This document shows positions 1-64,000 of a stretch of 64,000 nucleotides of DNA, in pieces; positions within the stretch are counted from its first letter, which is position 1; each line of letters starts with the position of its first letter. The stretch spans positions 3,296,001 through 3,360,000 of the forward strand of contig OZ244170.1 of NCBI GenBank assembly GCA_965216565.1, given 5' to 3'. The translations under genes and the position numbers were made by a program. The notes beneath the pieces are model-generated. The model saw only the letters and a program-made list of their open reading frames with translations, did not search any database and was not told the DNA's origin. The DNA is from Bythopirellula sp. (GTDB lineage: Bacteria > Planctomycetota > Planctomycetia > Pirellulales > Lacipirellulaceae).

Positions 1-1254
1 CGATTCTTCTAGCTGCTTCTTGGCGAATCGAACTGGAGCAAACAGTACACCGCGACGCTCTAGAACTTCGTCCACATGGCTGGCTTCAATCACTGTCCCT
101 GCGAGCGTCTTTACTTTTCTGGCAGGCACCAGAATCTTTCCTTCGCCACGATCTGCCAGACTCTGAATCTTGCCGGTCATCTGCCAGAAGCCTGGCAATC
201 GCTCGAACCCAGTTTTTGATTGAATCCAGCGGCCCGCTTTCCAAGTCATCCCCTGTGGAGAACGCCGCAATACACCGGTGACCCAAAGAAATTCGTCCTG
301 GGTGTCGTCGAAAAACCAATAGCCGTCTACAAATTCGAAATCGTCAAGCCCTTCGGGAACAATCTCTCGCACCTTGGCGGGTGGCTGACGCGGCGCCTTC
401 AGCGACATCAAGCGATCGACGTGGGGCCGCGCAAAGCCTTCGTGGACGGGCCCACGGAGTAGATGTTCGGGTACGGTATTGTCTTGGCCACTTCCGTCTT
501 GGGGGCTATCGGGACCTCCAGAGTTAAGGTTGTCACTAAGCATCTGACGAATACCTGAATTGTTTTCTGAGTCATCCGACTCTTCCCCACCAAATATCCC
601 AATGGGTAATTGCGATGACGAAGCAAAGTCGTCAGGTACCTGACCATCAATTCTAGGCTGGGCCATCTGCGGCATCTGCATGCCAACTGAAGCTTCCGCA
701 ACAGTGGAGTCATCACCTTGAGACGATGCTGGTATGTCACCCGCCGCGACTTGCAACTGTGACAATCCAGAGCCTCCTCCACCGGCGCTGGCTGTGGCTG
801 AAGCACCTCCCCTTGCTCTGGAACGCTCGTCGCTCGACTCTTTCTCGCATGCCACGCATTCTGCCGCGTCACGAACCTTCGCCAGGACCCTGGTAACGAC
901 CCCTACCTCACCAACCAGTTGTACAACGCATTGAATAGCTGAACCCTCCGGCATCGATGCTAGCTCAGATACCGGCATACTCTTGTCGTTGACCAAGATA
1001 TCGACTGAGTCGAAGACCAGAAACTTTCGCAATTCAGGAGTGGGCAAAGGGCCACTTTGCGAGTTAACTATTTCGAGCGTTAGATGAGGAGCATCGAAAT
1101 CGACGAGCATTCCTTCGACCATCTGCTCGTTGATAGTTTCGCTGATTGCATACGACTTCGTAGAGCTACTCGATATGAAAGCCACCCCCATTAAGGTTAA
1201 GTATGCTGCAATAGATTTTTGCAAGAGATCGTTGTTGAATCGCATCCTGATCAT
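1..1254 (-). CDS. Secreted planctomycete protein with YXWGXW/WxxGxW-type repeats; runs off the left edge of the window
   Basis: Manual translation: open minus frame from ATG 1254 to the window edge (absent from the ORF track because it has no stop). Hydrophobic N-terminus (IAAYLTLMGVAFI), then LRGPVHEGFARP...VDGYWFFDDTQDEFLWVTG...WKAGRW...LPGFW. Confidence 0.7.
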   Translation of the reverse strand, partial: MIRMRFNNDLLQKSIAAYLTLMGVAFISSSSTKSYAISETINEQMVEGMLVDFDAPHLTLEIVNSQSGPLPTPELRKFLVFDSVDILVNDKSMPVSELASMPEGSAIQCVVQLVGEVGVVTRVLAKVRDAAECVACEKESSDERSRARGGASATASAGGGGSGLSQLQVAAGDIPASSQGDDSTVAEASVGMQMPQMAQPRIDGQVPDDFASSSQLPIGIFGGEESDDSENNSGIRQMLSDNLNSGGPDSPQDGSGQDNTVPEHLLRGPVHEGFARPHVDRLMSLKAPRQPPAKVREIVPEGLDDFEFVDGYWFFDDTQDEFLWVTGVLRRSPQGMTWKAGRWIQSKTGFERLPGFWQMTGKIQSLADRGEGKILVPARKVKTLAGTVIEASHVDEVLERRGVLFAPVRFAKKQLEES

Positions 1255-1466
1255 CGCTCCATTGAGAGTTTGGTTTGCCTGAAAGTAGGATCTTGCCCAC
1301 TCAGTACAACCCTAAGTCTAGATGTTTTGAAAACGGTGCGATTCACACGTGCCTAGGGATTACCTTACGCCAATATTTGATGGGCGCGGTCGATAGTACC
1401 ATCAGAATCCGACTCCCGGTCGCAACTACTGGGTCTCTGCCCAAAACACGAGCTGACAAGGATGTC

Positions 1467-3284
1467 ATGATTTGTTCGTTGTACAAATTGCATAGATCCA
1501 ACTCGGTACTCGCCACGTGGTTGCTCGCTTTACTCATCTCACAATCGATCACCGGCAACTGCAATGCGCAGTGGTACCCTTCACCAGGGTATTCTGAAAT
1601 CGATTCGGGTTATGGTTCGGCTGGAAACGGCAAAGGGTCGACTCGCATCGAAAGCTTATGGTCTTTACCTGGCTCTTGGGCTGAGCCAACTTTGATCGCG
1701 CCAGAAAACTTGAGCGGTCCGCCGCCGATCTATATCCCGCCTCCGGCTCCGAACAGCAAGCCCCAAGAGCCTGTCAAAAAGCCATCTAGGCTGGCGCAGC
1801 TGGAGAACAAGGCGGCTAGCGCTATTGCTAAAAAGCAATGGAGGACGGCTGAACGTGCCTTGCTCGGCATGCTGGAGATCCAACCAGATCATCGCGAGGC
1901 AACCAGCGCATTGGCAAATATTCTGCTTGCAAATGAGCGGACACGAAACGCGATCAATTTCCTCCAACCTAGAATGCAGCAGTACTTTGCTCAAGATGCA
2001 CCGATGCTACGCCTCTTCGGCAGAGCACTGCTGCAATCAGACCAGCTTGAATCGGCACTTTGCACGCTGCACTATGCCAACTGGCTCGAGCCTGCGCTAG
2101 AAGATATCAATCTGCTGCTCGGAATTGCGTATCTTAAGGACGAAAGACCGCTAACCGCATCGACGTATCTTTGTTCTGGAAGAAACTCCAGTAGCGAGAC
2201 TTTCCAACAACAACAGCTCACCTACGCCACTGCCCTGGCCCAACTTGGTCAAACAAAAACCGCTGACTCTATATTGCTCGGTTTGTCTCATACGCCTGCC
2301 AATCAGGAACTGGGCAAAGCTGCCTGGGCCAACCATACAGAGCTCTTGCAGGAAGTTTACAGGGCGAATCGGTTCTATGGCACGATGAAAACAACCATCC
2401 GTTACGACGATAACACGGGTATCGTCCCAACGACCAATGAATTCGGCACCGTAGGTGATGAAATCGAATCCGCGGGCACACTCGGATTGGTCAGCATGAA
2501 TTACGACCTCTGGCGACACTATCAAGCCACCGTCACAACCGGGTACCAAGGACTGTTCACTCGAAACTTCAAAGACTTAGCCTCACAATTCGATGTAACT
2601 GACCACGCTGCCTATTTGGCGGGTTCCTATCGAACTATCACGCCAGAGAAAAGCCTGCCCTGCGCTTTGACCCTACGTGCAGACTACAACGACACGGCGA
2701 CTAGCGGCACCTCGTTCCTGCAGCGAGCAGGCGTGGCCGCGGGAATCAATGTCAAGGATAGCGATTACACTTTGGCGAGCTTAGGTTATCGCTATGTCGA
2801 TCTGGAATTCCTCAACCAGGCTGCCGGCATCGAAGGCACCCAGTTCGACCCTGATTCCCAAGCCTATGAGGTTGCTATCGAGCGGCATTGGCAGAACCTA
2901 GAGCGAACAACCACCTGGCAGCTTGGCTACATTCTCAACAAGAATATCGCCGAGGGCTCGCAGGCGGACTATCTTGGCCATCGGGCAATCGGCAGCATGT
3001 CCTATCTCATGGACAACGACAGTTTTGTGAGCTGCAATTTGCAATATTTTTTCCGCAACTACGACAATCTGCAATTCGCGACCGGATCAACTCGCGAAGA
3101 CTCCGAGATATTGTTTGGTGCAACCTATGCCCGATTGTTGTGGGACGATGCATACCTTGTCGCCGAGTACTTCTACGACATCAACGATTCTGATTCGCCT
3201 ACGAGCAGCTATCACCGCAATGTGATCGAAGTCGGTCTGCAATGGAACTTTGCCAGTGGAACCAGACAGCAAGATCAACGCTAG
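1467..3284 (+). CDS. TPR-repeat protein with C-terminal outer-membrane beta-barrel (Slam/DUF560-like architecture)
   Basis: ORF 1275..3284; likely start ATG 1467 after AAGGA. Signal peptide, Pro-rich linker, TPR-like helices, then alternating aromatic beta-strands ending ..EVGLQWNF. Confidence 0.65.
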   Translation: MICSLYKLHRSNSVLATWLLALLISQSITGNCNAQWYPSPGYSEIDSGYGSAGNGKGSTRIESLWSLPGSWAEPTLIAPENLSGPPPIYIPPPAPNSKPQEPVKKPSRLAQLENKAASAIAKKQWRTAERALLGMLEIQPDHREATSALANILLANERTRNAINFLQPRMQQYFAQDAPMLRLFGRALLQSDQLESALCTLHYANWLEPALEDINLLLGIAYLKDERPLTASTYLCSGRNSSSETFQQQQLTYATALAQLGQTKTADSILLGLSHTPANQELGKAAWANHTELLQEVYRANRFYGTMKTTIRYDDNTGIVPTTNEFGTVGDEIESAGTLGLVSMNYDLWRHYQATVTTGYQGLFTRNFKDLASQFDVTDHAAYLAGSYRTITPEKSLPCALTLRADYNDTATSGTSFLQRAGVAAGINVKDSDYTLASLGYRYVDLEFLNQAAGIEGTQFDPDSQAYEVAIERHWQNLERTTTWQLGYILNKNIAEGSQADYLGHRAIGSMSYLMDNDSFVSCNLQYFFRNYDNLQFATGSTREDSEILFGATYARLLWDDAYLVAEYFYDINDSDSPTSSYHRNVIEVGLQWNFASGTRQQDQR

Positions 3285-3421
3285 TTTTGTTGCTGCTCGG
3301 GAACGCTTTCTTTTCTTCTGCGAGTCGAATCACCTAGGGGATTCCCTCAGGGTTCTACGGCCTTCAGTGAGCCATGCTTGTCTAAGTATTGAACACAAGA
3401 ATCCTAACGATAGACAATGTC

Positions 3422-4669
3422 ATGAATGCAAAAATCTGGTCGAACGACAGAGAGACGCAGCGGCGACTTGGCGAATACCTAACCCTGCGGGGAATTACAT
3501 TCGCCCACGATTCGATTGAACAACCTGCTAATGCATTTACTGCCGATGACATAAGTAGGGTAGACGAGGAACTAGTATTCCTAGTGTTTACCAAAATAAC
3601 GAGTGCGGATCTAAATATTGTCCGGCAATTCCGACAGCACATGGCGGATGGGTGTTTTCTAGTCGTCTGTGCACCCACTACCGATCATCAGGTTGTTCTT
3701 GGTGCAATTCGGGCTGGCGCTAATGACTTTGTTTCTACCGGCGGGGCATTGGAAAAGGAACTCGACAAACTGCTTAAGCGTACTGAGTCTGAAAGATTGC
3801 AACCTAATCAGCGCGGTCGCACGATAACTGTCACTTCCTGTCACTGTCCAACCGATGCCACTTTCGTGGCTGTGAATCTCGCTGCCGCTCTAGCCAGCAG
3901 TGATCGCCATTGTGGATTGCTTGACTTTCATTGGCGTGGAGGCGATGTAGCATCGCTTCTCGAGTTGCAACCGCGCCACACAATACATGACCTCGTGGGT
4001 CGCTCTGCGGCGATCGATAGCGCCATATTTCTACAAGCTTTGACTCCCCACAAATCGGGCATTCGACTGCTAGCAGGGCCGACCTTGGGCACCCAGTTTC
4101 AGGTCCCGAACCTAGACGAACTGCGTCAGATTCACGAACTGGCAGGTACACATTTGCCGCAAGTTGTCATTAACACTCCCGATCCTTTCAGTGCCGAAGA
4201 GCTTGGAGCATTGAATTTGAGCGACAGCGTCGTTCTGATCATGCGAATGGACGTTGTTTCACTTCACCGTGCCACACTGCAAGTCAGGCACATGCAGGGT
4301 TTGGGAGTAGGGTCAGATTCACTTCGTGTGGTGGCGTTACAGAGCTCTCTAGCTGGGGAGCTTTCGATCTCTGTTGTGAAAAGAGCACTTCAAATAGAAC
4401 GCATTCAGTTGATTCCCGAAAATTGCGAATTGCGCATGTGCTCGGTGAACGTGGGCAATCCAGTTGTCTTAGAGGCGCCTCGATCGCGAATGGCAAGAGC
4501 TATCACAGACCTGGCCCAATCACTAGCTCAGCCTCACCAGGGAACTTCGCAGGATACCAGCTCGGGACTGCTGGCGGCGAACTTGAAGAATCGCCTTTCT
4601 CGTTTTTCGAAACGACTAAGCGCTCGCGGGGAAATTAGCAGCACCGGGCTGATCGGAGTCAGCTCTTAG
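3422..4669 (+). CDS. cpaE: CpaE/TadZ-like pilus localisation protein (degenerate receiver + MinD-like domain)
   Basis: AIRAGANDFV receiver remnant; AVNLAAALA, LLDF, HKSGIRLLAGP, SVNVGNPVV MinD/CpaE motifs; located in a tad cluster. Confidence 0.8.
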   Translation: MNAKIWSNDRETQRRLGEYLTLRGITFAHDSIEQPANAFTADDISRVDEELVFLVFTKITSADLNIVRQFRQHMADGCFLVVCAPTTDHQVVLGAIRAGANDFVSTGGALEKELDKLLKRTESERLQPNQRGRTITVTSCHCPTDATFVAVNLAAALASSDRHCGLLDFHWRGGDVASLLELQPRHTIHDLVGRSAAIDSAIFLQALTPHKSGIRLLAGPTLGTQFQVPNLDELRQIHELAGTHLPQVVINTPDPFSAEELGALNLSDSVVLIMRMDVVSLHRATLQVRHMQGLGVGSDSLRVVALQSSLAGELSISVVKRALQIERIQLIPENCELRMCSVNVGNPVVLEAPRSRMARAITDLAQSLAQPHQGTSQDTSSGLLAANLKNRLSRFSKRLSARGEISSTGLIGVSS

Positions 4670-5293
4670 TTTTGCGGAGCCTGAAAGTGTGTACTCCGTT
4701 ATCTTGCGAACCAATTGTGCAACAGACCGGACGCCCATTTTCTGAGTAAGATTGCTCCGATGAACCTCGACTGTCTTGATGCTAATCCCCAGTTGCTTAG
4801 CAATAACTTTCGTAAGCATTCCTTCAGCTACTAAGTGCATAACTTCGCGTTCACGCTTAGTAAGACCAGCAATCCGCGCCTCGAACTCTGCATCCTTTAC
4901 TCGGTTCAAACGTCGCTGAAATTCACTCATCAGCCCAGATTGCACATTGGTAAGAAGCTGCTTGTAATCGAGAGGATACTCCATCACATCAAGGGCCCCC
5001 AGCTTCATAGCCCGCACTGCATCACAGACATTACCAGGCATACAAATAAAGACACATGGCAACTCGTGCCCATGGCTAACTAGGCGTTGCCACAGAGTGA
5101 TGCCAGACATCTCCGGGTAGTTTAGTTCGAGCACAAGGCAGCCGACTTGTGATGCGTCGAAAGATTCGAGAAGCTCTAGCGGGGAACTGTACGCCTTAGT
5201 CCGAACAGTATTCTGCTGCAACAAGCTCAATATCGATTCTTGACTCTTCGATGAATGCGTGACAAGAAGGCAAGCGTTTAAGTCTGGCGTCAT
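4616..5293 (-). CDS. FixJ/LuxR-family response regulator with atypical receiver
   Basis: C-terminal LuxR HTH LTKREREVMHLVAEGMLTKVIAKQLGISIKTVEVHRSNL; AVRAMKLGALD FixJ signature. Confidence 0.9.
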   Translation of the reverse strand: MTPDLNACLLVTHSSKSQESILSLLQQNTVRTKAYSSPLELLESFDASQVGCLVLELNYPEMSGITLWQRLVSHGHELPCVFICMPGNVCDAVRAMKLGALDVMEYPLDYKQLLTNVQSGLMSEFQRRLNRVKDAEFEARIAGLTKREREVMHLVAEGMLTKVIAKQLGISIKTVEVHRSNLTQKMGVRSVAQLVRKITEYTLSGSAKLRADSDQPGAANFPASA

Positions 5294-5871
5294 TTAACCT
5301 AACCTCCATGCTCAATTGAAATAGCTCCGCCCCTATTCCGATTTCGGCATTGCTCGTTCGCGAGTATACAAGGGAAACCCGCGCAAAGTCAAAAAATCAG
5401 TGCGCGAATACGCTAAGGGTTTTACTTAGTGACAATCTCCTGTCATCTCGTGACGTGTTCAACCTGAACGAGATTTAACGCGACAAATTTTCAGTGCTTA
5501 CCTAGTCGCCGCCACCTGACATTCCACTAGTTGATATCTGCTATCGATAACCCTTGAAATCAAAAACTCTACCAGATCTCTATGGATTTCTTTCGAGTTC
5601 ATTTTGGTTCCTCATGCAGACGGAGAATTCTGCTTGTGGGCAATGTCTTTATTAAATTCAAACGACTCTATAATCGAGAGAGTGAATAGCGATTAAGGGA
5701 AACCCCGAGCTCACCAAAACTGTTTGCCGGGTGAGCTAGTTTTGATAAAGCCCTCGTGTGCTCACTTGTAGGTACAAGTGCAAGGGCATCATGCCAACCA
5801 TTTAATGACCACTTTAGGCATGTCTGGCAACTAACGCAAAATACATTCAAAACAACCAAGGAACACCGGGG

Positions 5872-7215
5872 ATGATCACGGATACGATGGGGACAAGCAT
5901 GCATTCTGGCGGTCAGGAGAGCACGTTTCAGCAGCTCAAGGCGAGCTTACACGAACAATTGATCAGCGAGCTCGATTTTTCGGCGATGCACTCTATGGAT
6001 CCCGATGTGGTTCGCACTGAACTTCGCCGCGGTGCCGAACGACTCTGCGGAATGCACTCCGAACTGCTAAGCCAAAGAGATCGGACGCTGTTAATCGATG
6101 AATTGTTAAACGAAATGATGGGCCTTGGTCCGCTGGAACCGGTGATGCAGGATCCCTCTGTGACCGACATTCTGGTGAACGGACCAAACTGCGTATATGT
6201 CGAACGTCGTGGCAAACTTGAACCGACTTCGATCAAATTCCGGGACCTCGACCACCTAGTTGAAATCGTCCAGCGAATTGCGGCCCGGGTTGGCCGTCGT
6301 GTGGACGAGGCCAACCCGATGGTCGATGCGAGGCTCTACGACGGAAGTCGTCTCAATGCGATCATTCATCCCCTAGCCTTGGATGGGGCATTGGTTTCCA
6401 TTCGCCGATTCTCTAATCGACCCTTCACCCCGCAAGACTTGGTGGCCCGACAATCAACTTGTCCCCAGATGATGGAGTTTTTGGCGGCGTGTGTTGCAAC
6501 GAGACTTAACGTGGTGGTGTCAGGAGGTACGGGTAGCGGCAAGACAACGCTGCTCAACGTTCTGTCCGGGTTTATCCCCAACGATCAGCGAATTGTCACT
6601 ATCGAAGATGCTGCCGAATTGCAATTACAGCAGCCCCATGTGGCACGCGTAGAAACGCGACCGTCGAGCCTGGAGGGCAAAGGCGAAGTGACGTCCCGCG
6701 AATTGCTCCGCAACGCTCTCCGGATGCGACCAGACAGAATAATTGTTGGCGAATGCCGCGGCCCGGAAGCCTTCGATATGCTGCAGGCACTCAATACCGG
6801 GCATGATGGAGGAATGTCGACCATCCATGCCAACAATTCTCGCGACGCGCTGAGTCGTCTCGAAATGCTCGTCGGCATGGCTGCGCCCGAACTGCCTATG
6901 TGGTTCATTCATCGTCAGATTGCCGAAGCGATCGATATCGTCGTTCAGGTCTCCCGACTTTCGGACGGGAGCCGAAGGATCACTCAAGTCTCCGAGGTCA
7001 CCGGTATCCATGGCGAATCTCTCAGCATGCACGATGTATTCCGTTTTCAGCAAACGGGCTTCGAGGAAAACAAGGTTCAAGGCAGCTTCGAAGCGACTGG
7101 CATCCAGCCAGAGTGCTTAGAAAAAATCAAAGCGTGCGGAATCCAGCTTAGTCCCAAGATTTTCGAAACTGGCGGCTGTCCTGTTGAACGACTAGACGGT
7201 CTACGGGGAATGTAA
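5872..7215 (+). CDS. cpaF: Flp pilus assembly ATPase CpaF/TadA
   Basis: Walker [39 protein letters not shown]. Confidence 0.95.
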
Positions 7216-7217
7216 TC

Positions 7218-8159
7218 ATGGCCAGCTGGATCACACCACTCATCTTCGTCTCCGGAACGCTTGCGACGTTCAGCATGGCCACGATGGCCTTCGATTGGAT
7301 GTTGCGTCGAAGGATTGCCGCGCGAATGCGTGGAGTTGGCCTCCGAGGGAGCTCCGGTGAAGCCAACGGCACAAGCTTGTTTAAGGACATGTCGCGGTTT
7401 GACCGCGACTACATGGAACACTCCCCGGGTTGGCTAGAAAGATTAACCTCGCTGCTGGAGAAATCCAATACGTCCTTCACTAGCACGACCTTCTTATTCA
7501 CCAGCGCCGCATTGGCTCTCGCCCTAGGTGCGATTGGTTACGGTCATTCGATTTGGTTGGCAATGACTCTCGCATTAGTGGGAGCCGTAACACCTTTGCT
7601 CACCATGGTCCATCGGGTCCGTAAGCTACAAACAAGAATTACAGAACAACTCCCCGAAGCATTTGCCATGATCAGCCGGGCCGTACGGGCGGGTCAAACG
7701 GTTCCTTCGGCACTACAGATTATTGCCAACGACTTCGAGCAGCCCATTGCGGGCGAATTCTCGCGTTGTCACGAGCAGCAGAATTTGGGCATCTCCCGAG
7801 AAATCGCACTTCGTGATCTAGCAAAGCGGGCAAGCGTGATGGAACTTCAACTCTTTGTCGTTGCAGTGCTGGTTCAATCCCGATCGGGTTGCGACCTGGT
7901 CGAGTTGCTTGACAACTTGGCGGAAATGGTACGCAAACGGTTGAAACTGAAAGATCGGATTCGCGCGCTCACCGGTGAGGGCCGCATGCAGGCCCGAGCG
8001 CTATTGGTGCTCCCACTTGCTGCGTTTATCGGAATCTATTTCGTCGCGCCGGAATACATTTCTTGCCTTCTAGAACGACCAGGTCTTCTGGCGGCTACCG
8101 GTGGGGCGCAATTGGTGGGGGTACTCTGGATCCGCAAAATCGTAAACGTCAACTACTAA
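7218..8159 (+). CDS. tadB: Flp pilus assembly inner-membrane protein TadB (T2SS-F family)
   Basis: QLPEAFAMISRAVRAG, RIRALTGEGRMQA; TM helices; directly follows cpaF. Confidence 0.9.
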   Translation: MASWITPLIFVSGTLATFSMATMAFDWMLRRRIAARMRGVGLRGSSGEANGTSLFKDMSRFDRDYMEHSPGWLERLTSLLEKSNTSFTSTTFLFTSAALALALGAIGYGHSIWLAMTLALVGAVTPLLTMVHRVRKLQTRITEQLPEAFAMISRAVRAGQTVPSALQIIANDFEQPIAGEFSRCHEQQNLGISREIALRDLAKRASVMELQLFVVAVLVQSRSGCDLVELLDNLAEMVRKRLKLKDRIRALTGEGRMQARALLVLPLAAFIGIYFVAPEYISCLLERPGLLAATGGAQLVGVLWIRKIVNVNY

Positions 8160-8184
8160 TCGCTTGGAATCCGGAACTGCAGCT

Positions 8185-9108
8185 ATGATTATCTACATTG
8201 TCGCGATCGCGTTTGCCTTTCTGGCAGTTACCTGTGCAAGTTATTTGCTTTTTAGCTTCGCCGATCCCTATCGCCTGCGAGTGCGCAATCGCGTGGAGGA
8301 AGTCCGCGGACAGACGCCATCCCTATCTACCGAGACACCAACTTCGACAACCGGTGCTACGAACGGCATTTTTCATCGGCTTCAGGAAATGATCCCCCAT
8401 CGGGCCGCCAACAAAAGCCATCTTGCTAAAAAACTTGGCCAGGCGGGAATCTACAGGCCCACTGCGGTGTCTTCCTATTACGCCTCGCAATTGTTTTTGG
8501 CGATCCTATCCGGCGCTATCGCTCTCTTGTGCTGCACGATGACAAGCGTCAGCCCAAGGATGGTTTTCCTGCTGACATTCATTGCTGCTGCCCTGGGGTC
8601 CTTCATTCCGGGACTACGATTGAAGCTTGCGATTCGTCGACGCAAAGCTGAGTTGCAAAAATCGCTCCCAGATTTTCTTGATCTTGTTACCGTTTGCCTC
8701 GAAGGCGGTTTAAGCCTGCAGGAAACGATCCGCCGCGTCGCCGACGAGCTAACTCTGGCCAACCCCCTGCTCGCTAGTGAACTGACCATCGTTCGGCGCG
8801 ATGTCGAACTAGGTGCCACCGTAGACCATGCTCTGAAAAGGTTTGCGACCCGTTCCGACTACGAGGGCATCAAAAGCCTCAGCATTTTCATTCGCGAGGC
8901 ACAACGATTTGGCACAAACATTGCCGAGGCGTTACGCAGTCACGCAGACATGTTACGCGTGAAACGTGAACAGTTAGCAGAGGAAAACTCGCAAAAGGCA
9001 TCCGTGAAAATCTTACTTCCAACGCTGCTCTTAATTTTCCCAGCAATCTTCGTTGTTATAGTCGCGCCCGCAGTTATTCAGATTCAAGAATTGTTTGCCG
9101 GCCAATAG
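8185..9108 (+). CDS. tadC: Flp pilus assembly inner-membrane protein TadC
   Basis: LPDFLDLVTVCLEGGLSL, AEENSQKASVKILLPTLLLIFPAIFVV; follows tadB. Confidence 0.9.
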   Translation: MIIYIVAIAFAFLAVTCASYLLFSFADPYRLRVRNRVEEVRGQTPSLSTETPTSTTGATNGIFHRLQEMIPHRAANKSHLAKKLGQAGIYRPTAVSSYYASQLFLAILSGAIALLCCTMTSVSPRMVFLLTFIAAALGSFIPGLRLKLAIRRRKAELQKSLPDFLDLVTVCLEGGLSLQETIRRVADELTLANPLLASELTIVRRDVELGATVDHALKRFATRSDYEGIKSLSIFIREAQRFGTNIAEALRSHADMLRVKREQLAEENSQKASVKILLPTLLLIFPAIFVVIVAPAVIQIQELFAGQ

Positions 9109-9155
9109 TAAATAGTCACAGAGCTAAACGATTTTCTCAATCGAGTCTTTCAAAT

Positions 9156-9593
9156 ATGTCAAATCTCAATCTATCAACGAAAGCTAGGCTGCACAGGCCC
9201 GGTCTTGCGGCAACTGAATTCGCTATTGCGGGTCCATTGCTATTGTTACTGGCTCTAGGTGGAGCCGACTTTGGTCGCGTGATGCATCACTACCAAATTG
9301 TAGCAGCCGCTGCGCGTGGCGGCGCGGAGAACGCGGCCGCGCATGGATTCACTCAATTCAGTAGACCCTTCTGGGAGGCAGAGGTACGGCTGGCAACCGT
9401 AGATACCATGTCGGCTCTTCCAGACTTTAACGAGGCGTCTCTCAGCTATAGCCTGTCCGAGCGGTTCGATACAGATGGTGTGATGCGGTTTACGGTCGAT
9501 GTCTCCTATCCATTTCGCACGCTCATCGCTTGGCCGGGAATACCACAAGAGTTCACGATGCGCGACCAAGTTGAATTTCGTCGATTCCGATGA
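9156..9593 (+). CDS. tadE: TadE-like pseudopilin
   Basis: G-LAATEFAIAGPLLLLL..GADFG prepilin-like motif; AARGGA. Confidence 0.85.
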   Translation: MSNLNLSTKARLHRPGLAATEFAIAGPLLLLLALGGADFGRVMHHYQIVAAAARGGAENAAAHGFTQFSRPFWEAEVRLATVDTMSALPDFNEASLSYSLSERFDTDGVMRFTVDVSYPFRTLIAWPGIPQEFTMRDQVEFRRFR

Positions 9594-10096
9594 GCTGTGT
9601 GAACGAGAAAGAACCGATAGCCGTGATCTACCGAAGTAGAACAACTCGATATTCTGCAATGCGACTTCGCCCAGGTGTTACCACGGTCGAGAGCGCCTTA
9701 ATTCTAACTACACTGTTGTTCATCCTGATGAGCTTGCTTGATCTGGGGCTTTGTGCATTCCGGTTCAATGCCCTGGGGTCGGCGGCGCATCGTGTTGCAC
9801 GGGGACTCAGCATTAAGGGCACCCTCGCGCCCGTGGGCATCACCCCACTCGGTCCCGATCCTTACGCAGGGACGGCCGCAGACAGTTCGGACATTGTTGC
9901 TTCACTGAACGGCTTAGTTCCCACTATGGATCCGATCGACGTCCAGGTGATTGCCACGTGGCCTGATGGCGAGAATCGGCCCCGAGACCGCGTTGAAGTT
10001 CAGGTCCAATATGTGCATCAACCAATCTCTCCGGTACTACTTCCTTGGGGACCGCTCACGCTTACGGCGGAGTCCGCTGCCAGAATTATTAACTAG
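9590..10096 (+). CDS. TadE/TadF-like pseudopilin
   Basis: G-VTTVESALILTTLLFILMSLLDLG; ATGA overlap with the previous gene. Confidence 0.8.
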   Translation: MSCVNEKEPIAVIYRSRTTRYSAMRLRPGVTTVESALILTTLLFILMSLLDLGLCAFRFNALGSAAHRVARGLSIKGTLAPVGITPLGPDPYAGTAADSSDIVASLNGLVPTMDPIDVQVIATWPDGENRPRDRVEVQVQYVHQPISPVLLPWGPLTLTAESAARIIN

Positions 10097-10143
10097 GCCA
10101 GACTCTGCAATAAGGCCGGGGTCGCTAATAAGGTACATCGATC

Positions 10144-11919
10144 ATGATCCAAGATCAGTGCAATTCGCGCCGCATGCACCGCCATCATAGCGGGAAGACT
10201 CTCGCACTTTTGGCAATCATGCTACCGTCGCTATTGGCAGTCGTTGGGCTGGTGGTGGACGGCGGGCTGATGCTCAGCACACATCGCCAATTACAGAACG
10301 CCATCGACTCTGGCGCACTGGCCGGCGTCGTTGACTTGCAATCCGGCAAATCGAGTGCATCGGCTACGTCCACGGCGCAAGATGCCGTCCAGCTCTACAA
10401 CAACTTTCCCGATGCTCAAGTCGAGGTAAACATTCCACCTACGACGGGACAGTTCGCCGGCAGGTCTAACCATATTGAACTGATCGCGACAGTCGACTAT
10501 CAACCTAGATTGATGCCCGCCTTGGGAGGAGTTCTTAGCCAAACTATCCGCGCGCGCTCAGTTGCCGGGGTGGCAGATTCGCAAGTCGGTGCAGCACTTG
10601 CCATTCTGGACCCCGAACCAGCGAACCTGGACTACACCAATCTTCAAGGTGGGGGGCTCCTAGGGGATACAAATGCTATTGCTATTTCCGCAGCCAACCA
10701 ATCGGCTGCGATCGAGCGACTCGAATCCGAACCTATAGTAGGCCTTGTTGCGGCAACGTTGCTGCAATCCGAACTAAATGCCGTTTTTACATCTGTCATT
10801 CAACAACTCGCCGATGACGTCGCTGCCCAACTGCCAACGACATCGGCTCCTAGTTTGTTGGGGGGACTAGAGATTGAAGGCAGCGGCCGAATACGTGTCG
10901 ACGGGGCTGTCCATGTCAACAACGAGTGGGGAGATCGGGACGAGCGCGGTGAACCGTGTGGACAAGCACTCGGGCCACCCAACGCTGTTGCTTGCATGCC
11001 ACTGTTGAGCACAACTCGACTGCACGCTCACGAGATTCGCGTTGTTGGTGGAGTCGACGACGAGAACAATTACTTGCCGTTCCTACAAGGTGCCAGAGAT
11101 CCGCTCCGCGCCAATTCTCTGCCCGTGCCGGATCCATTCGAGGGAATCGCCACGCCCTCCGCAGCAAGTGATCCAGGCAACGTTGCGATTCCGACAGAAC
11201 CTCCTGTGGATCTCGTGGTCGTTGCGCTTTCGCAAGCCGATGCACAAAATCTATTGGCCAATGTGCTGGGTAATCTACCGTTTGCATTGCAGCCGTTATT
11301 TACACCGCTTGTCGATGAGCTCACCTCGCTGCTCACGCAGCAGACGATTTCACCAGGGGTCTACAATTCTATTACCGTGTTCTCACCTGGCGGCGGAGTG
11401 ACTTTCTCGCCTGGGATTTACATAATCCGTGGCACGAATGCTTCGAATTTGGCTGGGCTGACGATTGTCGGACCGGTCACCGCTAGCGGCGTGATGTTCT
11501 ACGTAACAGACTCTGCTAGTTTCGACGCCGCGACGGGACTGCCCGATGCGGCAGAAGATCCGGAGGATCCTCCAACGAATAACATTGCTGCACTGTTTCC
11601 GAGTGTCTTAATGCTGCCGCTCTTGCCTGGAACATCGTATTCTGGTTTGAACGATCCTAGCAGTCCTTTCAACGAGATGCTGATATTCCAACGCCAACGC
11701 GATCGACGCCCAATTTTGATTGAGGGGCTGCAATCGGGAAGCGGAAACTACTCCGGCACGATCTACGCCAAATGGGGGCATAGCGCTTTTGTGCCCAGTG
11801 GGGGTTCTTATGGATTAAGATTTGCTAGCGGTACGATGCGAACCATCACCGTCGGCGATGCGCTTTTGAATCCTCAACCACTCTTGCCCGTTGCCAACGA
11901 CGTTCTGCTGCTGGAATAG
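10144..11919 (+). CDS. tadG: TadG-like pilus-associated protein (N-terminal Tad domain)
   Basis: GKTLALLAIMLPSLLAVVGLVVDGG...QLQNAIDSGALAG; C-terminal SPGVY/SPGIYII and GTIYA motifs. Confidence 0.8.
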   Translation: MIQDQCNSRRMHRHHSGKTLALLAIMLPSLLAVVGLVVDGGLMLSTHRQLQNAIDSGALAGVVDLQSGKSSASATSTAQDAVQLYNNFPDAQVEVNIPPTTGQFAGRSNHIELIATVDYQPRLMPALGGVLSQTIRARSVAGVADSQVGAALAILDPEPANLDYTNLQGGGLLGDTNAIAISAANQSAAIERLESEPIVGLVAATLLQSELNAVFTSVIQQLADDVAAQLPTTSAPSLLGGLEIEGSGRIRVDGAVHVNNEWGDRDERGEPCGQALGPPNAVACMPLLSTTRLHAHEIRVVGGVDDENNYLPFLQGARDPLRANSLPVPDPFEGIATPSAASDPGNVAIPTEPPVDLVVVALSQADAQNLLANVLGNLPFALQPLFTPLVDELTSLLTQQTISPGVYNSITVFSPGGGVTFSPGIYIIRGTNASNLAGLTIVGPVTASGVMFYVTDSASFDAATGLPDAAEDPEDPPTNNIAALFPSVLMLPLLPGTSYSGLNDPSSPFNEMLIFQRQRDRRPILIEGLQSGSGNYSGTIYAKWGHSAFVPSGGSYGLRFASGTMRTITVGDALLNPQPLLPVANDVLLLE

Positions 11920-12235
11920 TTAGATAGCTCACAGTTCGTGGGACGTTTGGCAGAAACTTCCGGCGGGTTCAAACCGATTGCTCTTGGTTGAAGGTCGGGC
12001 ATGCTATCCGTCTAGATCACTGGGGATTGAGATGGCCAACCTCAATTTAGACTCCAAAATAGTCCCCACCATAGGCAAAGCCCTTCTGCCAGGCTTCATC
12101 CAGCTCAAGACTAGCAATTGGAATTGCAGATCCTCCCAAAAAGAAGCTCGTCGCACCGAATAATTGCCTGTTTGCTGTCTTAGCTATACTATAAGGACAG
12201 GCAAATTCTCCATTGAATTCAAATCGGAACAAGAA

Positions 12236-13684
12236 GTGCGTTACTACGTCGTTCTATTAGCGATGCTGCTACCTGTGCCGACTTGGGGGCAGACAACCTC
12301 CTATCACATCGGCAATAGTCTCACGTGGGACAGCCAGCCCCTCTCGATGGAGCTCTACGGAGATAAGTTTGGGGCACCTCATCAGGCAGGTTACCACATC
12401 CACAATTCCTGGCCGCTGAAGGCGTTCGTCTTTGATCCCAACGCTGTGACGATCGATCCTCTAGAGGAATTCGGCAAATACACAGAGGCCTTGACCAACC
12501 ATCAATGGGATGTCGTCACACTGCAACCGCATACAACGCAAAGCTCAACACTACGAACCGATATAGACTCTATCAAGTCAATCATCGATCTTGCTCGCTC
12601 TAATCCTGCAAACTCGGATACAACGTTCTACATCTATGAGGCATGGCCAAATCAACAAGGTCAAAGCTATCAAAGCAAATGGGAAGCCCCACTCCCGAGC
12701 GGAGCAAATCCTTTTACAAGCCTCACACGTGAGTATTTCGACCTTCTATATACTAAGGTCAACCTTGAGACCGATGCTACGATTCGCACTATCCCCGTCG
12801 GTGAAGTGCTCTACGAAGTTGATCGGGCCATGCGCCAAGGCAAAGTGCCGGGCTTCATTTCAATCTCCCAAGCCTATCGAGATGGCATTCACTTGGACAA
12901 CGAAATTGGGCGTTACATCGCTTCGGCGACAACGTTTGCAACACTGTCAGGAGTGGATCCACTAACCCTCTACAAACCTCCTGGATTTCCTCAGAAAAAC
13001 CTCTATCCACTTTCCGATGAGGTGTATGACGCCGTTAACCAGGCCATACGCGACGTGCTGAGTGCCGACGTGAATTCTGGTGTCTATTATCCGGTTACAG
13101 ACTTTGACAATAATGGGGTCATCGGAGCCAAAGACCTTCGACTTTGGGAGAACTCGTATCCGGGCTTGCAATACGATTTAGACAAAGATGGAATGGTTAG
13201 TGGCCTGGACTTCTTCGAATGGCAAGTAGGTGCTACCAAGACTCCTATTGAGTTCGACGATAGCCCAGCAAATCTCGATGGACAGGGACTCGTCGACACT
13301 CAGGACTTACTGATATGGGAACAGGCCTACGGAACGGATGACCAAGCAGATTTAAATGGAGACGGCGTAACTGATGGCTTGGATTTCCTGCAGCTGCAGA
13401 CCGAACTAACTCCATTTGATATCGCAGATGCAAACAATGATCGACTAGTAAACGGCGACGACTTACATTACTGGGAAACCGCCTACGGCTACAGTGGTGT
13501 CGTGGATGCCGATAGAGATCAGATAGCCACGGGACTAGATTTCTTAATCTGGCAGCAAGAAGTAGGCTTGCCTGCGGTCCTGCCTCCACCGAATGTCAGT
13601 GTCGTCCCCGAACCACAGACATTACTTCACATCATCGTGCTGACCATTCTCTCCCTGGTCCACCCCACATTTCGCATTAAGTGA
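12236..13684 (+). CDS. Secreted SGNH-hydrolase-like protein with dockerin-like repeats and a PEP-CTERM sorting signal
   Basis: YHIGNSLT (SGNH block I) and DGIH (DxxH); six DxDxDG..G.DF..W-type repeats; VVPEP + TM + basic tail. Start GTG 12236 inferred. Confidence 0.7.
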   Translation: MRYYVVLLAMLLPVPTWGQTTSYHIGNSLTWDSQPLSMELYGDKFGAPHQAGYHIHNSWPLKAFVFDPNAVTIDPLEEFGKYTEALTNHQWDVVTLQPHTTQSSTLRTDIDSIKSIIDLARSNPANSDTTFYIYEAWPNQQGQSYQSKWEAPLPSGANPFTSLTREYFDLLYTKVNLETDATIRTIPVGEVLYEVDRAMRQGKVPGFISISQAYRDGIHLDNEIGRYIASATTFATLSGVDPLTLYKPPGFPQKNLYPLSDEVYDAVNQAIRDVLSADVNSGVYYPVTDFDNNGVIGAKDLRLWENSYPGLQYDLDKDGMVSGLDFFEWQVGATKTPIEFDDSPANLDGQGLVDTQDLLIWEQAYGTDDQADLNGDGVTDGLDFLQLQTELTPFDIADANNDRLVNGDDLHYWETAYGYSGVVDADRDQIATGLDFLIWQQEVGLPAVLPPPNVSVVPEPQTLLHIIVLTILSLVHPTFRIK

Positions 13685-13737
13685 ATTCAGTTCCAAGCGA
13701 ACACTCAATCACTCGGGCCTAGAAACGCCGTCTAGGC

Positions 13738-13821
13738 GCAGGTAACAGAAACTCTTGCTTCGACGATAGTCAAGTAAAGTATCCCCGAGTGGATTCGAAC
13801 CACTAACCTTCGGCTTCGGAG
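13738..13821. repeat. Left att direct repeat containing the 3' 42 nt of tRNA-Arg(CCG) (13780-13821)
   Basis: 80/84 identical to 50707-50790; 13772-13821 is identical to 50741-50790 (50 bp); identity ends exactly at the anticodon loop. Confidence 0.95.
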
Positions 13822-13959
13822 AATGGTTAGAGTTTCCCGAAAAATCGCAGCGTTTCTCGGTAACCACGGCATCTTACACCCTTCACCGACCTTTGCAAAC
13901 TCTTTTGGTGCTTGTCAGTTTTTATCGGACTATCACGGTAATCGGATTTTCGACGTGCA

Positions 13960-13981
13960 CCAGAAACGGTAGTTACCGTTT
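13960..13981. promoter_or_regulatory. Palindromic site ccagAAACGGTA-gt-TACCGTTT, candidate integrase arm/accessory binding site
   Basis: 19/21 identical to 50650-50670 at the other end of the element. Confidence 0.55.
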
Positions 13982-14257
13982 TTAGATTTCAGGGACCGCT
14001 ATATCAACTTGAAATTTGATTGTGCTCGATCACTCGCGTAGGATAGTTCTAAGTTACTACTGAGAGAGTGTGGCCTAGTAACGACTATTTAGTGTTGTCC
14101 GGAGAACTCGGAATAACTAATTAAGCGATCTACGTTTGCCAGCAATCTGCTATAAATTCCTGCACAGGAACGCCACTTAAAGAACCATTTATCTATCACC
14201 GAAACGATACAAGTTTTGACGAGATTTACGATCGCTAAGGAGAACAATCTTCGTTGC

Positions 14258-17185
14258 TTAGTCCGCAGAGGGCTCTGTCACAGATGATTCCAGTAACTTG
14301 GTCACTGCCCATTTGCCGTGGCCTAGCTTAGTGAGGTAGCCAGCCTCCCCTAGTTCCCTGAGAACCTTACTGAGGCGATCCTTCTTCCACCCCCAAGATG
14401 AAACCATCTCCCCCGTCCGAAAGTTGCAAAAAGTGTATATTATATTACTTACACTTTTTGCAACTTGCTCCTCGAACCAGGCATACCTCTCCAGGGCTAA
14501 TTGGCTGAGAGGTTTTATGTCATTTACTTCATCAGACACGGTCAGTCCAACGTTCTCATTTGAGAAGACGATCACCGGTATCCCGTTGGGAAGGTTCGAC
14601 CGAGCCCTCCCAATGGCCTGCTGCAAAGCGGCAGTGACTTGAACTCCATGAGCTGCTCGCCAGAGAGAATGCTCATAACCGACTCCGTGGATCACCCTAC
14701 GGCCACCACTTTCGGTTGCTGCGGTCCACCTTTGCTTTTTCCACTCTCCATCCTGCTCCATTGATTCCAGGTCGCCGATTCTTAGTAATTCTGCCTGGAT
14801 TACCTCGGGAGGAACTCTTGGTGTGCCAAGGATCAATAGCAAGCCACAGTCCTTGTGCCAGCTGTTTGAAGCTTTATCATCTCCCTGGCCAAAGTAGGCG
14901 GTTTTAGATATTCGGCCCCGAAGCCCACCCAGAGGACTATTGTCTGCCATTAAATTGTCGATGTGAGGCTTGTGACCGATAACTCCGATCCGCTGGGCAT
15001 TGGGATACTTCAGCATTGTTGCGGCAAGCAAACTCGCCACAGTCGTGGCTTTGGTCCTGCGTTTGATGTCCCGCGGAACTTGAAGCTGCAGATGTCTAGG
15101 CTCTAAGATCCCATCAGGTGTGATATCAACCACCTCTCTACCCGAAAGCAACTCAATTCGAGCAGCACTACCCGTGGCGTCTGAAAAGATTACCGGAGTA
15201 TTTTCAGGTAGCTCTGTTTTGAAGATGCCGATAACGGACTTGTCAAACTGCATGCTGTCGCATTTCTTCTTCGGCTGTTCAACCTTGATAACGCAAAGAT
15301 GAAGCTTTCCGCTGATCAAGCCTAGCATCATTTCCATGGCACTTGCCAGATTGCCAGCGCTCGATGCCTGGTTAAATCTCTCGTCTTCATTCGGTCCCGA
15401 TTGTCGAGAGATTGCGGATCTGCAGGCATTCAGAAGTCGTGCCTGAACTACTGAGCGGAGCTTCACGTACTTCGACGGCTCAAATTCTACAGTTCGTTCC
15501 GCGGCTTCCACTGCAGCGATAAGAGCTTGTGCTGTGTCTGCAAGAATGTCAAACACCTCAACGCAGTTTATGTCAACATTTCCAGGCCGCCGCTTAGTCT
15601 CTTGATATTTCGCTTCTGCCGCAATAGTGAATATTGCTTGTAGGTCAGAAGCGGAAATCGTGAGTTTGTGCCTAAGCAACTCAACTGCGTCTTCGTGCAC
15701 CGCGAGATAATGACGTTGCTTACATACTTCGCCTCGACTGGCCTGAAACATTTTGTGAGTGGCTACTAAATGTGAACCATTCAAAGCGAGATTTCGTTTC
15801 TCGATAAAGTCACACCCTTCCCTGAACTCACAAGAAGGACAAACAGCCGCGCCAGGTGAAAGACCATAGCCCTCTGCTTCATTCACGGTTTGCTTGTTCC
15901 GGCAGACGCCGTAATTCCACTCAGCTTGAACTTCTTGGACACCGTTCTTCGCCATGCCTTCGAAGTATCTCTCCTCTTCCTCCGGAGACACTCTCGCGGG
16001 AAGCTTCGTTGCATCGAGTCCAAAATCTTTGCACAACGCTGCAACGAGCTCATCGCCGTTAGCATGAGTTGGGACGACAGTGAGAGATGTGAGAACGTGC
16101 TCTAGAATCTTGGAGTCCGCATAAGACTTGCCCGATCCGGTTGGCGAGCCATCAAAGTAGATTTCAGGTTTCTTAATAGCCTTAACGCGGGCTAAGAAGA
16201 GATCTTCCCTAAAGATGTCGAGACTTCGCACAGGACCCTTTAAAGGTTCTTGATACGGTTCTGCAGGAGGGGGAGGGGCAACTATTTCAACGTCCAGTGA
16301 CCACTCTGGTTTAGGTCCTGGGGCGTTGAGATATTCACGAACGTCTTTGAATCCCTCGGGAGGGAGAGCCCAGCCGATAGATCGATTGAGTTGCTCTGCT
16401 AATTGCTTTGCAATCGAGATGGCCCCGTCTCGACCAGGCCACCTGTTGGTATCAGCTTTGAAGTCTCTCTCGCCCAACACAACAATTTCCCGATCCTCAT
16501 GAGGTCTCAGCAGTTCTGCCAAATCATCAACACCACCAAGATTAGATGGGCGACCCATGGCACTCAGGCCCATCGTCATACAGGCGGCCGTGTCGCTACC
16601 GCCCTCGACTAGATAGACCGGACCTTGGGAGTCATGCCAATCGTCGGCGTATATTAGCCCTCTCTTGCTACCTGAAATGGCTCTCTTTGTTCCGTCCGTG
16701 CGACGCCGAGTTGAGATCCCTTTGACTCTCCCACTCGCATCACGTTCCGGAAATGTCCATTGATTGACGCCACCAGTAGCCATGATGCCTACGTTTAGTT
16801 TGATCAGCGCCTGAACATCAACTCCAAGTTCTCGTGCTAGCTTCGGAAGTAATATCTCTGCTCTAGCGGTTGCGGAAACGGACATCCGATCAAACTTGTG
16901 ATCGGAAACTTTCTCAAAGTCGGGCTTATAATTGCTTTGTGATCCGGGTGGGTTGCACTGAGTTTTCGATCTAGCGGAGAAGGAGCTGTTGTTTGCTCCG
17001 CTCATAAAGTGCAAATACTGCCCGCCACGGTTGTGACCATTGTTGCTCTTAACCCGTCCGCAATAGACTGCGTTGCCGTCGATGGAGACTGTGCAGTTGT
17101 CGGGCTTGCTACAAATAGGGCAAGGCTTGGATTTTGAAACTGGGTGCCAGTTCTCTTTGCCATGTTTTACATTCAGGCCAAACAA
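14258..17185 (-). CDS. Zn-finger/Toprim primase fused to SF2 helicase-like domain; putative element replication protein
   Basis: CPICSKPDNC..YCGR; Toprim VYLVEGGSD, GERD, KDVREYL; Walker A SPTGSGKS; VHED; SDATG; QAIGRAR; wHTH-like C-terminus. Confidence 0.75.
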   Translation of the reverse strand: MFGLNVKHGKENWHPVSKSKPCPICSKPDNCTVSIDGNAVYCGRVKSNNGHNRGGQYLHFMSGANNSSFSARSKTQCNPPGSQSNYKPDFEKVSDHKFDRMSVSATARAEILLPKLARELGVDVQALIKLNVGIMATGGVNQWTFPERDASGRVKGISTRRRTDGTKRAISGSKRGLIYADDWHDSQGPVYLVEGGSDTAACMTMGLSAMGRPSNLGGVDDLAELLRPHEDREIVVLGERDFKADTNRWPGRDGAISIAKQLAEQLNRSIGWALPPEGFKDVREYLNAPGPKPEWSLDVEIVAPPPPAEPYQEPLKGPVRSLDIFREDLFLARVKAIKKPEIYFDGSPTGSGKSYADSKILEHVLTSLTVVPTHANGDELVAALCKDFGLDATKLPARVSPEEEERYFEGMAKNGVQEVQAEWNYGVCRNKQTVNEAEGYGLSPGAAVCPSCEFREGCDFIEKRNLALNGSHLVATHKMFQASRGEVCKQRHYLAVHEDAVELLRHKLTISASDLQAIFTIAAEAKYQETKRRPGNVDINCVEVFDILADTAQALIAAVEAAERTVEFEPSKYVKLRSVVQARLLNACRSAISRQSGPNEDERFNQASSAGNLASAMEMMLGLISGKLHLCVIKVEQPKKKCDSMQFDKSVIGIFKTELPENTPVIFSDATGSAARIELLSGREVVDITPDGILEPRHLQLQVPRDIKRRTKATTVASLLAATMLKYPNAQRIGVIGHKPHIDNLMADNSPLGGLRGRISKTAYFGQGDDKASNSWHKDCGLLLILGTPRVPPEVIQAELLRIGDLESMEQDGEWKKQRWTAATESGGRRVIHGVGYEHSLWRAAHGVQVTAALQQAIGRARSNLPNGIPVIVFSNENVGLTVSDEVNDIKPLSQLALERYAWFEEQVAKSVSNIIYTFCNFRTGEMVSSWGWKKDRLSKVLRELGEAGYLTKLGHGKWAVTKLLESSVTEPSAD
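14421..14466. repeat. Perfect 17-bp inverted repeat with 12-nt AT-rich loop; candidate replication origin
   Basis: aagttgcaaaaagtgta-tattatattact-tacactttttgcaactt. Confidence 0.6.
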
Positions 17186-17282
17186 GAAAGTGTGCCATCA
17201 CTAAGTATCTGAAGAGGCATGCTACGAGATCGAGAACTGTGATTTGAAAGAGACTGAACTAGACCGAGAGAGACGCCCTATA

Positions 17283-17579
17283 TCAATTGTCTAGGGCAAG
17301 CTCGGCATCGCTGATGTGCTTCTCTCGCTGCCGGTTTGTACGAGAAACACTAGTGGGGACTTCCTCAGGTAGCGTGCGTGCTAAGCAGAACCGCTGGACA
17401 GCCTCAACAGAGGTCATGCGGCGATGCCCGCACTCGAGATACTCAAGTGTCACTCGACTGCCTGACCTAGTAAGCAGCCCGGATTCCGTCCAGCGGAAGA
17501 AGGTGCCGTAAGATGGCCGGTAACCAAGGACGAGTTCGATGGCGGCCGGACCTAAGAGAAGTCTTTCGTTACCAAGCAT
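17283..17579 (-). CDS. DUF1580-like HTH protein (putative excisionase/AlpA-like)
   Basis: RPSYGTFFRW..G...LE....G.RRMTSVEAVQRF; GAGGA RBS before ATG 17579; lies upstream of the primase. Confidence 0.75.
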   Translation of the reverse strand: MLGNERLLLGPAAIELVLGYRPSYGTFFRWTESGLLTRSGSRVTLEYLECGHRRMTSVEAVQRFCLARTLPEEVPTSVSRTNRQREKHISDAELALDN

Positions 17580-17671
17580 GACTGATTCCTCACAAAGGAT
17601 GCGATTGATTAACAATTCACATCTAGAGATATCAGAGCTGCTTGAGAATGGTATCTTCTGGTTGGAATCTG

Positions 17672-17980
17672 CTATGCGTTTTCCAAGTTATTCTTGTCAG
17701 ACTCGTCGAGCAAACCCAACGAGCGCAGCTTATTCAAAACCGTCTTCTCAGAGATATCGAAATCCTCGTAGCCAGGTAACCTTCTGAACGATCCTTTGAT
17801 TTTCCTGGCTAGGTCCAAATTGCTTTTCTTGTTAGGATTATGCTCGTGGAAGAACTGGGTGAGTAGTTTCCGATCTTTTTCACTGCTTAACTTGGCAGTC
17901 TTTTTTCCTCGGTCCGCGTACGCCTTCGATCGTTCTTGTTGAAGAGTGTGAGCTTCAATCGCACCTTCCAGCTTTCCCAT
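17672..17980 (-). CDS. Hypothetical protein, basic and HTH-like C-terminus; possibly the 3' half of a frameshifted gene
   Basis: ORF; this frame stays open upstream to 18145. Confidence 0.45.
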   Translation of the reverse strand: MGKLEGAIEAHTLQQERSKAYADRGKKTAKLSSEKDRKLLTQFFHEHNPNKKSNLDLARKIKGSFRRLPGYEDFDISEKTVLNKLRSLGLLDESDKNNLENA

Positions 17981-18009
17981 GCAATAGGAGACAGAACACG
18001 CCTTCTCGA

Positions 18010-18399
18010 TCAGCCCCTGAGAAACCTGTGAGCGGTACGCTGTGACGAGCCGTTCGACGATGGATAACAGAGTCTGCTCCGCGAGCCCTTCAATCGCCAG
18101 TCGATATCTTGGACTCCATGGATGCTCTCCGCATATTGGATCGCTTCACTAGGCCGGAGAGAATATTGTGGATCATTCGGGGTCGCTGCTTCCTCAAACT
18201 GTTCTAAGACTTCAACGACTTTCTTGAGATTATCTTTCTTGGTCACACGCAAAGTGACTACTTCAGCCTTTTTCTGCAGTCTAGTTATGTGATCTTCAAT
18301 CTCACCGTACGGTTTGTTGATTGAAAGCAGGAGATTCTCTCCATCAAACTCGTACTGAAAAAGAATTTTGCCTTTCGAATAGACTGCAATCGTCGTCAT
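18010..18399 (-). CDS. Hypothetical protein; possibly the 5' half of a frameshifted gene
   Basis: ATG 18399 after AAAGGTGG; same orientation as the element backbone. Confidence 0.45.
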   Translation of the reverse strand: MTTIAVYSKGKILFQYEFDGENLLLSINKPYGEIEDHITRLQKKAEVVTLRVTKKDNLKKVVEVLEQFEEAATPNDPQYSLRPSEAIQYAESIHGVQDIDWRLKGSRSRLCYPSSNGSSQRTAHRFLRG

Positions 18400-19277
18400 A
18401 AGCACGCCACCTTTCTGTCGACCCGACTGGCTGACGTCATGGCGGTGGTACAGGCCACAACGTTCGGTCAGTGAAGTGGGAGCTACCCACAAGTACGAAA
18501 CTACTTTTCGCCGTTTTGGAACAAGCCAGATTATGTCTGGTCGAAAACTGCCCTACAAACTAGTCTAGCTGTCACGGTCCCCGCAATGGTATTCGTTCGG
18601 CACCATCCACAACATGTTTCGTGCAGCTCTGTTTACCGATTCACCTCGCCTTATACCTAGATGCAAGAATGGCATTTGACCTATATATCTCCTCTGTGGC
18701 GACCAACTCGCGGCTGAATGAATACGATAGGCTAGACTGAAGTGAGTAGCCAATTGCATTTATAAGCCTGAGTGGGCGTCACTAGTGCGACTTTGATGTT
18801 TGCAGTCTGTGATTTCGATAGGGGCGACTGAAAGCACGAGGAGTTATCTGTTGCTTACGTTAATTACGTTCCGACCTTTTTAGCTTAGCGTCAAGGTAGT
18901 ATATAAGATTCGCCGTCTATGCGGGATTCACTCCAGCCTATTTAGGATGAGCGGCGTCAGTACGGTGTCACCGCATTTTTTGCAATTCGAGTCAAGAAAA
19001 TCTACGGAAGATCCGTTCGGCTCAAATTGATACCACCCATTGGAGTTGCCACCTATTTCAGCAACGATTCCAGCGTCGAAGGTGATCACCGCTGCGCGCA
19101 GGGCTGACTTGACGTTGGCATAGAGTATAACTCTCCTAATTGTGCTGTTTCTGGAGCAGGTCGGCGGATTTGTGCCGAACGCATCTCCTGGACATAGCAA
19201 ACGGACCTTTGAGTTCATCTAACTAGAATCAGATGGATCCAGCCCCCCTCTAGTCACCGCACAACCAACGAATAAAG

Positions 19278-20711
19278 ATGCGACAAAGACTTCATTGTCG
19301 AATTCGTCTAATATCTCTAAGGAGTTTTTTCGTAGCCGTGGTTGTCTGGCAATATCTCTTGACCAAAGTGGAAGCCCAGGAGGAGAGCATAGTGCAGTGT
19401 GAAAGACAGTTGACTACTGGCGATTGCAATCACATGCTCACGAACGTCGGAGTCTGGTCCCACGATAGTGCCTGGATCTATTACGATGTGAGAAGCGAGG
19501 TTGATGGCTCAAGCTTCGATGGGCTACTTATCGAACGAATCCATGTCCAAAGTGGAAAGGTCGAGACAGTTTACCAGGCAAGCCACGGAGCGTACTGTGG
19601 TGTGGTGACTGCCAATCCTGTTACTAGCCAAATTGTATTTATTCACGGTCCCGAGTTTCCCACCAAGGAATGGAGTTACTCCGCCTGGCATCGTCGTGGT
19701 GTGACACTCCGACCTGAAGTAGAAACAACACCCACAAATCTGGATGCCCGAAATTTTGTGAGCCCCTACACTCCCGGTGCATTGCGCGGAGGTTCTCACG
19801 TCCATACTTTTAGCGGAGACGGGCTTTGGATAAGTTTCACTTATGAAGACCACGTACTGGCAACATCAGACAGCCCACGAAGCGGACGGAACCAAAGAAA
19901 TATAGGCGTCGCTGCACCCTACGGGCCCGTATTGGTCCCGAAGTCGCATCCTAGAAACCATAGCGGCTCGGCATTCAGCGTGCTAGTAACAAAGACAACC
20001 GACGCACCGCGTTCGGGGAGCGACGATATCACTCGAGCCTATAGTGATGCTTGGATTGGAAAAGATGGATATCTTGCAGTGAATGGATCACGACAGAAAC
20101 GAGCTATAGCATTCATCGGCAATGTATTGGGGGCAGATGGTATTGAAGTTCCCGAATTATTCGTAGTAGATATCCCACAGGATGTCACTCGATCTGGCAA
20201 ACATGCACTCTGCGGTACAAAACAGACAAGGCCCTATCCACCACATGGAACGGTGCAGCGCCGTTTGACTCATACAACAGAACGAAAATATCCGGGACTT
20301 GGAGCTGTTCGTCATTGGCCGCGCAGTAGTCCAGACGGTAGCAAAATAGCTTTCTTAATGCGCGACGATGAAGGCAAAACGCAGCTTTGGACTATCTCGC
20401 CGCATGGTAAAGATTTGAATCAGCTCACTCACAACGTTCTTCCGATGGAATCAGCATTCACGTGGCGGCCAGATGGCTTAGCGATTGCGTGCGTTGCGAA
20501 TCAGCAAATCTGCGAGATCCTTGTGGAGACTGGAGAAACCGTTCCGCTCATGGCCTCACCCGAACAAGGATCTTCACTTCGGCCTGAGGCAGTGGTTTAC
20601 TCACCTGATGGCACATTGATTGCCTATATGAAAGAGGTGAAATCGTTAGATGGAGCGAAGACCATCAACCATATCTTCCTGACGCGTTCTCAGTTCGCCT
20701 TAAACCGCTAA
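19278..20711 (+). CDS. DUF3748/YidR-family TolB-like beta-propeller protein
   Basis: HMLTNVGVWSHDSAWIYYDVR, PGALRGGSHVHTFSGDG..SFTYEDH, RHWPRSSPDG. Confidence 0.8.
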   Translation: MRQRLHCRIRLISLRSFFVAVVVWQYLLTKVEAQEESIVQCERQLTTGDCNHMLTNVGVWSHDSAWIYYDVRSEVDGSSFDGLLIERIHVQSGKVETVYQASHGAYCGVVTANPVTSQIVFIHGPEFPTKEWSYSAWHRRGVTLRPEVETTPTNLDARNFVSPYTPGALRGGSHVHTFSGDGLWISFTYEDHVLATSDSPRSGRNQRNIGVAAPYGPVLVPKSHPRNHSGSAFSVLVTKTTDAPRSGSDDITRAYSDAWIGKDGYLAVNGSRQKRAIAFIGNVLGADGIEVPELFVVDIPQDVTRSGKHALCGTKQTRPYPPHGTVQRRLTHTTERKYPGLGAVRHWPRSSPDGSKIAFLMRDDEGKTQLWTISPHGKDLNQLTHNVLPMESAFTWRPDGLAIACVANQQICEILVETGETVPLMASPEQGSSLRPEAVVYSPDGTLIAYMKEVKSLDGAKTINHIFLTRSQFALNR

Positions 20712-20909
20712 AACGTCAAATCTGGCGAAGCGGATCTATCTAACATTTGCAAACACTTCATCACTCTATTGTGGGCTGGCGATTTGTACGCAAGATTCTT
20801 CTCAACGGACACTGGGGATTTCGCTACATAAATCCCTTGCAGATCTCAGGTTAAGCTGATTCTTGAACTGACTACCCAGGCAAACTTTCCAGAGATATTG
20901 GTTAAATCA

Positions 20910-20959
20910 TTGACAAGCCGACCAACAGGTATTCAAATGGTGTTCTGCTGGAATACCAG
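20910..20959 (+). promoter_or_regulatory. Putative promoter (-35 TTGACA at 20910) with GntR/FadR-type operators (caGGTATTCaa; CTGGAATACCAG)
   Basis: Near-palindrome CTGGAATACCAG at 20948-20959 and a related site at 20926-20937, upstream of the GntR gene. Confidence 0.5.
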
Positions 20960-21018
20960 TCGCGTTTTAAAGTTTCTGCTCCTTTTTCACCTACTTTTAA
21001 ACCTGGAAATCGTAGTCC

Positions 21019-21762
21019 ATGACACTTTCTAAAACTGCCTATCAACACGTCCACGGTCTCATCGCTGATGGGTCTTTCGCACCAGGGGACGTTATTTCTG
21101 AGTCTGCTATTGCCAAAGAATTGGGCTTCAGCCGCACGCCAATTGGTGAAGCTTTGCGGCGGTTGGCAGATGATGGATTAGTAAAACAAGTCCCTCGTTT
21201 CGGCACGATCGTGAGGGAGATTCCTTTGAAAGAACTCATCGAACACTTTGAAGTCCGTGAAGCATTGGAAAGTTACGCGGCAGGTAAAGCAGCCGAAAGA
21301 ATTAGCGAAGATGCACTTCAAGACTTGAAAAAGATTTGCAAGAGAATCGATCAAGAAATTATTCAAGCCGCTTCTGAAGGTAAGAGTTGCATCGAAGGAG
21401 AGGCTCTTCGACGCTTTCTTTCTGCCGACATGGCTTTTCACCTGCTGATAATTTCCGCAGCGAGAAATAAGCAATTACTTAAGTTTGCTAGAAGAACTGG
21501 GAGCATCGCGGAGGTGTTCCACGCTCGCCGTGGCAGCCACACGCTGCAAAGAGTCAAAGACGCAAACACGATGCACGAAAAGATTGTTGATGCTCTCATA
21601 AAGAGAGATAGCGAGGCGGCATCAAAATTGGCAGCCGAGCATGTCCGATTCTCTGCCGCGATTTCCTCAGCAGCCGAGGAGACAGGCAGAATGAGTAATG
21701 AGCTGGCATCGCTAAGCGGTCTAGATCTTAAAAAGTTGTTTCAGGAGGAAGAGGGGGAGTAA
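21019..21762 (+). CDS. GntR-family (FCD) transcriptional regulator
   Basis: ISESAIAKELGFSRTPIGEALRRL wHTH; EVREALE, DMAFH, HEKIVDAL FCD motifs. Confidence 0.92.
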   Translation: MTLSKTAYQHVHGLIADGSFAPGDVISESAIAKELGFSRTPIGEALRRLADDGLVKQVPRFGTIVREIPLKELIEHFEVREALESYAAGKAAERISEDALQDLKKICKRIDQEIIQAASEGKSCIEGEALRRFLSADMAFHLLIISAARNKQLLKFARRTGSIAEVFHARRGSHTLQRVKDANTMHEKIVDALIKRDSEAASKLAAEHVRFSAAISSAAEETGRMSNELASLSGLDLKKLFQEEEGE

Positions 21763-21913
21763 GAGTGTGCTGGCTGTATTTTTGAATTGAGTACTCGTCT
21801 GTTACATCTAAATATCGCGACCTCTTCACGAACGTTTGAAACTTCAGTTGATTTTCCGACAAAAGGTTTGAGTTCGCAGGTACTACTAAAATCTATTTTA
21901 AGGGAGGTGGATA

Positions 21914-23095
21914 ATGAGAATATTACGGTTTGCATTTTCTTTGATCACACTGATCTGCATGAGTGAAGTTGCTTTCGCGCAACTAACAGATTCGCTAGTC
22001 AGATATTACAAGTTGGATGATGTAAGCAACTCTTCATCGGCCAGAGACGAAGTAGAGCTAGACGGCGTCGGAGTGAATGATCTGACCGTCAGCTCTAACA
22101 GCAGGAAGTCATTGCCCACCGCTGGGGTAACCGGGCAAGTTGGAACTGCTTGGGACTTCGAAAAAAACCCTACGGTTGCCGTCGGCGACTATGACAACAG
22201 TGGAGGGCCGCTTAACGGACTCGATTTTCTTGTCTGGCAACAAAATGCTGGAACATCCAATGTTTTACCAGGAGACCCTACCCCTGGCACGGTTGATAGC
22301 TCAGATCTGCTGAATTGGGAGAATCGATACGGTCTCGATCCGAATACTGCACCCCTGTTGGATGACCAAGGTTTTCCTTTGGGGCAATTCTTGGATGAGG
22401 GCAACAGTGTGTGGGATGGTACGAATGCAATCAACGGGGCATTTTTCTCCATTTGGGTAAGGCCTGAATCGCTTAATGCTGGAGTTGGTGAAGAATCACG
22501 AAATGTGATCATTAGTGAAGACAGTGCTGGCCAAGACTTCTACGTCCGTTCCACTGAAGGTGGAAAAGTCGAAATGGCCTTCGAGGGCATCGGAGAAGTT
22601 GTTACGGACAATGTGGAGCTTTCTGTCGGGCAATGGTCGCATATCTCCGGAGGCCTGATCGTCGATGACGGTTTTGAATTTACTAACACACTGATTCTAT
22701 ATGTCGACGGGGTTCAAGCAGGTTTCAATGACTTTGCATCTGTTAATACCCCAGATTCGTTTAATGACCTGACTCTAGGAATTCAAGATGACCGAGCGGA
22801 CGACATTGACGAAGTTGCAGACCCTAACAATCCGTTGCTGGGTTATTTTGCTAGAACTTCGTGGGATGGACTCATGGATGAAGCTGCGTTCTGGAGGCGA
22901 GCACTTTCATCAGCGGAGGTAGTCGACATCTATGACCGTGGAGTACTAGGTCAAGGGCTGTTAGACCCACCGCCAGTTTTAGCTCTTGCTGCAGTTCCCG
23001 AGCCAACCACTGTCACCTTGCTCGCAACGGGTTTGCTGGGATTGGTAACTATCCATTCGCGCAAGAAATCTCGTACTGGAAAGGCGTTTTCGTAG
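21914..23095 (+). CDS. LamG-like jelly-roll protein with inserted dockerin-like segment, PEP-CTERM
   Basis: Signal peptide; LVRYYKLDD, GQWSHI, LYVDG, WDGLMDEAAFWRRALS; AVPEP + TM. Confidence 0.75.
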   Translation: MRILRFAFSLITLICMSEVAFAQLTDSLVRYYKLDDVSNSSSARDEVELDGVGVNDLTVSSNSRKSLPTAGVTGQVGTAWDFEKNPTVAVGDYDNSGGPLNGLDFLVWQQNAGTSNVLPGDPTPGTVDSSDLLNWENRYGLDPNTAPLLDDQGFPLGQFLDEGNSVWDGTNAINGAFFSIWVRPESLNAGVGEESRNVIISEDSAGQDFYVRSTEGGKVEMAFEGIGEVVTDNVELSVGQWSHISGGLIVDDGFEFTNTLILYVDGVQAGFNDFASVNTPDSFNDLTLGIQDDRADDIDEVADPNNPLLGYFARTSWDGLMDEAAFWRRALSSAEVVDIYDRGVLGQGLLDPPPVLALAAVPEPTTVTLLATGLLGLVTIHSRKKSRTGKAFS

Positions 23096-23138
23096 CGCAG
23101 ATGCATTCACCTAATTTCTATTTGGAGGGATAAGACTA

Positions 23139-23996
23139 ATGAAGATGTTTGGAATTGATGCAATGGGACTATTGGTGCCCGGGGCGCTGTGTGTGAGCTT
23201 AGTGATGAGCACACCCACTTCCGCGGCACTCATCACCGACAATTTGGTTCGACACTATAAACTTGATGAGTCAGCCGGCGCGACCGAAGCCATCGATTCT
23301 ACTGGCAATAGCAATTTGTCAGAAGACAACGACGTGAACCCAGGTAAGCTTCCTGCGCCTGGAGCGACCGGTATCATCAACGGTGCCTGGGACTTCGATC
23401 GAGCCAATGGCGAATTTCTTGACGAAGGTGACGCGATCTGGGGCGGTACCATAAATGTATCAGCCTCGATTTGGCTAAACCCTGCGTCTCTCACTGCCGC
23501 CGGTTCAAATGCCTATACCGTGTTCTCCGAAGACTCCTCCTCATTTGCCAACAAAGATGCAGTAGTACAAGTATCAGATGATGGTGCTGTTACTTGGACT
23601 CTCGAAGGCATCGATTCCCTTACTTCAGCAGATGGTCTAATAACTAACGGTGTGTGGAGCCATCTTGCTGTGGTACGCAACGGAACGGATATGAGGATTT
23701 ACGTGAACGGCTCATCTGTGGCATCCAAGGCGATCAGTGGCACTACGACAGTCGATTCAGTAAATGATTTGATGCTTGGCGTTGCCGAAGATAGCGATGG
23801 ACAAGACCCCTGGGATGGATTGATGGACGACGCCGGTTTTTGGGAGCGTGCGCTAAGTCCCGGCGAAGTCTCTGCAATCTATCAGCAGGGGTTACTTGGG
23901 AACGACCTTACTGCTGTACCAGAGCCGTCAGCTTTCTTGATGCTCTGCACAGTGGGATTATTTGTCCCTTCATGGTGTAGGTGTCGCAAGGGTTAG
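23139..23996 (+). CDS. LamG-like jelly-roll protein, PEP-CTERM
   Basis: LVRHYKLDE, GVWSHLAVV, IYVNG, WDGLMDDAGFWERALS; AVPEP + TM. Confidence 0.8.
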   Translation: MKMFGIDAMGLLVPGALCVSLVMSTPTSAALITDNLVRHYKLDESAGATEAIDSTGNSNLSEDNDVNPGKLPAPGATGIINGAWDFDRANGEFLDEGDAIWGGTINVSASIWLNPASLTAAGSNAYTVFSEDSSSFANKDAVVQVSDDGAVTWTLEGIDSLTSADGLITNGVWSHLAVVRNGTDMRIYVNGSSVASKAISGTTTVDSVNDLMLGVAEDSDGQDPWDGLMDDAGFWERALSPGEVSAIYQQGLLGNDLTAVPEPSAFLMLCTVGLFVPSWCRCRKG

Positions 23997-24018
23997 GAAA
24001 GTATCACCCTGGTGACGG

Positions 24019-24062
24019 TTCGCGGGAGGCCAGGGCAGCGCCTCTCGCGAATCTTCTTTTTA
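24019..24062 (+). terminator. Putative intrinsic terminator/attenuator
   Basis: ttcgcgggaggc-N9-gcctctcgcgaa followed by tcttctttttt. Confidence 0.55.
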
Positions 24063-24083
24063 GTGTGACGAAGGAGTAGGGCA

Positions 24084-27000
24084 TTGGATGAGGTTTGGAA
24101 AGCAGCCGAACTTGTGAGAACAAGCGTGAAAGTGAAAGTTCACTTTCAGGTGTTGCTACAGCTTGGACTTATTTATTTCACTTTTTTTGTTTGTCAAATG
24201 CAGTCAACAGCAGTTGGCCAAGATTTCTCGCTTGTTCCCGGTTCGGTTATTGGCTATCGCGCTGCCACGACTGACCAATACCTTTCTTCGCCCTCAATAG
24301 CCATTTTGCCGAATGGTGACTATGTCGCGAGTCATGACCTGTTTGGTTCTGGTTTTGACGATGAAACTTCTGGCCTGACTACGGTCTACCGTTCAACAGA
24401 TTCTGGAGATTCATGGACTAAAGTGTCTGAAGTTGCCGACATGCACTTCTCATCATTATTTGTTCATGACAATGAATTATACGTACTCGGCAGCAGGCAG
24501 AGCGGCGGCGATTTTTTGATTCGCAAGTCTACCGACAACGGTTCAACCTGGACGACCCCCGCGGATCCCAACTCAGGACTAATCTTGCCCGGTAGTTTTG
24601 GCGGCACTTCGCACAACCCCGTGGTATACAACGGACGTCTTTGGGCCATGACACATGCCCAAGGTAGTCCCAAAGCACTATCTGCTCCTGTGGGATCTGA
24701 CTTACTGAAGGCAACTTCTTGGACGCTGAGCAATCATATACCTAAGCAAACAAGTGATCTGGATGGCTACCCTTTTTCCGATTTTGACCGTTGGACTGAG
24801 GCTCAGCCAGTCGCTTCGCCTGATCAAGGCGTTGTTTATTTACCGAAACTTGCTGACTCAAGATATACAGCTCATCTCCGTGCCAATTCAACCACAGGTA
24901 ATCTTACTTTTGATCGAGACAATGATTATGCGTTTATGCCAGGCGCTGAAAAGAAGTTCGGCATCTCCTACGATTCTGTGTCACAGAAATTCTGGGCTAC
25001 ATCAAATCCTGTCTTGGAAGAGCATGAAGATGACAATTCCGACATAGGTGGTCGGACCAGAAATACGGCTGCGGTTCTGTCTTCTTCGGACCTTCGCGAC
25101 TGGAAACTGGAATCTGTTTTTCTCTATCACCCGGACAGAGCATTTCATGCATTTCAATACTTGAACTTTGCGTTCGACGGCGACGACATGGCCATAGTCT
25201 CGCGAACAGCATTCGATGATGGCCTCGGTGGAGCGGACTCTTATCACGACAATAACTTCATGACATTCCACCGCGTTGAAGACTTTAGGAATCTGACACC
25301 AACGCAAGTTCTCGTAGCTGATAGTGGAAACGATCGCGTCGTGCGGTATCAGACGCTGGATGGCATGCCTTGGGCTCCGTTGGAGGACTTTGCTGCGGGT
25401 AGCTACGCAGGTGCAACCCTAGATCAGCCTTTTGGGGTATCGCAGATTGCCAATGGCGACGTCTTTATTGGTGAGCAAAAAGTGGGGGGGCGAATTCTTA
25501 GATTTGATGCTGCCGGCAATTTTTTGCAGGTCGTCGCAACCGAGGGAGTCGAGTTTACCGGTAATCCCGAAGCATTGGTGACTGGTCCGGATGGCAAACT
25601 CTATCTATCGGCGGCATTCGGTGGGGCGAATAGTGATCGCGTTTATCGGATTGATCCTGATTCTCAGCAAGTCGAACTATTCATCGACACAACATTTAAT
25701 GGGGGGAGTAAGTCGTTCGACGACCCACGGGGCCTTGCTTTTGACGATCAGGGAAATCTCTACGTTGCTGATCGCGATGGAACTGATACGGGTAGTTCGG
25801 CGCAAAACCTGGTTCGCAAGTTCAACGGTCAAACCGGAGCTTTTATCGAAAACCTGTTTGTGATCAACAAGCCGATCGGTCTCGATTGGGACGAAGCGGG
25901 TGGGGAACTCGTGCTTTCGGCGGAATCGCCCACGGAACTTCACGCATTAGGTATCAGCGGGACTTCAGCACCACTCTACACAACCGCGAGTGACTTGGGA
26001 TTGGTACTCGACCTAGAGGTTATCGATGGCACAGTCGTGTGGACCGATTTCAACAATGGAAGAATTGACAAACTAACTGGTACGGATCAACGCGAGACTG
26101 TTTCCGAAGGATTGAGTTCGCCGGGCCACTTGCTCGAAGTTACGCAACCGAATCAGCGAACTTGGACTTCCTCTAGCGATGGCCGTTGGCGTGAAGGACA
26201 GAACTGGAACTGGCTATGGGGCATCGCCAACGAATCGTCCGAAGTCGCCGTTTTCAATAGCATTGGCGGCGGATCGGTGAACGTAGAGCTGCTTGATGAA
26301 ACTATAGTAGGCGGGATTCGTTTTCACGGCTCAGCAAGCCACATCCTAATCGGAACATCCACGCTCGAAATCCCCGCAGAATCCACAGACAAATTTGTGC
26401 AAGTCGTTGGGGGCCAACACACAATTCAGACACCCCTCAAGCTCGCGAGTGGCAGTGTGATTGATATTTCGTTCGGCTCGGAACTTGCTCTAGACAATGT
26501 AACTCTTGTAACCGCCGAGAGCATAACCTTGTCGGGAGCTGGCAAGTTGGTTGTGGAGGGGTCTCTTAGCCTGAATGATTCAAGTGGACCAGGAGTTCTT
26601 GTAACAGAGGACTCTCATCTATCCGGCTCTGGCAGTATTGGTGGTAACGTCACCAACCTCAGTGGGACCGTGGGACCTGGAACGAGCGCGGGAATGCTTA
26701 CCATCACTGGTGACTACAACCAGCTTCCCGAGGCGGAGCTGCTCATCGAGATAAATGGCACGAATCATGGTGAGTTTGGTCTGTTGTCTGTCGGTGGTGT
26801 CGCAGCACTAGATGGCACTCTCTCGATCCAGTTTGGCAATCCTGTTGGCTATACACCTACAGCAGGAGATGCATTCGAGTTTGTGTCGACGGGCCTTGGT
26901 CTCGAAGGTGGATTTAAAGAGTTTGACTTACCCGCTCTTTCGGGAGATTTGTTCTGGGCACTTCAGAGTGATTCAATGACACTTACTCTCTTCATCGGGT

Positions 27001-27233
27001 CCGGAGCACTGGAGGGTGACTTTGATCAAGATGGCGATGTTGACGGCATCGACTTTCTCGCCTGGCAAAACAATCCTAGCCTTGGCACGTTGTCGAGTTG
27101 GAGCTCCAACTACGGAGCGATCGCTATTGGGTCGTTAGTCGCTGCCGCGACAGCAGTTCCTGAACCTGAGTCGTGTCTGCTGATGCTGATGGCACTTTCA
27201 GCACTCTCAATCAGAACGGAATATATGCTATGA
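24084..27233 (+). CDS. Multidomain sialidase-fold (Asp-box) protein + NHL/Vgb propeller + beta-helix + dockerin-like repeat + PEP-CTERM
   Basis: Asp boxes RSTDSGDSW and [56 protein letters not shown]. Confidence 0.75.
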
Positions 27234-28258
27234 ATCTGAGCAGTCCGAATATTCGTCGAACTCACACCGGCTTTACGCTAGTAGAACTCTTAGTGGTAAT
27301 TGCGATTATCGGCGTGCTAGTGGCACTTCTCTTACCGGCAATTCAGGCAGCTCGCGAAGCGGCTCGCCGAATGCAGTGTTCCAATAATCTTCGGCAGCTT
27401 GCCCTTGGGTTGCAAAACTATCATTCAGCTTTTAGTCAATTTCCTGCCGGAGCCATTGCGCCAAATATTCGCTTAGGGCCAACACATCCAGATAATGAAG
27501 GCTTCAACATTAGCTGGCACGCGCGTATTCTCCCACACATCGAACAGCAGAGTATTTATGAGCTAATCGATTGGACAAAGGGATATGACGCGGGCGAAGA
27601 AGCCGTGGGAGATGTAAAGCCGGTAGCTCTGCAACCAGTGAAAACATTCTTCTGTCCAAGCACTGATCCAGAATCACAACTAAGTTTATTCAATTCCTCG
27701 GCCATGTCTGACGGCACGCCGACGTACACTCAACACTACAATGGTGTGGCTGGTCCCATCATTAATCCGCCCCAGGCGGGCGAACTCTATCGCGACCCCG
27801 ATACAGACGTACTTCGAGAAAACAGAATCTCTCCCGGATGCACAGGCGCGAATCGCAGCAATTTCTCTCAGATGGGCGTCTTGTATCCGAATTCTGAAGT
27901 CAGCATCAGCCAAATGAACGATGGGTCTTCAAACACCCTGGCCATCGGTGAACGCAATCTTGGGGAAGCAGCCTGGATAGCAGGAATGAGCAATACGTAC
28001 AACTGGCCATGCGATGCTACAGGCTTCAAAAATATGGAATACACCATCAATTTCTGTAAAGAGCAATTGGGGAAAAGCAATGGTGATCCCTTTGATTGCT
28101 TCATTTATGGAAATTCGAGACCGTTTAACAGTGAGCATCCTGGTGGTGCCCAGTTTGCTTTCGCTGATGGATCTGTAACGTTCATTAGCGAATCCACGGG
28201 CATTGAGGTGCTACTGGCACTAGCGAGTCGAAATGGAGAAGAGGTCTTCGACCGTTGA
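27230..28258 (+). CDS. DUF1559 prepilin-type protein (H-X9-DG C-terminal motif)
   Basis: [58 protein letters not shown] coupling to the upstream gene. Confidence 0.92.
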
Positions 28259-28291
28259 AACTCTTTCGGCTCTTCGTTTGGTAGGAAAAGT

Positions 28292-28777
28292 ATGTGGCAC
28301 AAAATTAATCGAAGCTCTCACAAGACTGCGTTACAGCGGATAGCTAATGGCAATGCGTTACTTGGAATGTCTGTCTTGATGGCATTTGTCGCAGGATGTG
28401 ATGGGGGTATTGCTCAATACGAGGTGACAGGGCAACTAACTTTTGAAGGTGAACCTGTCCCGCAAGGAAGGATTATTTTCACGCCACGTACTGGTCCAGA
28501 TGGCTATGGAGCTCAAGGTGTGGCACGTGTTGACGCCGGCAAGATAATATCGCATGACGAAAAACGCATGATAGGTGGGAAGTATCAAATCCAGATCATT
28601 GGGTTTGACGGCATACCTTACCAGGATGGAAGCGGAGCAACCATTCCCTATGGACGACCCTTATTTCTTCCATTGCGAACCGAGCTTGAATTACCTACCC
28701 AGGACTCTAGTCTCCTCGTTGCAATCAGTGGGACACAGGGGAAGTATGAAGTCAACGCAGAAGTTGTAAGCGAGTAG
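28292..28777 (+). CDS. DUF1559-associated small lipoprotein (carboxypeptidase-regulatory-like)
   Basis: Lipobox VAGC; VTGQLTFEGEPVPQGRIIFTP; GKYQIQI. Confidence 0.75.
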   Translation: MWHKINRSSHKTALQRIANGNALLGMSVLMAFVAGCDGGIAQYEVTGQLTFEGEPVPQGRIIFTPRTGPDGYGAQGVARVDAGKIISHDEKRMIGGKYQIQIIGFDGIPYQDGSGATIPYGRPLFLPLRTELELPTQDSSLLVAISGTQGKYEVNAEVVSE

Positions 28778-28817
28778 TGTTTACTTATTATATTTCTGAA
28801 CATTGAAACTAATTAAC

Positions 28818-30332
28818 ATGTCACCTCTCCAGACGATAGATATCGTGGTCCTCGTTGTGTACGTCCTTGGCGTAGTCGTCTTGGGATGCTGGTTTGCACG
28901 CCGTAGTACCCAATCCGATTCGTTCATGATTGCTGGCGGTGCCTTGCCAGGCTGGGTCGTTGGCTTCTCTATTTTTGGTACCTATGTCAGTAGCATTAGT
29001 TTTCTGGCAAATCCCGGCAAGAGCTACGCAGCGAATTGGAATCCGTTTGTCTTTAGCCTGTCCCTACCAATTGCCGCCTGGATAGCGACGCGTTGGTTTG
29101 TGCCTTTCTACCGTAATAGCAACGAGATCTCTGCTTATACGCATCTCGAGCATCGTTTCGGTGTGTGGGCGCGTACTTATGCTGTCGTATGCTTTTTATT
29201 AACTCAAATTGCGCGGATCGGGACCATCCTTTATCTCGTGGCACTAGCCCTATCTCCGATGATCGGCTGGGATATTCGGACCATCATTTTGGTGACTGGG
29301 GTTCTTGTAACTGGCTACACTTTGCTAGGCGGTATAGAGGCGGTTATTTGGACGGATATGATTCAGAGCATCGTTCTCACGTTGGGAATTGTGATATCGC
29401 TAGGCGTGCTGTTTTTCCAGATGCCGGCAGGACCCTCACAAGTTTTTGAAATAGCAACGGCAGACAACAAACTAAGTCTGGGGAGTTTTGGCAGTTCACT
29501 AGCTGAACCTACTTTTTGGGTTGTATTACTCTATGGAATTACTATTAATCTTCAGAACTTTGGTATCGACCAGAGCTACGTGCAGCGATATCTAACAGCT
29601 AATTCTGAGACCTCAGCAAAACAAAGCGTTTGGCTCGGTGCTTTGCTTTATCTGCCAGTGTCGGCATTACTGTTTCTGCTTGGAACTGCCCTCTACACCT
29701 ATTATTCGGTTTCTCCCGACTTGTTGCCCTCCGCGGCAGGGGAGCTTAAACCCGATGCAATCTTTCCACACTTCATTCTGACCGAATTGCCCGCTGGCGT
29801 GACAGGGTTATTGGTTGCAGCGATATTTGCCGCCGCAATGAGCAGCGTCGATTCCAGTCTGAACAGCTCAGCAACGCTTGTCCTTTGCGACATCTACAAG
29901 AGATACTTTCGCCCGGATGCCACGGAACGAGAATCTATGGTCGTTCTCTATAGTGCGACTCTCTTTTGGGGGGTGGTTGGCACAATCGCTGCACTGGCAA
30001 TGATTCATGTACAAACCGTACTTGATGCCTGGTGGTTGCTGGCTGGAGTATTCGGCGGAGGAATACTCGGTCTCTTTCTGCTGGGACTCATGGTGCCACG
30101 ATCACATTCAAAACAAGCTGCTGTAGCAGTAGTTGTTGGGGTCTCGGTGATTCTCTGGATGAGTCTTTCTAGTGCCGATATGTGGCCTTCAGCGTGGGCC
30201 GCTTATGAAAGTCCGTTGAACGGGTTTCTCACGATAGTAGTGGGAACGTTTGCAATACTTTCTATTGGATATTTGCTAACAAAACTTAAGCACTTCCCAC
30301 GTCCAACAGATTCCGCAGAGCTTAACTCCTAA
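28818..30332 (+). CDS. Sodium:solute symporter (SSS), SiaT-like sugar-acid transporter
   Basis: SIFGTYVSSISFLANPG, AVIWTDMIQ, DQSYVQRYL, AAIFAAAMSSVDSSLNS; many TM segments. Confidence 0.92.
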   Translation: MSPLQTIDIVVLVVYVLGVVVLGCWFARRSTQSDSFMIAGGALPGWVVGFSIFGTYVSSISFLANPGKSYAANWNPFVFSLSLPIAAWIATRWFVPFYRNSNEISAYTHLEHRFGVWARTYAVVCFLLTQIARIGTILYLVALALSPMIGWDIRTIILVTGVLVTGYTLLGGIEAVIWTDMIQSIVLTLGIVISLGVLFFQMPAGPSQVFEIATADNKLSLGSFGSSLAEPTFWVVLLYGITINLQNFGIDQSYVQRYLTANSETSAKQSVWLGALLYLPVSALLFLLGTALYTYYSVSPDLLPSAAGELKPDAIFPHFILTELPAGVTGLLVAAIFAAAMSSVDSSLNSSATLVLCDIYKRYFRPDATERESMVVLYSATLFWGVVGTIAALAMIHVQTVLDAWWLLAGVFGGGILGLFLLGLMVPRSHSKQAAVAVVVGVSVILWMSLSSADMWPSAWAAYESPLNGFLTIVVGTFAILSIGYLLTKLKHFPRPTDSAELNS

Positions 30333-30346
30333 CCATAAAGAAGAAT

Positions 30347-31408
30347 ATGAATCGATCTTCAACAACAAACGGTTTTCTCAAATCGAAGCAGGGACCAAGA
30401 TCATCCACAGATACATTGAAATTGCAGGGAATCATCCCACCATTAGTCACTCCCTTGGATGTCAAAGGTGAGCTGGACAAAGAGAGCTTACAAACTGTAG
30501 TAGAGCACGTGCTTGCAGGAGGAGTGCATGGGGTATTCGCTTTGGGTACGACTGGAGAAGCGACAGGCTTGTCTCAGGCGGTACGAAAGCAGGTCATCCA
30601 GGAAGTATGCCAACTTGTGCGTGGACGCGTTCCGGTGCTCGTTGGTCTGATGGACTCTGTATTGGAGAATTGCCTATCACTTGCGAGTGAAGCTGCCGAA
30701 CAAGGTGCTGATGCCATCGTTGTTTCTGCACCCTACTATTTCAAGCTAGAACAAGCAGAGCTTCTACATTACGTGCGAACAATCAGAAACCATTCATCAC
30801 TGCCAATCTATTTATACAATATTCCAGAGCTTACAGGCACCGAATTTACGCCGGAGACGGTTCTTCGCCTAACCGAACTGACGCAAGTAGTTGGGATCAA
30901 GGACAGCTCAGGGAATCCAGAATACCTCTCGGCCATTCAAAAAGTCGCTGCGGTACGTGAAGACTGGTCGATACTCGTGGGTTCGGACGAACTGCTTGTA
31001 GACTCTGTGATGAAAGGCATTCATGGAGGAGTTTCCGGCAGTGCAAATGTGTGGCCTCAATTACTCGTGGCACTTTACGAATCGGCCTCTCGTAAAGACT
31101 CGGAACGGTGCAGCTCACTCAGCTCCATACTCAAGGAACTCATGTCGATTTTCAAGTTCGGAAGTTACGGAATCGGTGGAATTCGAGGCATGAAATGCGC
31201 TCTTTCTCTTCTGGGGATTTGTGAAGATCGCCTGGCAGCTCCTTATGTCGAATGCGACTCCGAACAACGTGAATTCATAAAGGGGCAGCTAATGAGCCTT
31301 GATCTACTTGGAGATGCATCTGAGGGTTTGCAATACGAGATTCCCAAGCCCCACTTCAGAAGCAAACTCAATCGCAATGCTTCAGTTAATAGCTCGACTC
31401 ATACCTAG
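30347..31408 (+). CDS. DHDPS/N-acetylneuraminate-lyase-family pyruvate aldolase (candidate Kdo aldolase)
   Basis: GIIPPLVTP, LGTTGE, LYNIP, GIKDSSG (Schiff-base Lys). Confidence 0.88.
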   Translation: MNRSSTTNGFLKSKQGPRSSTDTLKLQGIIPPLVTPLDVKGELDKESLQTVVEHVLAGGVHGVFALGTTGEATGLSQAVRKQVIQEVCQLVRGRVPVLVGLMDSVLENCLSLASEAAEQGADAIVVSAPYYFKLEQAELLHYVRTIRNHSSLPIYLYNIPELTGTEFTPETVLRLTELTQVVGIKDSSGNPEYLSAIQKVAAVREDWSILVGSDELLVDSVMKGIHGGVSGSANVWPQLLVALYESASRKDSERCSSLSSILKELMSIFKFGSYGIGGIRGMKCALSLLGICEDRLAAPYVECDSEQREFIKGQLMSLDLLGDASEGLQYEIPKPHFRSKLNRNASVNSSTHT

Positions 31409-31474
31409 CGAGCCAACTGACCACGTTCAAGATTAGCCTCAAAACTCTCAGTGATCTTCATCCAAGGAATAACC

Positions 31475-32488
31475 GTGACAGAGAAATCGTTATTCAGAAA
31501 TCAAAGTCGACTAAAAAGTGTCCGAGCAAAGGGTTTCACGCTTGTTGAACTTCTTGTCGTGATATCGATCATTGGCGTGCTCGTGGCCCTGTTATTACCC
31601 GCGGTTCAGGCTGCTAGAGAAGCTGCTCGTCGCATACAGTGTACTAACAACCTTAAGCAGCTGGGCTTGGCGCTCTTGAATTTTGAAAGCAGCCAAGACG
31701 AATTACCTCCGTCGGCCGTGACCAACGAGTTTGGTCGTGAAGTGTACGGCAATTCGAATCGCTCATGCTTTGTTTTTCTACTGCCATACATAGAGCAACA
31801 AACTCTAGCCGACATGTTCGTGTTGGGCACTGGCACGAATTTTTCGGATCGTAGAAACTGGGAGCATCAAGTAAACCGACCTTTCTACCAAAACGTACTG
31901 CCGAGCTTGCAGTGCCCCACAACTCCTACAGGCGATCGATTGCTTGAGGGCTTGTCGACATCCAATCAGCCCTATCGAAATGCGGGGCCGACGGATTACT
32001 CACTTTACTATTGGGTTGCAGTCGGCCCACTCTCTGCTGAGGGCTTGGGGCTTATTGAGATGACATATGATGGACGTGATGCGGCACTGAAACGCAACGA
32101 AAAAAACAGCTTCAGAAGTATTACTGACGGAACCAGCAATACTTTGGTATTCGTCGAATCCGCCGGGAAAACGAAAGTTTACAATTCGCAAGGTATCATC
32201 CAGACCGATGTGTCTGGAAAAGATCTACGGGTCGAGGGTGGAGCTTGGGCAGATAATTTCAACCTTATGGATCTTCGAGGCAGTTCTGTCGACGGGCAAA
32301 CACTGGGTGGAGTCTGTGCGATCAACTGTACCAACCTTCAAGAGGCCTATGCATTCCATCCTGGTGGCGCAAACGCTGTTTTTGCCGATGGCTCCGTTCA
32401 TTTCATTAACGATAACATTCCGATCGCAGTGATGTCCGCGCTAGTGACTCGCGCCAATTCGGAGACACTTTCGACTCCGGATTTCTAG
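31475..32488 (+). CDS. DUF1559 prepilin-type protein
   Basis: [40 protein letters not shown] start after AAGGA. Confidence 0.92.
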   Translation: MTEKSLFRNQSRLKSVRAKGFTLVELLVVISIIGVLVALLLPAVQAAREAARRIQCTNNLKQLGLALLNFESSQDELPPSAVTNEFGREVYGNSNRSCFVFLLPYIEQQTLADMFVLGTGTNFSDRRNWEHQVNRPFYQNVLPSLQCPTTPTGDRLLEGLSTSNQPYRNAGPTDYSLYYWVAVGPLSAEGLGLIEMTYDGRDAALKRNEKNSFRSITDGTSNTLVFVESAGKTKVYNSQGIIQTDVSGKDLRVEGGAWADNFNLMDLRGSSVDGQTLGGVCAINCTNLQEAYAFHPGGANAVFADGSVHFINDNIPIAVMSALVTRANSETLSTPDF

Positions 32489-32501
32489 GGAGCACGACCA
32501 C

Positions 32502-32966
32502 ATGCCAAGTCAATCAGAGGAGATACTGCGTCACAGCCGCCGTATTTTTTTAGTGCTAATCATTACAAGTGTGGCGGTTCTGGGCTGTTCGCAACGTGAG
32601 GATTCATTCGACAGAAAACCCACCGTTAAGGCTACTGGAACAATACTCAGCAAAGGAGAGCCAGCGACAGGCGCGCTAGTCACATTCAGCAGGGCCGATG
32701 GCCCCGATTCTGAGTTCCCCGGAGCACAGGGAATTGTCGATGAGCAAGGAGCCTATGAACTCACCACTTATGAAACCAAGGATGGGGTGATCGCGGGTGA
32801 ATATAAAATCTCTATCTTGTGGCCGTCTCGTGCTGATTGGTGGAATTCGGAAGAGGAGCCTGACTCATTGGACAAGCTGAAAGGCAAATACTCACCTAAC
32901 AAAACTGATATACGCAGGACCGTACAAGAAAATGACGAATCGATCGAAGCAATCGAGTTGAAATAG
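32502..32966 (+). CDS. DUF1559-associated small lipoprotein
   Basis: Lipobox VLGC; GEPATGALVTF, LTTYETKDG..AGEYKISI, D.LKGKYS. Confidence 0.8.
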   Translation: MPSQSEEILRHSRRIFLVLIITSVAVLGCSQREDSFDRKPTVKATGTILSKGEPATGALVTFSRADGPDSEFPGAQGIVDEQGAYELTTYETKDGVIAGEYKISILWPSRADWWNSEEEPDSLDKLKGKYSPNKTDIRRTVQENDESIEAIELK

Positions 32967-33048
32967 ATAGTCATACCACAGTGAATATTCTTGCTGGATA
33001 TGACAATTGCACTCAGTAGATAGGAATCCTTTGTTCACAGTTCTAGAT

Positions 33049-36024
33049 ATGTACTACTCAATGAGATCGAAACGAGCCTGGGTCCGCATGCTAATTTGCA
33101 TGATAATTGGAAGCTATGCGCAAGCGTCCCATGCTCAATCTACTCAATTCAACGGTGTCACGGTGCCAGGCGTGGTCATCGACCATTCGCCAGCATCCAC
33201 CGGCGTCTACCTGACTTCGCCAACCATCACCATCATGTCTGATGGCTCATACATTGCGGCGACAGACCTGTCCGGACCAGGTTCCACCGAGTTTACGATT
33301 GGGCATACCCGTGTTTACAGATCGACAGACGATGGGCAGAGCTGGACGCAGCAGTCCGAGGTTGCTGGGGCTTTTTGGTCGAGTGTTTTTGAATATGATA
33401 ATCAACTCTATTTGGCGGGCCCCTCCAAAGCAGGAGGCGATTGGGTGATCCGGGCCTCTTCGGATAACGGCGCGACCTGGACCAATCCTACAGATTCCAG
33501 CAACGGACTAATCGCCCAAGGTGTTTATGGGTCCTCACCCAATCATGTCGAGTCCTACGGCGGTCGCCTCTGGATAGCCGCTTCAGGACCAAGGGCTTTC
33601 TCGGCAGAAATTGGCACGAATCTGCTTGACGCCAATAACTGGATAGAAAGCGCCATCGTGCCTGAAGAGTTCGAATGGTTCAACGAGAACATTACGTGGT
33701 CTGAATCGCAGGTTGTTGTCTCGCCGCAGACTGGACTGGTGATGATGCCCAAGATCAAGAATCACCCCGTGACCGCACTACTGCGAGCCGACCCGAATAA
33801 CGGTCAATTGACTCTCGACGATGAAAATGATTTTGTCGACCTGCCGGGTGCCGACAAAAAATTTGGCGCTAAATACGATCCAGTGTCAGGAAAGTTTTAT
33901 GTTCTCAGCAATGTGATCCCATCTGCTCACGCCGATGAAACTCCTACCAACGCAGTTCGAAACACGACCGGCATTGTCTCATCAAAGGACTTGTATAACT
34001 GGAACGTAGAGAAAGTGTTTATGTATACGCCCAATCTAAGTAACAGAGAAGGTTTCAACTACTTGATGTTTGATATCGATGACGACGACCTGGCAGTGGT
34101 ATCACGCACATCCTGGGACGATGGTCTAGGCGGAGCAGACAGCAATGGAAACTCCAACTTCTTCACTTTTCACCGCATTGAGGACTTTCGCACTGCTTCG
34201 CCAGAACAAGTACTCATAGCTGATACAAACAATAATCGTGTGATGCGCTACGAGGTGACTCAAACAGAGTTCTGGGCTCCAATTGGGGAGTTTGCGCTCG
34301 GCAACACGTTCGCCGGTGCTGCTCTTGATCAACCTGCGGGGCTAGCCCAAGACGCCAATGGATACGTCTACGTAAGTGAACAGAAGGATGGAGGGCGTGT
34401 GCTTCGTTTCGATGCCTTAGGCAATTTTGTCAGTGTAGTTGCTACGGAAGGAGTCGAGTTCACCGGCCAGCCCGAAGCGTTGACCGTGGGGCCAGACGGC
34501 AACCTCTACATGTCAGTGGCTTTTGGGGTCAACTCAGACAAGATCTATAAAGTGGATTTGTCCGATGATACTATCGCGACGTTCGTCGGGAGCAGTTTCG
34601 CTGGCGGTACATTGGACAACCCACATGGTGTCTCCTTTGGCCCTGATGGAAATCTCTACGTAGCTGACAGACAGAACAGCAAGGTGCGCAAGTTTAGCGG
34701 AGCTGACGGCACCTACTTAGGCGACCTGTACAGTGGCGTCCAGCCTGAAGCCTTGACGTGGGACGAGTCTCGACAGAAGTTTCTGGCTAGCAGTCGAGAC
34801 TTGGACGTCGATCTGAATTCTGTAGCCCTCAATGGTAGCAGCAATAAGTTTTACGACCCCGATGATATCGGAGTCGCTCTAGGCATCGTGGCGATCGATG
34901 GTGATATCTACTGGTCAGATTTCGACAACGATCAGATTTATAAGTTCACAGGTCTCAATCAAAAAGTCAGCAGCGTCCCCGTTGATTTGGATGGCCCAGG
35001 CCGTTTGCTACACGTTGACCAGGCCGCTTCAGGAGAACGAGCCTGGCAGATGTCAGGCTCTGCAGACTGGAAAGAAATGACGAACTGGTACTATTGGGGA
35101 CGGCCCGACACCAATGAGGAAATCGCCAATCTAGGTTCCGCTGCCAGCTCGTCTTCGACGATCACTATGAATCAGTCGTACACGATGAAGGGCTTGCGGT
35201 TTCGCAACGAGAATACTTACACCATAGACGGCGCAGGCGACATTACCTTGGAAGCTGACAATGAAAACGCGGTTCTGGATGCCCAGCTTGGCAGCCACAA
35301 CATTTCCGTAAATGTCTTACTGAATAGCGATGTTATTGCTACCACCTCGAACTCAACAGAAATTCACTTCTCCAATAAGCTCGACCTCAATGGACACACT
35401 TTATCACTACATGGGGAGGGGCGGCTCTCGATCGGCAATCAGTTGCTGATGAATGGTGGTGTCTTCGTTCTAGACGGCTTGTCATCCCTCACTTTTGTAG
35501 CCCTTGCCACTTTAACGCTCAACGGGGATCTTGAGTTCGAGCCCGATAGTAGTTTGTCGCTGTCGCTCAATTCTACTTTTCAGCTGATCAATGGTATTAC
35601 TAACGCTACCGGTCAATTTAATAATCTCATTCTACCTGATCTCGAAGATGGTCTGGTTTGGGACACCTCGAACTTCTACGTTGATGGAAGCTTGTCCATT
35701 GCCCCCCTTCTTTCAGCAGATTTCAATCAAGATGGTTTGGTAGACGGATTAGATTTTCTCCGTTGGCAACGTGGTTTTGGCACAGACTTAGGCACCCAAA
35801 ACACAGCCTCTTTGGCCGACGGCAATGCAAACGGCGATCAGTTCATTGACAAGGAAGATCTCGCCATTTGGCAAGCTCAATATGGCACGCAAGAACCACC
35901 CCTGTCTACTTCGAGTGCAGTCGTGCCAGAACCAACCAGCTTAGTACTACTAGGTTGCCTTACCCCATATCTATTGCGAGTCAGCTTTAGATCCCGCAGA
36001 GAAAAGCAATCATGGCCGATCTAA
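33049..36024 (+). CDS. Second multidomain sialidase-fold + NHL + beta-helix + dockerin-like + PEP-CTERM protein (paralogue of 24084-27233)
   Basis: [67 protein letters not shown]. Exact start uncertain (33007-33061). Confidence 0.75.
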   Translation: MYYSMRSKRAWVRMLICMIIGSYAQASHAQSTQFNGVTVPGVVIDHSPASTGVYLTSPTITIMSDGSYIAATDLSGPGSTEFTIGHTRVYRSTDDGQSWTQQSEVAGAFWSSVFEYDNQLYLAGPSKAGGDWVIRASSDNGATWTNPTDSSNGLIAQGVYGSSPNHVESYGGRLWIAASGPRAFSAEIGTNLLDANNWIESAIVPEEFEWFNENITWSESQVVVSPQTGLVMMPKIKNHPVTALLRADPNNGQLTLDDENDFVDLPGADKKFGAKYDPVSGKFYVLSNVIPSAHADETPTNAVRNTTGIVSSKDLYNWNVEKVFMYTPNLSNREGFNYLMFDIDDDDLAVVSRTSWDDGLGGADSNGNSNFFTFHRIEDFRTASPEQVLIADTNNNRVMRYEVTQTEFWAPIGEFALGNTFAGAALDQPAGLAQDANGYVYVSEQKDGGRVLRFDALGNFVSVVATEGVEFTGQPEALTVGPDGNLYMSVAFGVNSDKIYKVDLSDDTIATFVGSSFAGGTLDNPHGVSFGPDGNLYVADRQNSKVRKFSGADGTYLGDLYSGVQPEALTWDESRQKFLASSRDLDVDLNSVALNGSSNKFYDPDDIGVALGIVAIDGDIYWSDFDNDQIYKFTGLNQKVSSVPVDLDGPGRLLHVDQAASGERAWQMSGSADWKEMTNWYYWGRPDTNEEIANLGSAASSSSTITMNQSYTMKGLRFRNENTYTIDGAGDITLEADNENAVLDAQLGSHNISVNVLLNSDVIATTSNSTEIHFSNKLDLNGHTLSLHGEGRLSIGNQLLMNGGVFVLDGLSSLTFVALATLTLNGDLEFEPDSSLSLSLNSTFQLINGITNATGQFNNLILPDLEDGLVWDTSNFYVDGSLSIAPLLSADFNQDGLVDGLDFLRWQRGFGTDLGTQNTASLADGNANGDQFIDKEDLAIWQAQYGTQEPPLSTSSAVVPEPTSLVLLGCLTPYLLRVSFRSRREKQSWPI

Positions 36025-38057
36025 AGCAAATGTTTGTGCAGTCCAGAAAGTTCAATAGTCGTCTATTAGCACTTCAGCTTACACTTATCAATTGCCTTAC
36101 AGTCAATTGCCTTGCTGGTGATAGGCTGGAGACTGGCGAAGCAATTCCGGTAGGAACTGATGATAAGGTCGGTGTGCTTGCCCTGCCGAGTATCTCGTGC
36201 AGTCCGCTCGGATCTGTGGCCGTTTCTGATCGGAGACGCCATGATTTGTTTGTCGTCGCCGATCGCTGGCATCCAGCTATTTATCTGTATCGTTGGGTCA
36301 AGGATGATGAGTCGGGCACGCCGATTTTTTCGCAGCCAATCGAAATCACTCCGCCCTTTAAGACTGCAGGTTCCTCCCCTGGGTATGTGCTAACCGACAG
36401 GTCGGGCAATTTTGTTGGCTTCTGGCTGAAGTCAAACAAAATGGTTGTGGCATCCTATGATGAATCAAATAAGAGATTCGATACCCAGGGGGAGATAGAG
36501 ATTGAGGCGCTTCCTCGTAATCCTAGCCGTCTACTTGTCCGCTTTATTGATGAGGGTTTACTCGAGTGCTTCGTCACTGTAGGAGATGGGGCGACGTATC
36601 GCCCAGGGAAACATCGTGCCAAAGACTATTATCCATACGACGGAGCTGGAATCTGGCGTGGCGAACTAACCCGTGATGGGATCTATCGATTTGGTTGCTC
36701 ATGGCCTACACTCCCGAAAAAGATTATTGTCAAAGCCGAATTGCTATCGCCAAACCATGGTGCACTATTTGGGATCAGCAGCCTTGATTGGGTCAAACAT
36801 GGCCAATCTCATCAACCTTTTTTGCTCTATGGAACGAAGCTGGGAGGCATCTTCACATTAGCGAACGCCTGGGATGACTCCCAGAATTCAAAGTCACCCC
36901 AGAAACGGCCAATCATCGACGTTCGTGGCTCGGTATTGCGACATCCGACCGTTGGCACAAACTTAACGGCATTCCCATCTGCTAACGGGAGCCGCATCGA
37001 TTTAATCGTAGCGGGCGAAGGAGGTATGTACTACTATCGTGCAGCCAAGAAATCTGCAGATCATGGCGAACCCATCTATGAATCGCCTCGACACGTGTTG
37101 CAGGAGTCAGCTGACCTGTACGATGGCTCACTCGTCGTGCCAAATTGCGTCGACTGGAATGGCGATGGCAAAATCGATATTGTCGCCGGCAATGCGGCGG
37201 GCCAATTGTTGTTTTTCGAGAACCAAGGAACGAATCAGCACCCTAGTTTTTTACCAGCGACGTATCTTGAAGCTGGCGGTGAAAAAGTCCTCGTCCGTGG
37301 AGGCTATCGAGGCAGTATTCAAGGCCCCGGCGAGGCACATTGGGGTTACACCTGCCCTACAGTCGTTGATTGGAATCTCGACGGAACGCTGGACATCGTG
37401 CTGCACGATATCCGAGGCATTCACACCGTTTACATCAACCGCGGTACGAGCGCCGAGCCGAAACTTAGTCTTCCCCAAGAGTTGAACGTCGAGTCGCTTG
37501 AGTTACATGGCACATGGCGCACGCGGCCCGCGGCTGGAATGCTAGGTGATCGCATGGCTTATGTGACGTTAGATGATGATGACGAGCTCCATCTCTATTG
37601 GCGAATTGATGACACCAATCTCGAGGATGGTGGCAAACTTCTCCTTACCAGCGGCAAACCCATTCAGGCCAATTTTCTTCATGCTGGTGGAACTGGGAGA
37701 GGAAAGTTTCAATTCGTGGATTGGGATCAAGACGGCGCGACTGATTTGCTAGTAGGCACTCCTCGACATAGCACTTATCCAGAACCTGAGAAAGGTGTTC
37801 CCTGGAGTATGGATCAGGCAGGGTCCGCTGTACTCTTGTTGAAAAATACAGGCTCGAATGAACAGCCACATTACGAGTATCCAGCCGTGATGCACGTAGA
37901 CGGCGAGTCAATGCACTTTGGCCAACACTCCTGCGCCCCTTATGCTACGTCTTTAGGAAGCGAGGATGGAGAATCGTTGAATATCCTAGTCGGCACGGAA
38001 CTTGGTCGAATGATATTTTTCAGCGGCGAGGATATTGAATGGAAAATCATTCGTTAG
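36012..38057 (+). CDS. Secreted FG-GAP/VCBS-repeat protein
   Basis: DWNGDGKIDIV, DWNLDGTLDIV, DWDQDGATDLL repeats. Confidence 0.8.
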   Translation: MADLKQMFVQSRKFNSRLLALQLTLINCLTVNCLAGDRLETGEAIPVGTDDKVGVLALPSISCSPLGSVAVSDRRRHDLFVVADRWHPAIYLYRWVKDDESGTPIFSQPIEITPPFKTAGSSPGYVLTDRSGNFVGFWLKSNKMVVASYDESNKRFDTQGEIEIEALPRNPSRLLVRFIDEGLLECFVTVGDGATYRPGKHRAKDYYPYDGAGIWRGELTRDGIYRFGCSWPTLPKKIIVKAELLSPNHGALFGISSLDWVKHGQSHQPFLLYGTKLGGIFTLANAWDDSQNSKSPQKRPIIDVRGSVLRHPTVGTNLTAFPSANGSRIDLIVAGEGGMYYYRAAKKSADHGEPIYESPRHVLQESADLYDGSLVVPNCVDWNGDGKIDIVAGNAAGQLLFFENQGTNQHPSFLPATYLEAGGEKVLVRGGYRGSIQGPGEAHWGYTCPTVVDWNLDGTLDIVLHDIRGIHTVYINRGTSAEPKLSLPQELNVESLELHGTWRTRPAAGMLGDRMAYVTLDDDDELHLYWRIDDTNLEDGGKLLLTSGKPIQANFLHAGGTGRGKFQFVDWDQDGATDLLVGTPRHSTYPEPEKGVPWSMDQAGSAVLLLKNTGSNEQPHYEYPAVMHVDGESMHFGQHSCAPYATSLGSEDGESLNILVGTELGRMIFFSGEDIEWKIIR

Positions 38058-38107
38058 TTCACGAAAACTTGTTCACGTATCGCATTAGTAAAATCAATTG
38101 ACTCACT

Positions 38108-39754
38108 ATGAGAGAAGGTGTTGCAGTGACAACCAAGAATAATCACGTTTATCTTGTTGCAAGTGGCGATTTGCGCCTCTCTGCCAATCAGCAGTGCTGG
38201 GAAGCCCAGCGAGATATGGAAACACTGCTCGGCAAACAAATCGAAAAGTTGGGTTACAAAATCAAACGCGCACACTCCTACGATGAGGAGCAGCAGCACG
38301 GCTTCATCTCCAGCCAGCGGCAAGGGTTGGAAGTTCTTCGTCAAATTCCAAACGATGCGCCATTGATTGTTGCCGAAGCCGTCTGGCAATATTCGCATCA
38401 CGTTTTGGCGGGGCTAACATCTCACCAAGGGCCCATCTTGACCGTTGCCAACTGGTCTGGGCAATGGCCCGGGCTAGTGGGAATGCTGAATCTTAACGGA
38501 TCACTATCCAAGGCAGGAATAAGGTACTCAACACTCTGGAGCGATGACTTTTCTGACGACTACTTTCAGTCACGCCTTAATGACTGGCTGCAAAAAGGTG
38601 AGTGTACGCACGATTTGAGCCATGTAAGCCATTTTTCCCGTGAAAACGCCAACGCCAAAGCGACTGCCCTAGGGCAAGAACTAGCGAAAAAGTTGCTGCA
38701 TTCTAAAGCAATCATGGGCGTTTTCGACGAAGGCTGTATGGGCATGTTCAACGCTATCATTCCCGATCACTTGCTCAATGCGACGGGAGTTTTCAAGGAA
38801 CGTTTAAGTCAATCTGCACTCTACTATGAAACGACGCAGGTCACAGACCAAGAAGCCGCCGCGATCCGAGATTGGATGGAGCAGCAGGGGGCGAAATTCG
38901 AAACTGGACCTGTACACGAAACCGACCTCACCGACGAACAACTCTTGCAGCAATGCAAGATGTACATCGCTGCAGTTCGCATAGCAGACGAATTCGGCTG
39001 CGATTGCATCGGCATTCAATACCAGCAAGGTCTCAAGGACCTCATTGCTGCCAGTGATCTAGTCGAAGGCACACTGAACAATACGGCTAGACCCCCAGTG
39101 CAAAGCAGAGACGGCATGCGGGTTCTTTATGAAAACGAGCCGCTGCCTCACTTTAATGAAGTCGATGAATGCGCAGGATTAGATGGGCTGATGACTTACC
39201 ACGTACACCGAGCGCTGAAGCAGCCAGTCGAGAATACGCTCCATGATGTTCGCTGGGGAGATCACGACAAATCTTCTACCGTTGATGATTTTGTTTGGGT
39301 ATTCGAGATTAGCGGCAGCGTGCCTCCTGAACATTTGATTGATGGTTGGGCAGGAGTCACGAGCGTCCGTCAGCCCCCGATGTATTTCCCCCTGGGGGGA
39401 GGCACAATTCGCGGAGTCTCGAAACCCGGTGAGATAGTCTGGTCGAGAATCTTCGTAGAGGAAGACCGATTGAAGATGGATCTCGGCAGGGCCGAGGTTG
39501 TCCGTCTACCGTTTGAAGAGACCCAACGCCGCTGGCAAGAAACCACACCCCAGTGGCCGATCATGCACGCAGTGACTTATGGGGTGTCCCGCGACCAACT
39601 CATGGCGCGTCATAAAGCAAACCACATTCAAGTCGCCTATGCCAACTCAGCGGACGAGGCAGATCAAGCCATGCTGGTAAAAGCTGCGTACGCGGATTCG
39701 TTGGGTTTGGAAGTATCGCTCTGTGGCACACGGAAAGATAAATCCGCGTGGTGA
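38108..39754 (+). CDS. L-fucose/D-arabinose isomerase (FucI-like) family protein
   Basis: [28 protein letters not shown] (metal ligands), [10 protein letters not shown]. Confidence 0.75.
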
Positions 39755-39886
39755 CAGTTTGCTTCTTCTGTGATGAGCATTAAGGCTCAATCCGACACTT
39801 AAACAGCCTGAATACGAAAAGCTCGTGATTACAACACGTTTTTTTGATCTCACATACTAGAAATAAAGTCAGGAATATAGCTAATT

Positions 39887-41569
39887 ATGCCCTACTCGAT
39901 TGGAGTTGACTACGGAACGAGCAGCGTCCGAGCAATGCTAGTTGACGCCTCTAATGGGGCTGAACTAGCGACTGCAGTATACGAGTACCCCAGTGGTGTC
40001 GAAGGTGTCTTGATCGACCCGAGCGATCCTAACATAGCCCGCCAACATCCTGGTGACTACATCGACGGCTTTTACCACGCGGTGGCCGATGTAGTTCATA
40101 AAGCTGCGGGAATCAAAGGTTTCTGTGTGGAGGACGTTGTCGGTATCGGAATCGATACGACAGGTTCAACACCCATTCCAGTTAATAAACAAGGTATTGC
40201 GCTGGGTACGTTAGAAGAATTCAAATTGAATTTGAATGCGCAAGCGTGGCTCTGGAAAGATCACTCCTCCTACACCGAAGCGGAGAAAATTACTCGAGCT
40301 GCCGCGAATGCGAATCTACCCTATTTGGCGAAGTGCGGTGGTGTCTATTCATCTGAATGGTACTGGTCAAAGATTCTGCACTGTATGCATATCGATAGGA
40401 AAGTGGCGGAAGCCACCTACTCTTGGGTTGAACTTGCCGACTATGTTCCAGCCTACGTCACAGGTAATTCCGACCCCAATCGGATGTCGCGGAGCATCTG
40501 CGCTGCTGGACACAAGGCGATGTATCATACTGATTGGGGTGGATTACCAAGTGCTAGTTTTTTAGACAGCATCGAACGAGGATTGTCCCGTTTTCGCTAC
40601 GTGACAACTGCTGTCCCCTCTGACCGACTGGCTGGACGACTTACCGAATCCATTGCTGAGCGAGTTGGCCTGGTAGCGGGAATTCCTGTTGCCGTGGGAG
40701 CATTCGACGCTCATATGGGTGCCGTTGGGGCTGGATGTCGCGAGGGAACACTCGTCAAGATCATTGGGACGAGCACCTGCGATTGCATGCTCGCGCCAAT
40801 GACAAAAGCGCTGCCAGACATTCCCGGGCTTTGCGGCATTGTTCCGGAATCGATTGTACCGGGAATGTATGGTTTAGAAGCAGGGCAGTCTGCAGTGGGG
40901 GATATATTTAACTGGTTCATCAAACAGCTCTGCCCAGGCGAATATGAAAGCGACGATGAAGCTCACAAGGCACTTTCTAGCGCTGCCGCAAAGCTACTTC
41001 CTGGCGAATCGGGGCTGATTGCTCTTGATTGGAACAATGGCAACCGCACGATTCTGGTCGACCCTTTGCTGACCGGCCTACTTATCGGTCAGACTCTTCA
41101 TACCACCGCGGCAGAAATTTACCGGACATTGATCGAAGCGACTGCTCTCGGTGCATTAACAATAATCAACCGTATCGAAGAATACGGAGTGAAAGTCGAA
41201 CAAGTAATCAATTGTGGAGGCATTGCTGAAAAGAGCCCTCTGGTAATGCAAATCTATGCCGACGTATGCAATCGTCCGATGCGTATCAGTCGATCTGGTC
41301 AGACCTGTGCTCTTGGAGCAGCAATTTTCGGTGCAGTCGTGGGCGAAGTTTACCCGTCGGTGGAGGCAGCACAGCAAGAGATGACAGGCATTAAGGAGGT
41401 TGAGTATACGCCGATTCCAGAGAACGTCGCAATTTATGAGCAACTGCACAACATCTACCGCACCTTACATGATGCATTCGGTTTAGCTGAAAACACGCAA
41501 GCGTTGTCGGGAGTAATGAAGAATCTTCTCAATATTCGCAGTAGCGTTCGTTCAGGCAAAAGTAGCTAG
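39887..41569 (+). CDS. araB: Ribulokinase (FGGY family)
   Basis: IGVDYGTSSVR, GIDTTGSTP, WKDH, CAAGHKAM, GAFDAHMGAVG, LEAGQSAVGD, LDWNNGNR. Confidence 0.9.
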   Translation: MPYSIGVDYGTSSVRAMLVDASNGAELATAVYEYPSGVEGVLIDPSDPNIARQHPGDYIDGFYHAVADVVHKAAGIKGFCVEDVVGIGIDTTGSTPIPVNKQGIALGTLEEFKLNLNAQAWLWKDHSSYTEAEKITRAAANANLPYLAKCGGVYSSEWYWSKILHCMHIDRKVAEATYSWVELADYVPAYVTGNSDPNRMSRSICAAGHKAMYHTDWGGLPSASFLDSIERGLSRFRYVTTAVPSDRLAGRLTESIAERVGLVAGIPVAVGAFDAHMGAVGAGCREGTLVKIIGTSTCDCMLAPMTKALPDIPGLCGIVPESIVPGMYGLEAGQSAVGDIFNWFIKQLCPGEYESDDEAHKALSSAAAKLLPGESGLIALDWNNGNRTILVDPLLTGLLIGQTLHTTAAEIYRTLIEATALGALTIINRIEEYGVKVEQVINCGGIAEKSPLVMQIYADVCNRPMRISRSGQTCALGAAIFGAVVGEVYPSVEAAQQEMTGIKEVEYTPIPENVAIYEQLHNIYRTLHDAFGLAENTQALSGVMKNLLNIRSSVRSGKSS

Positions 41570-41704
41570 GGAGTCCTGTCGACCGATAGTCGTTCATTAA
41601 GATATCAAGCCAGTGAAGGTTGAGACTTACAAAGGATCGAAACTATCCGTTTCAATTCAAAACAATCTACTTGTCAAGAGAAATTACTTCATTGAGGACT
41701 ACCA

Positions 41705-43699
41705 GTGATGAGAAGCATTCTAGGTCTCATGGCGATCGCAATGAGCTTTTACACGGACACCTCGATTAAAGCCTTCGAACGTATCAAATACAATCATCCA
41801 GGACTCACGGTCGATTTGGGAGTTGGCCTTTGGGCTTGGCCACTTCCCATGGACTGGGACAGCGATGGCGACCTGGACCTGATTGTCTCATGCCCCGACA
41901 AACCGTATCACGGTAGCTATTTCTTTGAAAACACGGGAGATGATTCAAGACTTCCCGTATTCCAAGCCGGTGTTCGAGTAAGCGGTGGAGTCAAGAATGC
42001 ACAGGTCTCCTATGTGAACGGTCAGCCGCGTGTACTGAAAGGACAAAACCCAGACAGAGGACGCTGCGTTGAATTCGTAAACTTTCTGGGTGAAGGTTTC
42101 AACGAATCACACGAGTTAGATTATCCGGCCGTAAAAGTTGGCGAAGGACGCGTACGGGCGAATCAATGGAAATATGTAGATTTCGACGATGATGGTGCGC
42201 TGGACTTGATCCATGGCGCCGGATTCTGGGGCGACTATGGTTGGGATAATGCCTTCGATAGTGAAGGAGAATGGCAACGCGGTCCGCTTCACGGCTATGT
42301 GTACGTCTTGCGGAACAAAGGATCGAATAAACAACCCGACTACGAAACTGCATATCGGCTGCAGGCGGCGGGCAAAGACGTGGATGTCTACGGAATGCCT
42401 TCGCCCAACTTTGCCGATTTTGATGGCGATGGAGATCTTGATCTTCTATGTGGCGAGTTTCTGGATGGTTTTACGTACTTCGAAAACGTCGGCACAAGAT
42501 CGAAACCGGAATACTCGGCTGGCGTCTATCTAACGAATGCAGGCAAAAAGGTTGCCATGCATGTGCAGATGATTACACCCGTAGCTATTGACTGGGATCG
42601 TGACGGTGACATCGATCTGGTTTGCGGTGATGAGGATGGACGAGTCGCATTTGTGGAAAACACCGGAGCGATTGAAGATGGCACTCCGCTCTTCGAACAA
42701 CCTGTCTATTTCCAACAAGTCGCCGAGGACGTCAAATTCGGGGCGCTAGTAACCCCGTTTGGGGTCGATTGGGATAACGACGGAGATGAAGATCTGATTT
42801 GCGGGAATACCTCTGGCAATATTGGATTCATCGAGAATCTAGATGGAGGCTATCCACCCAAATGGGCGGCACCGGAACTATTGGTTAGCGAGGGTGAAAC
42901 GATTCACATTCAGGCGGGGCCTACTGGTTCGATCCAGGGTCCTTGCGAGGCCAAGTGGGGGTACACGGTTCTAAACGTCGCAGATTGGGACCACGACGGG
43001 CTTCACGATTTAGTCGTCAACAGCATTTGGGGCAAAGTCATTTGGTACAAGAACACAGGTACCAAACACGAACCGCAACTTGCAGCCGCTCGACCTGTCC
43101 AAGTCGAATGGGCAGATGAACCCATGAAACCTACCTGGAATTGGTGGAATCCAGACTCGCATGAATTAGTCACTCAATGGCGCACTACACCTTGCGTGAT
43201 CGATTGGGACAAAGATGGGCTCAACGATTTGGTGATGTTGGACCACGAAGGATACCTGGCACTCTTTAAGCGAGTTGAACGCGACAATCAACTCATGCTT
43301 TTGCCCGGCAAGCGTATATTTCACGGAGGTACCTTCGATAACAAGCACAAGATCGTTGAAACTAGTATTGAAGATAAAGAACGTGCACTGCTCCGCTTAA
43401 CTAGAAATCAGGCCGGTGCCTCGGGAAGACGCAAGCTTTGCTTCTCTGACTGGACTGGTGATGGCAACTTAGATTTACTCGTCAATAGCGAGAACACGAA
43501 CCTACTTGAGAATGTCGGCACAAGAGACGGCAAGATTCTGTTCAAAGACAGAGGCAAGCTGGGCACACGTACCTTGGCTGGGCATAGTACATGTCCGACG
43601 ACTGTTGATTGGAATCGGGATGGAAAACCGGACTTAGTATGTGGTGCCGAAGATGGACGTCTTTACTATTTGCAGAACCCAAACTCGGAAGAGAAGTAG
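41705..43699 (+). CDS. Secreted FG-GAP/VCBS-repeat protein
   Basis: Many D[WF]DxDGDxDL repeats; YNHPGLTVDLGVGLWAWP; signal peptide. Confidence 0.85.
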   Translation: MMRSILGLMAIAMSFYTDTSIKAFERIKYNHPGLTVDLGVGLWAWPLPMDWDSDGDLDLIVSCPDKPYHGSYFFENTGDDSRLPVFQAGVRVSGGVKNAQVSYVNGQPRVLKGQNPDRGRCVEFVNFLGEGFNESHELDYPAVKVGEGRVRANQWKYVDFDDDGALDLIHGAGFWGDYGWDNAFDSEGEWQRGPLHGYVYVLRNKGSNKQPDYETAYRLQAAGKDVDVYGMPSPNFADFDGDGDLDLLCGEFLDGFTYFENVGTRSKPEYSAGVYLTNAGKKVAMHVQMITPVAIDWDRDGDIDLVCGDEDGRVAFVENTGAIEDGTPLFEQPVYFQQVAEDVKFGALVTPFGVDWDNDGDEDLICGNTSGNIGFIENLDGGYPPKWAAPELLVSEGETIHIQAGPTGSIQGPCEAKWGYTVLNVADWDHDGLHDLVVNSIWGKVIWYKNTGTKHEPQLAAARPVQVEWADEPMKPTWNWWNPDSHELVTQWRTTPCVIDWDKDGLNDLVMLDHEGYLALFKRVERDNQLMLLPGKRIFHGGTFDNKHKIVETSIEDKERALLRLTRNQAGASGRRKLCFSDWTGDGNLDLLVNSENTNLLENVGTRDGKILFKDRGKLGTRTLAGHSTCPTTVDWNRDGKPDLVCGAEDGRLYYLQNPNSEEK

Positions 43700-43758
43700 T
43701 TCTCAGTAAGCTACTCGTGCCCAGCAGAATTCACGCTTAGAAAGAGTAATTAGTCGCT

Positions 43759-45144
43759 ATGAGAATCTGTGTTGTTCAAACCCTCCTTATCGCTGCCTTA
43801 TTTGGTGACTTAGCTAGCGCAGACGAAAATATCACGGCGTCGACGAGTGCGACGATTGCGCAGCTACAAAAGAAGACTGGAAAAGAAGGATCGACAAACA
43901 CGTTGCTGGGTTATGAGAATCCCGGAGATGGCGGCGGCGGACTTTTCTATTGGTCCTCTAATGCACCGAAGCCAATTGATGGGGGGACAATCGTTCGTTG
44001 CAACAATGGCGGGGCGTGGGTTCGGATTTTCAACGGACCGGTACATGCTGCTTGGTTTGGCGTATTGCCAACAGCGGAAAGGGACACTCTAACTCAAGAA
44101 GAGGTTGACCGTACTACCCATCGGTTAGAGCAGGCACTCCATGCAGCCGCTGGTGACACCTTGCGATTCGGGCAAGGCACATTCTATCTGTCTAAAACGC
44201 TCATCATTCCACCTAATACGCTGATAACAGGAGCAGGCCCACAAGATATTTGGACGCGCAGCCCAGGTGGCACGACAATACGACCATATGGGCCAGGAAA
44301 AGCCCAATTATGGCAAGACACGGGTGTGAAAGAGAACGATATGCTCCGGCCTCTATTCGTATGTGGCGGTAGCAATGTCCGATTTCGAGAAATAGGACTT
44401 CTTACTCAAGCCGACGAAAAGTCGGGCTCCACGGCATGGGATGTTGGCATTTTGCTACCAGCAACAAAACGCTGCTCGATCGACCACGTCAGCATCAGAG
44501 GTTATTGGCAAGTAGCCGCCTGTCTGCTCGATGCGACTTGGTCGGACAGGCACAAACGTATGATTGCTCTGCACAAGGGGCGAATAACGCCATCGTCGAT
44601 GAACGAATGTACAATCCTCCGTTGTTTTCTCTCAGGCAAATGGGGAGTTATGATTCGCGGAGCAGACAAGAGAGTCTATGACCCACGAGACTTTCGAGAT
44701 TACGACAAAACAGGAATGTCTGAACGTTGGGACGAGTGGATTTGGTCCTATGGTGGCACCTCCGATATTGAAATCATCAGTTGTCGAATCGAAGGAAAAG
44801 CTCCCAAAAGTCTACAGCACCTAGATGGAGGTGCATTCTACAGCGATGCCCCAATGGTAAATGGTGCGGCTGCTGGACAGGGGCACCGTATTATTGGTTG
44901 CAATTTACGTACGAACACCCGTTACATGGTTAAGCTCGGCTCCTCTAATCGAGATACTTTTATCGGCTGCTATTTTGAGGGCGGCTGGTGCGACCGACAA
45001 CCGAACGGCAAGTGCCAAGAGGCCCCCTCGTTTATGACAAACGACGCAGAACATACTGGCCAGACGCGCTTTATTGACTGTCGTTTCACAACTTGCGATA
45101 TCAAGTCGGAGTGGAACTATAAGAAGACACACACTTGGCCGTGA
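43759..45144 (+). CDS. Secreted right-handed beta-helix (pectin-lyase-fold, tailspike-like) protein
   Basis: Signal peptide; LGYENPGDGGGGLFYW..DGGTIV..GAWVR; AAWFG; GTFYLS; Cys/Ile-ladder repeats. Confidence 0.6.
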   Translation: MRICVVQTLLIAALFGDLASADENITASTSATIAQLQKKTGKEGSTNTLLGYENPGDGGGGLFYWSSNAPKPIDGGTIVRCNNGGAWVRIFNGPVHAAWFGVLPTAERDTLTQEEVDRTTHRLEQALHAAAGDTLRFGQGTFYLSKTLIIPPNTLITGAGPQDIWTRSPGGTTIRPYGPGKAQLWQDTGVKENDMLRPLFVCGGSNVRFREIGLLTQADEKSGSTAWDVGILLPATKRCSIDHVSIRGYWQVAACLLDATWSDRHKRMIALHKGRITPSSMNECTILRCFLSGKWGVMIRGADKRVYDPRDFRDYDKTGMSERWDEWIWSYGGTSDIEIISCRIEGKAPKSLQHLDGGAFYSDAPMVNGAAAGQGHRIIGCNLRTNTRYMVKLGSSNRDTFIGCYFEGGWCDRQPNGKCQEAPSFMTNDAEHTGQTRFIDCRFTTCDIKSEWNYKKTHTWP

Positions 45145-45263
45145 CCAGAACAAGTAGCTTTGTCTGGCACAAGGGCAACTCAAGATAGGTCAGGGATTAG
45201 TCTTTGCTTCACTCCGCGCCATATCGCCATGCGATCCAATGCTGAAATCAGGAGAGTGCAATC

Positions 45264-48200
45264 GTGACATCAAAGAATATGGTATTGTTGGCCTTATTTG
45301 GAATTGCTCTCGACCTACATTTTACTAGCTCCGCAGTTGCAGACCTGCTACCGCCTAATACTCTCCGGATAAGCGAAGGGTTTAAGAACCCTCTTGGCTT
45401 CTATGACAAGGAACCAAGCTTTTCTTGGCGAGTTCCCGCCGACTCACAAGTGAAAAGCCAAAGCGCTTACCGTATCGTCGTCGCAAGCGACCCCGCACTT
45501 TTGCCAGAAAAGGCTGATTTGTGGGACACGGGTAAAACAGACTCAAACCAATCCGTCTGGGTGCGCTACTCGGGGCACTCGCTTGACTCTCGGAACTTAG
45601 TCTACTGGCAGGTGAAGTATTGGGATGAGAAGGATCGCCAGTCCTCCTGGAGTGAACAAGCGCATTTCGAGTTGGGCTTGCTCAATAACAGCGATTGGAA
45701 AGGCAAGTGGATACAAATGCAGGGCCCTAAGGCCTTTCCTCCTCCGCAAGTATGGTTAGAAGACCCTCAGCAAAGAGATCGCGAGGGTATAAATATAACG
45801 ATCAACCGTGCTGAATACGGAATCCACACCGCAAATGGCGAGACGGTTGATATTTCCGACTCAATTCGGCAGATGGTACATCAAGACAAATACCTTCTTC
45901 AAGTGTCTGATCGGTTAGCCAAGCAGAGCACTTTTTCTGCTGGCGAAGCGAAACTGTTGATTGATTACGATCTCAATCTCAAGCATGTTCGTAAACTGCT
46001 TACCCAAGGGACCACGTTCAATTTACTATCGCGAGAAGAGTATGTGACCCTTGTTCCGGAATATTTCCGAAAGCAGTTCGAGCTGACTGGCCCCATAAAG
46101 AAGGCAAGGTTGTACATTACCGCTCGCGGACTCTATCAGGTCCACATCAACGGCGAGCGTATTGGTGAAGATCATATGACGCCTGGTTGGACAACGTATA
46201 ACAGTTGGATTGAATCGCTCACTTACGATGTAACCGAACAACTTCGCAAAGGGAATAACGTCATTGCTGCCATTCTGAGTGAGGGTTGGTATGCCGGTCG
46301 CATTGGCAGTCCAGGTAAATATACCGAAACCCATCCAGAGCTCCTCTGTCAACTGGAAGTTACGTTTTCAAATGGGAAGAAAAAGGTCATTGTGACTGAT
46401 CGGAATTGGAAGGCCACCAACCAAGGACCAATTCGTGTCTCCAGCATCTTCGATGGCGAGGTCTACGATGCAAGAAAAGAGATGGCTGGATGGAAGTCTA
46501 CCGGATTCGATGATTCTCAGTGGAGCCCAGTCACTGCATCTGACCTTGATCCGAACGTTTCAATTGCTCCTAAACAACAGCCACCCGTTCGCGTTACGGA
46601 GAAGATAAATGCTTTACACGTAACCGAACCTGAGCCCGGCAAGTTCGTCTTTGATTTTGGCCAAAACGTGGTAGGCAAACCAAGCATTAAGATCCCGGTG
46701 AAGAAGGGCGAGACGATCAGAATCAGATTCGCTGAAATGCTCAATCCGGGTGGGACTCTATATACTGAGAACTATCGTAGTGCACGATCCAGCGACTATT
46801 ACGTAGCAGCAAGTGACAAGTCGATTACCTGGGAACCTACGTTCACCTTTCATGGTTTTCGCTATGTCGAGCTGTCCGGATTCTCAACTGATGTCGGGCC
46901 TCAATCTAATTGGGTAACGACTCATGTGTTGCATACGGACTTTGAAAGAACCGGAAGGTTCACCAGTTCACATGAGAAGCTCAATAGACTGCAAGAGAAT
47001 ATTATCTGGGGCCAAAGGGGAAATTTCCTAGATATACCGACCGATTGCCCCCAGCGGGACGAACGCCAAGGCTGGACAGGTGATGCACAAATCTTCTGTC
47101 CCACGTCGTTATTCAACTACGACACCCATGCATTTTGGAAAAGCTGGTTGCGTAGTATGCGAGCAAATCAACGCGAAGATGGCATTATCCCTTGGATTGT
47201 ACCTTCCAGTAGAGAGTTCAAGAAATTTGGTAGCGCAGCCTGGGGAGACGCAGCGGTTGTCGTGCCGTGGGAAGTTTATCTTCGAACAGGTGATGTTTCA
47301 GTACTTGAAGAAAACTATCGGATGATGCGGCGCTGGGTTGCAGCATACGAGCCTGATGCGAAAAATCACATAGTTAATCGCGATGGATTTGGAGATTGGC
47401 TGCAACCGTACTCAAAGGGGGATCTTCAAAAGAAACGCGGAGTATTAGTTGGTGAAACTGCTTTGGAATTGATCGCCACAGCGTACTACGGGCGAGGGAC
47501 AGAAATCATGCAGCAGGTCGCGTCAGTTCTAGGGCGTGACGAGGATGCCAATTTTTACAAAGAAGAAAGGTCAAAGATCCGCGATGCCTTTTCCCGTGAG
47601 TTTTTCGACCAGCAGGGGCGACTTACTACCAAATTTGAAACGCAAACCGGTTATCTACTGGCTCTCGCATTCGATTTGCTCAAGCCTAGTCTTAAGGCAG
47701 GAGCGATTCGAAACTTATTGCGTGAGGTCGACGAGGGTGATGGACACCTCCGTACAGGTTTCGTTGGCACACCCTTGCTCGCACCAGTTCTCGACGAGAA
47801 TGGCCACTCTGCAAGGGCTTACAGCATCCTTTTCAAGGAGTCATACCCTTCCTGGTTCTTTTCGATAAATCAGGGTGCAACGACTATGTGGGAACGCTGG
47901 AATAGTTTCAGTCATGCAGATGGCTTTGGCGATGCCAAGATGAACTCTTTCAATCATTACGCCTACGGAGCTATCGGCCAATGGATGTATGAGCGAGTTG
48001 CCGGCTTAGCGCCAGACTCAAAGCACCCTGGCTATAAGCATTTCTTCATTCAGCCGATACCCGGCGGGCCCTTGACCAAAGCCCGAGCAGAGCTTGAAAC
48101 GCCCTATGGCAAGGCGGTGAGCGGTTGGCAACGAGTCGAAGATTCGATCGTGATCTACGCCACTGTTCCAACCAATTCCACAGCAACACTTATTGTACCG

Positions 48201-48341
48201 CAAATAAAAGAAGGTGAACCCAAGCTCAGTCTGGATGGTAAGCCTTGCTCGTTGGATCGGCACGATAACCAATATAGATATGAGATCGCTCCAGGTAAGT
48301 ACGAGTTCATCCTGAAAACGGGATCGTTACCACTCGAATAG
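45264..48341 (+). CDS. GH78 alpha-L-rhamnosidase
   Basis: ARLYITARGLY, DFGQN, FTFHGFRYVE, PTDCPQRDERQGWTGD, GATTMWERW, MNSFNHYAYG. Confidence 0.93.
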   Translation: MTSKNMVLLALFGIALDLHFTSSAVADLLPPNTLRISEGFKNPLGFYDKEPSFSWRVPADSQVKSQSAYRIVVASDPALLPEKADLWDTGKTDSNQSVWVRYSGHSLDSRNLVYWQVKYWDEKDRQSSWSEQAHFELGLLNNSDWKGKWIQMQGPKAFPPPQVWLEDPQQRDREGINITINRAEYGIHTANGETVDISDSIRQMVHQDKYLLQVSDRLAKQSTFSAGEAKLLIDYDLNLKHVRKLLTQGTTFNLLSREEYVTLVPEYFRKQFELTGPIKKARLYITARGLYQVHINGERIGEDHMTPGWTTYNSWIESLTYDVTEQLRKGNNVIAAILSEGWYAGRIGSPGKYTETHPELLCQLEVTFSNGKKKVIVTDRNWKATNQGPIRVSSIFDGEVYDARKEMAGWKSTGFDDSQWSPVTASDLDPNVSIAPKQQPPVRVTEKINALHVTEPEPGKFVFDFGQNVVGKPSIKIPVKKGETIRIRFAEMLNPGGTLYTENYRSARSSDYYVAASDKSITWEPTFTFHGFRYVELSGFSTDVGPQSNWVTTHVLHTDFERTGRFTSSHEKLNRLQENIIWGQRGNFLDIPTDCPQRDERQGWTGDAQIFCPTSLFNYDTHAFWKSWLRSMRANQREDGIIPWIVPSSREFKKFGSAAWGDAAVVVPWEVYLRTGDVSVLEENYRMMRRWVAAYEPDAKNHIVNRDGFGDWLQPYSKGDLQKKRGVLVGETALELIATAYYGRGTEIMQQVASVLGRDEDANFYKEERSKIRDAFSREFFDQQGRLTTKFETQTGYLLALAFDLLKPSLKAGAIRNLLREVDEGDGHLRTGFVGTPLLAPVLDENGHSARAYSILFKESYPSWFFSINQGATTMWERWNSFSHADGFGDAKMNSFNHYAYGAIGQWMYERVAGLAPDSKHPGYKHFFIQPIPGGPLTKARAELETPYGKAVSGWQRVEDSIVIYATVPTNSTATLIVPQIKEGEPKLSLDGKPCSLDRHDNQYRYEIAPGKYEFILKTGSLPLE

Positions 48342-49370
48342 AAGATTCTGGATGACTCAATGAGTTTGAGGTTCCAGTGCATGGAAAACCTCTCTCAAAA
48401 GTGTTCGTGCAGCCCCGTACTTTTCAGTTAGTGTGTCGGTCAATTAGCATTCTGTTCGATTGGAGCAAAACGTTGTACTTGTATGCTATTGCCAGTCGCA
48501 TTTTATCCCATGAAATTTAAACTGTACTACCATCAGCTGGGTTGGGCGGTAAAGCAGTCTCGAGCAGTTATTGGCGTAGGAGAATTTCTTCTACGCTGAT
48601 ATCCAAATCGTTGATTCCCTCCCTAACGTCACTCTAGAGACGAAGGCCTGCCAATCGAGGGAGTAATCTTGCTGTCAATTCGATGACAAGCAAACTGCTT
48701 GAATAAGCACTAGTCGGCTCAGGCATGCTGATGGCACTAACCTTTTCTAACCTATGCCAGCTCATTGCACCTCGCCTCAGTGATTTCGACCGAAGCTAGG
48801 AATAGCAGTACCTGTACCTGCTTCGGTTGAGCACTCCGAAAGCATTTAGAATGGAGCTACAACTCTTGGGATGCCCCCACACGCGTGACTAGCGACATAC
48901 CTTACCTAGTTGCGAGATACACCACCCCTGCCATGAATGGGAGCTAAGAGTTTATAGATCTAACGCGGGTGGTCACCTTGTCCAGGTGTATAACTAGGGC
49001 GTGTGTCTGCCGAACAATACAAAGAAGAAAGCAAGAGATACCGACTTTCTACGAAAGTTACAGCTACTTACCCAGAGTGGCACTGATTTGGTCAGCGGTG
49101 AGAGAGAGCATATACTACCCCTTAATCCAGAAGCCCCCGGGAGGTGTGGTAAAAACTTCTGAGTAACCGGCAATCTGGAACGAGAAAGTTGTCTTTGTCC
49201 CATGACAGTTTTCTCGATACATATCATCAAAGAATCTGTATCAGGCCCATTACACTTTACAAATGACTCCGAGACCCTACTGAAACAAGTCTTGTTCAGT
49301 TCGGATTACGATCGAACCTAGCCCAGAGACTGGTCACTGCCCGATGACAAGTATTCACTCCTGAGAGACT

Positions 49371-49416
49371 AAAAAGAGCTGAGGAACGAACAACAATCAA
49401 GTGCCGACCTCAGCTC
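49371..49416 (-). terminator. Possible terminator downstream of the integrase
   Basis: gagctgagg/cctcagctc 9-bp stem followed by a T run on the minus strand; the 23-nt loop is long. Confidence 0.3.
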
Positions 49417-49445
49417 GCTGGAATCTCGAGCTAGACCACTTTGGA

Positions 49446-50624
49446 TTACCCAATCTGTTGTGCCACTTTGATCCCTTTGGCCAAATCCCGCTCCGCATAG
49501 ACCTGAGTGACGTCGGCCGTGCTGTGCCCTAGCACGATCTGAGCAGCCTCCAGGCCGAATTTACGCCGTATCTCGGTCGCAGCCGAGTGTCGGAGTCGAT
49601 TGGGACTCCATTGCTCAACACCTGCTTTCTTGCAGGCATAATGGATAGCACGACGGTAGCTACCCGTGGTGTAGTGATCTTGGGGCTTCTTCTTTGGTTT
49701 CTTCTTGCGGTTAGTTCCTGGACGGTTGCCACAACTTAGCGGGGTCTGACGCGCAGCGTGTTGGGCTGCTCTCCGCTTCGCCTCGCTGTCACGCCGCTGA
49801 AAGCAGTACTCTTCTGCTGCTCTTACCAGATATTTGAGCAAGATATCCTGGGATCTTGGTCCAAAACACACTACTCGATCTCTACCATGGTGCTGAGTCT
49901 TATGGGTAGCTGGCCGATACAACCAGACTTCCTCAGCACGCTCGATGTCGCAAGGCCGTAGCTGGCAGACCTCGGCAGGTCGCATACCCGTGAGACGTTG
50001 CAGCCGCACCATGTCGGCAACGGTCGATGAAAGGCTTTCCAATGTGTCATCCACGACGCAGTCCTCAACGGGCATGACTGGGGCATTATCTCGAGCCTCA
50101 GACCGCCCATGCCGCAAGCCAGACACAGCCCTCAAGCCTTCATAGACTGCGGGGGGCACCAACTCTTCGGCCACCCCCCACTTAAACATTCGCTTGATGC
50201 GGCCAATTTGGGCATTCACATAACTCCGAGAGTTGTCGGCCTCGATCATACGCTGCCGCACAGCTTGGAGAGCAAGAGGTCCGAATTCTGAGGCTGGCGT
50301 AGTCTTGTACCAGTCCCTGAGGAACCGGAGGGCCAATTTGATATTGGGCGCTTCGCCCGTACATTTTCCGTCCTTGCTGTAGTACTTCTTAGCGTACTGC
50401 CAATAGCGGGCACAGAGCTCGATGACCGTGAGCTCATCGGTCGATCCGAGGAGCGGATTGCGACCGCTTTGCAGCCACTCACCGATAAGGCGGTCGTAGT
50501 CCAGTTTACTGGCCCGCGTGCCATGGGGGCCCAGGTAATAGTCCCTGCCATTGAGGGTGACGACAGCTTGGCCGCTAGCTCGATGCTTGCGGTACTTGGG
50601 AAGATGGTTCTTAGAGTATGGCAT
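49446..50624 (-). CDS. Tyrosine recombinase / phage-type integrase
   Basis: TGMRPAE (R), HKT (K), PNRLRH, LGH, TQVY (Y); N-terminal arm-binding-like YRKHRASGQAVVTLNGRDYYLG. Confidence 0.95.
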   Translation of the reverse strand: MPYSKNHLPKYRKHRASGQAVVTLNGRDYYLGPHGTRASKLDYDRLIGEWLQSGRNPLLGSTDELTVIELCARYWQYAKKYYSKDGKCTGEAPNIKLALRFLRDWYKTTPASEFGPLALQAVRQRMIEADNSRSYVNAQIGRIKRMFKWGVAEELVPPAVYEGLRAVSGLRHGRSEARDNAPVMPVEDCVVDDTLESLSSTVADMVRLQRLTGMRPAEVCQLRPCDIERAEEVWLYRPATHKTQHHGRDRVVCFGPRSQDILLKYLVRAAEEYCFQRRDSEAKRRAAQHAARQTPLSCGNRPGTNRKKKPKKKPQDHYTTGSYRRAIHYACKKAGVEQWSPNRLRHSAATEIRRKFGLEAAQIVLGHSTADVTQVYAERDLAKGIKVAQQIG

Positions 50625-50649
50625 AGCGCAGGTCTCCTAGTTTCTCAGC

Positions 50650-50670
50650 CCAGAAACGGTATGTACCGTT
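50650..50670. promoter_or_regulatory. Palindromic site ccagaAACGGTA-tg-TACCGTT upstream of the integrase
   Basis: Matches 13960-13980; about 25 bp upstream of the int start codon. Confidence 0.55.
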
Positions 50671-50706
50671 CTTGAGCCTTAGGAAACGCCGCGCTGCCGA
50701 TCATCG

Positions 50707-50790
50707 GCAGGTAACAGAAACTCTTGCTTCGGCAGTAGTTAAGTAAAGTATCCCCGAGTGGATTCGAACCACTAACCTTCGGCTTCGGAG
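50707..50790. repeat. Right att direct repeat
   Basis: 80/84 identical to 13738-13821. Confidence 0.95.
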
Positions 50791-50822
50791 GCCGACACTC
50801 TATCCAGTTGAGCTACGGGGAC
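50749..50822 (-). tRNA. tRNA-Arg(CCG), CCA not encoded
   Basis: GTCCCCGTAGCTCAACTGGATAGAGTGTCGGCCTCCGAAGCCGAAGGTTAGTGGTTCGAATCCACTCGGGGATA folds as a cloverleaf. Confidence 0.97.
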
Positions 50823-50864
50823 GCGGATTGTTCGGAATCATAGATTGCGGGGTGCAATGGGTAG

Positions 50865-51206
50865 CTAACCGGGGGGCCATTTCATAGGACGCCCACCCAT
50901 TAGATGAAAGTGCAAATGGTCGACCGTTTGACCACCGTCTTTGCCGCAGTTCACAGTAACGCGGTACCCATTGTCTAATTCCAGTTGCTTTGCCACATCG
51001 CGGATCACCTGCCACAGGTGACCCATCAAGAGAGCGTCTTCCTCGGCGAGGTCGTCGATCGACGGGATAGGTTTTTTCGGAATTACCAACACATGGGTCG
51101 GTGCCTCTGGATTGATGTCGCGAAATGCCAGACATTTTTCGTCTTCGAAGACGATGTCAGCGGGGATCTCGCGGGCAATAATTTTTTCGAATAGCGTTTG
51201 ACTCAT
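50865..51206 (-). CDS. hinT: HIT-family nucleotide-binding protein (HinT-like)
   Basis: AFRDINPEAPTHVLVIPK, GQTVDHLHFHLMGGR. Confidence 0.93.
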   Translation of the reverse strand: MSQTLFEKIIAREIPADIVFEDEKCLAFRDINPEAPTHVLVIPKKPIPSIDDLAEEDALLMGHLWQVIRDVAKQLELDNGYRVTVNCGKDGGQTVDHLHFHLMGGRPMKWPPG

Positions 51207-51233
51207 CTTGGTGTGTCTCAATCACTTCCTAGC

Positions 51234-51488
51234 CTAAAGCTGTTCCAGTTTTATAGCTTCGTCTGGTAAGAGCACAGGAATTCCGTCTACTACCGGGTAA
51301 AGCAAGTCGCCTGCCTCTCGTAGGAGACCGGCGTCCATTTTCTTCTCCAGAGTCTGGCCGCAGTAGTTGATCAGCGTTCGATTCTCAATCGCCTGGTTCA
51401 GCTTGGCGACAAGCGCCGTATCGGCTTCGCTCAAGGAAGAATGGTCGTGCGGACAACGTAAGATGTCGAGTAACTCTTGATTGATCAA
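51234..51488 (-). CDS. Trm112/YcaR-like protein
   Basis: ELLDILRCP...LYPVVDGIPVLLPDEA. Confidence 0.85.
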   Translation of the reverse strand: MINQELLDILRCPHDHSSLSEADTALVAKLNQAIENRTLINYCGQTLEKKMDAGLLREAGDLLYPVVDGIPVLLPDEAIKLEQL

Positions 51489-51947
51489 ATGAATCTTCTC
51501 TCTATACAGTCGGCAACCTTAGGCATATGCGGGCTCATGCAAGTTGCTAGTATTCTGGGAAGTGCAGCCCGAGGTTTGCACGCATTTTATGGCTTGTTTG
51601 CGGCCACTGCTAGCGGACACCCCCAAGACGGGCGGATTTCAACGCCCCTAATTTGCCCAGATAGTGCTGGCATAGTGAGAATTCTCACCTCGGCCTGATG
51701 AACTTCTCCGACCCTGCCGATAACAACGGGGATGTCTCACAACGACCGAAGGGACGCGGTCTGGACATCGTGATAGACGAAACCGGGGTACTGGGTGGGC
51801 CAAGTTTCCAACTCTCTTCGACTGGAAGAAAGCCCATATTGGCGGGTCGCCGACTCGCGAGTGCTTTGAGAACCTGCCGAAAAGCAGGAACACGCGGCAC
51901 TAAATTGTTTGACTGTTTTCAGCCTAGTAATCGCCGAGGTAGATAGC

Positions 51948-52586
51948 ATGGAAGCTCATCGAAGATGGGCCGGCCCCGCGCTGGTACTTGTTTTCACCGT
52001 TCTCTCTCAAACCACATTCGCACAAAATACCCGCGTCGAAGAGCGTGATGGCGTGCGTTATCAAGTCTCAACCCGCAAAGTGCAACGCACAGTGCCGGTC
52101 ACAGAGATGCAGGATCGCCATCAGACGGTCTACACCCAGCAAATTACGACTGAGAATCTCACTTCCCAGCAAACGTACATCACTCCGGTTACGCAGTACC
52201 AACCCGTAACGCGGCTACGGGGCCGTTGGAACCCGTTTATCACGCCGTACTACACCTATGATGTAAAGCCGGTTACCACTTGGCATCAGTCGGTTGCCAA
52301 CGTGCAAGTCCCGGTGAGCCGTACAGCTTGGGTACCTCAAACCCAAACCGTGCAAGTGCCCGTCACTACTTACCGCACCGCGGAAGTTGAAGAAACAACC
52401 CGCGTCGCTATGAGCGAGCCGCGCACCTTCGCCACTGCCCAACCACTCGCGCCGACGGCCATCATCGCGGCGCGACCCAGCACTACGGTCATCAGTAGCA
52501 CTCCGCTAGGCGGCGTGGCACTGCAAAACGACCCGCCACGCTCGGGAACTGGCTGGCAATCTCCTGGCAACTCGCGATATCGCTAA
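51948..52586 (+). CDS. Secreted T/V/Q-rich planctomycete hypothetical protein
   Basis: GAGG RBS, signal peptide, repetitive VPVT motifs. Confidence 0.7.
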   Translation: MEAHRRWAGPALVLVFTVLSQTTFAQNTRVEERDGVRYQVSTRKVQRTVPVTEMQDRHQTVYTQQITTENLTSQQTYITPVTQYQPVTRLRGRWNPFITPYYTYDVKPVTTWHQSVANVQVPVSRTAWVPQTQTVQVPVTTYRTAEVEETTRVAMSEPRTFATAQPLAPTAIIAARPSTTVISSTPLGGVALQNDPPRSGTGWQSPGNSRYR

Positions 52587-52691
52587 TCATTTAGTGGTTG
52601 CTTAGTTGATAGTCACTAGAAGGTCACTTCTGGTGACTGAAGCTCGCACATCGCCGCGATCTGCCAGGCTGCCGAGACAAATTGCTCGAAG

Positions 52692-53207
52692 CTATGGAGC
52701 CGTTGACGAACGCCAATGTCGCCAGGAGACATAGCCCATCAACACACCACCCATCGCATAGGCTGCCGCTGCGCACCACATCAGGGTCTCGTGACCTCGG
52801 GCATCCAGTTGCCGAAGCGTGAGTGAAGTGGAGATGGCAAAGAAGGCTGCAAATAGCACGGTGAACCCAACCACAAACGAGTGGTCCACCTCGCGCAGTT
52901 GCTTTTTCATTTCTAACCAATGCTCCCAGCCTGTAATCTGACCATTGATCGGCTCGACCACTTCACGCACGTAGCGACCTGCGCGGGCAATGTTATTCTG
53001 TTCGGCGGTAAAGGAGAGCATCAGGGCTATTAACAAGAAAGGAATCGCGGCATTGGCAAAGGCAGACGGATGCTCGGCGGCCAAGTAGCCAGAGACCATC
53101 ACCAGAACAATCGCGACGATCAGCAACCAGAAGATTCGTGACTTCGATTCTCGGATTTCATCCTTCAACGAGAGATATTGCTGCTTGGTAAATTCATCGT
53201 TCGTCAT
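52692..53207 (-). CDS. Hypothetical 4-TM membrane protein
   Basis: GGAGG RBS before ATG 53207; QYLSLKDEI followed by four hydrophobic segments. Confidence 0.7.
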   Translation of the reverse strand: MTNDEFTKQQYLSLKDEIRESKSRIFWLLIVAIVLVMVSGYLAAEHPSAFANAAIPFLLIALMLSFTAEQNNIARAGRYVREVVEPINGQITGWEHWLEMKKQLREVDHSFVVGFTVLFAAFFAISTSLTLRQLDARGHETLMWCAAAAYAMGGVLMGYVSWRHWRSSTAP

Positions 53208-53447
53208 CTTGGGCCTCCGAAATTTGAAGCAGGTATTCAAGAAAAGAGTGTGAGAAATAAGCGTTGCAGTCTCCACGTAGTTTCCACGCAAGGTCCAGAT
53301 TCTTGCACTCTCTGTGCAAGAGCCGTCGATCGCCCTCCTCCTGTCGCCTCTGCAAGCCCTTTCGTCACTGTAATCGCAGGATATTCTAAACACAACGGGG
53401 CAAGGCCCGCCTTTCCGAAACAGGGCTCGGTGCGATAAGATGCGTCA

Positions 53448-54449
53448 ATGAAAGTCGCCATCTTCAGCACCAAGCCCTACGATCGCAGGTTCTTCGAGTC
53501 GGTCAACGAAAGCCATGGCCATAATCTCGTGTTCTTCGAGACCCGGCTCAGCAGCGAATCGGTGAAGTTGGCTGCCGGTTTTCCCATCGTATGTGTGTTT
53601 GTCAACGACCTGCTAGATAAGTCGATGGTTGCTGAGCTGGCGTCACACGGCACACGGCTAATCGCGCTGCGGTGTGCGGGCTATAACAATGTCGATTTGT
53701 CAGCTGCCGCCAAGAACGATCTCACGATTGCCCGCGTCCCATCGTATTCCCCTTACGCCGTGGCCGAGCACACGGTGGGTCTATTGCTAACACTTAATCG
53801 CAATATCCATCGTGCGTACAACCGAGTGCGAGAAGGCAACTTCGCCATTGACGGGTTGTTAGGATTCGACCTGCATGGCAAGACAGTTGGCGTTTTGGGT
53901 ACCGGACGCATCGGGGCTCTGGTTTGTAGAATATTAAACGGCTTCGGTTGCAAGCTACTCGCCTACGATGTGAAGCCAAACCCTGATTGCGAATCGCTCG
54001 GCGTCGAGTACGTCGAGCGAGAGGAGATTTTTGCATCATCTGACATCGTCACACTTCACTGCCCTCTTACTCCCGAAACGCATCACGTCATCGATGCCGT
54101 GGCCATCGACCAGATGCAAAAGGGGACACTGCTTGTCAATACTAGCCGAGGCCCGTTGGTGGATACCGACGCGGTGGTTGCTGGTTTGAAGTCGGGCAAG
54201 CTCGGAGCCGTTGGCCTGGACGTCTATGAAGAAGAAGCAGATCTTTTTTTTGAGGACCTTTCGAACCAAGTGCTGCAAGACGACACACTAGCACGACTAC
54301 TCACATTCCCCAACGTATTAATCACTAGTCATCAAGCATTTTTTACCCGCGAGGCAATGCAGAATATCGCAGAGACCACTTTGTCGAACATCACTGCATT
54401 TGAACATGGCGAACTCGATCCCACAAATGTTGTTTCAGAGTCGAGCTAA
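53448..54449 (+). CDS. ldhA: D-lactate dehydrogenase / D-2-hydroxyacid dehydrogenase
   Basis: [39 protein letters not shown]. Confidence 0.9.
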
Positions 54450-54503
54450 AATCTCCTGGCTAAAGTTATATCCAGTTGTCTTTACGCATGCCGAAAGCCT
54501 GTA

Positions 54504-55763
54504 ATGAATAGAAAAAGTATGCTCCACTTCCCTATTCTCGCCTCAGCTCTGCTGCTGGGCACGCCTGCCCACGCTGGGGAGCTTCCTACCTCTACGCCAG
54601 AACAAGAAGGCATCTCTGCTGAGAAGCTGGAGCAGGTAGATGAAGTCATGAATGGATTTGTCAGTGATCGAATAATCGCTGGCGGAACCGTGATCATCGC
54701 TCGCCACGGCAAAGTAGTTTTCAATGAATGCTACGGTCTGAAGCACCTGGAAAGTAGAGAACCGATCAGTGAGGACACCATCTTCCGCATCTATTCCATG
54801 AGCAAGGCAATCACGTCGTCAGCAGCGCTAATTCTTGCAGATGATGGAAAACTCGACCTGAATGCACCCGTCTCCAGGTACTTGCCAGAATTTGCAGAAT
54901 TGCAGGTGCTAGAGGAGGAGTCGGAGCGTCCCGCACAGCACGAGATGACAGTCACCGACTTGTTCCTGCATACCTCGGGCATCATCTACGGATCAGCAGC
55001 GGGAAGCGATGTCGAGAAGATGTTCGAAGTCGTGAACGTGCTCGACAAGAATTCCGACTTATCCCTGATGACTACTAAGCTGGGACAAATTCCACTCGCA
55101 TTCGATCCGGGCCAAGATTGGCAGTATGGGGCGTCGTCAGATGTACTTGGCCGAGTGGTAGAAGTAGCTTCGGGTCAGGCCCTCGACGAGTTTCTGCGCA
55201 CGCGAATTTTTGCTCCCCTAGGCATGGACGACACAGGATTCTACGTGCCGCCCGAGAAACAAGATCGTTTTGCTGCCAATTACTACTCCGACAATCAAGG
55301 ACGGCTGATCATCCGCGACGAGCCAACGAAAAGTCGCTACCTAAAGATGCCGGGGCTTCAGTCAGGCGGTGGTGGCTTAGTAGGAACCGCGGCTGACTAC
55401 ATGCGATTCCTACTGATGATTGAGCGCGGCGGCGCCGTCAATGGCACCCGCATTCTCTCCCCAGAATCTGTCGGCCTTATGACAACCAATCAACTGCCGG
55501 AGCAGGCCGGTTGGGTGACTTTCGGCGAGGATGTCCAAACGGGCGTCGGTTTCGGATTCGGATTTTCCGTGGCCACGAAACCGCTCGAAGGCGACCCCCA
55601 CGCACGGCAAGACGAGTACGGATGGGGTGGTGCGGCAAGTACCCACTACTGGATCTCTCCCCGCGACGAACTAGTCGTGGTGACGATGGAACAATGCATG
55701 CCCTTCACCACCCGCACGGAAGACGCACTGAAGCCCATTATCTACGACGCGATTATCAAGTAG
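54504..55763 (+). CDS. Serine hydrolase, beta-lactamase class C/esterase family
   Basis: FRIYSMSK (SxxK), LHTSG, WQYG, WGGAAST; signal peptide. Confidence 0.9.
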   Translation: MNRKSMLHFPILASALLLGTPAHAGELPTSTPEQEGISAEKLEQVDEVMNGFVSDRIIAGGTVIIARHGKVVFNECYGLKHLESREPISEDTIFRIYSMSKAITSSAALILADDGKLDLNAPVSRYLPEFAELQVLEEESERPAQHEMTVTDLFLHTSGIIYGSAAGSDVEKMFEVVNVLDKNSDLSLMTTKLGQIPLAFDPGQDWQYGASSDVLGRVVEVASGQALDEFLRTRIFAPLGMDDTGFYVPPEKQDRFAANYYSDNQGRLIIRDEPTKSRYLKMPGLQSGGGGLVGTAADYMRFLLMIERGGAVNGTRILSPESVGLMTTNQLPEQAGWVTFGEDVQTGVGFGFGFSVATKPLEGDPHARQDEYGWGGAASTHYWISPRDELVVVTMEQCMPFTTRTEDALKPIIYDAIIK

Positions 55764-55838
55764 CGCAGAGAGTCGGCGTTTTAGAAATCGCAAATACTAG
55801 TCGCGATCCGGCAGATCGCCGATGAGCGATTAATTTGC

Positions 55839-56132
55839 TCAACTGCGTGCACGGCGACGCGATTTCCGACCGCTTGGCGTGGCGGACCAGTCTTTGGTCA
55901 GAGATTCGAATACTTCCGGCGCCTCGTAGCGAACAATCCCCTTGCCCTCTGGCATTGGTCCAATCAGGCCCCGAAAGACGGGCATTCCTCGAAGACTCAA
56001 GTCAGTACTACAATCGTCGATGCCAATTTGGGTATGCATTTCCATGACAGTGTCGTGCTGATCGTAGTCGCGAGTGCGTAATTCGCCGTTTTTTCCTCGA
56101 GTCACAATTCGGATTGTTTTTTCAGCGGGCAT
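55839..56132 (-). CDS. Hypothetical protein
   Basis: Compact ORF with protein-like composition (IGIDDCSTDL.LRG.PVFRGLIGPM..VRYE). Confidence 0.65.
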   Translation of the reverse strand: MPAEKTIRIVTRGKNGELRTRDYDQHDTVMEMHTQIGIDDCSTDLSLRGMPVFRGLIGPMPEGKGIVRYEAPEVFESLTKDWSATPSGRKSRRRARS

Positions 56133-56442
56133 AGGTGGGTTCGCACTTGTTGGATTTTTGGGGAGGGCGGTTCAGGACATTAGCAAGCATCGGTATCTGG
56201 CGGGCAAATGTGCGAACGTTTTTTGGTGTCCGTCGCACTACCTACAGAGGGAGGAACCTGCATAGGCGGACTTCTCTGGAGCTTCCTCACAAAATCGCTC
56301 CGAAGAGGACGGCGGGGCTGGTTATGACGGTCCCACAACCCACGAGTTTGCGGGGTATGCCAATTGGCCCTGCTAGAGAGAAATGAAAGGCTAGCTGTTC
56401 TTGCCGGACTGTGCCGCGAACATTAGATTAGAGGGTGCCGAA

Positions 56443-56525
56443 GGAGGATACGCGAATTGGCTAGCAGCCTGACTCGAAATCAGGTGCCCCGCAAGGGGTT
56501 GAGGGTTCGAGTCCCTTGTCCTCCG
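56443..56525 (+). tRNA. tRNA-Ser(CGA), long variable arm
   Basis: GGAGGAT/GTCCTCC acceptor; CCTGA-CTCGAAA-TCAGG anticodon arm; GCCCC-GCAA-GGGGT variable arm; GAGGG-TTCGAGT-CCCTT T arm. Confidence 0.92.
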
Positions 56526-56531
56526 CTTGAG

Positions 56532-56559
56532 AAGCCTCCGCAGTAGCGGAGGCTTTTTT
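56532..56559 (+). terminator. Intrinsic terminator after tRNA-Ser
   Basis: aagcctccgc-agta-gcggaggctt followed by tttt. Confidence 0.85.
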
Positions 56560-56595
56560 CGTTTCAAGAGTGACGAAGTGGGGGCTATTCGCCCG

Positions 56596-58125
56596 CTACT
56601 TTGGCCAGGTAAAACAAATCTTGGTACCCCGGGGCTGGTTCTGTTCAATCCAGATTCTGCCCCCGTTGCTCTCGATAATTCTTTTTACGATTGCCAAGCC
56701 CATCCCACTGCCCTCCACTTCGTCTCGCGGTTGAAGTGTTTGGAACATGGTAAATGCCTTCTGATATAGCTCTGGGCTGATACCAGGACCATCATCACTA
56801 ACCCTAAAGAAAGTCATATCGCGTTGGTCGATCGTCTCGACAAGTATGTTGCCGTTCTCTTGATCGTGATGCTTGAGTGAATTGGAGACGAGGTTGCGAA
56901 TGACTGTTTCTAGCGAAATCCGATAGCCGCGTAATTGAGTGACTTCGAACTGGGTTTTGACAGAGAAACCCTCTTTCTTGTTTAACTCGGAGACATTCTC
57001 CATGACTTCGTTCAGGTCGATGATCGTTTCCTCACCCTGCGAGCGACCCGCTCGCGAATACTCAAGCAAATCGCTCAGCAACTTATCCATGCGCGCTGTG
57101 CGCGACTTCAATTGCTTGAGATGCTTAGCTGCCTCCTCGGACAACTTTCCCTTCATATCTTCTTCAATCCAGCTAGACAAATGACTAATTGCCCTCAACG
57201 GGGCCTTCAGATCATGCGAGGCCACGTAAGTGAACTCTTGCAAGTCGCGATTAACCCGTTCCAGTTCATTGGCGTGTCGCTTCAGATCCGAGATGTCGGA
57301 CCAGGTCGAAGAACTGTAGAGTATTGCCCCATTCTCATCCCTTACCGACGAGACATTCAATATCACAGGCAATTCGCTGCCATCGGAACGCTTGAGCGAT
57401 AGTTCTGCGTTCTCCACTGAGCCTGAGTCCACAAATTGTCGAAAAGCACGCTCGACATCCTTTCGACATCCTTCGTGATAGATGAAGTGAATCGATTGGC
57501 CCAGGATTTGGTCTTTAGCGTCGTAGCCGAGTCGGTCGACGAGAAGCTGATTGCAATCCTTAATGGTCGCATTCAATGGGTCGACGTGGGCATGCATTGC
57601 AGGCGACTCCTCATAGAGAGCTTTGTACTTTCGCTCACTCTCCTGAAGTTGACGAATCAGATTCTGAAGCTCTGCATTCAGTTTTTGCAGAATCTCATTG
57701 TTAAGCTTCTTATCCGTCGCGTCTCGAGCTATGGCATACATGAATGAATCGCCCGGTTGAACAGCCGGACAGGTCCACTCCAACCATCGATACTCGCCAT
57801 CCTTGGTTCTATAGCGATTCGTAAATCCACGTAGATCTTGCCCCTTCGCAATTTCGCCAAGAACTTCCCTGGTGCTCTCTCGGTCTTCGGGATGAACAAA
57901 CTCCATATAGGGTTTGCCGAGGAGTTCTTCTAAGGAATATCCCAAGACGTGCGACCATGCGGGATTGAGCTTTGTAAAATAACCGTCAAGATTCGCGACA
58001 CAGATCAGGTCGAGAGAAATTGAGAAGAACGTTTCAATTTCCGACTCAGTCCAAACCTGAGTAAATCCTGAACCCTCGCCCTGGAGGACACCTTGAGGCT
58101 TTGATGATTTCTGATTGGCAGTCAT
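56596..58125 (-). CDS. Cytoplasmic PAS-PAS sensor histidine kinase
   Basis: Two PAS/PAC domains; ASHDLKAPLR H-box; NLVSNSLKH, DDGPGI, GSGMGLA. Confidence 0.93.
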   Translation of the reverse strand: MTANQKSSKPQGVLQGEGSGFTQVWTESEIETFFSISLDLICVANLDGYFTKLNPAWSHVLGYSLEELLGKPYMEFVHPEDRESTREVLGEIAKGQDLRGFTNRYRTKDGEYRWLEWTCPAVQPGDSFMYAIARDATDKKLNNEILQKLNAELQNLIRQLQESERKYKALYEESPAMHAHVDPLNATIKDCNQLLVDRLGYDAKDQILGQSIHFIYHEGCRKDVERAFRQFVDSGSVENAELSLKRSDGSELPVILNVSSVRDENGAILYSSSTWSDISDLKRHANELERVNRDLQEFTYVASHDLKAPLRAISHLSSWIEEDMKGKLSEEAAKHLKQLKSRTARMDKLLSDLLEYSRAGRSQGEETIIDLNEVMENVSELNKKEGFSVKTQFEVTQLRGYRISLETVIRNLVSNSLKHHDQENGNILVETIDQRDMTFFRVSDDGPGISPELYQKAFTMFQTLQPRDEVEGSGMGLAIVKRIIESNGGRIWIEQNQPRGTKICFTWPK

Positions 58126-58320
58126 TTGAAATTAGCCCGATGCTTTTTGGCAACGCCTCGACTCGATTCTCTATTCAAAGATACGAGAATTCGTCTCGAA
58201 ATGCACTCCCAGCATCGATGAAACTAATGCTGACCCTAGAAGTGAGTGTTCAGCGATTGACTAAACCCATTGCAATCACCATGAGAGTCTGAGGGATTCC
58301 TTAATGAGATCCCACTTGGC

Positions 58321-59061
58321 TCAAATTGCATCAACAAGGAACTGCGGGTTAAGAGGCTTGCGGAACCATCGGTCCACGCCCCCCTCGCCAATCTCTAGAT
58401 TGTTGTCTTCTGGAGTAGAACCGCTAATCGCAAAAACACGTGTCTCATTATGCACACCATCCGAACGCAGTTGGCGGACCATTTCTCCGCCGCTACATCG
58501 TGGCATGTTCATGTCGACTAGGACCACCGAAGGATCGTTATGGCCTGCTAGGTACTCTAGTGCCTCGTCCCCGTCTCGAGCCGATACGACCGTATGGCCT
58601 TGCAATCGAAGAAAACCTGCAAGCATTTCGCGCTCGTTGTCATCGTCTTCCACGATAAGCACGGTCCCTGGTAGGTTTACCGTGCCCCCTGTGTTTGGAC
58701 TCTTTAGCACGTCGTTATCGTCAAGACGTTCGATGGCCCCCTGTATTTCACGAAAAGTATCAGTGGCTTCGTCACTAGCTCCAGCCTTCACCTGCTCTCT
58801 GAACAAATGAAGTCCGATACTAATCGCATGCAGTTCGTTCCGGATCTCGTGACGCACTTCTTTGGGTAGTAGGGACCATTGTTCCCTGAGCTTTTCTGCT
58901 GCTTCCGGATTATCGGATACCTCATCCCGAACAATGACGATGTCGCGGGGTGCGTCGATCCCGACTTTGGCCGTGCCCCCTTGGACTCGGACAAAATGAA
59001 CAGTGATGCCCACTTGTGGAAAAGAAATACGGTCGGATGTTCTGCGCGAGATGACGAGCAT
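58321..59061 (-). CDS. CsrA-like domain + HisKA-like helix pair + receiver fusion
   Basis: MLVISRR...KVGIDAPRDIVIVRDEV; RHEIRNEL; LIVEDD, VLVDMNMP, AISG, RKP. Confidence 0.85.
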   Translation of the reverse strand: MLVISRRTSDRISFPQVGITVHFVRVQGGTAKVGIDAPRDIVIVRDEVSDNPEAAEKLREQWSLLPKEVRHEIRNELHAISIGLHLFREQVKAGASDEATDTFREIQGAIERLDDNDVLKSPNTGGTVNLPGTVLIVEDDDNEREMLAGFLRLQGHTVVSARDGDEALEYLAGHNDPSVVLVDMNMPRCSGGEMVRQLRSDGVHNETRVFAISGSTPEDNNLEIGEGGVDRWFRKPLNPQFLVDAI

Positions 59062-59117
59062 TTGTTTTACTACTGAACCAGTAACTCCATTTGTGGTTGC
59101 TCGTGTAAGAGCCCGAA

Positions 59118-59159
59118 TTAGGGCAACCTGCTAAGGGAAACCCACTAAGGACTAACTCG
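59118..59159. promoter_or_regulatory. Three tandem 14-bp TAAGGG-W3-CCC-like boxes in a divergent promoter
   Basis: ttagggcaacctgc | taagggaaacccac | taaggactaactcg. Confidence 0.55.
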
Positions 59160-59501
59160 AAAGACTATCACCCAACCTCTACTGCGGTCAACCTAGCGTT
59201 GCTTTAGCCTATAAAAGTGGTGGTTGTTAATTGGGGGACTCCAATCAAGTTGGGTTCCGACAATAGGCCGCACCAAACAGAGATTGGACATTCGAACGAA
59301 ACGTTCACCTGGGAATTAAGGTTTTCCCTCGAATTGTCCGTACAGGCAGTAAATCTGGTACAGCCCAACTGATTTCGAAGAGGAAGAGCCACTTCGGCCC
59401 CTTTCATGGCCTATCTTTGAGAGAAGTTCTAGCACCACAAATATGCGATTAGACAGGTGATCTCTGACTCGGATTGGAAGACAGGAAAAGGCAATAGGAC
59501 A

Positions 59502-59912
59502 ATGACGATTGAAAACGGAGTAGTAGCGGCAACCCGAATCCTGATGATCGAAGACGATTCCGTTGACGAAGAGAATATTCGTCGACTACTGCAAGTCGCG
59601 GATGGCGAGTACGCCGTCTCTGCCAGGACTTGCCTACAAGCCGGAGTCGAAGTTCTTCGATCCGAGGAATTTGACGTTGTGCTACTGGATCTCACGCTAC
59701 CTGATAGCTATGGGATGGATACTGTCAAACGTCTCGTTGAAGAGTTTCCAGGCACCCCGATCATTGTTTTGTCGGGCGTAGATGCCGAGCATTTTGCTCA
59801 GTCGGCTATCGAGCACGGCGTGAAAGACTACTTGATCAAAGGCCAGGCATCGGGGCAAGTTGTCTGCGAAGCAATCAGCCGAGTCATGGAAAGCGTGAGT
59901 TCCGACGCTTAG
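59502..59912 (+). CDS. Single-domain response regulator
   Basis: ILMIEDD, VLLDLTLPD, VLSG, YLIK. Confidence 0.88.
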   Translation: MTIENGVVAATRILMIEDDSVDEENIRRLLQVADGEYAVSARTCLQAGVEVLRSEEFDVVLLDLTLPDSYGMDTVKRLVEEFPGTPIIVLSGVDAEHFAQSAIEHGVKDYLIKGQASGQVVCEAISRVMESVSSDA

Positions 59913-59955
59913 CCGCTCATGTTGGTGAAGCCCTCAGCCTAGCCTCACGCAATGG

Positions 59956-60396
59956 TCACATCTCCGAAATTGGCGGCATCTCGATCACCCGCCAATAGTG
60001 ATCAAGCAACCCGATTAGCTGAATGAAGTCTTCTCCCGCCTTCGATTTAATCATGTAGCCTGCAACATGATTTTCATATGCGGCCAGCATATCGCGATCG
60101 TCGTCCGAGGTTGTCAGCACAAAGACAATTGATTTATCAAGTTCCGGGTCTTTGCGTAATTCTTCCAGGAACTCAATGCCATTCATGCGTGGCATATTGA
60201 GATCTAGCAGAACGATATAAGGGGGCTCAAGCTTCTCTTGCCCCTCTTCCCCACGAAGCATCTGCAAAGCTTCCATCCCATCCGAGGCATTCACGATCGG
60301 ATTGGCAATTTTGGCTTTTTTGAATGCGCGTTCGATGGCTTCCGCATCAATCGCATCGTCTTCCACTAGTAACACAGTTACCGTATTGCTCGACAT
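59956..60396 (-). CDS. Single-domain response regulator (Rcp1-like)
   Basis: VLLVEDD, LLDLNMPRMNG, FVLTTSDDDRD, GYMIK, YW. Confidence 0.92.
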   Translation of the reverse strand: MSSNTVTVLLVEDDAIDAEAIERAFKKAKIANPIVNASDGMEALQMLRGEEGQEKLEPPYIVLLDLNMPRMNGIEFLEELRKDPELDKSIVFVLTTSDDDRDMLAAYENHVAGYMIKSKAGEDFIQLIGLLDHYWRVIEMPPISEM

Positions 60397-60744
60397 ATCA
60401 GATTACTCCCCGTTGCTCGAAACCAAATCACGTTCAATGAGATCGGCTCATGCATTCTCGGGCTAGGGCCGGCAGAAGCATTAATCCAAGTCGACCAGAG
60501 TCCCTGCCATCGCATTGTCTGCGGATTGGTTCCGGTTGGCAAGGTATAGCCGACCCCTCGCAAATCTCGCACGTAAGATACACAGGCGATTCTGCCAATA
60601 TTGCCTGAATGTTGACCGAATTGCACCTGGCTGTTGATCTACTCCAGTGTCTTTTCACTCTTGGTCTGTTTTGTTAGCATAAATCAGCCTTTTCTTATGA
60701 TTCTTACCAGCTACGAATACCCCAATTGATGGAGCGATTGTACG

Positions 60745-63700
60745 TTGAGCGACGACACATCTTCGGCTTTATCTTCCGAGCAAAACAAAATATTAAAATC
60801 AGACAACCTGTATGTTGTCGGCGTCGGCGCATCGGCTGGTGGACTCGATGCGATTGAGCGACTATTTGGCAATATGCCTATCGACTCCAACATGGCGTTT
60901 GTTGTCGTGCAGCACCTTTCCCCAGACTTTGAAAGTCTAATGGACGAATTGCTGGCCCGGCACACATCGATGCCAATCCACCGGGTAAAAGATGGCATGC
61001 AAGTTGAAGCCAACGGAATCTATCTGATTCCACCTAAGAAAAACATGATGTTGTCTCAAGGGAAGCTTCTGCTAACCGATCAGGATTCAGCTGGGTCTTT
61101 GAATCTACCGATCGACATCTTCTTCCGTTCCCTAGCTCAAGACGTGGGCAATCGGGCTATTGCCATTGTCCTTTCCGGGACTGGCAGTGACGGGTCTCGC
61201 GGACTCCGAGACGTTCACGATGCAGGCGGGCTGGTGTTGGTGCAGGACTTAGAGTCCGCCAGTTTCGATGGCATGCCGCGCAGTGCTGCTTCAACTGAAG
61301 TCGTCGACGTAGTCTGCCCTCCCGAATTAATGCCTCAACGAATTCAAGAGTATCTACGCAATCCAGTCGAATTCGACCGTGAACAGATTCATTATCCTGA
61401 CGACCTCACCGGAACCGGCGATCGTTACGAAATATTCCGCTTGTTTCGTCACAAGTTTGGAATTGACTTTTCCCTCTACAAGCCAGCAACCATCGATAGG
61501 CGAATCGAGCGCCGAGTTCAGCTAACTCGCTCCAATGACCTCAAATCCTATGTGGAATCGTTGGAGTCCAATACGGAGGAACTCGACACACTCTATCGCG
61601 ATCTCTTGGTCGAAGTAACGCAGTTCTTTCGCGACCCTGAATCCTTCGATATTGTGCGTACAGAAGTTATTCCGCGCATGGTCGCAGATGCAGAACCAGA
61701 TAACGAACTACGAGCCTGGGTTCCTGGATGTGCCACTGGCGAAGAAGCTTATTCTTTGGCAATGCTGTTTCAAGATGAAATTGCTCGCACTGATAAAGAC
61801 ATTAGCTTTAAGGTGTTCGCCACAGATGTTCACCAGAACTCGTTAGAAATGGCAAGTTCGGGTGTCTACACCCGCGCTGCTTTAGAAAACGTCCCGGAAG
61901 ACTTCCAGTCCAAGTATTTTACGGCTAGCGGCGATCTCTACCACATCACACGTGAATTACGTCAGAGGGTCATTTTTGCTCCCAACGACATAACACGTGA
62001 TCCACCATTTACGAAAATCGATTTTATCAGTTGCAGAAACGTGCTCATTTATCTTGAGCCCAAGGTCCAGAAGAAGGTTCTGTCTCTCTTTCATTTTGGA
62101 CTAGAGACGGGCGGAATCCTCTTCCTTGGCCCCAGCGAAAGTTTAGGAGACCTTGCCAACGACTTTGCAACGATTGATCGTCATTGGCGTATCTATCGTA
62201 AAGAACGGGATGCCCGACTGCCAATGTCTGCCCGGCTGCCAATGACGTCTGCGCTTTCTCGTGTCATTTCCCAACGTCCGCCGTTTGTGGCGAAGAGCCC
62301 TTTGCAAGGTACAGATCCTATTCTGGCAAATGCATTCCATGAATTGCTTACCAAGTATGTTCCCCCTAGCCTGCTGGTCAATGAATACTTCGAACTGGTG
62401 CATTCCTTTGGTGATGCAACAAAGCTACTTATTCAACCCGAGGGCCGATCTACGCTTGATGTGCTGAAAATGGTCAACGGCGACCTACGCATGGCGATGA
62501 GCGCTGCCCTGCACAAAGCCAGCCAACAGAGATCCCCGGTTGTTTACAAGGGCGTCCGAGTCAATCTAGATGATGAGGAACTTCAGTACAAAGTAGTTGT
62601 CGAACCCTTCTTCAAAGACAATCACCGGATGTACCTGATTAGCATGGAGCGCATTGAAGTACCTGTTGCTCCCAAGCCAAGCGAAGAGCAGTTTGACGTT
62701 CAAGAACAATCAACAGAGCGGATCTCAGTATTGGAGCAAGAACTCTCTTATACGCGCGAGTCTCTGCAATCGACCGTCGAAGAACTAGAGACAAGCAACG
62801 AAGAACTCCAAAGCACCAACGAAGAGCTCATTGCCTCGAACGAAGAACTACAGAGCACGAATGAAGAACTGCATAGCGTTAATGAAGAACTCTACACCGT
62901 CAACGCTGAGCACAAGCAAAAAATTGAAGAGCTAACTCAGCTGACGAACGATATGGACAATTTGCTGAAAAGCACTCATATCGGTACGGTCTTCTTGGAC
63001 CGCAGCCTGCATATCCGGATGTTCACACCGGCAATATCGGCTGCCTTCAATATGCTCGATCAAGATATCGGTCGTCCCATTGATCACATTGCTTTCCGGC
63101 TCGATCATCCCAACCTGATGGCAGATGTTAGCGATGTAATGCAGCATGCCAAACCCATTGAACGAGAATGCAAAGGTGCCGATCAAAAAACATATCTCTT
63201 CCGAGTGATGCCCTACAGGACAGGAGCAAATCGGATGGATGGCATCGCCATGACGGTGACTGACATCACGGCAGTAAAAGAAGTCGAAAAAGCACAGCAG
63301 AGGAATGTCGATCTTGCGCGGGCAAATAAGGATCTCCAAGATTTTGCTTACGCGGTATCGCACGATCTCCAAGCACCCCTACGTCACCTGGGTGATGCTT
63401 GCCAAGAGCTGAAGCGGACGATGTCGCCAGTAGAGCTGGAATCGTACGAACAGATGATTTCTCAAATAGGCAATTCTTCTGCCAGTCTGTCCAGGATGAT
63501 CCAAGGGCTGCTGACTTACTCTCGCGTCTCCACACGTGGCAAGACCTTTGGGCCCGTCGATTGCGAGGAAATACTCGTGGATGCGGTCGAGGAGCTTTCG
63601 GAACAGATTACCGACACACGAGCGAAAGTGACGTCGGACGATTTACCCACGATCAGAGCGGATGATCGCCAAATAACTCGCGTGTTTCTAGAGCTACTTG

Positions 63701-63993
63701 ACAACGCAATCTTATATCGAGGGAAAACGGAGCCAAAAATTCACATCGGGTGCCGCAAAGATGAGACCGACTGGTTGTTCTCATTTGAAGACAACGGCGT
63801 AGGAATCGAGGAGAGACACTACGAACGGATCTTCATCATATTCCAACGCTTAGGATTCAAACCCGAGGTGAGAGGAAACGGACTTGGCCTCGCACTCACA
63901 AAAAGGATTGTGGAACGTCATGGCGGACGCATCTGGGTAGAATCGGTACCCGAAGAGAAAACTACATTCTACTTCACAATTCCAGCAATTTAG
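60745..63993 (+). CDS. CheB-CheR-coiled-coil-PAS-histidine kinase fusion
   Basis: CheB GASAGG/VQH/GSDG; Che[27 protein letters not shown] heptads; [20 protein letters not shown]. Confidence 0.93.
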
Positions 63994-64000
63994 TTTGACA

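Follow-up and report, generated by a model that had tools for sequence, protein, structure and literature searches.

A 36,969-bp island occupies the tRNA-Arg(CCG) gene of a Bythopirellula sp. in the window, i.e., the whole 64,000-nucleotide stretch analyzed. The island is likely a tycheposon-like integrative element that carries cargo, replicates itself and is non-conjugative. Tycheposons, described from Prochlorococcus and other marine bacteria by Hackl et al. (10.1101/2020.12.28.424599), are the closest known kind of element; phage satellites are not. Relatives share the backbone and carry other cargo, and the element is therefore likely to be a self-replicating cargo shuttle. The general kind of shuttle is known, and its presence in the Planctomycetota is likely new. 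The features are as follows, with coordinates of the window.

13738..13821: distal att copy, consisting of the displaced 3′ part of tRNA-Arg(CCG) (13779–13821) plus 41 nt of tRNA trailer; exact core 13772–13821
13960..13983: palindrome AAACGGTAnnTACCGTTT, lying some 140 bp inward of the distal att (repeat search)
14258..17185, minus strand: Rep-type primase-helicase, 975 aa
17283..17615, minus strand: DUF1580 protein, likely start 17579
17672..17980, minus strand: ORF of 102 aa without a family match
18010..18492, minus strand: ORF of 160 aa, no family above the cut-off, weak PrgX_C_TPR match at 0.0014
18919..19072: backbone segment on the backbone side of the cargo slot, matching a paralogous element
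19278..48341, plus strand: cargo of 18 ORFs (Pfam and further family searches), namely DUF3748/PD40, a GntR-FCD regulator and two LamG PEP-CTERM proteins; two NHL proteins of about 1000 aa; two DUF1559/N-methyl proteins with a small ORF after each of these two; an SSF symporter, a DHDPS-family aldolase and two FG-GAP proteins; a fucose-isomerase-like protein, a ribulokinase, a beta-helix depolymerase-like protein and a GH78 alpha-L-rhamnosidase
48342..49445: 1.1-kb stretch between cargo and integrase without an ORF of at least 80 aa; dispersed repeat at 48579–48847
49446..50624, minus strand: tyrosine integrase, 392 aa, PF00589, with transcription running inward from the tRNA end
50650..50673: second copy of the palindrome, 26–49 bp upstream of the integrase start
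50707..50790: proximal att copy; exact core 50741–50790
50748..50822, minus strand: intact tRNA-Arg(CCG) (ARAGORN, with Rfam in agreement)

The att copies form the single pair of 84-nt direct repeats returned by the repeat search. They are 95% identical, and the element unit is measured from repeat start to repeat start. The last 50 nt are exact, and all four mismatches fall in the 34 nt downstream of the 3′ end of the tRNA. Positions 33–75 of the tRNA lie within the repeat, and a manual count on the sequences places the anticodon at positions 35–37. Thus, the first base of the anticodon loop is where identity ends, as the sequence-only reading had it. When searched with up to three mismatches, a 22-nt att core occurs at these two sites only in the window; the expectation, taken from 100 shuffles, is 0.00. 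GC content is 0.48–0.504 in every 5-kb segment of the element, backbone and cargo alike, against 0.536 for the genome (5th percentile, 0.501), and the tetranucleotide distance of the element is at the 75th–98th percentile, dropping back at both att sites. With half-site repeats of the tRNA and an integrase adjoining it, the earlier view of an integrated element in tRNA-Arg stands.

The integrase, DUF1580 and Rep genes are on the minus strand, and all 18 large ORFs of the 29,064-bp cargo are on the plus strand. That the cargo splits the backbone, as had been proposed, is borne out by compact relatives in which DUF1580 lies only 0.5–1.7 kb behind the integrase. The segment at the backbone side of the slot has a 73.5% identical counterpart elsewhere in this genome, immediately downstream of the paralogous integrase that belongs to a tRNA-Met element. 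The cargo itself is predicted to be a glycan/sugar-utilization block. To call it a polysaccharide-utilization locus, as was done earlier, is right as to the predicted glycan and sugar genes and loose as to the term, since GH78 is the single clear CAZyme family and SusC/D are lacking. The cargo’s PEP-CTERM and N-methyl/DUF1559 proteins had been said to rely on host exosortase and prepilin peptidase; indeed, the element encodes neither enzyme, and the host encodes both elsewhere. The whole cargo cluster was not found in the four relatives examined.

Related integrases are widespread in the genus, with homologs at E ≤ 1e-40 in 20 of 27 genomes. At 23 of the 30 integrase loci scanned, the integrase faces inward beside a tRNA, which lies about 100–250 bp upstream in the same orientation; 14 anticodons are represented. 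Target tRNAs cluster on the integrase FastTree, requiring 17 changes versus a shuffled mean of 21.0, with none of 200 shuffles as low. DUF1580 genes follow the integrases: nine of ten in three genomes (G000, G005 and G008) are located downstream of such an integrase and read in the same direction, six of them at a distance of 0.5–1.7 kb and three at 17.5, 32 and 67 kb with cargo between.

Two sister elements share the backbone order. The first, G008:C14, is in tRNA-Arg(TCG), is 72,329 bp long with a 44-nt att repeat, and encodes DUF1580, an integrase 69% identical and a Rep 47% identical to those of the window. Its cargo includes seven sulfatases, GH2, two GH3, GH10 and several GH78 proteins, along with two BNR_4 proteins, ECF sigma/FecR, DUF1559 and PEP-CTERM proteins. 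The second, G005:C1, repeats this layout over 22,399 bp; its cargo is type I restriction-modification (R-M), and its primase-like protein is a different one. The order integrase, cargo, DUF1580, Rep, att recurs in three elements and at two different tRNAs. By these sequence comparisons, the element is a member of a family within its genus.

The Rep protein is a Zn-ribbon/TOPRIM primase fused to an XPD/DinG-like SF2 helicase, into which a 4-Cys insert is built, and it ends in a winged helix at the C terminus; the earlier claim of a replication-type protein is upheld. In a profile comparison, Rep matches the core of E. coli DnaG (E 1.7e-4), and the EGxxD motifs line up. The AF2 model (pLDDT 80.4) matches DinG (1.5e-13), XPD (1.6e-11) and T7 gp4 (1.3e-7) in Foldseek, and conservation extends to the Walker A motif, the 4-Cys insert and motifs II and VI. 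No relatives of Rep were found in IMG/VR, phage or plasmid collections, BLAST against 72,556 plasmid records gave 0 matches, and no origin or iterons were identified in the element.

A weak link leads from Rep to the cyanobacterial CyRepA plasmid replication proteins. For P0011, a Rep homolog, the alignment with a plasmid Rep of the CyRepA1 family has E 5e-14 and runs from DUF3854 as far as helicase motifs I/Ia; the window’s Rep itself matches pairwise at E 5e-5, over 86 TOPRIM residues. A distant relationship is suggested, partly transitive through P0011. As described in the available part of the source, CyRepA1 and CyRepA2 each combine a TOPRIM-type domain at the N terminus with a DExD-type helicase after it, an architecture also present in Rep, and CyRepA proteins support autonomous plasmid replication (PMC10079941). 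Rep differs in having a Zn ribbon and a DnaG-like TOPRIM instead of DUF3854, in adding the 4-Cys insert and the C-terminal winged helix, and in being chromosomally integrated, with a predicted replication activity. Phage P4 offers a functional parallel. P4 alpha is a single protein that primes, unwinds and binds the origin, and it is encoded on an integrase-bearing tRNA island. By analogy, the window’s element may follow the same one-protein logic. However, P4 alpha joins an SF3 helicase to an archaeo-eukaryotic-type primase, whereas Rep joins an SF2 XPD/DinG-like helicase to TOPRIM.

The DUF1580 protein is predicted from its modeled structure to be an excisionase/MerR-type winged helix. The top VIA-align rows are excisionases, with GIsul2 at Z 6.8 (rmsd 1.7 across 56 of 57 residues) and RdfS and Pukovnik Xis at Z 5.6 each. 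The fold matches are middling, all with Z below 8. Foldseek gave nothing at E ≤ 0.001 (best E, 0.9), and HTH_17 is touched by three of 12 DUF1580 homologs, each below the cut-off. DUF1580 is thus a candidate excision factor or regulator. The palindrome motif, ACGGTAnnTACCGT, has only two occurrences in the 5.2-Mb genome, both in the element, one per arm, and the G008 sister element has it at matching positions. It is a candidate arm-type or regulator binding site.

Excision and replication of the element, we infer, would proceed as follows. The integrase would recombine the 50-nt cores with each other, the crossover falling within the anticodon loop or 3′ of it, releasing a circle and restoring the tRNA. 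DUF1580, acting as a winged helix of the excisionase type, and the two palindromes flanking the core would together set the direction or the regulation of the reaction. Rep would bind an origin through its C-terminal winged helix, then unwind and prime, so that the circle is copied. The cargo slot would lie directly behind the integrase, and cargo would be exchanged there between elements. As for the circle’s route to a new cell, vesicles, transformation or borrowed capsids are all conceivable.

The likeness to tycheposons, as presented in the available text of the preprint (10.1101/2020.12.28.424599), extends to an inward-facing, tRNA-targeting tyrosine integrase at one end with partial-tRNA att repeats, a small primase/helicase replication module at the opposite end plus a Xis-like gene, a cargo block for niche adaptation or defense, integrases that group by target tRNA, and the tRNA as an island hot spot. 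In the window, the PF00589 integrase sits at the tRNA with the 84-nt partial-tRNA repeats and reads from 50624 to 49446, away from the tRNA, with DUF1580 and Rep (17615 to 14258) at the far end. The cargo, in turn, fits local adaptation or phage interference, being glycan-related here and sulfatase/GH or type I R-M in the sisters. The preprint’s definition also calls for a site-specific integrase, in most cases a tyrosine recombinase, from a lineage particular to tycheposons, and for a common set of hallmark genes (10.1101/2020.12.28.424599). The window’s counterparts to the hallmark genes, i.e., integrase, Xis-like protein and primase/helicase, are likened by function and layout. There are also differences, as follows. 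The host belongs to the Planctomycetota, and ‘planctomyc’ occurs 0 times in the preprint text available; the element is 37 kb (72 kb in a sister) versus 10–20 kb; and the cargo is 29–67 kb of glycan-degradation genes versus about 10 kb of nutrient-uptake genes (10.1101/2020.12.28.424599).

A second comparison concerns cargo of this type, and here the element resembles the Bacteroidota islands in that whole glycan-utilization loci ride on a site-specific integrative element. In the Bacteroidota, such loci, with SusC/D systems, are carried on integrative conjugative elements with conjugation machinery, whereas the window’s element has neither the machinery nor SusC/D. A broader proposal, which we put forward tentatively, is that the Planctomycetota possess their own family of tRNA-integrating, self-replicating elements, with an anticodon-loop integrase, a DUF1580 excision factor and a new Rep in which TOPRIM and a winged helix are combined with an iron-sulfur XPD/DinG-like helicase. 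Such elements might shuttle whole 29–67 kb polysaccharide-degradation loci, and defense systems too, from one species to another while encoding no conjugation or virion genes themselves. If so, the glycan niche range of algae-associated planctomycetes would be traded on plasmid-like islands.

Genes for transfer or virion assembly were sought with Pfam (24 ORFs of at least 80 aa) and PHROGs (six backbone ORFs and 14 further element ORFs). Neither search found a relaxase, T4SS, terminase, portal or capsid family in the element’s ORFs, in accord with the sequence-only reading, nor prophage capsid, portal, terminase or tail genes, nor packaging, capsid-redirecting, terS, capsid-size or interference families. 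The sole phage-family match is the cargo ORF 43759–45144, of tailspike/EPS-depolymerase type (E 1.3e-6), which in this setting reads as a putative glycan depolymerase. For the earlier view of a satellite or IME in need of a helper, no positive evidence emerged: these searches found no packaging, capsid-redirecting or relaxase gene, and the sizes in the family run to 22, 37 and 72 kb. A PICI- or P4-like satellite, excised and replicated on helper infection and packaged in helper capsids, would indeed have an integrase, a Xis-like protein and a primase-helicase and lack virion genes, and one of the top fold rows for DUF1580 is 6hn7, an E. coli PICI packaging-redirection protein (Z 5.8). Still, the element differs from P4-like elements and PICIs in lacking sid/psu/delta-like or terS genes and in being much larger; PICI satellites are given as typically about 10–20 kb in the text available (10.1101/2020.12.28.424599). 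Capsid-size and packaging-interference families were likewise not found in the ORFs searched, one backbone at three such sizes fits one capsid poorly, neither PF05065 (capsid) nor PF03237 (terminase) occurs anywhere in the host genome, and searches of IMG/VR and of phage records yielded no relative of Rep. These points make a satellite quite improbable. Mobilization by a conjugative system encoded elsewhere is the least credible of the alternatives: the element lacks transfer genes of its own, as an integrative mobilizable element might, and one plasmid that is conjugative and three that are mobilizable are reported for the phylum, but no ORF has a relaxase family and conjugation appears rare in the phylum, according to the preprint that reports these plasmids (10.1101/2024.01.22.576637).

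The remaining alternatives concern the history of the island rather than its mode of transfer. A fixed relic, which arrived as described, lost excision and replication, and holds its cargo as ordinary chromosomal DNA on the way to backbone loss, is unlikely, yet has the locus in relatives partly on its side. In a near-identical relative from metagenome run X5, 2,163 bp (16776–18938) are lost, removing the Rep N-terminus, DUF1580 and the two small ORFs, and where backbone and cargo meet there is dissimilar DNA of at least 5 kb; the deletion form has a depth of about 10 versus 2–4 for the intact form. At tRNA-Arg(CCG), one genome (G004) has an 8.7-kb island without an integrase, and another (G005) keeps only a 38-aa integrase remnant. 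Neither an excised circle nor an empty site was seen in the read evidence, which consists of Logan contigs and holds no junctions; left-flank synteny is kept in 0 of 18 sister stretches, so that species-level relatives offer no clean empty site. Against a relic, the integrase and Rep are uninterrupted in this genome, the 50-nt cores match exactly, and each of the two palindromes is intact. Moreover, the element appears in Logan as one 36,999-bp contig that is, if anything, deeper than its flank (37.8 versus 31.1 on the left), a difference that GC bias could explain.

The self-replicating shuttle is likewise preferred to a tandem composite, in which integrase plus cargo and DUF1580 plus Rep would be two successive entries at the same tRNA with the inner att lost. 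The tRNA-Arg(CCG) gene is, on sequence, an island hot spot: 3′-half copies lie 8–75 kb from the tRNA in six of 26 sister genomes, in islands with unrelated contents, e.g., Cas9/Cas1 and GmrSD/HEPN. Tandem accretion is also described for tycheposons in the accessible part of the preprint (10.1101/2020.12.28.424599). Nonetheless, a composite is very improbable here. The 22-nt core search of the window found no inner copy within three mismatches, there is no second integrase, and composition is uniform across the element. The recurrence of one gene order in three elements at two tRNAs also speaks against two entries, as does the cargo-edge segment, which matches DNA directly behind the integrase in the paralogous element.

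The source genome is 5.21 Mb in a single contig, of which the window covers positions 3,296,001–3,360,000, and gene families typical of Planctomycetota, namely DUF1559, DUF1580, and PEP-CTERM, are found in the window (Pfam). A repeat search of the window reports one long direct repeat, one copy of which overlaps a tRNA-Arg(CCG) gene called by ARAGORN. Rfam agrees on the tRNA and finds nothing else. The features are laid out as follows:

13738–13821, distal copy of the direct repeat (att), 84 nt, 95% identical to the proximal copy, 36,969 bp start to start
14258–17185, minus strand, Rep, 975 aa
17283–17615, minus strand, DUF1580 protein (PF07618, 4e-10)
past the cargo, minus strand, ORFs of 160 and 102 aa matching no family
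past the cargo, minus strand, a doubtful 96-aa ORF
19278–48341, all plus strand, cargo of 18 ORFs, including a DUF3748/PD40 protein, a GntR-FCD regulator, two LamG proteins with PEP-CTERM, two NHL proteins of ~1000 aa, two DUF1559/N-methyl proteins with a small ORF after each, an SSF symporter, a DHDPS-family aldolase, two FG-GAP proteins, a fucose-isomerase-like protein, a ribulokinase (NF003154, 646 bits against a cut-off of 428), a match to a phage tailspike/EPS-depolymerase family (1.3e-6), and a GH78 alpha-L-rhamnosidase with five domains
between integrase and cargo, a 1.1-kb stretch with no ORF of 80 aa or more
49446–50624, minus strand, tyrosine integrase, 392 aa (PF00589, 1.8e-15; phrog_1, 2.5e-30)
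50707–50790, proximal copy of the direct repeat (att)
50748–50822, minus strand, tRNA-Arg(CCG)

The repeat is exact over the 50 nt nearest the anticodon (13772–13821 = 50741–50790), and its four mismatches all lie in the 34 nt past the tRNA 3′ end. tRNA positions 33–75 fall within the repeat; by manual count on the sequences, identity stops at the first base of the anticodon loop. When the window is searched with the 22-nt core at up to 3 mismatches, the two att sites are the only matches (0.00 expected). No third, inner copy is present. Composition follows the same limits. Genomic GC is 0.536 (5-kb windows: sd 0.020, 5th percentile 0.501), and all 5-kb windows within the element, backbone and cargo alike, have a GC of 0.48–0.504. 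Tetranucleotide distance in the element is at the 75th–98th percentile, and both measures return to genome-typical values beyond the att sites. The whole interval between the att sites is compositionally foreign. The sequence-only reading, in which a tRNA-Arg island is bounded by repeats broken at the anticodon loop, holds in all respects: the island is a true integrated element. The trailers of both att sites can be aligned by eye for ~25 nt further, with an indel, and the tRNA trailer shows no conservation across the five sister genomes comparable by script. Because the attP trailer appears host-like, we infer a long association of the element with the tRNA locus of this lineage.

Two further points made from the sequence, the lack of transfer and capsid genes and the splitting of a minus-strand backbone by plus-strand cargo, are borne out by the gene calls. 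Pfam and PHROGs searches of the element ORFs gave no relaxase, T4SS, terminase, portal, or capsid family. The cargo had also been held to depend on a host exosortase and prepilin peptidase, and this stands because both activities are encoded outside the element: the host has one exosortase (C1:4,778,479, on its contig C1) and prepilin peptidases at C1:828,559 and C1:2,910,207. As for the origin of the cargo, the cluster is absent from the regions of four relatives examined as a possible source. Homologs of the fucose-isomerase-like gene, 66–73% identical, occur in 38 of 61 family genomes, and even the isomerase–kinase pair is kept by G041 alone. Within the ORF-less gap beside the integrase, a stretch of ~270 nt (48579–48847) is 78% identical to C1:1062695–1062963 of the source genome and 84% identical over 115 nt to C1:2684178–2684290. 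It is a small dispersed repeat.

The integrase belongs to a family that is widespread in the genus. Homologs are present in 20 of the 27 genus genomes (E ≤ 1e-40), with up to nine matches per genome. At 23 of the 30 loci scanned, a co-oriented tRNA gene lies ~100–250 bp upstream of the integrase start; in the other seven, several of which are at contig ends, no tRNA is found in flanks of ~1.5 kb. The targets are Arg-CCG, Arg-TCG, Ala (TGC, CGC, GGC), Pro (TGG, CGG), Ile, Asn, His, Val, Met, and Lys. Placed on a quick FastTree, the 30 integrases cluster by target tRNA: the tree needs 17 changes, compared with 21.0 on average after shuffling, and none of 200 shuffles gave so few. Targets do switch, however, since the sister of the window's integrase on this tree is found at tRNA-Ala(TGC). 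The source genome itself holds a second integrase of the family, 50% identical, beside tRNA-Met (C1:1512296–1513774), and a 181-residue integrase fragment at C1:1371064. It holds no second Rep homolog.

DUF1580 genes keep close company with these integrases. There are ten PF07618 genes in the source genome and the sister genomes G005 and G008, none in G017, and none in 14 control genomes. Nine of the ten are downstream of, and co-directional with, a family integrase, at 0.5–1.7 kb in six cases and at 17.5 kb (contig C1 of G005), 32 kb (the window element), and 67 kb (contig C14 of G008) in the others. The tenth, at C1:1469735 of the source genome, has no obvious integrase partner. Two sister elements with the same gene order could be delimited. 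The G008 element sits at tRNA-Arg(TCG) and is bounded by a 44-nt repeat, which likewise begins at tRNA position 33 and gives a length of 72,329 bp. Its integrase is 69% identical to that of the window, and DUF1580 and a 47% identical Rep lie 67 kb beyond it. The intervening cargo includes seven sulfatases, GH2, two GH3, GH10, several GH78, and two BNR_4 proteins, together with ECF sigma/FecR, DUF1559, and one PEP-CTERM protein. The G005 element is 22,399 bp long. It carries a type I restriction-modification system, SRAP, and an S1/P1 nuclease, and the 700-aa protein behind its DUF1580 matches phage primase/polymerase families. A compact relative (G225:C77) has the order tRNA-Arg(ACG), integrase, DUF1580, Zn_Ribbon_Prim primase, AAA_25 helicase. 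Across these elements the backbone order is constant and the replication gene is exchangeable, and the cargo appears confined to one slot directly behind the integrase.

Two details of the DNA fit this arrangement. At the backbone edge of the cargo, 18919–19072 shares 73.5% identity with the stretch immediately downstream of the paralogous tRNA-Met integrase in the same genome. In addition, the palindrome ACGGTAnnTACCGT has just two copies in 5.2 Mb. One, at 13966, is ~140 bp inside the distal att; the other, at 50656, is between the integrase start and the proximal att. The G008 element has the palindrome at the two corresponding places, with the distal copy half decayed.

The DUF1580 family is, to our knowledge, restricted to planctomycetes, and a literature search found no paper on it. 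All 12 aligned homologs match PF07618, and three touch HTH_17 below the cut-off. A profile search against the PDB returned nothing, and Foldseek with the model (pLDDT 80) gave no match at E ≤ 0.001. Structural alignment of the model against representatives ranks excisionases highest: GIsul2 excisionase (Z 6.8, rmsd 1.7 Å over 56 of 57 residues), RdfS and Pukovnik Xis (both Z 5.6), and lambda Xis (Z 4.4), where Z values below 8 can reflect a common arrangement. MerR-type DNA-binding domains are interspersed among these matches. Given the excisionase-like folds and the fixed position behind the integrase, DUF1580 is best read as a candidate excision-directionality or regulatory factor. If the reading of the element is true, the family would gain a testable role.

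Rep matches no Pfam or NCBIfam family, and a search of 5.8 billion proteins yields only 20 relatives. Against the PDB, phmmer gives no match. A profile of 14 Rep sequences aligns with the E. coli DnaG catalytic core at the TOPRIM EGxxD (E 1.7e-4). In Foldseek searches with the AlphaFold2 model (mean pLDDT 80.4), the N-terminus matches T7 gp4 (1.3e-7) and Aquifex DnaG (2.6e-6), and the C-terminal two-thirds match DinG (1.5e-13), XPD (1.6e-11), and CasDinG. Conserved in the alignment are the Zn ribbon, TOPRIM Glu194, a GE(R/D)D motif, Walker A (GSGKS), motif II H/D-E, and motif VI QAxGRxR. Cys449, Cys452, and Cys458 are invariant, and a fourth, Cys428, ~20 residues upstream, is present in 9 of the 14 sequences. 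XPD/DinG helicases hold an iron-sulfur cluster between motifs I and II, which is where the Rep cysteines sit, and such a cluster is predicted for Rep. The final ~80 residues are modeled as a winged helix. To summarize, Rep is a Zn-ribbon/TOPRIM (DnaG-type) primase fused to an XPD/DinG-like SF2 helicase with a four-Cys insert and a terminal winged helix. We know of no described primase-helicase with a helicase of this class.

The relatives of Rep are planctomycete proteins: in a scan of one genome per species, 16 of 16 were from Planctomycetota, including a Ca. Kuenenia MAG. A tRNA gene lies within the available flanks (up to 10 kb) at 10 of the 14 loci scanned, and tblastn finds the integrase family at 3 and DUF1580 at 4 of 16. 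An order-level draw gave a Rep match in 41 of 301 genomes, many of them to the primase half or the helicase half only. No relatives were found in plasmid and phage collections, or in IMG/VR by protein and family-profile searches. In one Planctomycetota MAG contig, two complete tRNA-Ser(CGA) genes stand 13 kb from each other with a Rep homolog between them.

Among experimentally studied proteins, the nearest are CyRepA1/2, cyanobacterial plasmid Reps that, as described in PMC10079941, combine DUF3854 (TOPRIM-like) with a DExD helicase and support autonomous replication. The family homolog P0011 has the same helicase as Rep with DUF3854 ahead of it, and it matches 29 plasmid records, most of which bear the annotation "CyRepA1 family". 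With a Planktothrix CyRepA1-family Rep it aligns from DUF3854 through motifs I/Ia (E 5e-14), and Rep of the window aligns over the TOPRIM only (5e-5). RPA-family Rep proteins are described in a planctomycete plasmidome preprint (10.1101/2024.01.22.576637), which mentions no primases or helicases. From the CyRepA link and the primase-helicase make-up of Rep, the element may reasonably be presumed to have its own replicon. Of the earlier claim to that effect, the replication-type protein stands, and the replicon itself is presumed. A search of four non-coding stretches for iterons or an origin gave short, chance-level repeats and no origin.

Elements of this general kind, tRNA islands bearing an integrase, a primase-helicase, and cargo, are already known. 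The one in the window had been called satellite- or IME-like from the sequence. Its gene content speaks against an ICE or IME, as no relaxase or T4SS family is present, and likewise against a prophage, for which capsid, portal, and terminase families are missing; a phage satellite fails on gene content and on size. Some dependence on a helper is still conceivable. Tycheposons, as defined in a preprint (bioRxiv 10.1101/2020.12.28.424599), have a site-specific, inward-facing tyrosine integrase at one end and, optionally, a replication module of small size at the other. They are there said to have niche-adaptation or defence cargo, tRNA half-site repeats, and integrases partitioned by tRNA. The element has this layout: integrase, far-end replication module, cargo, half-site repeats, and tRNA-partitioned integrases. 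It differs in phylum, in its glycan-utilization cargo, and in size, being 36,969 bp against the 10–20 kb, with ~10 kb of cargo, given in the same preprint. The hallmark proteins also differ, and the match described here is one of layout. The most fitting reading is that of a planctomycete equivalent of cargo-carrying tycheposons, one whose Rep is unusual and whose glycan-utilization cargo is very large. A literature search found no tycheposon-like elements in Planctomycetes; the one paper in the library searched that names both tycheposons and planctomycetes concerns chitin use in picocyanobacteria, and further taxa may be listed in the supplements of the preprints.

Planctomycetes are major degraders of sulfated and rhamnose-rich algal glycans, yet little is understood of how they come by their large sets of CAZymes and sulfatases. 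According to the plasmidome preprint (10.1101/2024.01.22.576637), conjugative plasmids seem to be rare in this phylum. If the tycheposon-like reading is true, the integrase/Xis-like/Rep backbone, which bears glycan loci of 29–67 kb in two species and, in another, a restriction system, would be a concrete vehicle for planctomycete glycan gene flow. Planctomycetota have few genetic tools, and Rep could seed replicating vectors for them.

Present-day excision, replication, and a route of transfer are presumed. The evidence on excision and depth consists of assembled contigs of public runs, and contigs cannot show excision. In a run labelled as the same organism the element is one 36,999-bp contig, core to core, and such breaks are the pattern that a 50-nt repeat gives in k-mer assembly. 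It has a depth of 37.8, compared with 31.1 in the left-flank contig of 119 kb. This 1.2-fold difference may reflect the lower GC and is at most a hint of extra copies. In an algae metagenome (X5), a relative ~97–99% identical has lost 16776–18938 (2,163 bp), a deletion that takes away the N-terminus of Rep, DUF1580, and two small ORFs. Depth is ~10 for the deleted form and 2–4 for a minor intact one. At least 5 kb of unlike DNA lies in X5 between 19034 and 19081, the backbone/cargo junction. At least one lineage is thus losing the backbone, and the junction with the cargo is plastic.

The tRNA-Arg(CCG) locus itself is variable. When 35 window proteins were compared by tblastn with 18 stretches around this tRNA in 14 sister genomes, HIT/Trm112 on the right side was conserved and no left-flank gene was; a DNA search with the left flank, which holds a Tad pilus locus and a DUF4886 gene, had no usable match in 40 relatives. 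Since the left flank is non-syntenic in every sister stretch, an empty site could not be defined. Copies of the 3′ half of the tRNA lie 8–75 kb from the full gene in six sister genomes (G004, G015, G011, G020, G018, and G008). Three islands examined at this tRNA, none like the element, are of Cas9/Cas1, GmrSD/HEPN, and regulatory/stress-gene types. The first, 12 kb long (L085, G011:C2:703000–722000), has a different, 339-aa integrase beside Cas9 and Cas1. The second, an 8.4-kb island 3′ of the tRNA (L082, G015:C96:35000–54999), encodes an integrase together with GmrSD and a RiboL-PSP HEPN protein. At a distance of 6.5 kb, next to the HIT gene, the 5′ half of the tRNA recurs, and a patatin-like protein lies in the interval. 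Copies of the 5′ half also occur in G005 and G012, and from these three cases certain elements appear to duplicate the tRNA on its 5′ side. In G008, contig C14 has antisense 3′-half copies at 89420–89464 and 210253–210295, 196 kb and 75 kb from the full gene (285330). One of them is directly behind the integrase of the tRNA-Arg(TCG) element, and these extra copies may record a past rearrangement between related elements.

Follow-up and report, generated by a model that had tools for sequence, protein, structure and literature searches.

A tRNA-integrated island in a Bythopirellula genome carries a candidate gene cluster for the catabolism of Kdo or a related ulosonic acid

We analysed a cluster of co-oriented genes at positions 19278 to 48341 of the window, i.e. 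the whole 64,000-nucleotide stretch of the Bythopirellula sp. contig OZ244170.1 considered here. Every gene named in a preliminary description of this DNA was recovered in place and on the plus strand. The features of the locus, including the flanks of the cluster, are the following.

13740 to 13821, no strand assigned: left att-like direct repeat, comprising the 3' part of tRNA-Arg and 39 nt beyond (repeat match)
14258 to 18492, minus: island maintenance genes, encoding a 975-aa protein, a DUF1580 protein and two small ORFs (phrog_239, PF07618)
19278 to 20711, plus: DUF3748/PD40 beta-propeller protein (PF12566, 169.6 bits)
21019 to 21762, plus: GntR/FCD regulator (PF00392 and PF07729)
21914 to 23996, plus: two LamG (concanavalin-like) proteins (PF13385)
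24084 to 27233, plus: 1049-aa protein with a sialidase-fold domain, an NHL propeller, a dockerin-like stretch and a PEP-CTERM-like tail
27173 to 28777, plus: DUF1559 prepilin-like protein and a 161-aa ORF (PF07596, N_methyl, HX9DG-CTERM)
28803 to 30332, plus: SiaT-like Na+/solute symporter (SSS), proposed ulosonic-acid importer (PF00474, 160 bits)
30347 to 31408, plus: DHDPS/NAL-family class I aldolase, proposed Kdo aldolase (PF00701, 206.8 bits)
31451 to 32966, plus: second DUF1559 prepilin-like protein and a 154-aa ORF
33007 to 36024, plus: paralogous sialidase-fold/NHL protein, 1005 aa (NHL, 49 bits)
36012 to 38057, plus: FG-GAP repeat protein, 681 aa (PF13517)
38108 to 39754, plus: isomerase of the FucI/AraA superfamily, proposed D-arabinose isomerase (weak Fucose_iso_C and N1 matches; fold)
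39887 to 41569, plus: AraB-type ribulokinase (NF003154, 646.4 bits, cut-off 428)
41705 to 43699, plus: FG-GAP repeat protein, 664 aa
43759 to 45144, plus: probable right-handed beta-helix depolymerase, 461 aa (weak tailspike matches)
45264 to 48341, plus: GH78 alpha-L-rhamnosidase (five GH78 Pfam domains)
49446 to 50624, minus: tyrosine integrase (PF00589, 57.6 bits; phrog_1, E 2.5e-30)
50709 to 50822, minus: tRNA-Arg(CCG) at 50748 to 50822 and right att-like repeat at 50709 to 50790 (tRNA and repeat match)

The DUF3748/PD40 protein, the two LamG proteins, the two DUF1559 genes, each with its small ORF, the two FG-GAP proteins and the 461-aa beta-helix protein are members of the cluster that had not been named before. 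As claimed earlier, nanE, nanK, nagA, araD, fucK, fucA and rhaABD are absent from the annotated ORFs of at least 100 aa in the window, and domain annotation of the cluster revealed no NagB, N-acylglucosamine epimerase, mannose or hexosamine enzymes.

The cluster rides as cargo on a 37-kb island integrated at tRNA-Arg(CCG). The segments 13740-13821 and 50709-50790 form a direct repeat with 78 of 82 positions identical, including an exact run of 50 nt (13772-13821 in the left copy). The right copy ends within tRNA-Arg(CCG), and the integrase adjoins both the tRNA and this copy. Among the island maintenance genes, the 975-aa protein shows a weak primase/helicase match (phrog_239, E 6e-5) and the DUF1580 protein was assigned via PF07618. 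Judged by its sequence features, with an integrase beside a tRNA gene at one end and the 3' part of that tRNA repeated at the other, the element is a tRNA-integrated genomic island. The notion of a mobile island thus held up, as the 82-nt direct repeat, tRNA-Arg(CCG) and the adjacent tyrosine integrase are all present, and this location would allow the trait to move as a single unit.

The putative aldolase belongs to the PF00701 superfamily (G-x-x-G-E, Lys, Tyr; 206.8 bits) and retains the Schiff-base Lys, the catalytic Tyr and GTTGE, which align with K165, Y137 and G46-E50 of E. coli NanA and with DapA. At the position of E. coli DapA R138, which we take to be the active-site entrance arginine, the alignment revealed Leu, as in E. 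coli NanA, and the operon orthologs carry L, M, H or C, whereas Arg is found in E. coli DapA and in the host genome's own DapA-like copy (YNVPSRT / YNIPGRT). At NanA positions 191-192, presumably the sugar-pocket pair (D191/E192), the window aldolase has D-E and its orthologs E-x. The TIGR00674 score (190.9) lies under the cut-off of 206.15, and the NanA equivalog scores are far under theirs (TIGR00683, 100.8 versus 382; NF003164, 121.5 versus 281). A better DapA candidate is encoded at 1.536 Mb of the host genome (308 bits). Identification as DapA was rejected on the missing Arg and the TIGR00674 score, and by its residues the protein looks lyase-like. Its closest solved relative, PDB 4xky (E 1e-75, 258 bits), was deposited as the dihydrodipicolinate synthase of B. 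thetaiotaomicron, a name implying lysine biosynthesis. The 4xky protein reads YNMPTHTKV, has no Arg at the DapA R138 site, and shares the motifs YNMP-x-x-TK, GPEE and GGVNGGAN with the operon orthologs.

For the symporter, the best PDB match was 5nv9/5nva (E 3.2e-76, 260.8 bits; next scores 161), the former being the sialic-acid symporter SiaT of Proteus mirabilis, for which the structural report lists T58, S60, T63, Q82 and R135 as substrate-binding residues (PMC5931594). The carboxylate binders of SiaT are retained (S60 as S63, T63 as S66, i.e. Ser, and R135 as R138), and so is N247, whereas other contacts are altered (T58 to Y, G81 to S, Q82 to L, F243 to G). These changes argue that the substrate is not Neu5Ac and point to no particular acid. 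From its residues, the symporter appears to be SiaT-like, with the carboxylate site retained.

The predicted structure of the isomerase (pLDDT 90.5) was used for a Foldseek search, in which the top matches were the D-arabinose isomerase of Bacillus pallidus (3a9r) and L-fucose isomerases, ahead of AraA. E values ranged from 3.7e-20 to 1e-13 and TM scores from 0.45 to 0.55 for 3a9r, 4c20, 1fui and 4f2d; no other fold was matched by the model under E 1e-3. At the fold level the modelled protein belongs to the FucI/AraA superfamily. The earlier label of a FucI-type isomerase stands in this structural sense, whereas at the sequence level the Pfam scores fall below the gathering cut-offs (Fucose_iso_C, 27.5 versus 29.3; Fucose_iso_N1, 22.9 versus 28) and hhalign against E. 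coli FucI and AraA gave no significant alignment (FucI probability 1.8%). Identification as FucI by the Pfam Fucose_iso N1/N2/C domains was rejected; the likeness is one of fold. The family has more than 8000 homologs, currently annotated merely as 'fucose isomerase'. Among 80 isomerase loci, most have no aldolase gene, and nine have a class-II-aldolase-like gene directly downstream of the isomerase. Three of four such proteins scanned weakly resemble L-ribulose-5-P 4-epimerase (NF005123, E 1e-11 to 1e-16, with scores far under the cut-off), and the nine loci could reflect an L-arabinose route in those organisms. A partner of this kind was not found in the host genome. Genes for DUF2961 (GH172, D-arabinofuranosidase) lie near members of the isomerase family in three loci, and two other isomerase loci show a pectin-type context (DUF3826, pectate-lyase-like and OiaK/OiaX-like genes).

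The kinase was assigned as an AraB-type ribulokinase by equivalog HMM (NF003154, 646.4 bits, cut-off 428; TIGR01234, 565.3, slightly below 583.25), its preference for D- or L-ribulose aside, and is the one copy of this type in the host genome. FGGY genes linked to the isomerase scored 600-706 bits with NF003154 in six of seven cases tested, and in one planctomycete genome, G190, the kinase was assigned by TIGR01315 as an 'FGGY family pentulose kinase' (702 bits against a cut-off of 408.7). AraB-type kinases, or the pentulose kinase in G190, suggest that the phosphorylation step acts on a pentulose. According to a preprint, AraB supports growth of EHEC on D-ribulose (bioRxiv 10.1101/2025.02.06.636802). 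A quick tree built from 50 kinases placed the window kinase with an isomerase-adjacent kinase of Aeoliella in a six-row clade (support 99), three other members of which come from genomes that have an AraD-like gene; the clade composed purely of isomerase-linked kinases does not include the window kinase.

Searches of the host genome for AraA (PF02610, E<=1e-10, nine candidates scored) and AraD (TIGR00760, E<=1e-15, eight candidates scored) returned no match, and a canonical AraA-AraB-AraD pathway for L-arabinose was therefore rejected. Genome-wide, the sole class II aldolase (PF00596) match lies within a reading frame of 749 aa at 1.83 Mb. Across a sample of 301 Planctomycetota genomes, canonical AraA occurred in 15, all of which also have AraB and an AraD-like gene. 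The isomerase, counted at >=62% identity, occurred in 14 genomes, none with AraA and two with an AraD-like gene. Holders of both isomerase and AraB have an AraD-like gene in 2/9 cases, versus 28/46 for AraB holders without any isomerase of the same family. Orthologs of the aldolase were present in 22 of the 301 genomes, six of them with the isomerase at >=62% identity and 16 without; in one family, represented by 15 genomes, the aldolase was present in 13 and the isomerase in three. The aldolase thus either functions independently of the isomerase or acts on a different substrate in those genomes.

In two further planctomycete genomes, GntR and the four core genes are contiguous as an operon. 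G190 keeps the same order, with GntR followed by the divergent SSS (58%), aldolase (44%), isomerase (64%) and kinase, and G207 has GntR, ribulokinase, isomerase (67%), SSS (54%) and aldolase (40%). In G115, a ribulokinase, a sialidase-like protein and the aldolase were found together. Isomerase, aldolase (45%) and SSS (51%) are mutually adjacent on a contig of Bacteroidota (L024), and a single PUL of Pedobacter combines SSS and the isomerase with a gene of the DHDPS family. GntR/FCD homologs (33-39% identity) adjoin the operon in four loci, and orthologs of the 664-aa FG-GAP protein (51-58% identity) adjoin the aldolase in three.

The two sialidase-fold proteins share 37% identity over about 1010 residues and a common layout, in which an Asp-box domain at the N-terminus and an NHL propeller are combined with a VPEP tail at the C-terminus. 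The AlphaFold model of residues 45-405 of the 24084-27233 protein (pLDDT 90) aligns to GH33 sialidases with Z 30-32 and an rmsd of 2.8-3.1 A over 293-311 residues; together with Asp-box motifs visible in the sequence, this bears out the fold assigned earlier. In place of the R-I-P of Sialidase26, the domain carries an invariant Ser-Pro (S25 P26), and the full GH33 arginine triad was rejected on this replacement of the RIP arginine by Ser, in an aligned segment that scores 1.6 bits. Pfam BNR_2 (PF13088) gave no match to the domain in the host genome. Homologs of about 400 aa are named 'sialidase family protein'. The domain is often fused to sulfatases, and elsewhere to FG-GAP and to DUF3748 (three fusion proteins for the latter), both families being present in the window cluster. 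No fusion to GH78 was seen among the 120 best long homologs. The claim of surface anchoring was borne out in part: an exosortase gene in the genome and the VPEP tails agree with it, whereas the PEP-CTERM scores of the 24084-27233 and 33007-36024 proteins (19.0 and 10.8 bits) are under the cut-off of 20.7; the first LamG protein bears a PEP-CTERM tail of 26.3 bits. The 461-aa beta-helix protein weakly matches two capsule tailspikes (8iq5 and 8iqe, E about 4e-6), and PF12708 or PF13229 occurs in the Atlas clusters nearest to it. The call of a GH78 rhamnosidase was upheld by five Pfam GH78 domains, all above cut-off, including the Bac_rhamnosid6H catalytic domain (377.5 bits); in the other loci examined, no GH78 gene lies next to the operon.

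Known nan clusters combine a sialidase, a SiaT/NanT transporter, the NanA lyase, the NanR regulator (GntR/FCD) and NanE/NanK. The window resembles them in its sialidase-fold exo-enzyme, SiaT-like SSS, NAL/DHDPS aldolase and GntR/FCD regulator, but lacks NanE, NanK, NagA and NagB and has an isomerase of the FucI/AraA superfamily and a ribulokinase instead. Given that these two follow the aldolase, the aldehyde that it releases is expected to be a pentose rather than ManNAc. As in the D-arabinose catabolism of E. coli (FucI, then D-ribulokinase or FucK/FucA), an isomerase of FucI/AraA fold is followed by a pentulose kinase and no epimerase. Kdo aldolase (EC 4.1.2.23), an enzyme activity described in the 1960s, cleaves Kdo into pyruvate and D-arabinose, and by analogy this is the reaction proposed for the 30347-31408 protein; a literature search found no gene assigned to EC 4.1.2.23 or to Kdo breakdown. 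Nearly all Gram-negative bacteria synthesise Kdo, as do plants (RG-II) and scaly green algae. For a D-arabinan PUL, conversion to D-ribulose-5-P by isomerase and kinase has been proposed (PMC10509167). Compared by steps, the window could share this part with D-arabinan loci (PMC10509167, PMC10115798), but the proposed source of its D-arabinose is the aldol cleavage of an imported acid rather than a D-arabinofuranosidase. Chain C of RG-II consists of alpha-1,5-L-Rha on Kdo (PMC12282258), and BT1013 of Bacteroides thetaiotaomicron is described in a review as an N-terminal GH78 joined to a C-terminal Kdo hydrolase acting on this chain (PMC13501991). Compared with BT1013 by that description, the window may likewise place a GH78 rhamnosidase alongside a candidate Kdo-releasing enzyme; unlike in BT1013, the GH78 and sialidase-fold proteins are encoded by separate genes.

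Based on these gene assignments, we propose, with a probability of roughly 0.55, that the island confers GntR-controlled use of a ulosonic-acid-containing acidic glycan via conversion of Kdo to pyruvate and D-ribulose-5-P. The glycan, for which RG-II chain C, prasinophyte scales and bacterial capsules or LPS are candidates, would be depolymerised and captured by the sialidase-fold/NHL, FG-GAP, DUF3748, beta-helix, GH78 and DUF1559 proteins, and we infer that GH78 would uncap Kdo and the sialidase-fold proteins release it. The SiaT-like Na+ symporter would import free Kdo (3-deoxy-D-manno-octulosonate), the NAL-like class I aldolase would split it into pyruvate and D-arabinose, the distant FucI/AraA-superfamily isomerase would yield D-ribulose, and the AraB-type ribulokinase would form D-ribulose-5-phosphate, which would enter the pentose phosphate pathway with no need for an epimerase. 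Kdo is put forward because a pentulose kinase occurs together with a ulosonic-acid-type importer and a pyruvate aldolase; the gene set would be equally consistent with a different 2-keto-3-deoxy acid from which a pentose is released. Of the Kdo route laid out in the preliminary description, import, aldol cleavage, isomerisation and phosphorylation without epimerase agree with the comparisons, whereas uncapping by the rhamnosidase and release by the sialidase-fold proteins are more weakly backed, given the Ser at the RIP site, the frequent sulfatase fusions and the absence of GH78 beside the operon in the other loci examined.

Alternatively, aldolase and symporter could serve a different 2-keto-3-deoxy acid (Kdn, a legionaminic/pseudaminic-type acid, Dha or a KDG-type acid), and isomerase and kinase a separate neutral sugar of the same glycan (D-arabinose, or an L-fucose- or L-galactose-configured sugar), the two pairs being co-regulated and not consecutive. 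The finding of each enzyme without the other (aldolase without isomerase in 16 of 22 holders, isomerase without aldolase in most of the 80 loci) favours such a division, as do the altered SiaT contacts, which read 'not Neu5Ac' and leave the acid unspecified, and the frequent sulfatase fusions and neighbours, which point to sulfated marine glycans. However, the genes are tightly contiguous in G190, G207, L024 and the window, and hence in two phyla, the cluster has no NanE/NanK, N-acylglucosamine epimerase, or mannose/hexosamine enzymes, and a pentulose kinase suits the five-carbon product expected from an eight-carbon acid; we regard this division as rather unlikely, with a chance that is still appreciable. 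A non-canonical L-arabinose isomerase acting with AraB, an unrecognised enzyme for the 4-epimerase step and a separate acid-sugar module of aldolase and SSS appear distinctly unlikely. The kinase is AraB-type and falls in a well-supported six-row clade with kinases of AraD-holding genomes, nine of 80 loci have the gene weakly resembling AraD after the isomerase, and two loci have the context of pectin, which is rich in L-arabinose. Against this, the host genome lacks both an AraD-like gene and the aldolase-like partner, AraD-like genes occur in 2/14 isomerase genomes versus 15/15 genomes with canonical AraA, the fold is closer to D-arabinose/L-fucose isomerases than to AraA, and the isomerase family adjoins genes of the GH172 D-arabinofuranosidase family. 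That the DHDPS-family gene encodes a second DapA, or a dehydratase/deaminase, within an island for general glycan capture that also has an arabinose module, would accord with the name of 4xky and with a TIGR00674 score near the cut-off (190.9 versus 206.15), but seems very improbable in view of the missing Arg at the R138 site in 4xky and the whole aldolase family, the better DapA in the genome (308 bits) and the constant pairing of the gene with a SiaT-like symporter.

If the Kdo reading is true, the cluster would provide genes for the orphan activity EC 4.1.2.23, a function for a very large isomerase family (more than 8000 homologs), a corrected name for the solved structure 4xky and a marker for the recycling of Kdo within the carbon turnover of seas and soils. 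In its widest form, held tentatively and at slightly less than even odds, the proposal is that of the first complete Kdo catabolic pathway at the gene level, comprising an importer, an aldolase (EC 4.1.2.23), a new D-arabinose isomerase family, a recruited ribulokinase, a new arginine-poor family of sialidase-fold exo-enzymes and PEP-CTERM/pilin-like capture proteins on a transferable island, with a host that would feed on prasinophyte scales, RG-II or bacterial envelopes. All 30 bins of positions 28400-48341 are covered by contigs of approximately 99.8% identity in each of two runs, one labelled 'algae metagenome' and the other differently; the former label hints that the host planctomycete is associated with algae.

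The cluster at 19278-48341 is best explained, at odds that we put slightly above even (roughly 0.55), by a predicted conversion of Kdo to pyruvate and D-ribulose-5-phosphate, in which the SSS symporter would import Kdo, the DHDPS-family aldolase would cleave it to pyruvate and D-arabinose, and the isomerase and kinase would turn the latter via D-ribulose into D-ribulose-5-phosphate. No Kdo aldolase gene or Kdo catabolic cluster was found in a literature search that covered few subscription journals. The source genome (G000) is complete at 5.21 Mb, and the DUF1559, DUF1580 and PEP-CTERM content of the window, as well as its nearest homologs, are typical of Planctomycetota. The preliminary description had seen a co-oriented, GntR-led cluster with two sialidase-fold proteins, an SSS symporter beside the aldolase, an isomerase beside a ribulokinase, and a GH78 rhamnosidase; plus-strand ORFs and Pfam/NCBIfam matches at 19278-48341 bear this out, the long ORFs all lying on the plus strand with short gaps between them.

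Genes of the cluster at 19278-48341 in order (domain assignments from Pfam and NCBIfam)
1. plus strand, DUF3748/PD40 propeller
2. plus strand, GntR/FCD regulator
3. plus strand, pair of LamG proteins, with a PEP-CTERM tail on the first
4. 24084-27233, plus strand, 1049-aa sialidase-like protein
5. plus strand, DUF1559 prepilin-like gene and small ORF
6. 28803-30332, plus strand, SSS symporter
7. 30347-31408, plus strand, DHDPS-family protein (aldolase)
8. plus strand, second DUF1559 gene and small ORF
9. 33007-36024, plus strand, 1005-aa paralog of the 1049-aa protein
10. plus strand, FG-GAP protein, 681 aa
11. 38108-39754, plus strand, isomerase (Fucose_iso matches below threshold)
12. 39887-41569, plus strand, ribulokinase (NF003154, 646 bits; cut-off 428)
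13. plus strand, FG-GAP protein, 664 aa
14. plus strand, 461-aa protein
15. plus strand, GH78 rhamnosidase

The 1005-aa sialidase-fold gene and the 681-aa FG-GAP gene that follows it share 13 nt (36012-36024). A paralogous mini-module elsewhere in the source genome (G000:C1:716007-718396) combines a GntR regulator of 33% identity with a DUF1559 protein and with a small ORF that has 30% identity to the 161-aa ORF of the cluster, which suggests that GntR, pilin-like and small protein form a recurring unit.

The best solved relative of the symporter was Proteus mirabilis SiaT, which transports sialic acid with Na+ (5nv9/5nva; E 3.2e-76, 260.8 bits, next match 161) and whose substrate contacts are named in PMC5931594, with S60, T63 and R135 holding the substrate carboxylate. 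In a HMMER alignment, S60, R135 and N247 were retained (S63, R138 and N249 in the symporter), T63 was replaced by Ser (S66), and four further contacts were altered (T58 to Tyr, Q82 to Leu, G81 to Ser, F243 to Gly). We read the predicted substrate as a carboxylated sugar other than Neu5Ac. Neu5Ac catabolism was rejected, given the lack of NanE, NanK, NagA or NagB and the altered SiaT pocket.

Aligned with E. coli NanA and DapA, the aldolase retains the Schiff-base Lys, the Tyr and the GTTGE motif. Its YNIPELTG motif carries Leu at the position of the DapA Arg (E. coli DapA, YNVPSRTG), as does NanA; R138 of DapA stands at the active-site entrance, and D191/E192 of NanA belong to the sugar pocket. 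The source genome encodes three DHDPS-family proteins. The gene at 1.536 Mb (308 bits) is likely the true DapA, and the high-scoring DapA-like copy reads YNIPGRTG, with the Arg present. A role of the window aldolase as a second DapA was rejected on the missing arginine. The closest structure to the aldolase, 4xky, was deposited as dihydrodipicolinate synthase of B. thetaiotaomicron; it has the aldolase-family motifs YNMPTHTKV, GPEE and GGVNGGAN and lacks an Arg aligned to DapA R138, so that its deposit name may be wrong.

The isomerase is a superfamily member and not FucI. Its AlphaFold model (pLDDT 90.5) matched best the D-arabinose isomerase of Bacillus pallidus (3a9r, E 3.7e-20), followed by L-fucose and then L-arabinose isomerases, at TM 0.45-0.55 and 9-15% identity; its sequence had no match in the PDB, and hhalign gave no significant alignment of its profile to E. 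coli FucI or AraA. More than 8000 homologs were found, the best 120 all at least 69% identical, and identities of 56-74% extend across Planctomycetota, Verrucomicrobiota, Acidobacteriota, Bacteroidota, Actinomycetota, Chloroflexota and others. In the isomerase survey 598 of 600 stretches were confirmed and 80 loci kept. Distant relatives in four genomes of the Planctomycetota sample (G100:C133, G049:C11, G036:C239 and G014:C26; 44%, 50% partial and ~33% identity) directly adjoin FGGY kinases, mostly of ribulokinase type.

FGGY kinases were also the commonest neighbours in the 80 isomerase loci (17 ORFs); six of seven tested were ribulokinases by NF003154 and one was XylB-like. The window kinase is AraB-type (NF003154). 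The corresponding kinase in the operon of G190, another sampled genome, is not AraB: it scored 702 bits with TIGR01315 ('FGGY family pentulose kinase', cut-off 408.7) and only 266.6 bits with NF003154. We take the characterised members of TIGR01315 to be D-ribulokinases. The occurrence of two kinase families in one slot argues that this step would phosphorylate a pentulose. In EHEC, AraB is sufficient to support growth on D-ribulose, according to a preprint (10.1101/2025.02.06.636802).

On the question of a D- or an L-arabinose route, the source genome yielded no AraD-like gene (TIGR00760, none at E<=1e-15) and no canonical AraA; PF00596 matched solely inside a 749-aa frame. Across 301 genomes, AraB exceeded its cut-off in 66, and AraD-like genes were present in 40, none at the curated 389-bit cut-off.

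AraD-like genes by genome group (hand tally over 301 genomes; AraD-like, TIGR00760 at least 145 bits; related genomes are not independent)
Isomerase at least 62% identical: 14 genomes, AraD-like in 2
Isomerase at least 62% identical and AraB over cut-off: 9 genomes, AraD-like in 2
Canonical AraA (PF02610): 15 genomes, AraD-like in 15, all 15 also AraB-positive
AraB over cut-off without the isomerase family: 46 genomes, AraD-like in 28

The AraD-like genes among isomerase holders were those of genomes G192 (313 bits) and G207 (147 bits, on a different contig), and AraA was found in none of the 14. Each of five AraD-negative holders encodes a class II aldolase (PF00596, 81-169 bits), on which TIGR00760 gave no match at E<=1e-15. 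Independently of this tally, DUF2961 genes lie near the isomerase in three of the isomerase loci (L028, L067, L074); DUF2961 is GH172, which includes exo-D-arabinofuranosidases.

The second commonest isomerase neighbour, in 9 of the 80 loci, was a class-II-aldolase-like gene of 262-294 aa directly downstream, overlapping the end of the isomerase gene (L005, L007, L016, L040, L041, L043, L045, L047, L049). It is weakly similar to L-ribulose-5-phosphate 4-epimerase and also to the aldolase half of bifunctional rhamnulose-1-phosphate aldolase/dehydrogenases, and could mark either a pathway through L-arabinose or one that uses a ribulose-1-phosphate aldolase. In these nine loci the isomerase has no AraB-type kinase next to it, and an HMM built from the nine partner genes found only the same 749-aa frame in the source genome. 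In L041 and L005 the partner gene lies near OiaK-like and OiaX-like (apiose-pathway-type), pectate-lyase-like and DUF3826 genes. A quick tree of 50 kinases (SH-aLRT support only; long-branch row L053 left out) placed nine isomerase-linked kinases in a clade of their own (92). The window kinase pairs with the likewise isomerase-adjacent kinase of Aeoliella (L046), and both fall in a clade of six rows (support 99) that includes three kinases whose genomes hold an AraD-like gene, two of these kinases being adjacent to it. This placement cuts against the main reading and makes the window kinase look like a recent recruit from a lineage of L-arabinose type.

The gene set proposed for Kdo conversion recurs outside the source genome. 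Aldolase orthologs (36-46% identity) occur in 22 of the 301 genomes (300 Planctomycetota and the source genome), and 18 loci of aldolase holders and two isomerase-kinase loci (G270, G255) were compared with the window proteins. G190 has, in window order, GntR, then divergent SSS (58%), aldolase (44%), isomerase (64%) and kinase, contiguously. Contiguous in G207 are GntR, ribulokinase, isomerase (67%), SSS (54%) and aldolase (40%), with a sulfatase/BNR_2 fusion 3.5 kb from the operon. G115 combines ribulokinase, sialidase-like protein and aldolase. L096, L097 and L098 each have an SSS-aldolase pair as well, and L092, L095 and L098 carry an ortholog of the 664-aa FG-GAP protein (51-58%) next to the aldolase. 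Outside the phylum, isomerase, aldolase (45%) and SSS (51%) are adjacent on a Roseivirgaceae contig (L024), and one PUL of Pedobacter aquatilis (L030) brings together SSS (46%), a gene of the DHDPS family, a regulator of AraC type, isomerase, DUF3826 and SusC/D. Cutting against Kdo conversion by this route, one planctomycete family has the aldolase in 13 of 15 genomes and the isomerase in 3 of 15.

In the 1049-aa protein, residues 45-405 place it in a family whose ~400-aa members are annotated 'sialidase family protein' or 'exo-alpha-sialidase' and occur at 40-48% identity in Dyadobacter, Pedobacter, Olivibacter and Tautonia. The domain model (pLDDT 90.1) aligned to GH33 sialidases (Z 30-32), and GH93 arabinanases were also among its Foldseek matches. 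The family has an invariant Ser-Pro at the sialidase Arg-Ile-Pro site, and the window copies fall short of the Pfam BNR_2 threshold. Other proteins carry the domain in fusions with sulfatases, FG-GAP repeats, DUF3748/S9 peptidase-like modules, GH43, esterases and NHL propellers; FG-GAP and DUF3748, separate genes in the cluster, are thereby tied together with it. PEP-CTERM tails were clear in the first LamG protein (26.3 bits), borderline in the 1049-aa protein (19.0) and weak in its paralog (10.8), and the genome has an exosortase gene at another place. The 461-aa protein is similar to right-handed beta-helix depolymerases. The 664-aa FG-GAP sequence had no match in the PDB, and its matches in Atlas were uncharacterised FG-GAP clusters only.

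For the proposed uncapping of Rha-Kdo by GH78 the single precedent is BT1013, which joins a GH78 and a Kdo hydrolase in one protein and acts on RG-II chain C according to the review PMC13501991; the structure of chain C is described in PMC12282258. No GH78 fusion, sought as a link to BT1013, occurred among the best 120 long homologs of the sialidase-like domain, a weak negative, and the other loci examined showed no GH78 next to the operon. The island GH78 matches five other ORFs of the source genome, from close to distant. A second, chromosomal GH78 (G000:C1:2141769-2144756) is 53% identical to the island copy.

The claim that the cluster rides on a mobile island held up. A tyrosine integrase (49446-50624, minus strand) lies beside tRNA-Arg(CCG) (50748-50822, minus strand), and an 82-nt direct repeat, made up of the 3' 43 nt of the tRNA gene and 39 nt downstream (50709-50790), recurs at the far end (13740-13821; 78 of 82 positions identical, exact run 50). 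The repeats delimit an element of ~37 kb, which is, on these features, a predicted tRNA-integrated island. Outside the catabolic cluster the element carries, besides the integrase, just two small ORFs, a DUF1580 protein and a 975-aa protein that weakly matches a primase/helicase. G+C differs little (0.47-0.51 in the island, 0.49-0.55 in the flanks). The source genome holds no close second copy of the isomerase or of the AraB-type ribulokinase.

Sequencing runs X1-X4 carry the organism's own label. Two further runs, X5 (labelled 'algae metagenome') and X6 (labelled as a different organism), have contigs that extend across every one of the 30 bins of 28400-48341 and show ~45 differences in 20 kb, which fits an algal source. 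No RNA run was among those listed for the locus. A 36,999-base Logan contig of X1 covers exactly the island (13772-50770); it begins where the left 50-nt repeat begins and ends 30 nt inside the right one. Its reading as an excised circle was rejected, an assembly-graph break at the 50-nt repeat being simplest.

Just left of the island (5872-11919) lie Tad/Flp-type pilus genes, comprising a T2SSE ATPase, two T2SSF proteins and three TadE/TadG-like proteins, and near the right end of the window (60745-63993) a 1082-aa CheB-CheR-PAS-histidine kinase fusion is encoded.
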